Part shown: in pieces, positions 1 through 64,000 of the stretch
How the letters are laid out: every line of letters begins with the position of its first letter
Numbering within the stretch: position 1 is the first letter of the stretch
DNA from: Ruditapes philippinarum
Taxonomy: Eukaryota
Length of the DNA: 64,000 bases
Direction: 5' to 3'
Assembly: GCF_026571515.1 (NCBI RefSeq)
Contig: NW_026864584.1
Location: 1 to 64,000 of the forward strand
The notes under the pieces: model-generated
The model's database searches: none
What the model was told of the DNA's origin: nothing
The model's input: only the letters and a program-made list of their open reading frames with translations
Position numbers and translations under genes: made by a program

Positions 1-1850
1 AGGACGCCCCCCTTTTGTTTTTAAATTTCCAAAATAATCAAAAAATTTTTAAGACAATTGCAATAATGATACGCTTGTGTCCAATTAAAAAAAATAAAAC
101 GGTCTTTTTCACATGTTTTGTGGGAATTTAAAAGGGGTCAGTTTTCATAAAAACCTTTTGTAAAATTTGGGGAAAAGGATGCAAAAATTATCATTATAAA
201 ATCATTATTATTTTAAAGTATTTTGTTAACAATTAAAATGTCCATAGTGACAATAATTTCAAAAAAATGTTTTTTGTTATCTGTTAGCTGTTAACTTCAT
301 TAAATTTTATGCTAAGATTGAATAAATTTCCTTCTGTCTTTTAAATTTTTGCAGTTCATTGCCAAGGGGGGGGGGGGGGGGGTTTTTTTAGTATATTTTT
401 GTCGGGGTTTTTGTTGAGACCCTTAAATGCACAAAAAAACTCAATTAAAAAATACAAAAGTAATTTTTTTTTTTAATTTCATATTGGGGGTTTTTAAAGG
501 TTTGGCCCATTTCCCCCTAAACCCGACATTAATTTTTTTTTTAAAAAAATCACCCCTAAAAAGCAAAACCCCAAGTATATTGGGAAAACCCTTTCTGTAT
601 TCTAGAAAGAGAACCGGTTTCTAAAATTGTTTTTTTAAATCCCGTCAGGGCTATAAACCAAAAAACCCTCCTTTTATTAAAAATTGAGACTTTTTCCCAT
701 ATTTATGGTGGCCCGATTTGGGCAAATTTTTAGCGTTGGGGTTTGTCCCAAAGCCCACAAAAACAACCCATTTTTTGGGTTTTTTGCCTTTTTTGTTTTG
801 TTTTGCTAAACCCATCGGGGCCCAAAAGGCCCCCCTTGGGCGCAATTTTTCCCGTCTTTCCCCTCCTGCCTGTCGCAAGCGAAGCACACCCAAAGACGGG
901 GTTTGGTTTTGTGCAAACGCGTTGTCGCGAATTTTCCCCCCCTTTTGCTTTGGGTTATATATATCCATTTTTAGCCAATTTTTAAATTTTGATTCCGGGG
1001 GCACAACGGGTTACATCGGGGTGTAAATTTTCTTTCTAGGTTTTTCTGAAATTTAAAATGCATATTTATCAGCCATTTTCATAATGTTAAAAAATTGAGT
1101 GATTCCCATACTTTGTTTGTTTTGTGACTGTCCTGGCAAAACCCTTTTCACATTATCCATTTTTATTATAAAATTTCCCGAAAAATTGGGAAAAAAAAAA
1201 AAATTCTTTTTTTTGTAAACTTACCCTCCAATTTTAAAAAAATTTAAAGGGGAGGTTTTTTTCTATAATTAAAACTTTTTTATTGATAAAATTATTTCAA
1301 ATCATGACCTGAATGCTAAAATTAAAAACCAAAAAACCCCCCACAATTTGGGTGGTTTTCTAAATCTCCCAAAGCCCCCAAAATCCTGGAAAATTCAATG
1401 TTTCCCAAAAAAAAAAAATTTTTCCCCCGGGTTTTTTTTTTTGTTTTTTTTAATAAAATTTAAAACAATAAAATATATGTTCTTTTAAGGGCCAAAAGTA
1501 ATTCTATAATCTGGAATAAAAGGTTTTAAAAAAACTGTATGCCCTCAGCCTGAAAAACTGCGTTTCCCCTTGCTTAAACGGAAAACCATAAACAAAAAAT
1601 TTCCCGACAGAAAGCTCAAAATAATTATAATTAAATTACAAGCAGCCCCTTGATTTTTAAAAAACAAATATAATTTTTTGGGTTTAAAACAGTTTTTAAA
1701 GGGGCAGGAAATTTTGAAAATTAATATTAAAGTAGTTTTTACCCCTTTTCAAATTAGTTTTGGAACAGGCCTACTTTTTTTGCAGTAGAATCAAAATTTT
1801 AAAAATTATTTTATTAAAATATTAAATCTGCTGTGTATACTTCTACGCCT
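1..1850. other. Low-accuracy (homopolymer-inflated) sequence; garbled paralog of ~27,990-29,700 and ~11,290-13,380
   Basis: Anchors such as aagacaattgcaataatgatacgcttgtgtccaattaa (~51, ~11300, ~28004) are retained, but the sequence between them collapses into A/T/G/C runs. The ORFs here are F/K/P/G-rich noise. Confidence 0.85.
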
Positions 1851-2313
1851 TCATTTTAAAAAAAATCTAAATCAATTAATATCATCGTTTTATTTTAAAT
1901 TGTTTTGAAATATATTATGATCATCCATTTTGTACAAAATAGGAAATATCGATTTACTCAATTATTTTATTGATATGGTAAGAAGATTTATATCTAAAGT
2001 CTGTATCTGTATAAAGCACGTCGTAATTTACCCACGCTTGCTGTGGTTATTAAATCACATTGGGCATTGCTAAATAGAAACAATGAAGATGAAGGAGAAA
2101 CATATTATTGATAATATGTTCCAATGAACATAATGATAAATTAGCCAATAATATAACCGCATGATATTTTCTTATTAGCAGTAGGCTCTTTGCAAGTAAA
2201 CTCATAAATTATTATTCTTTGTAGAGAAGCATACTGTAACAGTTGGCAATGTGATTCCATGAACATAATGATAAATCGACCAAAAATATAACCCCATAAT
2301 TCCTTCTTACTAA

Positions 2314-2670
2314 AGGGACCCCACTGAGGTTTAAAAGCCTAAAAAACATAACATTAGAATTTCTTACATAAATGAACTGGGGCGCTTTAAACAGAAATAT
2401 ATGCAAAGATAGTTAAGAAATATACCTTAAAATAAATCGAAAATCGTAGTTTTATGCTTTTTTTAGCCTAATATGAGTGAAAACGTTTAAACGCTTTTCA
2501 TTTGAAATCATTTCTTTACAATTTGAATAATAATTATGGAAAAACGAAGTGCGCGAATGATCTGAAAGTTTGCACAAAGATTCGTTATCTACACCTACAT
2601 CAAATGGTACATTTATCTGGAAAAAAATATTTTAAGTCCCATCATGTCAAAAAACCTCAGTGGAGTCCCT
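2314..2670. mobile_element. Non-autonomous DNA transposon (MITE) at a TTAA target, Kolobok-like
   Basis: 19-bp TIRs agggaccccactgaggttt / aaacctcagtggagtccct (1 mismatch), flanked by ctaa (2310-2313) and ttaa (2671-2674). Paralogous sites in unit B (~13817) and unit C (~30171) are empty and have a single ttaa. Confidence 0.85.
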
Positions 2671-5600
2671 TTAAGCAGAAATATCCGACAAACAATTATT
2701 CTTTGTATATTATGACAAATAACATGTTTTACGAATATGATTGTAAACATGTATTCTAACATCAAAATCATGATAAAACATATATAAGATATTACATGTT
2801 TTAAGGATTTGAAATATAAATTAAGCATCCAGTTCATTCATAAAACGTTCTCGACGTCAAGCATATATTGTTTCTGCCTTTTGAGTATACTTATAAATAA
2901 AGTATTTTTAGTTAAGTAATAGATAAGTGACATTCAAGCTAAACGATATATCTCACAGAGCATGTTTCACCGTTTCAATTGATCTGACTGAAGATAAATC
3001 ACAACCTTACACTTACTTCTTAAGAGCTAAAATTTACGACATCCTGGTGGAATGGTCATAAGATGTACATATTCCTGAGAGGGAAGTAACTATCAGGTTC
3101 CGCCGTCCAAAATAGTGATTTAACTGTTAAAGGTCGCCGAACAAATTTGAACAACATTACAATCGTCGCAGACTCATGTTGACTCAGCATGTTCATGAAC
3201 GGCTGCGGTGCATGCGAATGTCTGTGAACATCCCTAGCACCAGCTTAAAAACTTTTTATATAATATTTTTGATGCACCGTAAAGCAGAGTTTATTTTTTT
3301 ATTTAAGTGTTTCTGAAATGAGTTATTTCATAATTATGAAATGTAAATAATAATCGGTATGATTGAAATGAGAAAAACGGATCCCTAGAGAACGCCCAAA
3401 ACAGCAAAATTGGATATGTTACAAGCTAGGTTTGGGTGAGGCTGCTTATGGCTCTAGTGGTAATTTTAATCTTCTTTATAGCAGAATAGTCAGTTATAAA
3501 TATAGTTGAATGTTGTGTTTCAGTAATAACGGTTATTAATAAATGAAATTTACATTGAGTATTAATTTGCTATTGTGTCTACAGCTTCATTTTACTGATA
3601 TATTAACCAAGCCAATATGAAATCATCAATCAATAACATTTAATTTATATCTTTTAATTTGGCCTGAGATATTGCTATCATAATAATCAAATTGTAGAAT
3701 ATACAATGAGAATCTGTTACTTATTGCAAGAGATATGCATTTACATGTACATGTACTTGTTGTGGAAAAACGGTTGAAAAATATTCATTTGGAGGATAAT
3801 AACAACTTGCAGTTACTCTCAAACATTTCCTTTGTTACAATTTTAAAACATTTATTCCTCCATAAAATGTCATGTATTTCTTTCAATGTGATGCGGCTTA
3901 TAGACAGCATCCTTAATATGTTGGATACAATTGTTTAGTATGACAGTTAAGCTAATCCAAAATGATTATGATAGTATGCCACCCCGGTGTGAGACTATGA
4001 TTTGGCAATTATTCACGCTGGGTATATTGTTTATTTTCTCAATGATATTGTCAAGTGAATCTTTACAACACAGTGGGGTACTCATGTAATTAACTTGTCT
4101 CCTTGATGTTGCCCTAATTTCTCCGACAGCTAATTTAAGAGTAAATTGGTAATAATACATGTAAAAGTATAATGTTCTTTTATGTCCTTACTGAGTTGTA
4201 TCTTGGTTTGGAATAATGAGAGCTCTATCAAGTATTTATAAATGGGTATTGTATATTTAAGTTTTCGTGTATTAAATGATTTAGATGAAATAGAAGCAAG
4301 CAGGATCTGTTCCTACTGCTATCATGATATTTTACAATAATATACATTCAGGATTCCTTCATATAAGTATGTAGTATCATTTAAGCACTGACAATAATTT
4401 ATCTTAATATAACATTGATTGAAACCATGTTTTAATAAATGTCACAATATGAAACCCCAGAAAAAAATAACCAATGAACGAGCATCTGATTATGACATTT
4501 CTAACGATTTCCCTTTCTCCGCCGTCACAATAAGTAAACCCCAGCAAATATGAGCCAATCAATGGACATGCTCTGGAGTGAGAGTAACTGATACCTGCAC
4601 TCCAGTTAACGCACTGTGCATGTAAATGTATAAGATTTAACTCTGACAAAGGTCCCCAAACTATGATACAAATCAAATTTAGTCTTCGAAGGTCATACAA
4701 CATTTTGCCATTACACCGGTATTTATTACAAATATCCTGTTAAAATAACATCTCATCAAATACAAACAAACATATAACATTATTCAGCGTTTATTTAATA
4801 TTTCACATTATGAAATAATAACGGTTCATAATAAATGAATTGTCGAACTGAACAGTTTCATAATATTTCTTTGAATATATGTGCATCTGTTATTTCGTTC
4901 ATTTGTTTAATGGTTATCACAAGCGTGTTAATATAACGGGAGTTCCGGAAATCGTACTTTTGCAAATATTTTTAACATTCGAATACATTTTATGACGTAA
5001 AAATATTCACTGATACGGTATAACAAATGTTATAAAACACATGTTTGTTTCATTTTTTCCTAAGAAGATCAAACTTACTCTTAACTGTGACATAATGTGC
5101 TTTTACAACAAAAAACTGACTAACATGTACCTTTACTAAGATATTGTCTTACAATCGTATCAATAATATTGTTTCATAAACACCATATATTTTATACTGG
5201 TTTTAGGGTCATGTACTATTTTGTTTACAAAAACGATTTAAGCATATCATGTCAGAACATCGCAGAATGGAGTATCACTGTATATTCCTCGTATTTTTGC
5301 ATGGACTGCAATTAGAGTGTGGAATTTACAAATGCTATGCAATTTGTAATTGTATATAAACGTTTAATAATTTAAAATACAGTTAAAACATACTATCATA
5401 TATAAGTAACTATTATTGTTACGAGAATTTGTGTACCAGTTTGTGTCATCCAAAACAATAATCTATATCTATAAAGAACGAATATAAAAAATACATGTTT
5501 CATAGACGACAGTGGTAAAGGCAAATATATTATAAAATTTACGCTGTTTATCATGCTTTGTATCTTAATTTGCTTTTCTATTTGTTCATTTAAAATAAAA

Positions 5601-5853
5601 CTAACATCTGACCAGAGATGCGAATTTACAGCCATGGGTAGAATAATAACATAATAGATGAAAATAGTTCTCAATGTGAATTGTAGGAGATACTTTAATA
5701 ATAAAGATTCTGTTCGACTCTATGAGGGTACATAATGGTTCATTTTTTGATATGAACCCAATTATATCTTTAATATAATAAAACAGAAACTATCTGGGAA
5801 ATGGTTTATAATATACATGCCATGATTATCCCGAGCATCAATCTTTATATAAA

Positions 5854-8043
5854 TCAGGCAATTGTTTCATTCTTATCAGCCGGGAAAAAAGAACATACAG
5901 CACATGTGAGTTCTCTAGTGTTTTCATATGGAGGACACTTCAGTACCCCGCATGTAGCCTGGACGAAAAAGAAATATTTTTCATCTTTGGCTCCATTCCC
6001 GGCTTCCAATGCTTCTGGCTTTTCATCAACACAAACATATTCCGATGATCCAGCATGTGAGAAGTGACCAGCCATAAGATAACCACTGTACTCCAGAACA
6101 TAATCTTTATAACAGACGCTTCTTCCAGGAATCATTAATACATTATTGCGGGGGATTCTGCAAACTGCACAAGGCACGTCTTGGTAATGTAGATGTTTCC
6201 AGTATGGGTAATCGCCGGTGTGGTATTCAGCTCCGTATATTCTGTCGGCTGATTGGAAACCATCTATGTATTGACCCTATGTAGGATCTTTAGGCAAGCA
6301 CATGTAGTTTGAACCAGAACCCTTGTGGGTATAGTGACCACCAGCGGCATAACCTTCGTAAACCAGAAAGGCTCCTTTAGGACATATAGTCCTACCCCAA
6401 CGGGTATATGTTGACCCGTCAAATGATCTTTCGGCTCTGATCAATTTTTTCTTCATTTCTGTTATCATTTCTCTTGCATCTATAGTAATATAACAGAGAC
6501 ATATTCAGTATAAAGCAAACAAAAAAAAACTGTCCGCTTAGCGCTGTAGGGAGCGAAATGCCTTTATAATTCTTTGGTCGCAGGTTCGAATTTGGGGCGA
6601 ACAATTTCTCGGTTACAAATGATCATGGACTTCATGATAATTGATCTTGGACTTGAATTCAGAAATTATATGTGACTGGTAGTCGGTCACATGCGGTGAT
6701 GCTAGTAATTACAGGTTCATTATTCAGGTAAGCCGGTTAACTACCGGAATATGCTATGAACGTACATGTGTATCTGTTTTTCAGTATGTACAGTAAAACC
6801 TGTTTATAGTGACCTTCGATGGGAGAAAAGAAAAAATGTCATTATAGACAGGGAGTCACTGTAAACAGCCTCTACAGACTTTGGATATATGAAGATATTT
6901 TGCCAATATTGTGTTGAAAAGCAGGATTGTACCATACTTAGGGATTGGTTGTATTTTTTATTTATATTAAACTTATATTAAACATACAATGTATCATTTA
7001 TAAAAAAACAAGACAGTATTACAAGTGAATGTATCATTGGATAAGATTATAAACTGTACAATTACATTAGTATTTAAAAGTAACATCTTGATTAAAAATG
7101 TAATTTATTTTGTAAAAAAAGTTGTTTAAATTCAATTTTACTAATAAGATACAATATCTATAATAAAACTCTTATAGTACAATAAAAATGAATAAAGGTT
7201 AAGATTCTGTATTGATGTACAATTATCAAACATTGTTGTGAAAAAAATTGTGTTTAATTTGTTTAAAACCTTAAGGTACACATTCTGGTTTTCCAAACCG
7301 TAATATTCACCTTCTTATTTCCTTAACTTTTGTTTTTGCCTTGTCTTCCCTCATCCTTTGATTGCACTATCTTATTTCCTTGGAGCCACAATATGCCTTA
7401 GATATGCTTTAATTGTAATTTCTTAAAAACTTTAAATTTTTTGGTAACCCGATTCGAGTAACTCCTTTTGCAAAAGTCGCTTTGAACAGCTTTTATACCG
7501 TAACGGGAAACGCTAAATCATGGTCATTGTACAGACTAGAGAAGGAGTCGCTTCATTCAGACCATTTATATAAAAATACTGTTTGGCGCACTCAACTATG
7601 GTTACTAAAGACAGAACGTCGCTTTATACAGGGGGTCACTTGGACAGTCTTAACAGTAGTTAAAACTGACCTCAGGATTTTATATAATCGAGGCAGCAAC
7701 AAGTTTTGGATACTCCCTCATATCAAAGAATATACAAAAAATGTAAATCATTGTTTTCTTAGAATCTTAAGATGATATGAAATCATTCCATGAATTTATG
7801 AAAATATTTTTAAACTATTAACAAGATACAAAATGGATACTGATTACCGCTTAATTCATTTCTTAAACCATTGTTTTTCTCCTCTTGTTGTTTCATCTTC
7901 TCTTCTAGCACGATAAGTTTCTGCAAAACGTTGTATTCGTATTCAAATTTATTGTAACACGCGTGTGGCTCATCATTAGATAAACACATGGAAAAATGTA
8001 AATATCCAATAAGTAACACGATAAATATTATTTGTTCAGCCAT
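5854..8043 (-). pseudogene. Copy 1 (subfamily A): secreted coiled-coil + short-chain collagen C4 (spongin NC1-like) domain protein with an in-frame nonsense codon
   Basis: Exon 1 is 8043-7848 (MAEQIIFIVLLIGYLHFSMC...RNELS, donor G|GTAATC). Exon 2 is 6479-5854 (acceptor ctatAG|). The spliced frame has 273 codons, but the conserved Trp codon TGG is TAG at 6279-6277 (PKDPT*GQY). Confidence 0.88.
6791..7656. mobile_element. Tc1/mariner (pogo/Tigger-like) non-autonomous element in the intron of copy 1
   Basis: TA on both sides (6789-6790 and 7657-7658). Degenerate TIRs CAGTAAAACCTGTTTATAGTGACC / GGTCACTTGGACAGTCTTAACAG, with subterminal gtcact...acag repeats. Absent from the 540-bp intron of copy 2; the copy 1 intron is 1368 bp. 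Confidence 0.75.
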
Positions 8044-9325
8044 TTTTTTTTCACCAGAAAAATCCTTTTTTTTCAGAATATTACTAAAATCCCCAGAATC
8101 TGTGAACAGTTTTATCTGACTTCTTTTTTACGTTCAAGTTAAGTTATAGAATATATCATACTGCAGTAAACATGTTTTATTCAATTATATCTGCTTGCTC
8201 CCAGTTAAGATAAATGTTAGATTATCTATGATAACGTATTCTTAATGAGCATGATAGTTTACGCCCTGTACAGAGGAGGCCTTCTCGGAATGTGTAGCGT
8301 AATGTTTTTTTAAGATAAGACTAATGGAACTTTGGAAATGGTTTGAAACAGGTAAATGTAGTTTTATTTAAGACAAATTGTGCTAACGCTTCATTTTATG
8401 TCGAAAGGGTGGGTTGTGTTGTCTGATTCCCTTCTTTTCTAGTTCTTCACTGCTGATGCTTTGTGTCTATAGATAATATAAAATACATAAAATATTTGCT
8501 ACTTTTGAAGTGAGTGTCGATCGATTATTCTTTTTCTTAGAGTTGTAAAATAATTTATTTTATGTGATTGAACAGTTTATCATTATGAACTAATCATTAT
8601 TAACTGTAGCAAACGAATCTTTAACAAAATATAGTTAATCTTACATTAGCCTGACTATTGATATACATGTATTTATATGAAAATTTACCAAATTTACGAA
8701 AGCCCTCATATCCGACAAGTTGAATACAGACATTGACGTGGAACTTAAAGAATTGGTATTTATCAAGAACAAACATTATGATTTTGTTTCTTCTATTTGC
8801 TATAATGATAAATTGATAAAATCATACCTGCATTATTACTTCTTGATTATACTCAAACCAATTGTCATTTTTTTATTTATCAGGTTTATATTTTTCCGTC
8901 CTTAAACCGTACACATTCTACACTGCAGTAGTAAATTATTGTATAATGATGAGCTGAATGTCACATTAGTAAGGTCAATGACCTTTGATATTTACCAGAA
9001 TCATCATTCAATAACTGATTTATTATATGACCATATTAAAATTTTTCATTTGGTATTTTTCAAAGCTGTAGATGTCGTTTTACACACAAAAAAAACCTAA
9101 ATAAGCTGATGGAAAGCGCAAAAAGTGATAACCTATTTTTCGGCATTCGATACCATTCTAAAGCGAACAAATGTTCATAAGAAAGCAAAGCAAATCGTCG
9201 TTTCGTTTATTCGTCTTTTTAGAGAGAAAGAAAAAAGTGTGAATCTGAAATTTACCCAATTATTAATGCTTTACGTAACGTTGTTTTTGATTGATCAGCT
9301 AGAACTTTATATATATTACTTTACC

Positions 9326-9375
9326 GTTAAGACATTTACGATTGGTGTCTGTTAAGACATTTACGATTGGTGTCT
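9326..9375. repeat. Perfect 25-bp tandem duplication
   Basis: gttaagacatttacgattggtgtct occurs twice; the paralogous site near 22730 has one copy. Confidence 0.85.
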
Positions 9376-11774
9376 AATAGTATAATAAGCGCCACTTTTT
9401 ATTGCCTCATGACCAAGTTTGTTTTGAACGATAGCGCCGCGTTCAAATCATTTTCTATTGACCGTTAATCGCAACACGAGGAAATTGGAAGTCATAATAA
9501 TATTAATTAACATTAAGGTCAAATTCAATTTCTGTTGCTGTTTATCTATCATGAATTTTTAACACAGAATCAATTTATTAGACTAAATATGAATCACACC
9601 ATTACACTGATTATCTCAGCTTAAACAGCTACACTACACCCAGGAGATAATAATGCTTTCCATATAATAGTCTGATCTACGGATAAGGTGTAAATAATAA
9701 AATCCCCGAGGCTGTAGGAATTTTCTGATATTTGTACATGTTTTAATAATTAATTTAACTGTTTACATAAAAATAAATAGTTTCCATCATACTTCACTAA
9801 AAAAAATATCTGCAACGATTTGTATCGAATATACCACTTTGGTTATGTTCATTGTTCTTTTTAAATTGATAAGTAAATAAAGAAAACATCAGTGTATAAA
9901 TGAAAGGGGTGTAATTTATCAGTTTATGTATTTTCAAGAAATAAAAGTTGTCTCTCTTTGAGTTTATTTAAAAAAAATCACACATGTTCTTCCAATCGAG
10001 TGTACAATAGCATGACTTTCAGACCTCTTATGAGATACCGTGAAATAAAGCAAAGAATAAAATGATATTTCAATTTATAAGACAACTTTTGTATTGATAT
10101 TGTGGAGAGAAGAAATTATGATTAAGTCATTTAAATGAAACAGATTTTGTACGATTTTGTTTGTGCTCAGATTGTTTTATTTATTAAACAATAAACTCCA
10201 GATGTCTTAACACTAATTGGTTTTAACTGGCAAATGATTTTGTCTGTTAGCAAATGAATTGTAATTTAAAACTTAAAACATACAATATAACGATCTATTA
10301 TTGTCGTATTTCCTGGTTTCAAGTAGTTTGATTTTCTCTTCAATATGTATAGGGCCATGGCATACTACTCTATATCACTTTATATTGATTGTTTTAATAA
10401 TAGAATCCATGCCAGTTGAAAAGAATATTGAGTATATATATTCAATGGTTTGAACAAAACATAATGCAGCATGTTTTTCAAGGCTCACTTTGTTCATAAT
10501 AATAAACAACTGATATACCAATGAGAAAGTGACCCATATGTTTCTATTCCTTGTGTGCAGGATTCCTTCCTTGGAGGCTAATTTCATTCGTTATTTTGTT
10601 GGGATTCCAAAAAAAAATCCTTAATAGCTGTCAGTTGAATAATCAAATTACAAACCGAAAAATGACGGAAGTGAGTTCATCAGTTCAAGCACTATGTGTA
10701 CATTGACGGTTTCGATTTAATATTGTATCCGTCAAGTTAGATTTCATACAATGGCAGTTGTAAACATTAATAAACATTATGCAAATCATGGTAATTTACC
10801 ATAACGAGCCAATCTGTCTTCCGCACAATGGAGTCAATCTAATTGGACATGGATATCGCCTATAACAAAACAATGCTTCAAGAAGTGGTGGCAATTTTTT
10901 AATTCTATTCCGGCCACAAGTGAGTTAGCCGTCATTAGCCTAAACAATACTCCCCAAATGTGACCTAAACGTCAAACTGACATCTTTCTCGCACATAACC
11001 TCAAATGTCTCAATTTAGTTGTTTGATTAAACCTTATATGCTGTGTATTATTCGTTTGCAGTGATGTAACTATTTTTCCTCTTAATATCATAACAATAGA
11101 TGTTCAAAAAAGATTAATTCAATTTTCTTTGTAGTTTGCAATAATTCATATTAGATTATTTCTATCAGTACAGAGTGCTTTTCTTAGAGTTTCTGAACAT
11201 ACTTGACCTCCATTGCTGATTATTTAAGATAAAAAAAATTTGAATACAAAAAGAGACCATTTCAGTTTCACTTTACGAGTTATCAGAATGTATGACTTGA
11301 AGACAATTGCAATAATGATACGCTTGTGTCCAATTAACAAAATAATAATGGTCTTTTAACACATATTCCTGTAATTTAAGGCAGTCAGTATATTTGAGAT
11401 TGGATAACATAATTATCATGATTATAGATCTATTATCATTATAATGTATAAGTTAACAATTATGATGTTCATAGTGACAATAATTACAAATATGTTATAT
11501 GTTATCTGTTAGCTGTTACATTCATTACTTTTATGTTAAGATGGAATAATTTTAATTCTGTCTTTTAAATTTTGTGCATTTCATTGCCTTGTGTTGTTAG
11601 TATATTTGTGACATTTATTCTTTTTGAACAAAATCTTCATAAGAAGCAAACAGGAAGTATATGAAACTTTTCCTGTATTTAGATGACAACCGTTCCAATA
11701 TTGTATTTGAAAACCGTCATATATTCTATATTAAAACCGTCCTGATATTTATATTGAAACCGTTCCCATATTTA

Positions 11775-12183
11775 TGGTGACTGATTTGGTACACTTTGCG
11801 CGTTGCGTTGTCGATAGCGACAACACAACCGATATCGTTACCGCATTTTCGTCTTGTCGCTAGCGAAACGGGCCAAAACGGCGCTTTATAGCACTGTCGT
11901 CTTGTCATCATGTCGCTAGCGAAGCTGACCAAACGACGCGTTGTCGTACAGCGCGTTGTCGCGATGTCGCCCTGTCGCTTGGCTTTAATATATATCCAAA
12001 TAGCCAAATCTTTCGATTTGATCCGAGCGACAATGTGACATCGCGACAACACAACGCATGGCAACGTGCCGTTTGGCATGTATCGTTAGCGACAGGACGA
12101 CAAGACGACAGTGCCGTTTGGCGCTTTGTTGTGCTGTCGACAGCGACAACGCGACACACAAAAGTGTTCCAAATCAGCCACCA
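11775..12183. mobile_element. Palindromic MITE (TGGTG...CACCA ends, TA target) with internal tgtcg/cgaca repeats
   Basis: ta|tggtgactgatttggtacacttt ... aaagtgttccaaatcagccacca|ta. The arms are long inverted repeats. Orthologous insertions lie at ~705-1015 (garbled) and 28492-28573 (internally deleted). Confidence 0.85.
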
Positions 12184-15100
12184 TACATATTGCATGAAAA
12201 CCGTCACTGTATTCTATATGAAAACAGATACTATGTTCATGATATAACACTTTACCAAGAAAATTACTTTTATTTATTGCAATGATGTTTGCTAATATAT
12301 TTGTATATCAGTTATTGTTGCAGACCTTGACGGCAGATTGGCATATCCAATTGCCTACAATATCAATACAAAGTAACATAATGAAAGGTCAAAGGGAGTT
12401 CACACATCATGAGTATAGGAGGAAATTAATATGCTTTTAAAGATTGTATATATATATATATATGATTTAAACACATATGTTCGTGTAAATGTAATAATAT
12501 GGATCATAATAGATGTAATGGAAATCTTTTTATTTTAATGGTTTGTCAAGTAATTCACAATTGTATTACTATCATATTATGTCAAATTCAAAATATTTAA
12601 GTACTCTAATTAAGAATTGAAATAATAGATAATTGGGTGATTCGATACTGGTTTGTTGTTTGGCTTTGTATAAAAGTAACTGTCCTTATTGGCAATCAAT
12701 TATCACATTATCCATTTCATTTTATTCCTGAATTTGAATGTAGGGACTCAAGAAATAAATATTTTTTTCTATGGTAAACTTACACTCCAAGTGAAACAAT
12801 AACGAGAGGTTTGTGTCATGATAATAAATCTTTCATTGATAAAAATTATGCAAATCATTAGCAAAATGCTTAATTAACCAAAACCTTACCACAATATCTT
12901 AAATAAACACAATCTCCCAAAGCCGACAAATCAAATGAAGTTCAATGTTCAAGAGATTAATTCCAGGGTTTGTTTTGTTTTGTTTAATACATAAAAACAA
13001 TACAATATAATTATGTGCTCTTAGGAAATGTATTCTAAATCTGGAATTCTGTTGTAACAACCTGTATGCCATCATCCTGATAACTATGTGCATTGCTATC
13101 GGAATCATATTAAAGTTAACTGACAGTTAACTCACATAAGTCTATTAAATACTTACAAGCAACGTATGATATGTGTTTAATAACAAGTATATTGTTTGGT
13201 AAAACAGTTTGAAACGGACAGTAGTGTGGCATCACTTTTATGCATTTTTTTTATACTTTTTGAGTTTCTTATCAATGAATTTTGAACAGATTACTTTTAT
13301 GCATAAAGAATCATTAAAATTGATATACCTGTGACAAAACTGTCTTCTGTACATACTTGTACGCCTTTATTGTATAAAAAATCTAAATTAATTAATATCA
13401 TCATTTCATTTTAAATTGTGTTGAAAAATATGATAATCATCTAGTTTGTACAAAATATGAAATGTCGATTTACTAAACTATCTTATTAATATGATAAGGA
13501 GATTTATTTCTTTTCCGGTATCTGTATATTTTTCGTAATTTTTCCATACGTGCTGAGGCTATTAAATCACATTGAACATTGCTAAATAGAAACAATGAAG
13601 ACGAAGGAGAAACATATTGTTGGTAATATGTTCCAAGGAACATAATGATAAATTAGCCAATAATATAACCACATGATATCTTCTTATTATCAGTTGGCTC
13701 TTTGCAAGTAACCTCATGAATTATTATTCTTTGTAGAGAAGCCATACTGTTGGCAATGTGATTCCATGAACATAATGATAAATCGATCAAAAACATAACC
13801 ACATGATTCCTTCTTATTAAACAGAAATATCCGAAAAACAATTATTCTTTGTATTGTATGACAAATAACATATTTTCACAAATATAAGTGTAAACATGTC
13901 TTTTAAAATCAAAATCATGTTAAAATATCTATACAAGATATAACATGTTTTTAGGACTCGAGATATCAATTAAGCATCCAGTTCATTCATAAAACGTTCT
14001 CGACCTTCAAGCAAATATTGTTTCTGCCTTTCGTGAACACTTATATAAATAAAGTAATTATTAATTAAGTTATAGATAAGTGACGTTCAAATGGTAATTT
14101 GACTGTTAAAGGTCGCCGAACAAATTTTAACAACATTACAATTTTTCGCAGACTCAGATTGCTCTTGTTCAAGAACGGCAGTGGTATATGCGAATTTCTG
14201 TCCACACCCCTAGCAACAACTTAAACTATTTTAATACAATATTTATCCAAGGTCGTAAATCCGATTTTATTACAGAAAAAGTGTTTCTGAAATGAGCTAT
14301 TTACTACATAAAAAATGTAAATATTAGTTATGTCGATATTATTGAATATAAATGGACCTCTAAAGAACGCCAAAAACAGCAAAATTTAATATATTGTAGC
14401 CTAGGTTTGACTTAGCCTACTAATGGAAGGTATTGGTAATAACAAGCTTTTATATTGATAGTAAGTCAATTATAGAGATATTTTAGATGTTTTATTTCTG
14501 TTATGACTGTTAATAAAAAATGATACTGTAATAAATAAAGTCATTGAGAATTTACTTGTAAGTGGGTCTACGGCTTCATTTTTGCACATATATCAACAGA
14601 GCCAAATATGAAATCACCTTTTATATCACTAACATTATATCTTTTAATTTGTCCTTAGATATTGCTATTATTAGGTTCGAATTGTTGAATATACGAGTAT
14701 GAGTATCTGTGAAATATGAGTTATATATGCAATAACTTATTGCAAGATGTAAGAACCAACAATGTACTTGCTGTAGATAAACTGTAGATAACTGTCATTT
14801 GGAAAGTAATAAAACCTTGCTGTAACTCGCAAATGTTTCCTTCGTTACAATTCTTAAACATTTATTCCTCGATAAAATGTCATGTATTTCTTTCAATGTG
14901 ATGCGGCTTATAGGCTGCATCCTTAATATGTTGGATACACTTGTTTAGTATGACAGTTTAACTAATCCAAAATAATTTAGCTAATCCAAAATAATTATGA
15001 TAGTATGCCACCCCGGTGCGAGACAATGATTTGGCAATTATTCACAATTATTATTTTCTCAATGATATTGTCAAGTGAATCATAACAACACAGTGGGTTG

Positions 15101-17568
15101 CTCATGTAATTACCTTGTCTCCTTGATGTTGCCCTCATTTCTCCGAAAATCATCAAGAGTTTTTATATTATAGTGAAATGTTCACTTATGTCCTTACTGA
15201 GTTTTATCTTGGTTTGGAATAATGAGAGCTCTATCAATCATTTTGTATTGGTTTTGTGCATTCATAAAGACTTTAATCCAATATATTTTGTAAATGTTTG
15301 TATCTATATAAGATTTCGTGTATTTTACGATAATTTAACGATTCAGACCTAGTATTGACCGCATTTAGGTTTGCTTCAACAACGTAATTTGCTACAAATT
15401 GGTGTAAATTTAACCAATTGTAACATGTCAGGTAATAAAGACATTATGTGTGCCAGTATATAAGCAACTGAAATATAGAAGGTACATGGTTTGTGTAAAA
15501 TTTGTGCTCAGAAGAACTAAATATGCAAATGTTTATATTGGAAAACCTTTTTGTATATAATTTTAAGTCCGTTGTTGTATTTACATATTTCATGTGGCCC
15601 ATTGCATGGGAGAACTGTGTGTTGTAATCAATACTATTGGAGCAGGATATAAGAATAAAATAATTTAAGCTGTAGTTTTTGTTTTTCTACTAGTTTAACT
15701 CGTTATATTTATTATATATATTATTATATGATGAAATAGAAGCAAGTAGGATAGAAATTATCTGTTTCTACTGATATCATGATAATTTCATAATAATATA
15801 ACTTCAGGATTCTTTAATAACATATGTAGCACTTATATGTAGCATATCATTTTAGAACCGACAACATTTTATCGTAGTTATTCATTTATAGAGCCCATTC
15901 TTCGATAAATGAACTCAGTCTTAAATACATTTCTATTGTTTTTGAGACTTTAACTATTGTGACATACCCCTGCCGATTTTGCGACTCCGTAAAAACGGTA
16001 TTGCAAGGCCGCGTACATATTCATAAGTTGACGTGATGCCATCTGCGTTATATAATCATAGCGTTTTACGCGTTACACTATAGTCGCGTCATTGATAAAT
16101 GATTTTTTTTCACATTATGCACTCTATATTTTGAGTATGTGATAAATAGAATATTATATTCGTGTAAGTTCAATACTGAATTTTTTAAACTCGTTGAATT
16201 TAATAATGTTATTAGTATTGGACTTACACTTATTCAATACCCTTTATATATTTTGTTACTTACATTTTTTGTGAATCTACACTTTTGTTTAATCTAAAAC
16301 AGTTAACTTGTCATTATTATTTCAGATTTAAATACAATATCTTTGATAAGCTAAAACATTTCATTCACTCAAACTATAGCGTTTTATATAATCAGAATAT
16401 TCACTTCTTTAAAATGAAGATAATTATTCACACCATTACACCCATTATCTCCTGTAAACAGCTATGTGTTATTCTAGAGACACTTGGGTATCGAAATGAT
16501 AGCTTGATTGATGGACAAGATAAATACAATTCCCGTTGAAGTAGTAATATGGGTTATGTATTATCAAATTGTATATAACGGGAATACTTTTGAATTGCTC
16601 AGAGACCCTACTGAATCGCAAACTGGTTCAGTCTCATTAGTTTATCATATACAACACGCACTGTTCAATATGGGGTATATGTTGGCAATCACGTGTTGAA
16701 ATTCAAAAGCAGCGATTTAGTTGATGTAAAAAATTACAGTTACTTTTGAACAACTGTATGTATTATATAAAGCCATTTTCGAACACCCTGTAACAGTTAA
16801 AAGACCCTGCGAATCAAACGATAGCCGACAATAGCTTGACAAGTATATCTTAATATGTGTATAAATATTGATGATAATGAGTTATTCTAAACTAATTTAT
16901 GTATTGATATGCAAGACAGAAAAGTGCTTAGAAATGATGAAAAATAAATGTATATGTATATGGCTAGTTTGACATGGGGACTATTTTTCATGGACACGGC
17001 AAAGTCACTACGGAAATGCTATTTCGGCACATACATGATTAATTTCTCTCAGATTATGAGCAAAGATATATGGACAGGCAATCCATACATAAATCTTTCA
17101 AGAAAGTATTTACGAGAAGTCATCAATCTTTCCAAACAAATAAAACCAAATCTCAAGAAATGTCTGATAAAGAAAAGGCATGACAACTTGTCTAATATAC
17201 AGTAAAATGTCGAAAGCACAAATGCAAATCACACTTCTCTTGTAGATAAATGATATCTTTTATAACAGTTACGAACAAGGTTCAAGCTATATTATATTAA
17301 AAAAACGACGATAACATTCCATGTGTTCTGTATAATCTGAAGCGCTGATGCAAACCATTTTGTTGTTTACTTTTTTAAAGTTTACAAAGCCGTTAAGTAT
17401 TGCCCGAAAATATTAACCTGTCCATTTCGAATACATTATCCGGTGGGTGAACGTTTTTTTGTGTTATGTTATAGTTTTCAAAAGATACTCATTGACTAAT
17501 TACCTTAACGATATTTTGCTTCTATATGTTATTTTCTGGACGTTAATACAATAACAATGATTTAATTG

Positions 17569-18216
17569 TGTTATGTATGCAACATATTACATGTATATAG
17601 ATTATATCTGACCAGTTGGTATTTCCAATATTGTCATTGTTCTATTTTTAGAACATAAACTACATGTATGTACTAGAACGTTCTTAACTGTTGTGGAAAA
17701 CTCATGCATTATATTTAGATAGAAATTTCTGGAATGATCTTTACTGTTGAAGTTGCTAGATTATGATTACTGTAGTAAATGGAAGACTATTCTAGAAACT
17801 TCTTAGTTAATATATATAAGGAGACATTTTTCATTACTCTTACCTTTTAAGTCATCAGTGATCTATTAAGTCATCAGTTACCTTTTAAGAAGTCAATATA
17901 TTTGGAGTATTATTCAACTTGGATATTAAGTGAATTATTGGAGCTTGGATTTTAAAATAAATTATTCTTGTGGATTTTATTGTGGGAATTTATTCTAAAG
18001 TGTTCTTGGATTTAACTTGGATTTAAATGTGCTATTCAAAAAGGATCATTCCAGGATCAGACTAGACATTTATAATTTTCATTTTTATTTGGACTTCAGG
18101 TATTTGTAAACATAATTTGTTATTTTATTTTTCTTTAATAATTTTTCTGTAATAAATTTGTTATTGTTACAAGTTTGTTGCTGGCTTTTCTTTCTCGTTA
18201 CGCCTGGCTCGTAACA
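17569..18216 (+). mobile_element. Solo LTR (Ty3/Gypsy-type, 4-bp TSD)
   Basis: Begins TGTTATG and ends CGTAACA (inverted termini). ATTG is duplicated at 17565-17568 and 18217-18220. Internal TATA-like tatatataag (~17811) and AATAAA (18151). Confidence 0.8.
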
Positions 18217-20013
18217 ATTGTTTTTTATGTTTTATTTTGCTACTATTATAACATAACATTCCACTTACAGTCCCACTTTCTTCAAGTAAAAAAGCATATT
18301 ACATGACTGTAGAAGTTGTTAATTTTTGCGACGTGGAAATATTTGCGATTTTTGCGAATCAAAATCAATTGCAATTAATTTAGCCGGCAAAAGTGAAATC
18401 AAATTAAGTCTTCGGTGGCCATTTACACCTGTAAATATACCCGTTGGAGAAAAAAATCTCACTCAATACAAACAAACATATAACATGATTCAAAGTGCAT
18501 TTAACATTTAACAGTATGAAATAATAACGAAAACGGTTCATTATAAATTGTCGAACTGACCATTTCATAATATTTCTTTGAAAACATGTACATTGAAAAT
18601 AGCCACACCTGTTAAAAATATGGTTAACACTTGTTAATAACATCACCGATAACAAAATTATTTTATACAGGTAATAGTGTGACACTTGATGATTATTAAA
18701 ACAAATTAAAACCACTCGCTTGAATACATTTTCTGTATTGGTTAAATGATTTAATTTTTCTATTCATTTACTAGTATTAAGTTATTAAATGGTTATTACA
18801 AACGTGTTAATATAACGGGAGTTTCTGAAATCGTACTTTAGCAAATATTTCGGCACACAAAAAGTCCGTTTTTGTATTTTCGCAATTTTTTGTGACGTGC
18901 AAATATTCACTGATACAGTTTTTAAATATTATAAAACACATGTTTGTTTTATTTTTAAAGAAGGACAAGATAAGTTCTAACTGAGGCATAATGTGATTTT
19001 AACAACATAAACTGACTACTATTTACCGATATTTAGATATGGTATAACATTCGTACCAATAAGTTTGTTTAATAGACACCTAAACATACGGCCTTTATAT
19101 TTTATACTGGTTTATAGATCATATACAATTTTGTTTACGGAATCAATTTAAGCAATCGCAGAATGGAGTATCACTGAATTTTCCTCATATTTTTACATGA
19201 ACTGCAATAAGAGTCTTAAATTAACATAATTGTAATGCAATGTAATTCGTTATTGTATATAAACGTTTAATAATTTAAAATACAGTAAAACATGATATCA
19301 TATATAAATAACTACTTATTGATACGAGTATAATCACACAAGAAATGCTCTGTAAAAGATTTAATTTATGTACCAGTTTGTGTCATCCAAAGAAATAATC
19401 TACATCTATATAGAACGGATATAAAAAATACCTGTTTCTTAGACGACAGTGGTAAAGGCATTTTTATCATAACATTTACCAGTCAATCGGCTTTGATGTT
19501 TATCATCTTTTCTGTCTTAATTTTCTTTTCTATTTGATCATTTAAAATAAAACTAACATCTGACACGAGCCATGGGTACTATAATAATATAATAGATGAA
19601 AATAGTCCTTAGTATGAATTCTAGATGATACTTAAATAACAAAAATTCTGTTCGACACTAAGAGGTACATATCTTCCGTCCTATTTTTTGTTTTCAATTT
19701 GGATTGATGAGGTGTCTGAAAACATTTGGTTTTCTGATAATTAAAAGCTAAATTGATAAGTTAAGCAGTTTACCAACATGAATATATGCATTGAAATGAT
19801 AAAACTTGCTTATGAACTACAGAGGTAAATGTACTATACTTATCTAGTGGTATTGTGATAAACATCAAACTGAATTATGATTTAAGCAGATGTAATGGTT
19901 CATTTTTTTATATGAACCCAGTTCTATCTTTAATATAATAAAACAGAAACTATATGGGAAATGGTTTATAATATACATGCCATGATTATCTCCAGTACCA
20001 GTCTTTATATAAA

Positions 20014-21375
20014 TCAAGCAATTGTTTCATTCTTATCAGCCGGGAAAAATGAACATACAGCACATGTGAGTTCTCTAGTGTTTTCATATGGTGGACACTT
20101 CAGTACCCCGCATGCAGCCTGGACGAAAAAGAAATATTTTTCATCTTTGGCACCATTCCCAGCTTCCAATGCTTCTGGCTTTTCATCAACACAAACATAT
20201 TCCGATGATCCAGCATGTGAGAAGTGACCAGCCATAAGATAACCACTGTACTCCAGAACATAACCCTTGTAACAGACGCTTCTTCCAGGAATCATAAGTA
20301 CATTATTCCTAGGGATTCTGCAAACTGCACAAGGCACGTCTTGGTAATGTAGATGTTTCCAGTATGGGTAATCGCCGGTGTGGTATTCAGCTCCGTATAT
20401 TCTGTCGGCTGATTGGAATCCATCTATGTATTGACTCCAGGTAGGATCTTTCGGCAAGCACATGTAGTTTGAACCAGAACCTTTGTGGGTATAGTGACCA
20501 CCAGCGACGTAACCGTCATAAACGAGAAAGGCTCCTTTAGGACAAATGGTCCTACCCCAACGGGTATATGTTGACCCGTCAAATGATCTTTCGGCTCTGA
20601 TCAATTTTTTCTTCATTCCAGTTATCATTTCTCTTGCATCTATAGTTACATAAGAAAGACATATTCAGTATAAAACAAAATAAAAACTATCCGCTAAGCG
20701 CTGTAGGGAGCGAATTGCCTTTATAATTCTTTGGTCGAGGGTTCGAACTTCGGGCGAATTTCTACGTTACAAATGATCTTGAACTTCATGACAATTGTTC
20801 TTGGACTTTAAAACTTATGGTAATAAGTCTCTAAATTCTGGTTCAGCAATTATATGGGACCGGAAGTTGGTCATGTGGAGATATTGGTAATTACCAGTTC
20901 ATTATCCAGGGAAGCCAGTTAACTTCCAAAATATGAATGAAAGTGCATTTGTAAATTTTTATCAGTATATCGTAAAAACAAATCAAACTGACAAGTCAAG
21001 TTTTTTATGCAATCGAGGCAGCGAAAAGAAGTTTTTGCTACTCCCTTGTATCAAAAAAAATTACAAAATATAAATCATAGTTTCTTTTTCTTAGAATCTT
21101 AAGATGATATGGAAACATATCATGAAAACTTGAAAATATTTATAAACTATAAAACAGATACAAAACAGATACTGATTACCGCTTAATTCATTTCTTAAAG
21201 CATTGTTTGTCTCCTTTTGTTGTTTCATCTTTTCTTCAAGCACGATAAGTTTCTGCAAAACGTTATATTCGTATTCAAACTTATTATAACACGTATGTGG
21301 CTCATCATTAAATAAACACATGGATAAATGTAAGTATCCAATAAGTAACAGTATAAATATTATTTGTTCAGCCAT
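20014..21375 (-). CDS. Copy 2 (subfamily A): secreted coiled-coil + short-chain collagen C4 (spongin NC1-like) domain protein, 273 aa, intact
   Basis: Exon 1 is 21375-21180 and exon 2 is 20639-20014, with a GT-AG phase-1 intron of 540 bp. Hydrophobic N-terminus; CYNKFEYEYNVLQKLIVLEEK coiled coil; YTRWGRTICP...CPPY...ELTCAVC domain. Confidence 0.92.
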
Positions 21376-23364
21376 TTTTTTCACAAGAAAAATCCTGTTA
21401 TGTCAGAATATTACTAAAAACCCCAGAATCTTTTAACAGTTTTATCTGAATTTTTACGTACAGGTTAAGTTATAGAATATATCGTATTACAGTAAACCTG
21501 TTTTTTCAATTATATCTGCTTGCCTAGTTAAGATAAATGTTATAATATCTATGATAACGTATACTTAATGAGCATGATAGTATACGCCCTGTACATAGGA
21601 GGCCTTCTTGGAATGTGTAGCGTAATGTTGTTTTTGTTTTAAGATAAGAATAATGGAACTTTCGAAATGGTTTGAAACAGGTAAATGTAGTTTTAATTAA
21701 GACAAATTGTGCTAACGCTTCATTTTATGTCGATAGGGTGGGTTGTGTTGTCTGATTCCCTTCTTGTCTAGTTCTTCACTGCTGATGCTTTGTGTCTATA
21801 TATAATATAAAATACATAAAACATTTGCTACTTTTGAAGTGAGTGTCGATCGATTATTCTTTATCTTAGAGTTGTAAAATAAATTATTTTATGTGATTGA
21901 ACAGTTTATCATTATGAAATAATCATTAGTAACTGTAACAAACTAATATTTAACGAAATATAGTTAATCTTACATTAGCCTGACTATTGATATACATGTA
22001 TTTATATCAAAATTTACCTAATTTACGAAAGCCCTCATATCCGACAAATTGAATACAGATATTTACGTGAAACTTAAAGAATTGGTATTTATCAAGAAAA
22101 AACATTATGATTTTGTTTCCTTCCAATTGCTATAATGATAAAATAGAGTGCAATAAGAATCCCTATAGAAAACCCAACACGGTAAAATTGAAAAAATCAT
22201 ACCTGCATTATTACTTTATTATTACTGCATTGATAGTTTACATATATCACTGTTTATACTCAAACCAATTGTCATTATTTTATATATAAGGTTTTTATGT
22301 TTCCGTTCCTTAAACCGTACACATTCTACACTGCAGTATTGAATTATTGTATGACTATGAGGTGAATGTCACATTAATAAGGTCAATGGCCTTTGATATT
22401 TACTGACATCTTCATACAATAACTATTTCAATACATAACCATTTTAAAATACTTCATTTTGTATTTTTCAAAGCTGTAGATGTTGTTTTAGTATACACAC
22501 AAAAAACAAAAAAAAAACATAAATAAGCAAATGAAAAGCGCAGAGGGTGATAACCTATTTTCGGCATTCGATACCATTCTAAAATGAGTAACTGTTCATC
22601 AGAAAGCAAAGCAAAATGTCTTTCAGTTTATCATTCTAGTTTTGAGGCAAAGAACGCTGTCTGAATCTGACATTACCAAACGGCATGGTACCGTTGTTTT
22701 TTATTGATCAGCTTTATATATTACTGTAAAGACATTAACGATTGCTGTCTAATAATATAGTAAGAGCCACTTTTATGGCCTTATGACAAAGTTTGTTTTG
22801 AACAGTACCGCCACGTTCAGATTATTTTCTATTGACCGTCAATCGCAACATAATCATATTAATTAACATTCGGGTCAAATTCAATTTCTGTTGTTGCTTA
22901 TCAGTGCTTATCTAGCATTAATAAGACACAATATGAATTACACCATTACACTGATTATCTCAGCTTAACAGCTTCACTACGCCCAGGAGATAATAATGCT
23001 TTCTACATAATACTCTGATATACGGATAAGGTGTAAACAATAATATCCCCGAGGGTTTAGGAATTTTCTGATATATGTAATCTAAGTTCCATTTGAGAAG
23101 TCCATGTTATAATCATTTATTTTACTTTACCCTACTGTAAGTGATTTCGTAGCATCATATGTCAATTACGACAAGTTATATAACGAAAAATCTTTCTTGT
23201 GTACGAGTTAAAAATTATTACACATTATACACCTAAGAAGTTAAAAACAAAAGTGACCTTTTACATCAAAATTATTTTGAGAAACTGCTATGTGACTTAT
23301 TAGCATATTGTTACGTTAATAAACGTCGGTCAGTGTCATTTTAGCAGGACGTTTTCATATAAAT

Positions 23365-24523
23365 AAACAGTTGCTGATTTACACCATGTCGTATTTTCGT
23401 TTCTTCAAAGCAAAATGCGAAATAGCGAAAATGCTTGTCGTCTCTTCATGTATTTGCTTTTTCGAATTTTTGAGGCAAAAAAGAGAGAAAAGAAAACGAC
23501 AGAAGGTGGACGAAATACGATATATAAAATCTGTCGTAAATTCGCATTATGTCGTATTTTCTATTTTTCGCATTGCTACATTTTCGCATTGCTGCATTTT
23601 CACTTTGTTACATTTTTCGCATCGTTACATGTTCGCATTGTTGCATTGTCGCTCTTTCGCATTGTTACATTTTCGCAATTTTACATTTTTGCATTCCTAT
23701 TGTACATGCGCATGGAGACATCAACTCATTGTTATCATTATTACTATTATTATTCAGTTTTGTAATGTTTGATATCAATGATATACATGACAACATTTGG
23801 TCGCCATATTTCCCGGTCATTCATTCTTCTTCAGTGGCTTTAATTTCATTTTAAATTTTATATAACAATAAAATTTAAAATAACTTTTATTTATTATTAC
23901 ATTATCTCGAGTTGTTAGGCGTTCCCAGGTACTTAAAACAAAGCTCACTTGACGATCATTCTGTCTGCCAGCTTTCCCATATTTCTCGAATATCAATTCA
24001 ATTTTCAAAAACACACAAAGTCAGTAAAATTTTTTTTAAAATCATAATTTTTTTTTACTGGTTTTTTTTCTTTTTGTTCCCCAAAGGGAAATTGAATGCT
24101 TTTTAAAACAAGAAAGGGGAAAAAAATTAAAACCCAAATTGGTACAAACCCAATTTTATTTTCTGTAAAATTTTTGGAATTTTTCCCAAATTTATAGCCC
24201 AAAAAGCGCAACGTAACAACCGGGTCGCAAAATGTAAAAAAAAAAAAAACAATTTGAAAATTTTAACAATTGGGGAAAAAAATTAAGGCAAAAAAAAGGG
24301 AAACAATAAAGTAAATGCCAAAAAAAATTTCGAAAAAAACCCAAAAAAGCAACCAAAAGGGGAAAGTAACAAAACGTGGAAAAAAGAGAAGAGGGTGCAA
24401 AATTTTCCTTTAAGTTTGAAGTTATTTTTGCGGTCGTATTTTTTGTCGTATTTTCGCCCTTTTTTTTAAACACGAAAAAAAGCAAATAAAACGGAACAAG
24501 GCCCCAAAAATGAGAACACCATA
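23365..24523. mobile_element. Foldback/MITE-like DNA element with internal ~16-18 bp tandem repeats (ttcgcattgttacatt)
   Basis: The left arm (23380-23700) is rich in gtcgtattttcg / ttcgcattg. The inverted right arm (~24190-24523) is garbled but ends caccata. The element is absent from the paralogous site at ~38125-38140. Confidence 0.65.
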
Positions 24524-25280
24524 AAATAAAAAAATTGTTTTTTATTTTTAAAAGTCCTATATTAAAAATAAAATTGGGGAAAAAATTTAAAACCAACAAA
24601 TTTTAAATCAATTTCCATTCTTTTTAAATGCCGTTTGAGAATTTGGCGGGAAAAACTACAAGATGCAAAAAATTTACAAAGGGAATTCCCCTCTTAAAAC
24701 ACGGGCCCCACGCCCTTTTTTTTGTTTAAATTTTTTTCAGGGTTTTTTGGGGATAAAACAAATTTTTTTTTTTGTCCGGGGTTTTTAAATTAATTGGGGG
24801 AAAGGGGTTTAAAGGCACTTACTGGGGTGGGGGGGGTTAGGGAGAAAGTGTTGTTTTTTCCGAAATTTAAATAATCAGACTGAAAAAAAAATCGCCCCCG
24901 TTTCAAACCCCTTGTTTCTTCTTAATAATACAGTTTTTTCCTTTGGGGATACCCTTATTACATTTTTAAAAAGGGTTTTTATCCATTTGGGAAAAATTGT
25001 ATACATTTTTCCCAACAAGGGTATTTGGGTTCAAAGGGAATTTTTTTAAACATGGTTTTCATAAAAAATTAAATTTAAAGCATATTTTTAATAAAATTTA
25101 AAATTTTTTTAAAACCCCGTTAAATTTGATTTAGCGAGGGGTTTAAAACAGTTTGACAATTCATGGGTTTATGATTGTGTTTATAAAAAAAAATGTTTGG
25201 GGGAAAAATTTAATAGGAAGGGAAATTTCCTTAAAAAACCCCTTTTTTTTTACTGGAAAGGGGATTTCTATCAAAAAAAA
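24000..25280. other. Low-accuracy (homopolymer-inflated) sequence
   Basis: 24540-25280 is a garbled version of the clean paralog at 38140-38740 (e.g. aatcagactgaaaa and cttaat..atacagttt are retained). Confidence 0.85.
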
Positions 25281-25641
25281 TATAAAATGAACAGGTAAAA
25301 TTAGATGTTTTTACACATTTCTAACACAGTACCTACTTTAAAAATACGATACTGTATGGAAACTGCTATGATATTCATTTTAAAATAACACTGTCCTTTA
25401 ACACAACATTGATTCCATGAAACAACAAACTGACATATATGACACATGCACGCGGCTTGGAAAGTGGTTTCTGTAGCTTAAATTATTCTTAATCATTAAA
25501 ATATTGTTGATTTTGTTTTAATTTTCACAAAATCTGCTTCTTGAGGCTAAATAATATATAACATACAGTTGTATATAGTGTAAATATTTGATATCCATAG
25601 AAAAATTATGTCTGTTTTGCTAAAATTATTGTTCACTATTT

Positions 25642-25759
25642 AGGGAGAAGGAAGATGTGTTAGCGGCCGGATAGCTCAGTCGGCAGAAGCTCGGAACTGT
25701 GTCCGAGGGTCCTGCGTTCGAGTCTCGGTCAGGCTGTGCAAATTTCTCACCCTATCACA
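25642..25759 (+). mobile_element. tRNA-derived mini-LTR (3' LTR of a non-autonomous, Ajax-like TRIM) with upstream polypurine tract; alternatively a tRNA-SINE head
   Basis: A 14-nt purine run agggagaaggaaga (25642-25655) is followed by TGTGTTAG...CTATCACA (25656-25759, inverted ends). Inside are an A-box tagctcagtcgg (25672-25683) and a B-box gttcgagtc (25716-25724). Confidence 0.6.
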
Positions 25760-28491
25760 TTGTGATTGTAAATATGTCTGACAATCATAATGAATTTAAA
25801 AATGCACCCTGATGTACAATTATTAATAAACCCAAATAAATATCAACAGGTTTACATTTTGCACTTTCGGTTTCTACCACCATAAACATAATATATAAAT
25901 TATGTTCTATTGACTTTTACATCTTTAAATTTCCTTAATTTAGGTGGACATTTACCACATATTTGGAATAAACATAGTCAAAATCTTTCAGCATAAAATT
26001 ACTATTTGTTTACATGTTTGGTTTCTCAGTGATGGTTAGACCGGAATACCGTTTTGTGCATTCTTACTTTTGTGATCGCTGTTCTTATCCCAAAAACTGA
26101 GAGAGTTTGCCACTAACTATTTATTATCATTTAGTTTTTTCAACCTAAAATACAATCGTTTCCATTTGGTACGAATATAACATTTACGTTATGGTTATTG
26201 TTCTTTTTTAAAATTGATAATTTAATAAAGAAAACACCAGGGTATAACGGAAAAGGGATTAACTTTATCAGTGTATTTGTTTTGAGTTTTGTTAATCAGT
26301 TGTCCCCCTTTGGTATTGTGTTTCCTAAACAATGTTCACAGCTTTGTCTTCCTAATGGGTGTACAACAACATCACTTTCATAACTAGATTCAAATAACTT
26401 TATTTGTGTTCAAAGGCCTCAGGCCCAAAATACATAGCATACATACAACAATATAGTAATATGGTTGCGTCACCTTAACAATTTTTATTAATGCGTAAAA
26501 AGACTAGTTGTTTATGTTATCCATTAAAACATATAAATAAAACATAAGCTTCCTTAATGTGATTATATCATGTGTACCTATTAATACATAAAAATCATGT
26601 AGTTCTTTTCCGCCAAAGTACCAATTGAATAAATACATATCACGGATTTGTTTGTATTTTTACATATAAAGAAAGCATGTAATTCACAATCTGTACTATC
26701 ATTACAAGTTGTACATAAACGTTCTTCCCTTCTAATGAAATAACGTGAAATATAACAATTATAATTATGTAGAATTGAATTACATTTCAATTTTTAAGAC
26801 AACTATTGTATTGATATTGTGAAGTGGGAGAAAACAATAGTATTTAGTAAGTTACCGTTTAAGTGAAAAGGTTTTTGTACGATTTTGTTTGTGCTCAGTT
26901 CGTTTTATTTATTGAACAATAAACTCCAGGTGTCTTAACACTAATTGGGTATAACTGGCATATGATTTTATTCTGTTAAAAAATGTATAGTAATTTAAAA
27001 CTTGAAACATACCATACAAATATCTACTATTTTTGTATTTTCTGGTTTATGTACTTTTATTTTCTCTTTAATACATGTAATATATGCAGGCCCATGTAGG
27101 CTCTATATCACTTTACATCGATTGTTTTCATAATATAATCTATGAAAATAATAATGAATATAAATATTCAATGGTTTGAACAAAATGTAACTTTGAGTAA
27201 ATTAAGCATGTTTGCCAAGGCTCTCTTCGTTACAAGAATGAAAAGAACTATTTCTATTTCTTGTATGCATTTCCTCCCTTGGGGGGCAATTTCAATAGTT
27301 CTTTTGTTGGAATTGAAGAAATGAAATCCTTAATTGCTGTCAAGTGAAGAAAATAACAAACAGAAAGAAAGACGGAAGTGAGTTCAACAGTTCAAGCACT
27401 ATGTGGACACTGGCGGCTTCGATTTAATATTGTATCCGTCAAGTTAGAAATCTCATACAATGGCAGTGGTAAACATTAATAAACATTATGCAAATCATAG
27501 TAATTTACCATAACGAACTAATCTGTCTTCCGCACAATGGAGTCAATCTAATTTGACATGGATATCGCCAATAACAAAACAATGCTTCAAGAAGAGGTGG
27601 CAATTTTTCATTCTATTTCGGCCACAAGTGAGTTGCCCATTAGCCTAGCATTCCCCAAATATGACATAAACGTCAAACTGACATCTTTGTCACACATTAC
27701 CTCAAATGTCTCAATTAAGTTGTTTGATATAAACTTATATGTTGTGTATTATTCGTTTGCAGTGATATAACTATTTTCCTCTTAATATCATAACAAAAGA
27801 TGTTCAAAAAAGACTAATTCAATTTTCTTTGTACTTTGCAATTATTCATATCAAATTATTTCTATATGTACAGATTGCTTTGCTTTGAGTTTCTGGACAT
27901 ACTTGACCTCCATTAATTGCTGATCATTTAAGATAAAAAATGTTTGTATACAAAAAGAGACCATTTCAGTTTCAATGTATGAGTAATCAGAATGTATGGC
28001 TTGAAGACAATTGCAATAATGATACGCTTGTGTCCAATTAACAAAATAATAATGGTCTTTTTACACATGTTTGTGTAATTTAAGGCAATCAGTGTCATAA
28101 ATGACCTCTGTATAGTTGAGATAGGATAGCATAATTATCATTATATATCTATTATCATTATAATGTATTAGTTAACAATTATGATGTTCATAGTGACAAT
28201 AATTACAAATAAGTTATATGTTATCTGTTAGCTGTTTCATTCATTACTTTTATGCTTAGATGGAATAATTTTATGTTTGTCTTTAAAATATTGTGCATTT
28301 CATTGCCTTGTGTTATTAGTATATATGTGACATTTATGTTTTTTAACACAATCACCATAAGAAGCGAACATAATGTATATAAACCCTTCCTATATATAGA
28401 TGAGAACCGTTCCAATGTTGTATTGGAAAACCGTCATCTATTCTATATTAAAACCGTCCTTATATTTATATTGAAACCGTTCCCATATTGA

Positions 28492-28573
28492 TGGTGGCTG
28501 ATTTGGTACACCTTGCGCGTTGCGCTGTCAACAGCGACAACACGACGCACACAAGTGTTCCAAATCAGCCACT
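28492..28573. mobile_element. Internally deleted remnant of the 11775-12183 MITE (termini only)
   Basis: tggtggctgatttggtacac ... gtgttccaaatcagccacta, at the same flanking position as in unit B. Confidence 0.8.
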
Positions 28574-31089
28574 ATACATATTGTATGAAAACCGTCCCTG
28601 TATTCTATATGATAACAGATAATATCTTCATGATATAACACTTTACCTTCATGGTATAACACTTTACCAAGAAAAATTAATTTTATCTTCTGCAAAGATG
28701 TTTGCTAATATATTTGTATATCAGTCTTGACGGCAGATTGACATGATACCCAATTGCCTATAATATCAATGCAAAGTAACATAATTAAAGGTCAAAGTGA
28801 GTTCACACATCATGAGTATAGGAGGAAATTAATATGCCTTTAAAGATTGTTTATATATATGATTTAAATACATATGTTAGTGTAAATGTGAAGTATTTCC
28901 TTTCTAAGTTACTGATTGAGATGTATATTTATCAGCCATTTCATAATGTAATAATATGGATCATGATAAATGTAATCGAAATCTTTTTGTTTTAATTGTA
29001 TGTCAATTAATTCACAATTGTTTTACTATCGTATTATGACAACTTCAAAATATTTAAGTACTCTTATTAAGAATTGAAATTATAGATTGGGAAATTCGAT
29101 ACTGGTTTGTTGTTGGGCTTTGTATAAAAGTAAATCTTTTTTTTTCTATGGTAAACTTACTCTCCAAGTGAAACATTAACGAGAGGTCTGTGTCATGATA
29201 ATCAATATTTCATTGATAAAAAATATGCAAATCATGGCCTGAATGCTTAATTAACCAAAACTTCCCACAATATCTGAAATTAACTAAATCTCCAAAAGCA
29301 AACAAAGCAAATGAAGTTCAATGTTCAAGAGAAAATTTCCAGGGTTTGTTTTGTTTTGTTTAATACATAGAAAAAAGCCAATGTATTCTAAATCTGGAAT
29401 TCAGTTGTAACAAATTATATGCTATCAGCCTGATAACTGTGTGCATTATAATCGGAGACATATCAAAGTTTACTGACAGAAAACTCACATAAGTCTATTA
29501 ATTAATTACAAGCAACTTATGATATGTGTTTAATAACACCTATATTGTTTGGAAAACAGCTTGAAACAAATAGGAATGTGACATCAATATTATGCAGTTT
29601 TGCATACATTTTTGATTTTCTTATCAATTAGTTTTGAACAGGCTACTTTTATGCATATAGAATCATTGAAAATAATATACCTGTACAAATCTTCTGTACA
29701 TACTTGAACGCCTTCATTGTAATTCTAAATTAATTAATTCCATCGTTTCATTATAAATTGTTTTGAAAAATATGATTATCATCTATTTTGTACAAAATAA
29801 GAAATGTCGATTTACTAAATTATCTTATTGATATGATAAGGAGATTTATTTCTTTGCCGGTATCTGTATAAAACACGTAGGAAAAAGATCGTAAGCTACT
29901 TATACGTGCTGAGGCTATTAAATCACATTGGGCATTGCTAAATAGAAAAAAATGAAGACGAAGGAGAAACATATTGTGGTAATATGTTCCATTGAACATA
30001 ATGATAAATTAGCCAATAATATAACCCCATGATATCTTCTTGTTAGCAGTAGGCTCTTTGCAAGTAACCTCATGAAATATTATTCTTTGTAGAGAAGCAT
30101 ACTGTTGGCAATGTGATTCCATGAACATAATTATAAATCGACCAAAATATAACCCCATGATTCCTTATTATTAAGCAGGAATGTCCGACAAACAATTATT
30201 CTTTGTATAGTATGACAAATAACATGTTTTCACGAATATGATTGTAATCATGTATTTTAACATCAAAATCATGATACAAAATCTATAAGATATAACATGT
30301 TTTTAGGATTTGAGATATGAATTAAGCATCCAATTCATTTATAAAACATTCTCGACAGTCAATCAAAGATTGTTTCTGCCTTTTGTGAATACTAGTATTT
30401 ATAAATAAAGTAATTATTAATTAAGTAATAGATAAGTGACATTCAAGTTAAACAATATCTCACAGAGAATGTTTCACCGTTTCAATTTATCAGACTGAAG
30501 ATGAATCATAACGTTACACTTACTTCTTAAGAGTTATAATTTACGCCATCCTGGTCGAATGGTCATAAGATGAACATATTCCTGAGAGTGAAGTAACTGT
30601 CAAGTTATGCCGTCCAAAATGGTAATTTGACTGTTGAAGGTCGCCAAACAAATTTATACAACATTGCAATTGTCGCAGACTCAGGTTGACTCAGCATGTA
30701 CATGGGCGGCAGTGGTATATGAGAATATCTGTCCACACCCCTAACAACAACTTAAAACATTTTAATATAATATTTATCCAATGTCGTAAATCCGATTTTA
30801 TTACGAAAAAAATAGAGTATTTTGTTAAAGTGTTTCTGAAATGAGTTATTTATTAAAGATAAAATTTAAATATTGGTCGATATGATTAAATAAAAAATGG
30901 ATCCCTAAAGAACGCCCAAAACAGCAAACTTTAATATAGTGCAGCCTAGAATTGACTACTAATGGAAGGTATTGGTAATAACAAGCTTTTATGTTGATAG
31001 TAAGTCAATTATAAAGATATTTTAGATGTATTTTATGTCTGTTATGACTGTGATTAATAAATGATACCGTTATAAATAAAGTCATTGAG

Positions 31090-31348
31090 TATGTATAGGT
31101 TAGAGTGCATATTGGGTGTTCTTCGTAAATAAGAAAGCTAAAAAGGAGCGGAGCTTGCGAGGCGACTGTAGCTTTCTTATTTACGAAGAACATCCAATAT
31201 GCACTCTAACCGGCTTAGTGCTCCGCCCACTTGCGTTTTATAATATAAAACGTCCAGTTTATATAAAAGCTGTTCTATTAAGATTTGAAACCTGAAAATT
31301 TGAAAAATCCTTGTCGGTGATTGGCTTAAAAAAATTGGCGAGCACTAA
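31090..31348. mobile_element. Young non-autonomous insertion with a 43-bp hairpin (possibly Crypton-type)
   Basis: Stem 31098-31140 / 31169-31211 with one mismatch and a 28-nt loop. A second inverted repeat is ttagtgctccgcc / ggcgagcactaa. The site is empty in unit B (gtcattgagaatttacttgt, ~14540). Confidence 0.7.
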
Positions 31349-34300
31349 TTACTTGTTAGTGGGTCTACGGCTTCAGTTTTGCACATATATAAACAGAGCA
31401 AAATATGAAATCATCTTATCACTAACATTATATCTTTTAATTTGTCCTTAGATATTGCTATCATAATGTTCAAATTGTTGAATATACGAGTATGAGTATC
31501 TGTGAAATATGAGTTATATATGCAATAACTTATTGCAAGATGTAAGAACCAACAATGTACTTGCTGTAGATAAACTGTAGATAACTGTCATTGGGAAAGT
31601 AATTACACCTTGCAGTAACTCGCAAAAGTTTCCTTTGTTACAATTGTAAAACCTCGATAAAATGTCATGTATTTCTTTCAATGCGATACGGTTTTTAGGC
31701 TGCATCCTTAATATGTTGGATACAATTGTTTCGAATGACAGTTGAGCTAATCCAAAATAATTATGATAGTATGCCACCCCGGTGTGAGACTATGATTTGG
31801 CAATTATTCACGCTGGGTATTTGTTTATGTTCCCAATGATATTGTCAAGTGAATCATTACAACACAGTGGGTTACTCATGTAATTAACTTGTCTCCTTGA
31901 TGTTGCCCTAATTTCTCCGACAGCTCATAAAGAGTAAATTGATAATAGTATAATGTTCTTTTATGTCCTTACTGAGTTGTATCTTGGTTTGGAATAATGA
32001 GAGCTCTATCAAGTATTTATAAATGGGTATTGTATATTTAAGTTTTCGTGTGTTTTCGATAATTAAACATTAAATATTTATTATCATTATAAGATGAAAT
32101 AGAAGCAAGCAGGATATGTTCCTACTGCTATCATGATATTTTACAATAATATACCTTCAGGATTCCCTCATATTAGTATGTAGTATCATTTTAGCACTGA
32201 CAATAATTTATCTTAATTAAACATTGATAGAAACCATGTTTAAATAAATGAACACAGTCTTGCGTCAAGCGGTCTCAATAACATTTTTATTGATTTTGAG
32301 ATTTTAATTATTGTCCCAGTTTGCGCTAAATGTTAGCGTCACATTGTAGGCGCGTCATTCAAAAATGTTTCTTTTTCACTTTTTGCTTTATAGTTTGGGT
32401 ATGTGATTAATAGAATATTATTTTCGTGTAAGTTCAATACCGAATTTATTCAGAGTTCTGTTCTAAATAAAAAGTATTATTAGTTTTGAACTAACACCCG
32501 TTCAATATCCACTATATATCTGGTAACTTACATTTTTTTCTGAATCCACATTTTTGTTTTATCCAAAACAGTTAACTTGTCATTATTATTTCAGATTTAA
32601 ATACAATGTTTTTGATAAGTTTAAACCTTTCATTCCTTCATGAATGTTACTCAAACTATAGGGTTTTATATAACCAGAAAATTCACTTTTTTAGAATCAA
32701 GATAATTCACACCATTACACCCATTATCTCCTGTAAACAGCTACATGTTACTCTAGGGACACTCAGATTTCGAAATGATAGTTTGATTGATGGACAAGAT
32801 GAATACAATTCCCGATAAAGTAGTAATAAGGGTTATATAATATCAAATTATTACGGGTATACATTTGAATGCAAACGCAGGCTGCTCAGAGACCCTACTG
32901 AACGACAAACTGGTTCAGTCCCATTCGTTTATCATATACAACACGCACTGTTCAATATGGGGTATATTTGGGCAATCACGAGCAGCGATTCAATTGATGC
33001 CAATAATTACAGTAACTCCCGAACAACTGTATGTATTATATAAAGCCATTTTCGAACACCCTGTAACAGTTAAAAGACCCTGCGAATCAAACGATAGCCG
33101 ACAATAGCTTGACAAGTATATCTTAATATGTGTATAAATATTGATGATAATGAGTTAAACTAACCTAATTTATGTATTGATATGCAAGACAGAAAAGTGC
33201 TTAGAAATGATGAAAAATAATTGTATATGTATATGACTGGTGTGACTATTTTTCATGGACATGGCAAATTCACGACGGAAAGGGGTATTTCGGCACATAC
33301 ATGATTAATTTCTCTTAGATTATGACCAAAGATATATGGACAGCAATCCATACATAAATCTTTCAAGAAAGCATTTACGAGAAGTCATCAATCTTTCCAA
33401 ACAAATAAAACCAAAATCTCAAGAAATGTCTGATAAAGAAAAGGCATGACAACTTGTCTAATATACAGTAAAATGTCGAAAGCACAAATGCAAATCACAC
33501 TTCTCTTGTAGATAAATGATATCTTTTATAACAGTTACGAACAAGGTTCAAGAAATATTATATTAAACAAACGACGATAACATTCCATGTGTTCTGTATA
33601 ATCTGAAGCGCTGATGCAAACCATTTTGTTGTTTACTTTTTTAAAGTTTACAAAGCCGTTAAGTATTGGCCTAAAATATTAACTTGTCTATTTCGAATAC
33701 ATTATCCGGTGGATGAACGTACTATTTTTAGACTGTGATATACTTTGATAGTGTCATATTTTTTAAATTGAAAAGCAAAACAAATGATAAAATATGTTTG
33801 CATAGAAATTATTATGTTAAATAAGAGTGCATAAAGCATTATAATAAGAACTTACTTTCAGAAAAAAGGAATATCGGCAACAAAAGTTACAAGGTTGAGT
33901 TTAAATAAAGGTTCTGTCTTTAAAATTTATAAACTCACTGAAAAGAGATACAACACATTTAAACTATAACTTTTGTAAAAACTAACAATTCATTCTCAGA
34001 GTTCATTCGAATAGAATCGCAACTGTCTGCAAGATGATGCTTATCCAATAAATGGATTAATCTTTATTTATTCATTTTCCTTTTTAATCCAAAGAGACTG
34101 TTTCATATCATTGTAAAGTTTAATCTTTGGGTAACATGCAAATTAATTTCGTTTGTTTAATTATTATCTGCATTTGAAGAAGTGTGTTTTTCTTATTGAA
34201 ATCAATATTGATTTATTTGCTTTATACGTAATGCATTTATATTATACTTTTACATGTATATATGACCTCTTTTCATTTACTTTTCCCATTATAAACCTTG

Positions 34301-34649
34301 TTATATCCAGACAGATTCTACAAGCACTGCTACATTGTTGCAAAATTAAATGTGAAAATTATTCGAACCATGCTCGCAATCGGAACATCTTGAATATTTA
34401 ACTTGATTTATGTAGAAGTTTATGTAGAAGTTTACTCGAAATATCGGAATTGCCATTTGCATACATGGTTAGTTTCTTACCGAAATACCGTATCCTTTCT
34501 ATGTAGTGGTACTGTAATTGTGTTCGAGGTCCTTTTCCGAAGTTTGACGGAAAGAGCGGAGAAGATGGGATTGCCTTCCCCGGAAACCCAGGCTGTTAAC
34601 CTTATATTGATTGTGATATCAGATATAAAGCTCAATTAGGTCAATATGT

Positions 34650-34860
34650 AGAGCGTCGGCGACCCGGGTTCGACTCCAGGACCTGCGCAGGTCACTTTCG
34701 TTGTGATTGACCATTAAATCTTTTCTACGGTCATTCGCACTGTACCTGTGCTCTTGCATGTACAGATGTACTTAGTTCCATGCGAAAGTAGAAGCAACTT
34801 TTACTGGTAAACTGCTTGACAGCCTGCCCAGGAACGATGCGGTGGCTGAACTGTGCTCTC
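34650..34860 (+). mobile_element. tRNA-derived SINE (resembles bivalve Meta-domain SINEs), truncated
   Basis: B-box ggttcgactcc (~34667-34677), followed by tcttttctacggtcattc ... gcgaaagta ... actggtaaactgctt ... agcctgcccagga, which I recognise as a mollusc SINE body. The family name is from recall. Confidence 0.65.
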
Positions 34861-36006
34861 GTAGATTCAATGTGGCTTATATTTATTAATCTTTGCCCCG
34901 CGCCCACGCTAATAAGCGATTTTTCGCTCCACCCCCCCCCCCCCCCCTGCCTGCCTTTCCCGCCATATTAACTTGTTAATTCTCGACATTTCGCTTGGCG
35001 GGGTCGATAGGCGGAAACACGAATGACACAAATCAGTCACCATGTTATAAAATCGTACCAACAATATTGTTTAATGAACACCTAAACATACGGCCCTTAT
35101 ATTTTATGCTGATTTGTGGGTCATACACTATTTTGTTTACAAAAACGATTTAAGCATATCATATCAGAACATCGCAGAATGGAGTTTCACTCCTCGTATT
35201 TTTACATGCACTGTGGGTAGAGTGTGGAATTAACAAATGCAATGCAATTTGTAATTGTATATAGACGTTTAAGTATAAAAAATACAGTAAAACATACTAT
35301 CATATATAAGTAACTACTAATTGCTACAGTAGAATCACACATAGAATGCTCTTAGAAAGGTTGAACGTATGTACCAGTTTGTGCCATCCAAAGAAATAAT
35401 CTACATCTATATAGAAAGTATATAAAAACACATGTTTCATAAACGACAGTGGTAAAGGCAAAAAAATTATAAAATTAACCAGGCAATTGGCATTGCTGTT
35501 TATCATGTTTTCTATCTTAATTTGCTTTTTCTATTTGTTCATTTAAAATAAAACTAACATCTGACCAGAGATGCGAATTTACAATCATGGGTTTTATAAT
35601 AATATAATAGATGAAAATAGTCCTTAATGTGAATCGTAGAAAATACCTTAATAACAAAGATTCTGTTCGACTCTAGGAGGTACATATGTTCCGTCCTTTT
35701 TATTTATTTCAATTGGTATTGATAAGGTTTCTGAAAACATTTGGTTTATTTATAAGTTAAGCAGTTTCTCAACATAAATAAATTCAATTAAATGGTAAAA
35801 AATGCTAATGAACAACAGAGGTACATACAATCTACTTATCTAGTGGCATTGTGATAAATATTAAACGGAATTAAAATTTGGGTAGATATAAGGGTTCATT
35901 TTTGACATTGAACCCAATTCTATCTTTAATATAAGAAAAAGAAACTTTGAAATGGTTTATAATATATACATGCAATGATTACCCCAAACATCAATCTTTA
36001 TATAAA

Positions 36007-37205
36007 TCAGGCAACTGTTTCATTCTTATCAGCCGGGAAAAAAGAACATACAGCACATGTGAGTTCTCTAGTGTTTTCATATGGTGGACACTTCAGTACC
36101 CCGCATGCAGCCTGGACGAAAAAAACAACAAATTTTTCATCTTTGGCTCCATTCCCGGCTTCCAATACTTTTGGCTTTTCATCAAATATGATAAACAAGA
36201 TTAACAAGGAAAGGCGGCGTTCAATGAACGCAACCCCCATATGACCCAGCAACAAGAACCAATGGCAAGGAGCCCAGGCGGACCCCAAACAAAAACAGGA
36301 CAGGGCAAAGACAGAGCACGGACAGGTTAATCATTAAATGATAAATGATTTGTAACTGATTAGGAATTCAAAGAAAAGAATAATAGGCCCACAAAGGGGA
36401 AGGGGTCAGGAGACCGGGGGAAGGGGGGGTAATCAAAGAAATAAAAACTAGAGGCAATGGGGAAGATACTTACCGTAGACGAGGAAACAACAAGGGACAT
36501 ATTCCGATGATCCAGCTTGTGAGAAGTGACCGCCCATAAGATAACCACTGTACTCCAAAACATATGTTATTCCTAGGGATCCTGCACACTGCACAAGGCA
36601 CGTCTTGGTGATGGAAATGTTTCCAGTATGGGTAATCGCCGGTGTGGTATTCAGCTCCGTATATTCTGACGGCTGATTGGAAACCATCTATGTATTGACC
36701 CCATGTAGGATCTTTAGGCAAGCACATGTAGTTTGAACCAGAACCCTTGTGGGTATAGTGACCACCAGCGGCATAACCTTCGTAAACCAGAAAGGCTCCT
36801 TTAGGACATATAGTCCTACCCCAACGGGTATATGTTGACCCGTCAAATGATCTTTCGGCTCTGATCATTCTTTTCTTCATTCCAGTTATCATTTCTCTTG
36901 CATCTATAGTAATATTAGAGAAACACATTGACTCTAGTGCAGAATTCAAATCAAACATAAATTGGCCGTTTAGCTCTGTAGGGAGCGAAACGGATTTGTA
37001 ATCCCTTGGTCACTGGTTCATTTCTCGGGCGAGCTGATATATAAATAATGTTTCTCTTCTTGGAATTATAAAATGATATTAGATCATTTCAAATTTTGAA
37101 AATATTTACAAACAAGAAAGATACAAAAATACTGATTACCGCTTAATTCATTTCTTAAGGCATTGTTTTTCTCCTCTTGTTGTTTCATCTTCTCTTTTAG
37201 CACGA
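36007..37205 (-). pseudogene. Copy 3 (subfamily A): disrupted pseudogene
   Basis: Only the 3' ~66 bp of exon 1 remains (37205-37140); a ~294-bp deletion removed the ATG and signal peptide. Exon 2 (36903-36007) has a ~38-bp frameshifting deletion near 36565 and a ~310-bp insertion at 36186-36496. Confidence 0.92.
36186..36496 (-). mobile_element. 3'-end fragment of a Penelope-like retroelement inserted in exon 2 of copy 3
   Basis: ggggaagatacttaccgtagacgaggaaacaacaaggg matches 57194-57230 in the tail of the RT element. The other end (aacaaggaaaggcggcgttcaatgaacgcaaccccca) recurs inverted at ~39024-39060. Confidence 0.7.
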
Positions 37206-39020
37206 AGATAAGTGTTAGATTATCTATGATAACGTATTCTTAATGAGCATGATAGTTTACGCCCTGTACAAAGGAGGCCTTCTCGGAATGTGTAGCGTGA
37301 TGTTTTTTTTAAGATAAGAATAATGGAACTTTGGAAATGGTTTGAAACAGGTAAATGTAGTTTTAATTTAGACGCTACATTTTAGGTCGATTGGGTGAGT
37401 TGTGTTGTCTGATTCCCTTCTTGTCTAGTTCTTGACTGCTGATGCTTTCTGATATAGATAATATAAAATACATATTTGCTACTTTTGAAGTGAGTGTCGA
37501 TCGATTATTCTTTATCTTAGATTTGTAAAATAATCTATTTTATCTGATTGAACAGTTTGTTATCATGAACTAATCATTATTAACTGTAACAAACTAATCT
37601 TTAACAAAATATAGTTAATATTACTTAACTTCTTGATAGTTTACATATATCACTGTTTATACTCAAACTAATTGTCATTATTTTTACAGGTTTTTTACGG
37701 GAATTTTCACCCCCCCCCCCATTACACTTAAATTATCTCAGTTTAAAACGGTTCCCCTAAAACCCCAGAAGATAAAAATTTGTTTTTCTATAAAATTAGT
37801 TTTTGATCTACGGTTTAAGGTGTAAAAATATTTTCCCCCGCGGATGTAGTAATTTGTTTGATTTTTGGGCCCTTTTGGGTTACATTAAGAAAGTCTTGTT
37901 TTTAATAAATTAAAATTCACTTTACCCTACTGAAAGTGTTTTTCGTAGCATCATATGTCAATTACGACAAATGATATAACGAAAAATAATTCCTGTGTAC
38001 TAGTTAAAATCTATTCCACATTATACAAAAAGAAAACAAGTCACCTATTGTTACATCAAAATCATTTTGAGAAAATGCTATGTGCCTTAGAAGCATAATG
38101 CAATAAAAAAACGTCGGCCAGTGTCGCTTTCATATATTACTTTTGTCTTTTACAGCTATATTAATACAAAAATATATATTTAAAAACCAATAAACTCTAA
38201 ATCGTTTTCATTCTTTAAATCGCTGTTTTAAAATTTGTCGGATGCAAAAAGATGTACAAGTTATCCCATCCTTGCTTAAAATGTTTAATCAACGTTTAAT
38301 TTATTTTTTGCAGTATTCATTAAATATTTCCTTCTCTACAGTTTAGTTAATTAAAATGATTAATCTCTTACTGAGTGCGTAGCAGAAATGTGTTGCCCCG
38401 ATTCAATAAATCAGACTGAAAATAAATCACAACGTTACACCCGTTGTCTTCTCTTAATAGATACAGTTTACTCTAGGGATACACATTATTACATTTAATA
38501 GTTTGATCGATGGGTATGTTGTGTACATTTCCCAACAGTGTTTTAATGTTCAGATGTTTTACACTTGTCTCATCAGAATTAATATTTATTTTTCTTAAAA
38601 CCGGTAAGTTTAAGCGAGACAGCACATGTAATAATTCATGTTCTATGATTAAGTCATTAAGAATTATTTCAATAAATAAAGCGGGAAGCATTTTTTAAAA
38701 CTTTCTGAAAACTTTAGATACTACGACGTTTCTATCAAAGAAAATATAAAAACCGGTAAAATTAGATGTTTTTACATATTTCTAACAAAGTACCTACTTT
38801 GAAAATAGATAATGTATGAAAACTACTATGACATTCATTTCAAAACGTTACTGTGCCTTAACACATTATTTCATAACATTTTACAGCAAACTGAAATTTC
38901 AAGTCATGTTTGTGTCACGTTGTTTGAACATGTTTTCCTAAATAAGAATTTACCCACCCCATCATTACAAAAAAATTAGACAAGGTTCATGTGGTCCTGT
39001 ACCGCTGGATAGTGTGGATA

Positions 39021-39080
39021 GTGTGGGGGTTGCGTTCATTGAACGCCGCCCTTCCTTGTTAAATTTGTTTTGCATATTTT
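39021..39080 (+). repeat. Short retroelement 3'-terminal fragment (same family as the copy 3 insertion)
   Basis: gggggttgcgttcattgaacgccgcccttccttgttaaatttgtttt is the near-exact reverse complement of 36190-36238. Confidence 0.7.
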
Positions 39081-40094
39081 ATTTTTGTGGTTAATATTAA
39101 ATGCATTTTATTGCATTTACCTTTTATATACAAATAAATTGTTATTAATTTTGATCGTATCTGAGTATTAATTTAATTTAAAGACGATTTTATATTCTTT
39201 CATTATCTGGAAACTACGAAAGTTGTATGATAATAAATCTTTTATATACCAATTTATGAAAAGTTTACCGCAAGAACAATATCTAATAATATATTTTTTA
39301 AGTTTGAAAGAGCAAATTCAAATCATATTTCTCTTTTTGATTAGAAATTTATTGCTTTGCTTTCATTTGTGAAGCTAATACTTTATTCATATGAGGACAT
39401 AACAACAGCCAACTAGGGTAAAAATCTGGAAAAAGTGTGATACCTCGGAAGAAGTACCACACAATTACATGGAAATTGCAGATTCGGTTTAATTGAGTCT
39501 GTACGTGAGGGATAATGAAAATGTGCAACATCACTCACGTCTCCTAGCACCGACTTGTGCGGTACTTAATTTTTCAACACTTACAAGTGCTGGAATCAAT
39601 GATCCCAAAGGACCAGAAAAAATATTACAATAAATAATCCGTCCTTGAACCAATTTGGCCTCGAGGTCGAACATTTTAAGACCAAATCAGATACATTCTG
39701 TTCCTTTTTATTCCCGTAAACAATTTGTTGTTTACTTCTTAACAATACGGATGAGGGTAACAGGTTTTATTGAGCGCTTGCAACGTTCACGGTTCCGAAC
39801 GTTTTCGGAGCGGGAGATTCGACTTTTTTCAAAATCTTATAAACCTCAAGGTTTGTTTTTATCTGCAACAAGAAGATAAAACACAAGCAGTATGCTGCTT
39901 CACCGTGTTAATTTTCAATATGTCACAGTAAAAACTTATATTTGTGTATGAGGCACTGAATTAAAATGATATCTAAATCTTTAGATACGAACGATTTATC
40001 TTAAGGCAAACGAATTTTGTTCATAATTCAAATGGGTGTGCGAATAAGGGATATTTTTTTCTAATGTGATCATGTAATATATATATAAATTGAA

Positions 40095-40290
40095 CAACCT
40101 TGTCCTGCTTTCACGGGTCAAACTGCTGGTTGGATTTCAATGAAACTTCAAATGAGTTATCATAACCATCCCTAGTTTTGCATTTCGACGGCATATTTTG
40201 CAACGCTGCACAAAATAGCTATCAGAGCTAAAAAAAAAACAGCTGTCGAACTGCTTTTGGGATTTTTCCACCAAATTCTAAATAGTTTTG
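40095..40290 (+). repeat. Degenerate monomer of a bivalve satellite / Helentron-internal repeat (BIV160-like)
   Basis: Motifs ggatttcaatgaaacttca and caaaatagctatcagagctaaaaa; family assignment is from recall only. Confidence 0.4.
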
Positions 40291-41475
40291 GGAGACATAT
40301 TTTTGTGACAGAACCGTTCTTGTTCATACTAGTTTTGGCAAAAATCTTGCGGTAAATAAAACTAAAACGCATATAGAAATTAAATTGCTCCACATACCAT
40401 TTGATACCATTTGATAAACATATGGATACACATAAAATATTTAAGAAAATATGCCACCTTGAATTAACGCGCATACAGAAATTACAAAGTGACGTAAAAG
40501 GCCGTTGTTACTAATTTTGCGCATGTCTCACACGTGTTTCGGTTTATGTGACCTTTTGTTATGTGTCAAAACCAAACGCTGTTTTTTTTGTTTTGTTTTT
40601 TATTGTTTTTTGTAAGCTTGATATTCTTGTGTCCATAATATACGTTCTGTCCGTATTTTTTCGGATTGATCCCACATAAATATTTCAAAACTATCCTAAA
40701 TTTAATTTAATTATTTAGTCTGAGCTATTCTTATTTGACGTTCAGTGTTATAGTATAAGGTTAATATTCTACATTGTTGATTGCAATACTGAATTATTTT
40801 AGACGTGTGCTCAGCTGTCACCAGATGCTAGCTGAGTCTGATAAAGGCAGCTGTATACGAGTCCAGTAAAATCGGTATTGTTTAACACAATGTATCATGA
40901 CCACTTGGCTTTACGCCACCATTTTTTGATATTTTGAATTTGGTACATCAAGTACAGTGAGAATCAGATATGGATATTTGGACTCGAGGTAAAAGTGGGT
41001 ACGATTTGCATTTAATTAAGATTATTTGGATTTAAAAAATGAACATGAGGCTATATGAGGGGTACAATACGCCGAAAATTAAAACGAGGTGAATTTAATA
41101 CGACTGGATAAAAAATGATTTATTTTTAATTATCACGTTGTGCAAATATTGGAAGTTTGTTTGTTATGCAAACAGGTGTGAAGTGATTATCGATATTTTT
41201 GTAAGAAACTGCGAGTTTCCCATACATAATAAATGATACGATATGGTCCGACACGCTGCTTTGGAAAAAAAAGAGCTATTACGGACCAACATTTGCTCGA
41301 ATATATTATTAAATATTTGCATGTTTGTACAAAGGATAAAACGTTACGTTAAATAGCATTTTGAAAATGCCACAAAACATAATCGCACGTACGTCAACGT
41401 AGAAGGAATGTAATTGTATAAAACAATACAAATTAAAATTATCGTCATAATTACACCAATTGGAAATTAAAGTTA

Positions 41476-42526
41476 TCAAACTTGTGTTTCATTTCTATCA
41501 GCTGGTGAAAAAGAGCATACAGCACATGTTAATTCTCTTGTGTGCTTATATGGTGGACACTTCAGCGCCCCGCCGCACGACGCTTCAACAAAATAGAAAT
41601 GTTTCTCATCTTTGGCACCATTCCCGGCCTCTAATGCTTCTGGTTTTTCATCAACACACACATATTCCGATGAACTTGCATGGCTGTAGTGTCCGCCCAT
41701 AAGATAACCACTGTACTCCAAAACATAATCTTTGTAACAGATGTTTCTTCCAGGAATCATAAGTACATTATTACGAGGGATCCTGCACACTGCACAAGGC
41801 ACGTCTTGGTAATGTAAATGTTTCCATTTTGGGTAGTCTGCGGTGTAGTATTCAGCTCCGTATATTCTGTCAGCTGTTTGAAAACCATCTATGTATTGAC
41901 CCCATGTAGGATCTTTAGGCAAGCACAAATAATTTGATCCCGAACCCTTGTGAGTGTAGTGACCACCACCTGCATAACCGTCATAAACGAGAAAGGCTTC
42001 TTCCGGACAAATCGTCCGACCCCAACGCGTATATGTCGTTCCGTCAAATGACCTTTCTGTTCTGGACAACTTGTTCTTCATCAACGTGATAATATTTCTT
42101 GCATCTATTGTAAATATAGAATTTCATTTATCAAAAGATAATTATGTAATACAGTGTTGTGTAAAAACATAACAATGTATTGTAATAAATTGATGAATTA
42201 CGTCGTATATACAACCAGAGAAAATACATAATCCGCAAAACTAATGCTGAAATCGGTTTGAATTGACTTTATAATATTTACATGATTTAAAAATAGAAAA
42301 AAAAACTAAAATAATGTAAGTGCTGATTACCGCTTAATTCATTCCTAAGTGCATTGCTCGTCTCCTCTTGTTGTTTTGTTTTTTCTTCAAGCATGACTAG
42401 TTTTTGCAAAACGTCGAATTCGTATTCAAACTTATTATAGCACACGTGTGGCTCATCATTTGACAAGCACGTGGTGAAATAGAAGTTTCCAGCAAATGAC
42501 AGTAAAAGCATTATTCCACCAACCAT
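41476..42526 (-). CDS. Copy 4 (subfamily A): secreted coiled-coil + short-chain collagen C4 domain protein, 274 aa, intact
   Basis: Exon 1 is 42526-42331 and exon 2 is 42104-41476, with a 226-bp GT-AG phase-1 intron. All conserved Cys residues and motifs are present. Confidence 0.92.
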
Positions 42527-43372
42527 TTTATTTTCACTGGAAAAGTCTTGCTTTCTTTTTCATAAAAAATTAAAATAGCTTTGTCCGTTTATAGTAGCAG
42601 ATGTACGCTGCTGTATGGTGGATTCAATAGTGATAACAACTTATATAGTTCTTTCCTTGTTCTCACGGATTTGAACATATAATACACTTATTTTCGTATC
42701 CTTAATTCATTCAGCCTTTAGCTAAATCATGATTGATTTGGGGAAAATTGTTTGTATGTTTTGAAACAGACATTTTAACAGGATCATTCAAATAAAACAA
42801 CTGCGAATTATAATAACAATGATTGATATGGCTGTCATGACTTATAATCGCCATCATTTTAATGTCAAATGACATCGGTTATGACAGCAAATTGCATTTT
42901 AAAAAGATATGGACGTTGTATTTAATATTTTTGGCGTATAATGAAATCTTAATAGTTCTGGACGATAAAACTAAATTATCTAGGGCGACAAAATCATAGT
43001 TTTCATCTTCAAATTATCTATATTTTAATATAATAATTGAAACAAATTGTTAAGTAGAAAAGATGTAATGCAAAAAATAAAGGTCGTTAGATAAAACAAT
43101 GCGGTGAAATTTTACATGAACCTTGATCACAGTTGTTACAATGTATCATCCATGACCCCTCTTACAAGCGCCGGATTATGCTACATAATTCTTACCACGA
43201 ACTCACAAAAGCACAAAATGTGGAATTTATATACAATAAATAAATCATAGATAATTCATTGCGAAATCGTCACTGAAGATAACTGTCCTTTTTTGCATGA
43301 GTGTCAACCGCCGTAAGAACAAATCTGCAAATTCAATATTTCACAATAACCATGATTAAATGTTGATTCTTC

Positions 43373-43500
43373 TTAAGCCGGTGCTAGACGGTAACTTGTA
43401 CTTTCCAGTACCTCAATGAACAGGCTTAATCAAACTAAGCCTGCAACATTTTCAATTGTGTCGTCTTGAACGTTCTTTAGAGATTCAGTTTTTCTCTTTT
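43373..43500 (+). repeat. Member of an abundant dispersed ~130-170 bp repeat family (aagccggtgctag...ttgcactttcc...atgaacaggctcaatcaaac)
   Basis: Related copies at ~3130-3248, 14110-14225, 30630-30755, 39430-39570, 46777-46910, 50400-50545, 54030-54180, 56945-57005, 62680-62840 and 63485-63590, on both strands. Confidence 0.65.
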
Positions 43501-43630
43501 GTAGGATGTTTATCTCGTATGTGACATTTTCTCATCAGTATATGAGAATAATTATTTTGTTATAACTATAACTTAATAAATATTATGCTGATAAATTGGA
43601 AAAAATAACAAGCATCTATAATTTTAATTA

Positions 43631-44735
43631 TCAAGCTTGTGTTTCATTTTTATCACCTGGGAGAAAAGAGCATACAACGCATGCTAGTTCACGTGAGTTC
43701 TTATATGGTGGACATGTTAGCGCTCCGCATGAAGCCTCAACGAAATAAAAATATTTTTCATCTTTGACTCCATTTCCAGCATCCAAAGCTTCTGGTTGGT
43801 CATCAACACAAACATATTCCGATGAGCCAGCATTACTGTAGTGACCGCTCATAAGATATCCAATGTATTCTAGGGTATAATCCTTATAACAGATGTTTCT
43901 CCCTGGAATCATAAGAACATTATTACCAGGGATCCTGCAGACGGCACATGGCACGTCTTGATTGTGGAGATGCTTCCAGTTTGGGTAGTCCTTGGTAAAG
44001 TATTCAACTCCGTAAATTACACCAGCTGTTTGAAAGCCTTCCATGTACAGACTCCATGTAGGGTCTTTAGGCAAGCAAAGAACGTTAGACCCAGAGCCTG
44101 TATGCTTATAATGACCACCCGCGGCATAACCATCATAAACAGGAATGGCTCCATCACGACATATGGTCCTACCCCAACGGATATATGTTGAGCCATCTAA
44201 TGACCGTTCGGTTTTGATTAAATTTTTCTTTATGACTGTTATGATTTTTCTAGCATCTGTAAGAGATATAAGAACGATTATTAATGAAATAGAGAAGAAG
44301 CAGAATGTCTAAATAAAGCCCAGCAAATTAAAAATGTTACAGGCTCCGTTTTATTGAGCTGGACAAGTCTTTTTCATCTTTAAGTTAACAGAATGTAGTT
44401 AATATCAAACCACGTAAATAAAATGCTAAGAACATCTGTAAAGATAATTTGAAATTTTCTGTTAAACTTCAAAATACTCAGACAAAAAAAATGTGTTAAA
44501 ACAAAATTTAGAAAAAAAACCCAACAAATTATTGTTTACCGCTTAATTCATTTTTCAGTGCATTGTTTGTTTCCTCCTGTTGCTTCGCCTTCTCTTCCAA
44601 CACCACAAGCTTCTGCAAAACATTGTATTCGTATTCAAACTTATTATAGCATACGTGCGGCTCCTCATTTGATAAACTTAAGGTGAAGTGAAAATATCCT
44701 AGAAGTGACACAATTGATATCACTTGACAAAACAT
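43631..44735 (-). CDS. Copy 5 (subfamily A, divergent): secreted coiled-coil + short-chain collagen C4 domain protein, 273 aa, intact
   Basis: Exon 1 is 44735-44540 (MFCQVISIVSLLGYFHF...KNELS). Exon 2 is 44256-43631; read by hand it is open (DARKIITVIKKNLIKTERSLDGSTYIRWGRTICRDG...). The intron is 283 bp. Confidence 0.92.
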
Positions 44736-47416
44736 TTCGTTGCTAGAACAATCTTTCAGTGTCTTATAAGATTTATATAGAAAACTGTTATAGTTGTTTG
44801 TGTCTTTCACAGCAAATACACGTTGCTTTGGTATATGTTTTTCTCACGGATTTCAAACAATTATATTCTTATTTTCCTGTCATAAGCTCTATTTTATGCG
44901 TATTTTATAACAAACATTTGAACAAGAGGTTTTCAAGTAAAATTCCTAAAAAATATCACAATAATGATACAAAATGGAGAAACATGATTGTCATCAAGAT
45001 CATTATAATGTCAAATTAATGACACTAGTAATGACCGAAAATTACATTTCAAGTAGAGTTGACGAAGTATTTTATAATTATAATTTCATATTATTTGACG
45101 TTTCATGAACCAAAGATACCATTTTATTCAATAGTATGGTAAAAAGACAAATTTACGCACTTTAATAATCATCTCTATCATAATAAATAAGGTTGTGTGA
45201 GAGATAATCAAAATTTGTGTTATAACTTGCTTCGTCGATGTTCATAAAATATAGAAAATCCTGCTGTATTGTTTTGTAAACTTTATGCAAATATCAAATT
45301 ATCAATACTGACTAGACACATTGGATAAACACATATCAATCACATTAAAATGAAAGTGTGTCTGATTTTCATGCAAAATTTACTTTTTTTTCATCCACCA
45401 TCGATACAAAAAGAGATATTTTAAATTAAAAAAAAAAATTAATTACTTTTTTATTTAAGGTTTAATTCCCGGTCTGCAAGTAAATTATGATCGACTTCTT
45501 CATTTAGTTCAAAAAAGGTCAATGACGACTTGATATAAAACGCCATATTGATTTTTGACACAAAGTATGAAAGAAAACTTTCACTCCATGAGACTCAGTG
45601 AAATTTGAGGACATATTTACATGGCATTTTATAAGTTATCGAATTTTGCAATCTTTAATTATATTCGTATGCAGTAAATATGTTATTTTTTGTTATATTT
45701 TCCACAAACAATTATAGAGTACGAAATTATATTTCATAAATTTGTCTGTGAATTGCAAGTGTATAGTTAAGTAGCCCTGCTGCAAATAATTTACACACTA
45801 GGTAAACATAACTTGAATCCCACGCTGTGCTCAAGTGTTTAATCGTTGCAGATAAACAAAAATTGGCGATGTTACCGTGTGTACAAAATGGCAGATTTAT
45901 TAGTCACTATTTTGCCATACATTTGTATATTCATTTATTTGTTCACATTGTATATAGTATTTAAAGGCATCTCATATAGATGTTTTATTCATGTAATGAA
46001 TTTGTATATCTGAATTTTTATGTTATCCTGTGAGCACATTATTTGTAAGCTCCTTATTATAATTAGGCGAATTATATATGTAAACGAATTAAATAATTAA
46101 AAATGATTTAATTAAGTATTTTAAGAAGTAATTACTTATGCTTTGTTCCACGTGATTAGGCAAAATCTTGATCATAAGTATAAAATAAAAAATTCCATAT
46201 ATAAGTATTTTAGAAAAAGTTATAGGAATCTTGATCACATAAACCATGACGCAAGATTTTAACAAACCCATTTAATAATAACGATAAGACACAAAAAAAA
46301 AAACACTGACGCGGCATCATTTGTATAACATACAAGGGCTTTATGTTAGCGTAACACTATAGACGTGACAACCAGAAATTTAGTATTAAACATACACTCA
46401 TTCAATATCCTCTATTCATCATGATTTCGATGATTAAAATGTTTTCTTTGTTAACACATTATGTAAAACAAACGGGGGTGTTTGACAAAAGTTTGATCTT
46501 GTTTCCTCTTATGCTGACCGGTAGCATACTTGATGCCTTTCCAGCAGTCATGACTAGCATATCAGAATTTAAGGCTACATTACATGACCGTTGCTCTCCC
46601 TTGTTGGTCGTCATTTCTTTGTGTAAAGGTTTGTATTCATATTCATCCAGTGAGCCTGTCAATGAAAACAATAAATGCATGCTAATATAAACTTTGTAGG
46701 CTCCATGATCAACGCCGTATGAACACAGTGTTTCTAAATATAAAATTTCACCACTATATTGATCTGCCTTTTTGCTAAAGCCTGTGCTAGGGGGCGTGAA
46801 CGGAAACTTGCACTTTCCAGTACCGTCCATGAACAGGCTCAATCAAACTTGCAACATTGTCAATTTTGGCGTTTTGAAAGTTTTTTTGGGATTCCGTTTT
46901 TTCTCTGAAATTAGAAGGATAGTGATCAGACTGTAATGTTGGTTTCTGTCTCTTGTTAAACTTAAGATGATTATTAAGATTCTAACAAAAGGTATTTATT
47001 AAGTTAAAATTTAGATTTTAAAATTTATTGACACTTTGCATGAAGGAGATATTACAGAAACTGTTCTGTTATTTTCCGTTATTCATAACAGACATGTGCT
47101 AAACATATAATAAATGTGTTGTTTATCAGGCATTATTTGAAAATTATAACTTTACAATTTTTATCCGGTAAAGAAGAATATTATTTGCATGGTGTAAATT
47201 GCTTTCAGTTAACATTTACATTTCAAAAATATGGACAAATTATATTAACTAAACGAAAGACATGTTCACTTAAATGTTAAGAAAACTGTAATCGCCCAGA
47301 TAAATCTTTGAAATACCAACACATATTTGATAAAGGGCCTTTAAATTCAAACAGTTTTTGTTCTCATAAATTGTATATATTTAAGCGTTATTAAACTTCA
47401 ATTACATAAAAGGAAA

Positions 47417-48588
47417 ATGGCAGTCAGTCTTGTATTAAACGTTTTTCTTATCTTTTCATGCATTTGTTGCTTGGTGCATTGTGAATGTCCAAGAAATGGA
47501 ACATGTTGTGACCAGTTCCAGTGTGAATACAGTTTATACAAGAAACTTATTGAGTTAGAAAGCAAACTTGGTTCTTTGGAAATTCAATAAGAAGGTAATT
47601 TTATTGATATTCACAAGCTCGTTTTTGAATTAATCAATCCTGTTCTGGTTAAGCAATAAATGATATCCTATTTTTATTTATCTATTTTTTATGACAGTTC
47701 GTTCGAACGGAAACAATTTTTATTCAAAACCAAAGAAGAACTGTTCTGTTTATAGACAAAATCACAAATTGTTAACCTTAGATTTAGTTGTCGGTGTTAG
47801 ATTAACAAATAAATGAAATAAGCATGTTTTTAATTCGTATGGTGTTTTGACATAATTGATACTTTTGGCAGCTATTCGCTAGGGACTTAAATTGTTGGTG
47901 ATTATATAACAGACATTTGAAATTTGTTATTGAATGTGGTCGATTAGAAAAATGATGATTGCAAGTAAAATATCAAAATATGGTAAACTGAATTATATAT
48001 GCGGAAATATTTTCAGAAAGTCGTAACAAAATAGAAAAAGCTCCAAAAAGCGGATCAACCTATGTACGATGGGGACGAACGACATGTAGGGGTGATTCAA
48101 AGGAAGTTTATAACGGATATGCCGCAGGGTCGCACCACGCGGAGCCTGGTGCAGCTGCCAATGTCCTTTGCCTTACAAAATCACCTAAATGGGGACAATA
48201 TACGTCAACAGTTGAATCAGGCGGCGCCTTTATTTACGGGGCTGAGTATAGTGTGTACATGTACACTGACTGGAAGTACTTACAGGACCATGACGTACCT
48301 TGTGTGGTTTGCCAAGTTCCACGAAGTGATATTTTGATGGTCCCTGGCAATAACATTTGCCCAACAGGATACAAGATAGAATACAATGGCTATCTAATGG
48401 CTGGACATACCCGAGGGTCTGTTGCGTCTGAACACTTCTGCGTAGATTCTCTTCCGGAGAAATTATATGGTGGCGACGGAGATAAAACCGCAAAAGTATT
48501 CTGTTTCGTTCAAGCTATATGCGGTTCTCTAAAATGCCCACCGTATGTGAATGGACGGGAACTTACTTGTGCTGTATGCTCACGTTAG
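47417..48588 (+). pseudogene. Copy 6 (subfamily B) with a nonsense codon at the end of exon 1
   Basis: Exon 1 (47417-47594) is identical to copy 7 except TTA->TAA at 47588-47590. Exon 2 (48017-48588) is fully open. Confidence 0.85.
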
Positions 48589-48591
48589 CTT

Positions 48592-49196
48592 TTGTGCTAT
48601 ATACTGTGCTTTAAAAACATTAAAAAAATGTTTCAACTTTGAGAACTCAGGTGTATTGAGTCCGATATCATGTTAATGCTAATAACAAGCAAATAAAGAA
48701 ATAAACACATTTTCTCTGATTTGTTAACATAGATCAGTTGTTATGCCACAATTATTGTAATACTTTCTTGAAAATATCATAATTTTTAATAAAATTATTT
48801 TTGCTAAAATGTAAACCATTATAAAATAAAAACAATTTAATCTTTGTTAAAAAAATGCAAATTTGAATGCAATTTATTTTAAAATTTTAATGCGTTTGTG
48901 TTATATACTGTGCTTTAAAAACATTAAAAACATGTTTCAACTTTGAGAACTCAGGTGTAATGAGTCCGATATCATGTTAATGCTAATAACAAGCAAATAA
49001 AGAAATAAACACACTTTCTCTGATTTGTTAACATAGATCAGTTGTTATGCCACAATTATTGTAATACTTTCTTGAAAATATCATAATTTTTAATAAAATT
49101 ATTTTTGCTAAATGTAAAAATATTATAAAATAAAAACAATTTAATCTTTGTTAAAAAATGCAAATTTGAATGCAATTTATTTTAAAATTTTAATGC
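48592..49196. repeat. ~304-bp tandem duplication of the 3'UTR/poly(A) region (also at 52251-52848)
   Basis: ttgtg(c/t)tatatactgtgctt starts at 48592 and 48896. Each copy carries tandem AATAAA signals (e.g. 48692, 48700). Confidence 0.9.
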
Positions 49197-51119
49197 TATT
49201 TAATTTTATTATATTTTTGATCTATGTAATTTAACGACATAAATAATATTAATGTGTTAAACAGAAATTACCTTTTACAATTTCTTTTATTAAAAAAGTT
49301 GTTTGATATTCTTTATCATTATGTCGATATATTGATTCTGATTTCAATAGTAACTTTAAGATACCTTAGAACGTGAATATGAAATAACGAAAAAGTTGCT
49401 CAACTTATTTCTTAACCAGATGGGAATAGTTTGTCGCAAGTATATACAGATGTTGACATAACACGGAAAACACAAGCTAGAGAAAAAACAAACGCATGTT
49501 ACACCATAAACGAACGAGAGTTGAACACATGTTAAACAAACGAAATACGCAAAGACACACGCAAAACGATATACACAAAACGATAAACGCTCTCTCGAAC
49601 CTTTGAACGTATACAAAATAAAAACATTTCTAACCGTTCAATAAACTATAACTTTAGATCGCTATACAATGTATTTTAATGATTTTATTAAATGATAAGC
49701 ATGTTGATTCTTTAAGGGTTCATATTAAAAATACATCACACACATGAAATAAGTTTTAACAATAATGTCTGTCTGTATTTTGCATTAGTTTCGTCTTAAA
49801 ATCAATACCTTTAGTGCGGCGACAAGGAACACTTCCTCATTGCTGGTGGATCTGATCATCAAGGTCTGCCCTGTTAGAAAAAGTACTATTACATGAATGT
49901 CAAGCCAATTTAATAGACAAAAATTATTTCACAATATGCTAAAAATATTCATTCATATGAAAGGGTAAGAAACATGTGCATCCTGAAGGGGATTTGAACT
50001 TAAGACCATCAGAATACAATACATCGGCACCACAAAATGGACCCAGAACCCCCGGAATATCGAATCGCAGCTGTACGGCTCAACCCTCACCTAATAAATG
50101 ATCAGCTTTAGGAGGCTTATACCCTCATGGCACGATGTTGGGCGTCAGGTTAAGAAAGACGAAAGATCTCCGTACTTCCGTGATTTCGTATGAATGTGTA
50201 GAACAAGGGATTTGTTTAACAAATGAACTAGTCATAAAAATGATTTTCAAAAAGGCTATGTTTTTAATGAAATAATTGTTTTATTTCAATCTGAAATTGT
50301 GACAGGTATACACTGACATTTATCAAAATGATTGAAAAAAGTATACTAGTCTTATCCTTTATAACAAAAAAAATCCTGGTTTAAAAATCTGGGGAAAGGT
50401 GATTTTCGGAATTATTAATCACATCAAAATTACATGAAAATTGAAGACTCGGTTTGATTTTGTCTGAACATGAAGGATAATGAAAAAGTGCAACACCCCT
50501 CGCGCAACCTATACCCGGCTTGAGCGGTACTAAATTGTCAACATTTCAATCCTTGTCTTAATAAATCACCTCTATCTATCCAACAAGATGTATAATTTTG
50601 CATATTAAAGTTGTTAGAAGGATAGTGATCAGACTGTAATGTTGGTTTCTGTCTCTTGTTAAACTTAAGATTATTATTAAGATTCTAACAAAAGGTATTT
50701 ATTAACTTAAAATTTAGATTTTAAAATTTATTGACACTTTGCATGAAGGAGATATTACAGAAACTGTTCTGTTATTTTCCGTTATTCATAACAGATATGT
50801 GCTAAACATATAATAAATGTGTTGTTTATCAGACATTATTTGAAAATTATAACTTTACAATTTTTATCCGGTAAAGAAGAATATTATTTGCATGGTGTAA
50901 ATTGCTCTCAGTTAACATTTACATTTCAAAAATATGGACAAATTATATTAACTAAACGAAAGACATGTTCACTTAAATGTTAAGAAAACTGTAATCGCCC
51001 AGATAAATCTTTGAAATACCAACACATATTTGAAAAAGGGCCTTTAAATTCAAACAGTTTTTGTTCTCATAAATTGTATATATTTAAGCGTTATTAAACT
51101 TCAATTACATAAAAGGAAA

Positions 51120-52247
51120 ATGGCAGTCAGTCTTGTATTAAACGTTTTTCTTATCTTTTCATGCATTTGTTGCTTGGTGCATTGTGAATGTCCAAGAAAT
51201 GGAACATGTTGTGACCAGTTCCAGTGTGAATACAGTTTATACAAGAAACTTATTGAGTTAGAAAGCAAACTTGGTTCTTTGGAAATTCAATTAGAAGGTA
51301 ATTTTATTGATATTCACAAGCTCGTGATATCCTATTTTTATTTATCTATTGTTTATGACAGTTCGTTCGAACGGAAACAATTTTTATTCAAAACCAAAGA
51401 AGAACTGTTCTGTTTATAGACAAAATCACAAATTGTTAACCTTAGATTTAGTTGTCGGTGTTAGATTAACAAATAAATGAAATAAGCATTTTTTTAATTG
51501 GTGTTTTGACATAATTTATACTTTTTGGCAGCTATTCGCTAGGGACTTAAATTGTTGGTGATTATATAACAGACATTTGAAATTTGTTATTGAATGTGGT
51601 CGATTAGAAAAATGAAAATGCAAGTAAAATATCAAAATATGGTAAACTGAATTATATATGCGGAAATATTTTCAGAAAGTCGTAACAAAATAGAAAAAGT
51701 TCCAAAAAGCGGATCAACCTACGTACGATGGGGACGAACGACATGTAGAGGTGATTCAAAGGAAGTTTATAACGGATATGCCGCAGGGTCGCACCACGCG
51801 GAGCCTGGTGGAGCTGCCAATGCCCTTTGCCTTACAAAGTCACCTAAATGGGGACAGTATACGTCAACAGTTGAATCAGGCGGCGCCTTTATTTACGGGG
51901 CTGAGTATAGTGTGTACATGCACACTGACTGGAAGCACTTACAGGACCATGACGTACCTTGTGTGGTTTGCCAAGTTCCACGAAGTGATATTTTGATGGT
52001 CCCTGGCAGTAACATTTGCCCAACAGGATACAAGATAGAATACAATGGCTATCTAATGGCTGGACATACCCGAGGGTCTGTTGCGTCTGAATACCTCTGC
52101 GTAGATTCTCTTCCGGAGAAATTATATGGTGGCGACGGAGATAAAACAGCAAAAGTATTCTGTATCGTTCAAGCTATATGCGGTTCTCTTAAATGCCCAC
52201 CGTATGTGAATGGACGGGAACTTACTTGTGCTGTATGCTCACGTTAG
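51120..52247 (+). CDS. Copy 7 (subfamily B): secreted Cys-rich/coiled-coil + short-chain collagen C4 domain protein, 249 aa, intact
   Basis: Exon 1 is 51120-51297 (donor G|GTAAT). Exon 2 is 51676-52247 (ttttcAG|), reading ...KSGSTYVRWGRTTCRG...IYGAEY...CPPYVNGRELTCAVCSR*. Confidence 0.92.
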
Positions 52248-54703
52248 CTTTTGTGTTATATACTGTGCTTAAAAACATAAAAAAATGTTTCAGCTTTGAG
52301 AACTCAGATTGATTTTGATATCATGTTAATGTTAATAACAAGCAAATAAAGAAATAAACACATTTTCTCTGATTTGTTAACATAGATCAGTTGTTATGCC
52401 ACAATTATTGTAATACTTTTCTTGAAAATATCATAATTTTTAATAAAATTATTTTTTGCTAAAATGTAAACCATTATAAAATAAAAACAATTTAATCTTT
52501 GTTAAAAAAATGCAAATTTGAATGCAATTTATTTAAAATTTTAATGCGTTTGTGTTATATACTGTGCTTAAAAACATAAAAAAATGTTTCAGCTTTGAGA
52601 ACTCAGATTGATTTTGATATCATGTTAATGTTAATAACAAGCAAATAAATAAATAAATAAGCACACATTCTCTGATTTGTTAACATAGATCTGTTGTAAA
52701 ATCACAATTATTGTAATACTTTCTCGAAAATATCATAATTTTTAATAAAATTATTTTTGCTAAATGTAAAAATATTATAAAATAAAAACAATTTAATCTT
52801 TGTTAAAAAATGCAAATTTGAATGCAATTTATTTTAAAATTTTAATGCTATTTAATTTTATTATATTTTTGATCTATGTAATTTAACGACATAAATAATA
52901 TTAATGTGTTAACAGAAATTACCTTTTTACAATTTCTTTTATTAAAAAAGTTGTTTGATATTCTTTATCATTATGTCGATATATTGATTCTGATTTCAAT
53001 AGTAACTTTAAGATACCTTAGAACGTGAATATGAAATAACGAAAAAGTTGCTCAACTTATTTCTTAACCAGATGGGAATAGTTTGTCGCAAGTATATACA
53101 GATGTTGACATAACACGGAAAACACAAGCTAGAGAAAAAACAAACGCATGTTACACGCTAAACGAACGAGAGTTAAACACATGTAAAACAGACGAAATGC
53201 ACAAAGATTCATGCAAAACGATATACGCAAAACGATAAACGCTCTCTCGAAACCTTTGAAAGTACACAAAATAAAAACATTTCTAACAGTTCAATAAAAT
53301 AAAACTTAAGATCGCTATATTATTTTAATGATTTGATTAAATGATAAGCATGTTGATTCTTTAAGGGTTCATATTAAAAAATACATCACACACATGAAAT
53401 AAGTTTTAACAATAATGTCTGTCTGTATTTTGCATTAGTTTCGTCTTAAAATCAATACCTTTAGTGCGGCGACAAGGAACACTTCCTCATTGCTGGTGGA
53501 TCTGATCATCAAGGTCTGCCCTGTTAGAAAAAGTACTATTACATGAATGCCAAGCCAATTTAATAGACAAAAATTATTTCACAATATGCTAAAAATATTC
53601 ATTCATATGAAAGGGTAAAAACATGTGCATCCTGAAGGGGATTTGAACTTAAGACCATCAGAATACAATACATCGGCACCACAAAATGGACCCAGAACCC
53701 CCGGAATATCGAATCGCAGCTGTACGGCTCAACCCTCACCTAATAAATGATCAGCTTTAGGAGGCTTATACCCTCATGGCACGATGTTGGGCGTCAGGTT
53801 AAGAAAGACGAAAGATCTCCGTACTTCCGTGATTTCGTATGAATGTGTAGAACAAGGGATTATTTTAACAAATGAACTAGTCATAAAAATGATTTTCAAA
53901 AAGGCTATGTTTTTAATAAAATAATTGTTTTATTTCAATCTGAAATTGTGACAGGTATACACTGACATTTATCAAAATGATTGAAAAAAGTATACTAGTC
54001 TTATCCTTTATAGGTATAAAAATCTGGGGAAAGGTGATTTTCGGAATTATTTATCACATCAAAATTACATGAAAGTTGCAGACTCGGTTTGATTGTGTCT
54101 GAACATGAAGGATAATGAAAAAGTGCAACATCCCTCGCGCAACCTACCTCCAGTTTGAGCGGTACTAAACTGTCAACATTTCAACCATTGTCTTCATAAA
54201 TCACCTCTATCTATCCAACAAGATGTATAATTTTGCATATTAAAGTTATACCTTCTTACCTTTTCCATTTTGTACAGCTAGCAATGAGTATATACAACAT
54301 CAATACGACTTTTGAAAGTTTCGTACACTCTTTTTTATATTTATGATGTTGACTCTTACATTGGCACTTGACATATAATGTTATTTGTTTCTGCTAATGA
54401 ATACAGTTCTTGAAGGTTTTATTCATACTTAATGAAATTTTGGTAAATGTTTATGTAAATGTCTTCAGAAGATAAAAGGAATACTATAATTATCATACAT
54501 TTATTTTATGCTTGTGAGTGGATTACTGTTTATCCGTGAAAATTATATTTGACGATTTCACAGTGAAAATTTTAAAAATATAATTTCACAATTTTTAAAG
54601 AATTTCTAGTCTAATATAAATTCGCCGTAAGTAACGGAAATAAGGTGGAATGGTCTACTAGAATTGTTAGTTTTTATTATTAAAACAAGCGATCATTCAT
54701 ATA

Positions 54704-55914
54704 TTTTTATGCCCCCGAAGGGAGGATATTAAAATTGCACCGTCTGTCTGTGCGTCAAAACTTCATTCCTGTCCGGACTGTAACTTTGTCATAAATTGAG
54801 GGATTTTGAAATGTCTACAACATCAAGACGATTGTTTGCGTCCAAGAACCACGTCCCTACCTCAAAGGTCAAGGTCACACTATCATTTTGAAGTTTCACA
54901 TTATCGCAATAAGATTAAATGGTACACACACTCTTGTCCGGACTGTAACTTTTTCATGCATCAAATGATTAAAAAAATATAGGCATACATGTCTACCACA
55001 TCAAGACGATGTGTCGCGTCTACGAATTACGTCCCCTACTTCAAACGTCATGTCACACTAACATTTTGAAGTTTCACATTTATTTATCACAATTAGAAAT
55101 AATAGGTACACACAATCCTGTCCGGGCTGTAACTTTGTCATGTATCAAAGGATTTTAGAAAAACTTGGCATAAATGTCAACCACATAGAGACAATGTGTG
55201 GTGTCTAATAATCAATTCCGTACCTCAAAGGTCAAGATCACAATAACATTTTGAATTTTCGCTTTATCACTATATGAGTTTATAGGTACCCACATTTGTG
55301 TCCGGATTTAATGCATGGAAGGATTTAAGAATAACTTGGCATAAATATCAAACACATAAAGACAATGTGTCGCGTCTAATAATCACGAACCTACCTAAAA
55401 GGTCAAGGTCACACTGCCAGTGTGAAGTTCACTTTATAACAATTACAGTTTATAGGTACACACATTCGTGTCCGTACTGTAACTTTGTCATTCATCGAAG
55501 GATTTTAAAATCACAAGGCATACATGTCTACCACATCAAGACGACATGTCGCGACTAAGACCCATGTCCCTACCTTCAAGGTCACACTTATAGCCCGTGT
55601 GTCTCCACTTACACAACAATCATGTCCAGACTCTAACTCTGTCATGCCTTGAGGGATTCTGAAATAACTAGGCAGACATGTCTATTTCTTTACATCATTC
55701 TGTCGCGTCAAGGAACCACGTCCCTTCTTCGAAGGTCAAGGTCACACTTATATTTTGAATGTTCACGTTATTACAATAAGGGATTAGGTGTACAATAATA
55801 CAAAGAACAATATTAAGCAACAAGTAACTTTCATTCTCTTTTCTTTTCATAATACTTGCATGCTTAGAAAACCTTTTTGGGGGCATTCGTCACCTGGGTG
55901 ACAGTTATTGCTTG
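54704..55914 (+). mobile_element. Helentron-associated non-autonomous element (HINE/pearl-type) with an internal ~155-185 bp satellite array (~6 units)
   Basis: 5' end tttttATGCCCCC followed by a gtctgtctg microsatellite. Monomer anchors gtcc(g/a) at 54771, 54936, 55120, 55300, 55470 and 55624, with aaggtcaaggtcaca motifs. 3' end has the inverted GGGGGCAT (55879-55886) and the hairpin gtcac-ctgg-gtgac. Confidence 0.8.
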
Positions 55915-57164
55915 ATAAAGTAATTAATATCCCCGCCATTTAATGTTTATTTTCGAACTTATTTTTCAGCTCTAGACTTCTACTATTTATGAGAAATTCA
56001 ACTGAAAATGAGGCTACCAGTGGGGAAAACGGATTTTAATATTAAAGTTAATATTGAGGAAATTTCATTTAAACTTGTTTTAGGCATAAAAAAGAAAAAA
56101 TGTTTGTTTGTTGTGTAAGATGTAATTTAATTTCATCTCGTAAACTAATAAAACAGTATTCTCTCTCGTGGCTACGTCACTCGGGAGAAAACTGTTATTA
56201 AAACCCACTCGATGAAATAAACAAACAAACAAATATCCTATGGTTATTGAATACCGATTATAGCAACATTGAAATAGATAATAGCAGAATTTCTAAAGAA
56301 AGTTGTTCGTTTCATTAAGTTTAATGTTGTTTTCTTTTCCCAGAATTTATACGTTTCTTGGATGTTTTATTCAATACTCAAAATAACTGTCTATGGAAAC
56401 CTTCCCCTTCCAAATATTCATTTAGTCTCTCCCATAGTTTTCTCATTTAGGGCACACTCATTCTTTTACTTTGAGACCCATACGCTACTTTTCTGCAGAT
56501 GTTTATTAATAGATACACTATTTTTATGCTTAAATGTTAAATACTGCTTAAGCTTGTAAAAGATGAGGAGGACGATAGTTTGTATGCTGGGGCAAAGGTT
56601 CATATTGGTTGTTCATTTCATTACATTTAAACTTAAGGTTGATAAAGATGAACATGGTTTCACTGATAAGTAAAGCAATCACATTTTACGTATCTGATAA
56701 AATCTGTTTTTGATTTTATTTCAAAAGTCCGTTACAAATTATAAAAATGTAACTAAAACTACTCCATTAATTTTATTTTTATTGTTTTTTCGTAAACAAT
56801 CAATAGGAACACCTTGACTATTATTTATAATTACCTGAAACTTAATACGGATTGAAAGTAATTCTACCACGTGGTTTTAGATGTAAACAAAATACTATTT
56901 AGAGAGAAAAAAAGAATATTTAAAGAAAGCACAACACGGCAATAATGCAGGATCAGTTTGATTGAACATGTTCATGGACGGTACTAGAAAGTGCAAGTTG
57001 TACTCGCAAGTGTGTACTTTTTGCTAATGTATAACGAGATTCTCAATGTATCTATTTGAAAGCCAAAAGTAAATTTGGGTCTATTTCGGTAGCATTATGA
57101 CTGGTCATACCTCTAAAAAACATAATCAATTTAAAATGCCCTTTGATGTAAAATTTAAACTATG

Positions 57165-58375
57165 ATCAATAAGGAAATAAATCAAGGGGCATAGGGAAGA
57201 TGCTTACCCTAGACGAGAAAACAACAAGGGACACAAGCAAAAGTGTCACCAAAACAGTATGAAACAACATAGACATACATCTGAGTAACACAGAGGGGCG
57301 CCGCCTTGAAACGGTCAGCAGCACAAGTACTGCTGGGGAGTTTAAACCGGTAAATGGTGCACCAAACCTCACTCTTATATAAAAGTAAACCCAATGTCCA
57401 TAACAAAAGTACTCAATGTCCTAAAGGAAGACATAGCAACAAGAAAGTGACCTACACGGACCCGACGAAGCAAGGCAGAAGACGAACATTAAGGTAATTC
57501 AGTCCCAAAGGGATTTAAGAACTATCCATCACTTGGTCCGTCAGATGTAATAAAAAGAGGAAAACGTAGTGTCCAACTGAAAAAGGGTTCAACACTAAGC
57601 ATGCAGTATGTCTTAAAATAGTAGGGCCATAACCTCTTTTAATAACACGTTTAATGATTTTAGTAAAACAGCAGAAAATTACCATGACCCAGACATCACA
57701 TCGCCATAAAAACCAGGCTGGCTAATCCTTGTTGAATTTAGAAATTAAATCAAAATTGCGATTGTAAAATTTTGTAAAACATTTCCGTAATTGATGATAG
57801 CGGTAGCCCTGTTTTAGAAGCTTGCTTGTAATGAAAATGTTCCGCTCTTTGAAATCCTTTACGTTGCTACAAGCTTTTGCGAATCTTATTAACTGAGAAG
57901 CGTATACCCCGTAAGATGTTGCATGGGGTACGTCTCCATCTAAATGAGGATAATTAACTATACAAAAATCAAAGTCATCTCTTTTATCATAGATTTCCGT
58001 GTGGATTAAGTTTTTGTTAAGTTGTAGTTCATGGGGATAAATGTCAGACACCGTTTGATCAAAATAAGAATTATCTTAATTTACAAATATCATCAAGGTA
58101 TCTGGAAGGATTATTGAAAGCGACTATTACATCTTGTTGTTTATCTTCAGAGAGACTCAACATAAAGTCTCTTTCATAGCATTATCAAAACAAATCGGCG
58201 ACCAGGGGTGCACAATTAGTACCCATGGGAATTCCTATGATTTGTTTAAATAGGGTATTACCAAACCTGACATAAATGTTTAAAAGAAAAGAGAGTGCTC
58301 TACAAACGTCGTCACAGGTTTACATAGTATAGTGTTTAACAACACAGTTATTAAAGAAAAGCTTTGTTCGAATTA
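57165..58375 (-). mobile_element. 5'-truncated, decayed Penelope-like retroelement (RT palm/thumb + 3' tail)
   Basis: Minus-strand translation gives IYVRFGNTLFKQIIGIPMGTNCAPLVADLF**CYERDFM...SRYLDDI, then a frameshift, then IYPHELQLNK...YDKRDDFDFCIVNYPHLDGDVP...YGVYASQLIRFAKAC (ORF 57722-58051). No GIY-YIG domain follows the RT, consistent with PLE clades that have an N-terminal endonuclease. Confidence 0.85.
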
Positions 58376-60577
58376 AATCCAACACGAATAAATTTCAACA
58401 GGTAGACAATTTTTACTTTTGATTTCTGAGACTTTATGTTGATGTAAAGATAATATTCTGTTTATTATTATATTGATTAATTGACTTAATTTATGTGAAC
58501 TTTTTATCGATATACTGTAATGAATAGTCAATAACTAATAGCATTAAATTACTGTTCGATAATTATAACATGTTCAGTTCCTAAGCGTCTACTTAGCTAG
58601 ACCGAAATACCGATGTCATCACGACCAGAAAATGTGTTCCTATCAAAAACAAGTGAAACTTATTTTAAGCGAAGGATTTTATTAGTAAATTTTCAAACTT
58701 ATAGGTTTAACTTTTTATATGACACATTCTTTAAATAAAATTTGCATCATGGATTTCTGCTTTAAATTCCAGAAAATAGAAGTGTAAATATTAGTCTTCA
58801 CATTCTCCACCTATATACTGCCGGAGGTCAAAATATGTCATACTGTAACAAATGACGAAAATGGATGCGATCATCAAGCGAGCATCAGACTAACAATGTA
58901 TGAGTGTTTCTACAAGAGCATAAGTGGCATTTGAGCTCATGTGACTATGGTTTGTGCAAAAATAAAAAAAAAACTTTCAGAAGCATTCGTTAAGGGGATG
59001 AACTCTATTCAGCAGAAAACGAGGATTGTCGACAACTTGCGTGCCATAGCAAGCGACATTATGTAGTTGTGTAGTAACCGCCAGTCTGTCATTGCCACAG
59101 AGATAAGAGCTTACTATTCAGTCTTGGGGACATTAGATTGAAGTAGTGATACAGTATGTCAGTGACTTCTTTTTCAAAACTAAATGAAATCTCACATATA
59201 TATAACTTTCAAGACGATGTGACGATGTATATTTTTTGGATGAGAATATAGATGAAAAATGAAAAACGGCATTTGATGTACTCTGAATATAGTTTGAGAA
59301 TCACTCGATCATTGATAAAAAATACATCTTTCTAGTAATTTGAGACAAAAAATCGTTATGATTTTAATTTTCATGTTCTCTGTCAACATATTTTGAAACA
59401 GCAAACTAAAGATGTAGTAAACATATTGATTTACTTTGTTCTAAATTTCGATGTCCTACAATGTGTCCTTTCGAAACCAAACATTATCGGGGGACTTCAT
59501 TACAATAACATTGCTCCCCTTGTCGATCATCACTTCTTCCGCATTAGTATTCATTTTTGTTTATTGTGCCTCATTATGAATGTGCTGAATGCAATCTACT
59601 GTAATGATACGAACAAACAAAAACCATAAGAGTCAAATGTTTGCTTTTTCCAGGAGTTTGAAGAAATGTTAGCGATGAAATATCATTGTCAATAAATAGT
59701 TTAACTTTAATTTATATAGTCAAGTATTGTCATATGAGAAAAGTACATAAAGTAAAACGGGTACACTGGTAACAGTAGGTCAAAAGTATTTAAATTTTGT
59801 GGAAAAAAAAATTGCCACATGCCTCTATTGTATTTAAAATATCTTTTACTTCCTCATTTTATTGTTTCAACATAACCAAACACGAGATACAATCAAGGAA
59901 TATATCGCTTTAAAATGGATCTTATGGTGATAAAAGCAAACGCAATAATCTAAATATTTTAGTGAAACAATAAGTATCCACTCCTAAAAGATTGAATCAC
60001 GCAATAGAATAGATTAAATATGAAAAGGCATTCCATGCCTTTATGGCTTACTCTTTTCTATTTTGTTACAAAGGCAAAGTTACAAGATGATGCATAATTT
60101 TGAATAAAAAAGTTAACAAAATGTTAAGTTTATAATGTATTTGATTAATTTAGCGCTTGTAATAAACAGGGCATTTTTCTAATCATAACGTAGATATCCA
60201 GACATTTTACAGACATTTAATCATTGATTATTTAATAAATACTTATCACTATCTAAATGAGAACGAGAATTTTCCAAATAAACATGAAAATTATTATATC
60301 TGCACATGTTTTACATGTATATCACTTCATACATGCTTTGTAAAACGGCCGAACATTTTGTTAACTAAGACTATGAATACACTATTTTAATCTAATCAAT
60401 TGCTTACAGTTAACCATATGGACACGCAAATTTCGCCTTTTAGGTAAACTGTATTCGCTCAGATAAATGTTAGAAATGCTGACACTTATATGACAGAGTA
60501 CCTTTAAAATGTAAACGACTTTACTTCTGTCCTCGTTTATATCATAAGTTTAGGCCAGTAGAATTTAAACGCTTCAA

Positions 60578-61754
60578 ATGATAATGGCAGTCAGTATTGT
60601 ATTATACGTAAATATTTTCCTAGCAAGCATTTTTTATTTTGTTCATTGTGATGGAACGTATTGTGACAAGTACCAGTGTGAATACAGTTTATTCAAGAAA
60701 GTTATTGAGTTGGAAAGCAAGCTTGATTCTTTGGAATTTAGATTAGAAGGTATTTTATTTCTATACAACTATTCCTGAGCCCTATTAGAAGTCTCTTGAT
60801 AATCCGACATTGAAAAACAAATATACAAAAATATGTACATAATTTTACTTTTTGTCTCATTTGTTGAAAACAAAATTCTATTTACTAAATACCGCAAATT
60901 GCTCTCTTTTGAAAAAAGTCAAGAATGCTTAAACTTGAATTAAAACATATTTTAGTTATGCCAGAGCTAAATCATTTACATAACTTTTAAGACAACTTAG
61001 TTCTTATAGCTCTGATAGCTCTTTGTTAGGTTCTTAAATCGTAGGGTCTTAAATTGTTGGTTATTTTATAAGAAACAATCTATAGTTGTACTTCAATAAG
61101 GTTGCTTAGAAAAATAAAATAACAAATAAAAAAAGCATCAAGTGGTAAATTTGACATAAATGATTCGGATTTTTTTCAGAAAATCGTAAGGAATCGGAAA
61201 ACGCTCCTAGAAGCGGCGGATCAACCTATGTACGATGGGGACGAACGACATGTAGAGGAGATTCAAAGGAAGTTTACAATGGATATGCCGCGGGGTCGCA
61301 GTACAGGCAGTCTGGTGGAGCAGCTAATGCCCTTTGCCTTACAAAGTCACCTAAATGGGGACGATATACATCAAAGGTAGAATCAGGCGGCGCCTATATT
61401 TACGGGGCTGAATATAGTGTGTACATGTACACGGACTGGACGTACTTGCATGACCATGACGTACCTTGTGTGGTTTGCCAAGTTCCACGAAGTGATATTT
61501 TGATGGTTCCTGGCAGTAACATTTGCCCAACAGGATACAAGTTCGAATACAATGTCTATCTAATGGCTGGACATTACGGAAAGTCTGCTGCTTCTGAATA
61601 CCTCTGCGTAGATTCTCTTCCGGAGAAATTATATGGTGGCGACGGAGATAAGAACGCAAAATTATTTAGTTTTGTTCAAGCTAAGTGTGGTTCTCTTAAA
61701 TGTCCACCGTATGTAAATGGACAGGAACTTACTTGTGCTCTATGCTCACGCTAG
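60578..61754 (+). CDS. Copy 8 (subfamily B): secreted coiled-coil + short-chain collagen C4 domain protein, 246-248 aa, intact
   Basis: Exon 1 is 60578 (or the homologous ATG at 60584) to 60749. Exon 2 is 61180-61754, after a 430-bp GT-AG phase-1 intron, and reads RSGGSTYVRWGRTTCRG...CPPYVNGQELTCALCSR*. Confidence 0.92.
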
Positions 61755-64000
61755 CCTTTTTATGATTGTATAGTGCTTAGGAAACATAAGGAAGTACTCT
61801 AATTTTTGAACCTCTTATGTATCTAACCGTTTTCATGTTAACGTTTATTACAATCAAACGAAAAAAAACTGCTCTGATTCGTTTATAAAAATCAGATGTA
61901 ATCTCTATTGTTACACTTTCTTGAAAATGTCATATTTGATAAAACTATTTTGCTAAAAATGTAAACCATTATAAACAGTTTTGTATTTGTGCAGAGAATA
62001 CGCAAATTTGAAAGCTATTTATTTTATAAAATATATTCTATTAAACGACACTTCCTTATTAAAAATGCTATATTACGTACATGCAGTTCACAAAATTGTC
62101 GTATTTTATTTTTAAATTGATATAGTGATTCCAATTTGAAAAGAAATCTACTTCAGAAAGCAATATTACAAAAAGAAAAATGCTGTCATACTTGATTGGA
62201 ATAGTATTGCGCACGTTTATACATATCTTTGATCATAACAGATCTCTTTAACAAATTTAGATAATAGACTCTTGCTTCATTACAATACGGTGAAGGTTTT
62301 GGTAAAAAGGAAACTGCAAACTATCGAAAATGCAAGCACATTACACGATAAGCGAAAGTTGAAGGTACGGTTTGATAATCGAATTGCACAGACCAGTTTA
62401 TGCTAAGAGATATAGGAAAAAATATAAAGGGTCTCTTGAAATGTAGGAGGCACGTTAAATAACAATAGTCTCAAAACGTTCAATAAAATATCATATTTTT
62501 ACAAACTAAGTGCCAAGATGATAATTAACCGATTTGATTAAATGATATATAAGGGTATATAAATGACCCTTTTCAAAAATTTTATACTTCAGTAAAGAGG
62601 TATCAAGTGCCGTTTGGCAGTAATTAAAATTTGTTGGATATTTTCGCCTTCGGGATCATCGATTTCAACACGTTGAAGTGTTGAAAACTGAGTTCCGCTC
62701 AAGACGGTCCTAGAGGCAGTAAGGGAAGTTGCACTTAAGATTTTCATTATCTCTCATGTACAGACACAATCAAACTGAGCCTGCAAGTTTCATGTAATTT
62801 TGTTGTTACCGATGCTTCCGAGGGATCACACTCTTCCAGATTTTATATTGAAATAACAACATAACTTTTAACAATAATGTCTGGCTATAAAATGCGTACA
62901 TTGCGCAGTTCTGAAAACAAACTAAGAATTAGAATAGGTTTGTAGTCGATGAAAGTGTTGAATGATGGCGGATGCTTACAATTATTTATCATGGATATTT
63001 ATCACGCTAACACCATTTCCTGCGTGGGTAAAAATAAAAACAGAATGAAAAACGCTTAAACAAACCAAGGGTTATTTTCTTCGTAGCGGCGAACGCAATA
63101 AAGAGGGGTTTTTTTACACAAAAGAGAACCAAATCAGACTGGTAGACCAGCATATTCCACGAGACCATCATTCGCCTATAAGTGCTAGTATGCGTATGCG
63201 CCGGCCAATCCACACAAGTCTATGATATGTACCGAAAACTGTGTTATATCTAGAATTTTAACTATTATTTTTGGACTCACATTTTAAGCGTGCAAAATAA
63301 AATAGTTGGAAGATCAACCACATGCTCCCCTATCGGCTGAGAGGCGTATTTTACTCTATTGATCCGGAGAAAGGGTGATTCCTCGGAGATATTGATCACA
63401 ACAAAATGATAACCGCCGTATGAACACATCTGCGGATGTTTCTAAACTCATTATTTCACAATTACCATTATAAATTGTTGCATTCAGGGAGCGTGGACGG
63501 TAATTTGCACTTTCCATTACCATCCATGAACCTGCAACATGTTCAATTTTGTCGTTTTGGACGTTGTTTAGAGATCCCTTTTTTCTGAATTTGATTGAGA
63601 CTGTACACAGGAAATCTCAACAATAGCACACTACGTTTCATAATGATTTACATCCTTATTTATAATTAAAAGCACTAAAACGTGCCGTAAACACACTGGT
63701 AGTAACAAGAGTAATCAGAAAAACTCATGAACACTTGAAAAATCGGGCATAAATTTGATAGCCTGGTCTGAATGTTTGCACTTTTCCATTAGGTTATTAG
63801 GTATGGCAGGGAAGAAGTTCACAAACGAACAGGTCAATATGTACGAATGAGCAAACAATTTGGAAATTTTACTAAAAACTACCAGATTTTAAACAAGAGG
63901 CAATGAAACTTTGACTATTAAGTTTCTGACACATTATACAATATGTATTGTAAACTGAATCATCAAAGTTTAAATAAGCACCTCAAACTCTCTTTATAGG

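What the first reader, a model, noticed from the sequence alone, without database searches (positions are those of the whole stretch)
5854..61754. Eight-gene birth-and-death cluster of collagen-less 'short-chain collagen C4' secreted proteins: candidate uncharacterised recognition/lectin-like family
Seen: eight paralogs share one two-exon design (signal peptide + short Cys/coiled-coil stalk, then a spongin-type NC1-like domain). None has Gly-X-Y repeats, and three of the eight are disabled. Known: the domain is the C-terminal module of sponge short-chain collagens and is related to collagen IV NC1; bivalve immune families such as C1q-domain proteins and fibrinogen-related proteins often use a coiled coil in place of collagen and expand in tandem arrays. 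Inference: these are oligomeric soluble binding proteins (haemolymph, mucus or shell matrix) rather than collagens, and they turn over like an immune family.
Basis: partly seen in the sequence, partly recalled or inferred. Interest (0 to 1): 0.8.

Follow-up and report, generated by a model that had tools for sequence, protein, structure and literature searches.

The report
Clam cluster of collagen-less spongin-type genes
A Manila-clam locus holds eight tandem copies (three broken) of a secreted protein that keeps the globular head of sponge-type short collagens but has a helical stalk in place of the collagen part; the family is very large in this genome and its function is unknown.

Summary
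The window (Ruditapes philippinarum by a 100% protein match) carries eight two-exon paralogs in two subfamilies: A = c1-c5 on the minus strand, B = c6-c8 on the plus strand. Each encodes a signal-like peptide, a Cys-bearing helical stalk and a ~180-residue head with 10 Cys. No Gly-X-Y exon occurs anywhere in the window. Three copies are disabled: c1 by TAG, c6 by TAA, c3 by a deletion plus a 311-bp repeat insertion. Spliced contigs confirm the c4 and c5 introns. NCBI already models c2, c7 and c8.

The head is clearly homologous to the C-terminal domain of cnidarian and deuterostome "short-chain collagen C4" proteins. It is only remotely like collagen IV NC1: Foldseek's significant hits are all NC1, but superposition is poor and Pfam C4 does not match.

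This is one of many clusters. The genome has at least 150 scored loci, public data hold 5006 cluster representatives, and all molluscan members sampled lack collagen repeats.

The immune or lectin role is untested. Pairwise dN/dS is 0.10-0.44, which indicates purifying selection. Literature points to gill and secretory expression.

The scan noted the same kind of cluster before on another piece of this genome (s1-793114).

Verdict: real, a new variant of a known family, of moderate interest.

The parts
7848..8043 (-). c1 exon 1: signal-like peptide, Cys29, first part of the helical stalk. The open reading frame is intact.
   Evidence: donor G|GTAATC
5854..6479 (-). c1 exon 2: end of stalk plus head. 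Disabled by TAG at 6277-6279, where c2 has TGG.
21180..21375 (-). c2 exon 1, intact.
20014..20639 (-). c2 exon 2, intact. It is 100% identical over 207 aa to NCBI 'short-chain collagen C4-like [Ruditapes philippinarum]' (P0002).
37140..37200 (-). c3 exon 1 remnant. Only the last ~20 codons remain; the start codon, signal peptide and Cys motif are deleted.
36007..36903 (-). c3 exon 2 remnant. It is frame-broken and split by a 311-bp interspersed repeat at 36186-36496.
42331..42526 (-). c4 exon 1, intact.
   Evidence: spliced contig joint 42104/42331
41476..42104 (-). c4 exon 2, intact. This head was used for the structure model (pLDDT 89).
44540..44735 (-). c5 exon 1, intact. It has Ser in place of the Cys at the presumed -1 position of the signal peptide.
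   Evidence: joint 44256/44540
43631..44256 (-). c5 exon 2, intact.
47417..47594 (+). c6 exon 1. Disabled by TAA at 47588-47590, two codons before the donor; c7 has TTA there.
48017..48588 (+). c6 exon 2. The reading frame is open.
51120..51297 (+). c7 exon 1, intact. Cys-rich short stalk.
   Evidence: P0263
51676..52247 (+). c7 exon 2, intact. It equals NCBI LOC132726177 (P0263, 249 aa, 100% identity).
60578..60749 (+). c8 exon 1, intact. The start follows NCBI model P0264.
61180..61754 (+). c8 exon 2, intact. It equals NCBI LOC132726174 (P0264, 248 aa).
48..38125 (.). Three diverged segmental repeat units of ~14-16 kb (about 48-9736, 11297-23079 and 26731-38125). They carry c1, c2 and c3 respectively and are 73-90% identical in blocks.
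46911..54247 (.). Young 3.7-kb tandem duplication (46911-50612 versus 50614-54247, 95.3% identity) carrying c6 and c7.

Best explanation
This is a tandem, duplicating-and-decaying cluster of genes for secreted 'stalk plus head' proteins. They belong to the molluscan, collagen-less branch of the spongin short-chain-collagen-related (SSCC) family.

Exon 1 encodes a cleavable-looking signal peptide, one Cys (subfamily A) or three to five Cys (subfamily B), and the start of an amphipathic helix. After a phase-1 intron, exon 2 finishes the helix and encodes a ~180-residue, 10-Cys beta-rich head. The head is built of two homologous halves, which is the NC1-like module of short-chain collagens.

Shown here: the gene structures, transcription and splicing of c4 and c5, homology of the head to collagen-bearing relatives, the absence of collagen repeats, and the family's size and turnover.

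Inferred:
- The helix forms a parallel, probably trimeric, disulfide-tied coiled coil that takes over the job of the lost triple helix, as in bivalve C1qDC type II proteins.
- The coiled coil presents a cluster of heads.
- The heads act outside the cell by self-association or by binding a partner.
- The proteins are made by secretory epithelia such as gill and mantle.

I lean towards a mucus or matrix scaffold role (about 0.4) over immune recognition (about 0.25). The rest is open.
For: Eight loci with conserved two-exon, phase-1 structure.

Transcript and model support:
- Spliced contigs for c4 and c5.
- RefSeq models for c2, c7 and c8.

N-terminal features:
- Hydrophobic N-termini, with maximum 10-residue hydropathy of 2.2-3.1.
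- Heptad a/d positions are 50-86% hydrophobic, against 22-25% at other positions.

The AlphaFold model of the Mercenaria ortholog P0004 shows helix 3-17, one 52-residue helix at 32-83 (block pLDDT 86-97), then the beta head.

Head:
- pLDDT 89 and pTM 0.83.
- Ten invariant Cys in 53 sequences.
- The two halves are 33% identical, E 4e-12.

Homology to collagen-bearing 'short-chain collagen C4' proteins comes from the profile search. It gave 5006 representatives at E<=1e-3 and 1401 at E<=1e-30. Among the best 150 are Nematostella, Acropora, Branchiostoma, Ptychodera and Amphiura proteins carrying 15-31 G-X-Y triplets.

All 15 Foldseek hits at E<=1e-3 are collagen IV NC1.

At least 150 scored loci lie in this genome, 141 rows of them outside this contig.

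Literature (passages read):
- A gill-enriched transcript in Mytilus (PMC4581086).
- A ~32-kDa gill protein spot (PMC5302490).
- A peptide in octopus ink (PMC10142993).
- Nematostella spongin-likes in neuroglandular cells (PMC12549020).
Against: - Signal peptide, coiled coil and oligomeric state rest on crude scores and a monomer model. No SignalP, COILS or multimer run was possible.
- The link to collagen IV NC1 is weak in superposition. Foldseek TM is 0.21-0.27. VIA-align gives Z 7.0 and 5.3 only against single-chain NC1 trimers and Z 2.1-2.8 against single chains. The wide search gave nothing above Z 2.3.
- Sequence profiles do not reach NC1. hhalign against the clam's own collagen IV exon gave probability 15.6%.
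- Expression is low in the one raw RNA run that showed it (depth about 1-3 with about 4% of the run read). No tissue is known for these particular genes.
- No function has been shown for any member in the papers I could search.
Confidence: 0.72

Rival explanations
1. One reading: the proteins are soluble oligomeric pattern-recognition or lectin-like molecules of haemolymph or mucus, and the family turns over like an immune family such as C1qDC or FREP.
For: - The layout (signal, coiled coil, globular head) and the tandem expansion match those described for bivalve C1qDC type II proteins (PMC6835236).
- Three of eight copies are dead, and duplicates are young.
- The genome holds at least 150 loci.
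- 'Short-chain collagen C4' is listed among expanded families in a Pinna defensome comparison (PMC13093298, one table row read).
- In the Mytilus gill table it sits beside C1q, apextrin and fucolectin transcripts.
Against: - No carbohydrate-binding or other recognition domain is detected.
- Pairwise dN/dS is 0.10-0.18 in subfamily A and 0.37-0.44 in B, with no whole-gene sign of diversifying selection.
- No paper in the held library reports binding or a response to challenge for the family in clams.
- The head's only known relatives are matrix-assembly modules.
Confidence: 0.22
2. The proteins are structural extracellular-matrix or secretion-scaffold components (gill or mantle matrix, periostracum, shell or byssus-related). 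Their NC1-like heads associate head to head, as collagen IV NC1 does, and so link coiled-coil rods into networks.
For: - The head is homologous to that of spongin-type short-chain collagens, and all significant Foldseek hits are NC1 assembly modules.
- The best whole-head alignments are to assembled single-chain NC1 trimers.
- Purifying selection.
- Pedal-disc (adhesion) up-regulation in Exaiptasia (PMC6626399).
- Authors of an oyster study class the gene with shell formation (PMC12040131).
- It is an abundant enough gill protein to be seen as a 2-DE spot.
Against: - More than 150 loci with frequent pseudogenes is unusual for a core structural protein.
- The stalk is only about 30-52 residues long.
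- Fidler et al. report that spongin NC1 lacks the HSQ motif and, by modelling, the domain-swap region used in collagen IV assembly (PMC5395295). HSQ is absent here in 7 of 7 heads.
- No localisation data exist.
Confidence: 0.35
3. The genes are ordinary short-chain collagens whose collagen exons lie upstream and were missed.
For: The family name, and the fact that relatives in cnidarians and deuterostomes carry 5-31 G-X-Y triplets.
Against: - No run of four or more G-X-Y triplets in any frame of the 64-kb window, apart from one low-complexity spot.
- Exon 1 starts with Met plus a hydrophobic signal-like segment in 7 of 8 copies.
- The c5 transcript contig runs 42 nt upstream of the ATG without a joint.
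- RefSeq models of c7 and c8 and Mercenaria orthologs start at the same Met.
Confidence: 0.03
4. The whole array is decaying and non-functional, and the open copies are open only because they are young.
For: Three of eight copies are broken. Two of these carry a single nonsense change in otherwise conserved frames. Read depth is low.
Against: - dN/dS is well below 1 even between old pairs (c4-c5 dS 1.08, dN/dS 0.13).
- Both subfamilies have Mercenaria orthologs in starred clades.
- c4 and c5 are spliced and transcribed.
- All 10 Cys are kept in all seven readable heads.
Confidence: 0.03

Closest known systems
Spongin short-chain collagen-related (SSCC) proteins, also called 'short-chain collagen C4' (Exposito 1991 and Aouacheria 2006 recalled or seen in reference lists only; Fidler 2017, PMC5395295, passages read)
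   Same: - The C-terminal head is homologous. Collagen-bearing Nematostella, Acropora, Branchiostoma, Ptychodera and Amphiura members are among the best 150 hits to the clam-based profile, at E 1e-70 or better.
- The head has ten conserved Cys, which is the count Fidler et al. give for spongins (7 shared plus 3 of their own).
- There is no HSQ motif.
- Pfam C4 does not match, as the Halisarca genome paper reports for sponge spongins (PMC12749355).
   Different: - There is no collagenous domain at all. A signal peptide, Cys and a 30-52-residue helix stand in its place.
- The family is strongly expanded, with at least 150 loci in one genome.
- Direct comparison with a sponge sequence was not done, because no tool gave me one.
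Collagen IV NC1 domain (Pfam C4, PF01413)
   Same: - Two tandem homologous Cys-rich halves.
- All 15 Foldseek hits at E<=1e-3 are NC1 chains.
- Each half aligns to an NC1 subdomain at Z 2.1-2.8 over 58-74 residues with 15-26% identity.
- There is a weak motif-level hhalign match around the C-x-V-C...IP..C..GW...GY segment.
   Different: - PF01413 finds only the clam's true collagen IV loci on two other contigs, with 14 matches and none here.
- No sequence or profile hit to any NC1 in the PDB.
- Global superposition is poor, with TM 0.21-0.27.
- There is no long triple helix and no 7S region.
Bivalve C1q-domain-containing proteins, 'sC1q-like type II' (PMC6835236)
   Same: - The same logic of architecture: signal peptide, a coiled coil instead of a collagen tail, and a globular head.
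- Expansion by tandem duplication.
- Collagen tails are rare in bivalves.
   Different: The head is unrelated, with no C1q Pfam match. Binding functions are documented for C1qDC and for none of these proteins.

Membership tests
SSCC-related (spongin short-chain collagen) family | C-terminal head homologous to that of recognised short-chain collagens | tested here: met
   The profile of 53 clam-type sequences scores named 'short-chain collagen C4' proteins of Nematostella (P0202), Acropora (P0191), Branchiostoma (P0188, P0190) and Ptychodera (P0201) at E 1e-77 to 1e-79. No sponge sequence was available to me. A Pinctada member is tabulated with E 9.35E-22 to CAS4_EPHMU (PMC11270918).
SSCC-related (spongin short-chain collagen) family | Ten conserved cysteines in the head and no HSQ motif | tested here: met
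   Ten invariant Cys columns in 53 sequences. There are 10-11 Cys and no HSQ in 7 of 7 readable heads. Which seven Cys correspond to the collagen IV ones was not mapped.
SSCC-related (spongin short-chain collagen) family | Short Gly-X-Y collagenous domain N-terminal to the head | tested here: not met
   No G-X-Y run in the exons or anywhere in the window. Transcripts and RefSeq models begin at the signal peptide. These are therefore family members by their head, not collagens.
Collagen IV NC1 (Pfam C4, PF01413) | Match to the C4 profile | tested here: not met
   - 0 families for 3 window heads at E<=1.
- PF01413 is not among the families listed for 53 members (25 of 77 shown, the single-member ones down to E 0.061).
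- In the genome, PF01413 hits only contigs C9304 and C10374.
Collagen IV NC1 (Pfam C4, PF01413) | C4 fold: two tandem subdomains | tested here: inconclusive
   - The internal repeat is clear (E 4e-12).
- Foldseek gives E 1e-4 and probability 1.00, but TM 0.27 and rmsd about 18 Å.
- VIA gives Z 7.0 (154 aligned, rmsd 5.3) only against a single-chain NC1 trimer.
- The wide search's best NC1 hit is Z 2.1.
Collagen IV NC1 (Pfam C4, PF01413) | Trimer and hexamer assembly of heads | not testable with these tools
Soluble coiled-coil pattern-recognition proteins of bivalves (C1qDC type II-like; analogy only) | Signal peptide, coiled coil and globular head, expanded in tandem | tested here: met
   definition from PMC6835236
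Soluble coiled-coil pattern-recognition proteins of bivalves (C1qDC type II-like; analogy only) | Known recognition domain (C1q, fibrinogen-related, C-type lectin) | tested here: not met
   No such Pfam family matched in 3 window heads or in the listing for 53 members.
Soluble coiled-coil pattern-recognition proteins of bivalves (C1qDC type II-like; analogy only) | Ligand or microbe binding; induction by challenge | not testable with these tools
   This needs bench work. Sample names of the runs are coded, so no tissue or treatment could be read.

The most novel reading that the evidence does not exclude
Molluscs turned the ancient spongin/NC1-like head into a large family of soluble, coiled-coil-trimerised recognition proteins. 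This would be a third arm of bivalve humoral immunity beside C1qDC and FREPs. It would have arisen by the same collagen-to-coiled-coil swap and would be kept diverse by tandem birth and death. If so, it would also give the first function to the SSCC-related family, whose role has been an open question since 2006.
Probability: 0.2. Interest if true: 0.8.

Novelty: new variant of a known kind. Interest (0 to 1): 0.45.

Why it matters
The SSCC-related family is old (cnidarians to amphioxus), large (5006 cluster representatives) and has no known function outside sponges.

In this sample, every named molluscan protein has lost the collagen part and carries a helical stalk instead. One clam genome holds at least 150 loci arranged in turning-over tandem clusters. 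This parallels what happened to C1q proteins in bivalves.

That makes two things testable with simple reagents: what the NC1-like head does on its own, and whether bivalves have a further unrecognised expanded family of secreted oligomers. I found no paper in the held library that describes the collagen-less form or its expansion. Aouacheria et al. 2006 is not held and I could not read it, so it may already mention collagen-less members.

Tried and rejected
Sequence routes to a named domain gave nothing:
- Pfam on three heads returned 0 families.
- Pfam on 53 family members gave only Collagen, in 2 members, plus coiled-coil noise.
- phmmer and a profile against PDB sequences gave only chance hits at E 0.31-1.7, none of them collagen IV.

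Other attempts:
- hhalign of the family profile against single exon translations of the clam's own collagen IV gave one weak match (probability 15.6%, 37 columns) and one non-match. A proper NC1 family profile could not be built, because no tool returned NC1 sequences.
- The Foldseek-independent structure search found nothing above Z 2.3.
- A stalk-only search (P0004 residues 20-85) found only itself and P0006, 2 of 25 candidates. There is thus no sign that the stalk module is shared with other head families, although the test is weak for 66 residues.
- The ESM Atlas gave molluscan 'short-chain collagen C4-like' clusters and, at rank 13 (score 0.85, a lead only), a cluster with PF01413 in 11% of members.
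- I did not count pseudogenes genome-wide. The 'stops inside' column also counts natural stop codons read through at the shorter C-termini; c8 is flagged that way.
- The RNA evidence is thin. The two raw-read RNA runs gave depth about 1-3 (X21) or none outside a repeat (X23). X1 and X2 are only guessed to be RNA, although their GT..AG-spliced contigs argue for cDNA. X2 also shows one non-canonical joint, 44254/44531, which I take for a divergent paralog or allele.
- Five other ORFs of at least 110 aa in the window have no Pfam match, and there are no tRNA genes.
Differential-expression tables of clam challenge and tissue transcriptomes may hold these genes.
Exons were treated apart. Full-length statements rest on stored database proteins: P0002, P0263 and P0264, which are NCBI's own models of c2, c7 and c8, and the Mercenaria ortholog P0004.

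Full report
WHAT IS THERE. The window is G000:C13071:1-64000, from a 1.41-Gb genome in 15,874 contigs. It has about 30% G+C and no N. The organism is Ruditapes philippinarum or something indistinguishable from it:
- Exon 2 of copy c2 is 100% identical over 207 residues to NCBI 'short-chain collagen C4-like [Ruditapes philippinarum]' (P0002).
- c7 is 100% identical to LOC132726177 (P0263).
- c8 corresponds to LOC132726174 (P0264).
- All three proteins are recorded on one 84,761-bp contig.

THE EIGHT COPIES. A tblastn with the c4 head finds eight loci and nothing else, as 11 HSPs. Mercenaria N-termini locate exon 1 of each.
- Subfamily A (minus strand) comprises c1 (8043-7848, 6479-5854), c2 (21375-21180, 20639-20014), c3 (remnants 37200-37140 and 36903-36007), c4 (42526-42331, 42104-41476) and c5 (44735-44540, 44256-43631).
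- Subfamily B (plus strand) comprises c6 (47417-47594, 48017-48588), c7 (51120-51297, 51676-52247) and c8 (60578-60749, 61180-61754).
- All introns are phase 1 with GT..AG ends and are 226-1368 nt long.
- The c4 and c5 introns are confirmed by spliced contigs of run X1, with joints 42104/42331 and 44256/44540 and ends CT..AC on the + strand. The c5 contig reaches 42 nt upstream of the ATG with no further joint.
- NCBI's spliced c7 and c8 proteins read exactly across my junctions, and their lengths (249 and 248 aa) equal the exon sums.

DISABLED COPIES.
- c1 has TAG at 6277-6279 where c2 has TGG.
- c6 has TAA at 47588-47590 where c7 has TTA. This is the only difference in the 177 nt of exon 1.
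- c3 has lost the start codon, signal peptide and Cys motif, and its exon 2 is frame-broken.
- c3's exon 2 is also split by a 311-bp element. That element has at least 1682 candidate copies in the genome, and the 39 other copies scored are 95-98% identical to it.

NO COLLAGEN. A six-frame scan of all 64 kb for four or more consecutive G-X-Y triplets finds only a G-rich low-complexity spot at 34925-34964.

ARCHITECTURE. Exon 1 peptides begin with a hydrophobic segment whose maximum 10-residue hydropathy is 2.2-3.1.
- Subfamily A then has Cys20, probably the -1 residue of the signal peptide (my inference from the small residues at -3 and -1), and Cys29. A conserved F-E-Y-E-Y...L-Q-K-L motif follows.
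- Subfamily B has five further Cys in c6 and c7, and three in c8, before a shorter helix.
- In the best heptad register, a/d positions are hydrophobic in 50-86% of cases, against 22-25% elsewhere. This is a crude home-made score.

The AlphaFold2 model of the full-length Mercenaria ortholog P0004 (48-sequence alignment, mean pLDDT 87) gives helix 3-17, an unstructured 18-31, one continuous helix 32-83 and then the beta-rich head. Both models are monomers, so the oligomeric state is inferred, not shown.

THE HEAD. The c4 head models with pLDDT 89.0 and pTM 0.83.
- In a 53-sequence alignment, 24 columns are invariant and ten of them are Cys.
- All seven readable heads keep 10-11 Cys, and none has HSQ.
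- The two halves of the head are homologous, with 33% identity over 84 residues and E 4e-12.

RELATION TO KNOWN FAMILIES. By sequence the head matches nothing curated: no Pfam family and no PDB sequence. PF01413 finds only the clam's true collagen IV genes on contigs C9304 and C10374, with 14 matches from 19 candidates. The Halisarca genome paper reports the same blindness of PF01413 for sponge spongins (PMC12749355, passages).

Homology to recognised short-chain collagens is nevertheless unambiguous. The family profile finds 5006 representatives at E<=1e-3, 3431 at E<=1e-10 and 1401 at E<=1e-30 among 1.84 billion. The best 150 include proteins with 15-31 G-X-Y triplets. Their sources name them 'short-chain collagen C4(-like)' of Nematostella, Acropora, Branchiostoma and Ptychodera; the Amphiura hit is named only 'uncharacterized protein'. 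The Nematostella proteins of this name are presumably the 'spongin-like' proteins of PMC12549020. I did not check that link.

By structure the picture is mixed:
- All 15 Foldseek hits at E<=1e-3 are collagen IV NC1 chains (best E 1e-4, probability 1.00), but TM is only 0.21-0.27 and rmsd 15-19 Å.
- VIA-align on Foldseek's list gives Z 7.0 (154 residues, rmsd 5.3) and Z 5.3 (150 residues, rmsd 5.0) against two single-chain NC1 trimers. The alignment spans different NC1 units there.
- The same method gives Z 2.1-2.8 for one half of the head against one NC1 subdomain.
- The search of 48,161 representatives without Foldseek gives only Z 2.3 (a GNAT protein, taken as noise) and Z 2.1 (NC1).

I read this as follows. 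Each half is C4-subdomain-like, but the modelled packing of the two halves differs from that within one NC1 chain. The remote homology to NC1 claimed in the literature (Aouacheria 2006, not read; Fidler 2017, PMC5395295, passages) is compatible with my data but not proven by them.

HOW GENERAL IS THE COLLAGEN-LESS FORM.
- Of the 120 best homologs of c4, 5 have four or more G-X-Y triplets. They are amphioxus, sea cucumber and three unnamed sequences. No protein with a molluscan name has them.
- Of all 262 stored proteins at that point, 25 had five or more triplets. Of the 94 new representatives of at most 400 aa, 15 did.
- The alignment of 48 full-length proteins shows the same signal, Cys and helix layout in Ruditapes, Mercenaria, Mya and Dreissena, among others.
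- A quick maximum-likelihood tree of 65 heads (one row dropped) needs only one change between the collagen-bearing rows (12: cnidarians, echinoderms, hemichordate, amphioxus) and the collagen-less rows (53: all molluscs sampled, the annelid Owenia and one amphioxus row). The branch has support 62 only, and the sample was chosen by likeness to clam queries and by length.
- Subfamily A groups with Mercenaria P0004 and P0006 (99*), and subfamily B with Mercenaria P0265 (99*). Both subfamilies therefore predate the split of the two venerid genera.
- c7 and c8 (98*) duplicated later. The same probably holds for c2, c4 and c5, but support there is 83-88 and unstarred.

TURNOVER AND SELECTION.
- Self-comparison shows three diverged 14-16-kb repeat units carrying c1, c2 and c3 (73-90% identity in blocks). 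It also shows a 3.7-kb tandem duplicate carrying c6 and c7 (95.3%).
- Nei-Gojobori estimates on exon 2 are c1-c2 dS 0.17 and dN/dS 0.10, c4-c5 dS 1.08 and 0.13, c6-c7 dS 0.05 and 0.44, and c7-c8 dS 0.24 and 0.38. Exon 1 gives 0.10-0.59.
- The copies have thus been under purifying selection, which is looser in B. The two nonsense copies died recently or are segregating.
- In the whole genome, 150 matches were scored out of 249 candidates. Nine rows are this cluster's and 141 lie on other contigs, often in groups (C7941, C1255, C4546, C11431 and others). This is a lower bound.
- Another first-stage note (s1-793114) describes such a cluster on another piece of the genome.

EXPRESSION AND FUNCTION.
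- Fourteen small runs guessed to be RNA hold 10-28% of the sampled words of the c4-c5 stretch. Two of them carry spliced contigs.
- One raw RNA run shows depth about 1-3 over c4 exon 2 and c5 exon 1 with about 4% of the run read. Another shows none.
- Samples are coded, so the tissue is unknown.

From papers (passages read):
- 'Short-chain collagen C4' is among the top gill-specific and gill-enriched transcripts in Mytilus galloprovincialis (PMC4581086).
- It is a ~32-kDa spot in the M. edulis gill proteome (PMC5302490).
- A peptide of the head occurs in octopus ink (PMC10142993).
- It is up in the Exaiptasia pedal disc (PMC6626399).
- It is down in oyster gill on plastic substrate and is classed by the authors with shell formation (PMC12040131).
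- It is listed among families differing between two Pinna species (PMC13093298).
- Spongin-likes of Nematostella are mostly in neuroglandular cells (PMC12549020).

These point to secretory epithelia. None tests a function.

MOST LIKELY MECHANISM. The shown and inferred steps are set out under the best explanation. Because subfamily A has a single stalk Cys per chain, disulfides could link trimers into higher oligomers; this is speculation. Whether the heads build a scaffold or recognise foreign ligands is not decided by my data.

VERDICT. The object is a new variant (collagen-less, helix-stalked, strongly expanded) of a known family. It is partly annotated already and functionally uncharacterised. 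Interest is moderate.

Noticed in passing
window 36186-36496: A 311-bp interspersed element is inserted in c3 exon 2. The genome has at least 1682 candidate copies, and the 39 other copies scored are full-length and 95-98% identical to it, so it is a young, very abundant short repeat (SINE- or MITE-like). ARAGORN finds no tRNA-like part.
   Followed up: partly
window 43416-43457: A ~40-nt stretch between c4 and c5 has very high depth in all four runs (for example X2 word depth 281 in its bin). Loose ends differ on both sides, so it is a short sequence shared by many transcripts or repeats elsewhere.
   Followed up: no
window 48591-49196 and 52247-52848: A 304-bp unit lies directly downstream of the c6 stop, duplicated in tandem (2.0 copies, 97% match). 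The same pair lies downstream of c7.
   Followed up: no
window 54809-55584: A satellite-like array with period 171, 4.3 copies and 75% matches lies between c7 and c8.
   Followed up: no
window 41476-44735 (c4, c5): No protein of 97% identity or more to c4 or c5 was among the 120 hits listed (the best for c4 is 96%, a JGI 'hypothetical protein'). Both genes are nevertheless intact and appear in spliced contigs, so they may lack RefSeq models.
   Followed up: partly
window 44254-44531: A contig of run X2 shows a non-canonical joint (ends AT..TT on the + strand, skipping 276 nt) close to the canonical c5 intron. It probably comes from a divergent allele or paralog laid on c5.
   Followed up: no
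G000:C8906:20474-22436 and 117781-118297: Another contig holds heads 78-84% identical to c4, two of them with internal stops. It is a closely related second cluster or a haplotig.
   Followed up: no
window 6480-7847: The c1 intron is 1368 nt, against 226-540 nt in c2-c5. It has evidently gained inserted sequence.
   Followed up: no
proteins P0121, P0122: Some public gene models of 3800-3950 aa contain 6-9 heads in a row. They are probably tandem genes fused by automatic annotation, or else true multi-head proteins.
   Followed up: no
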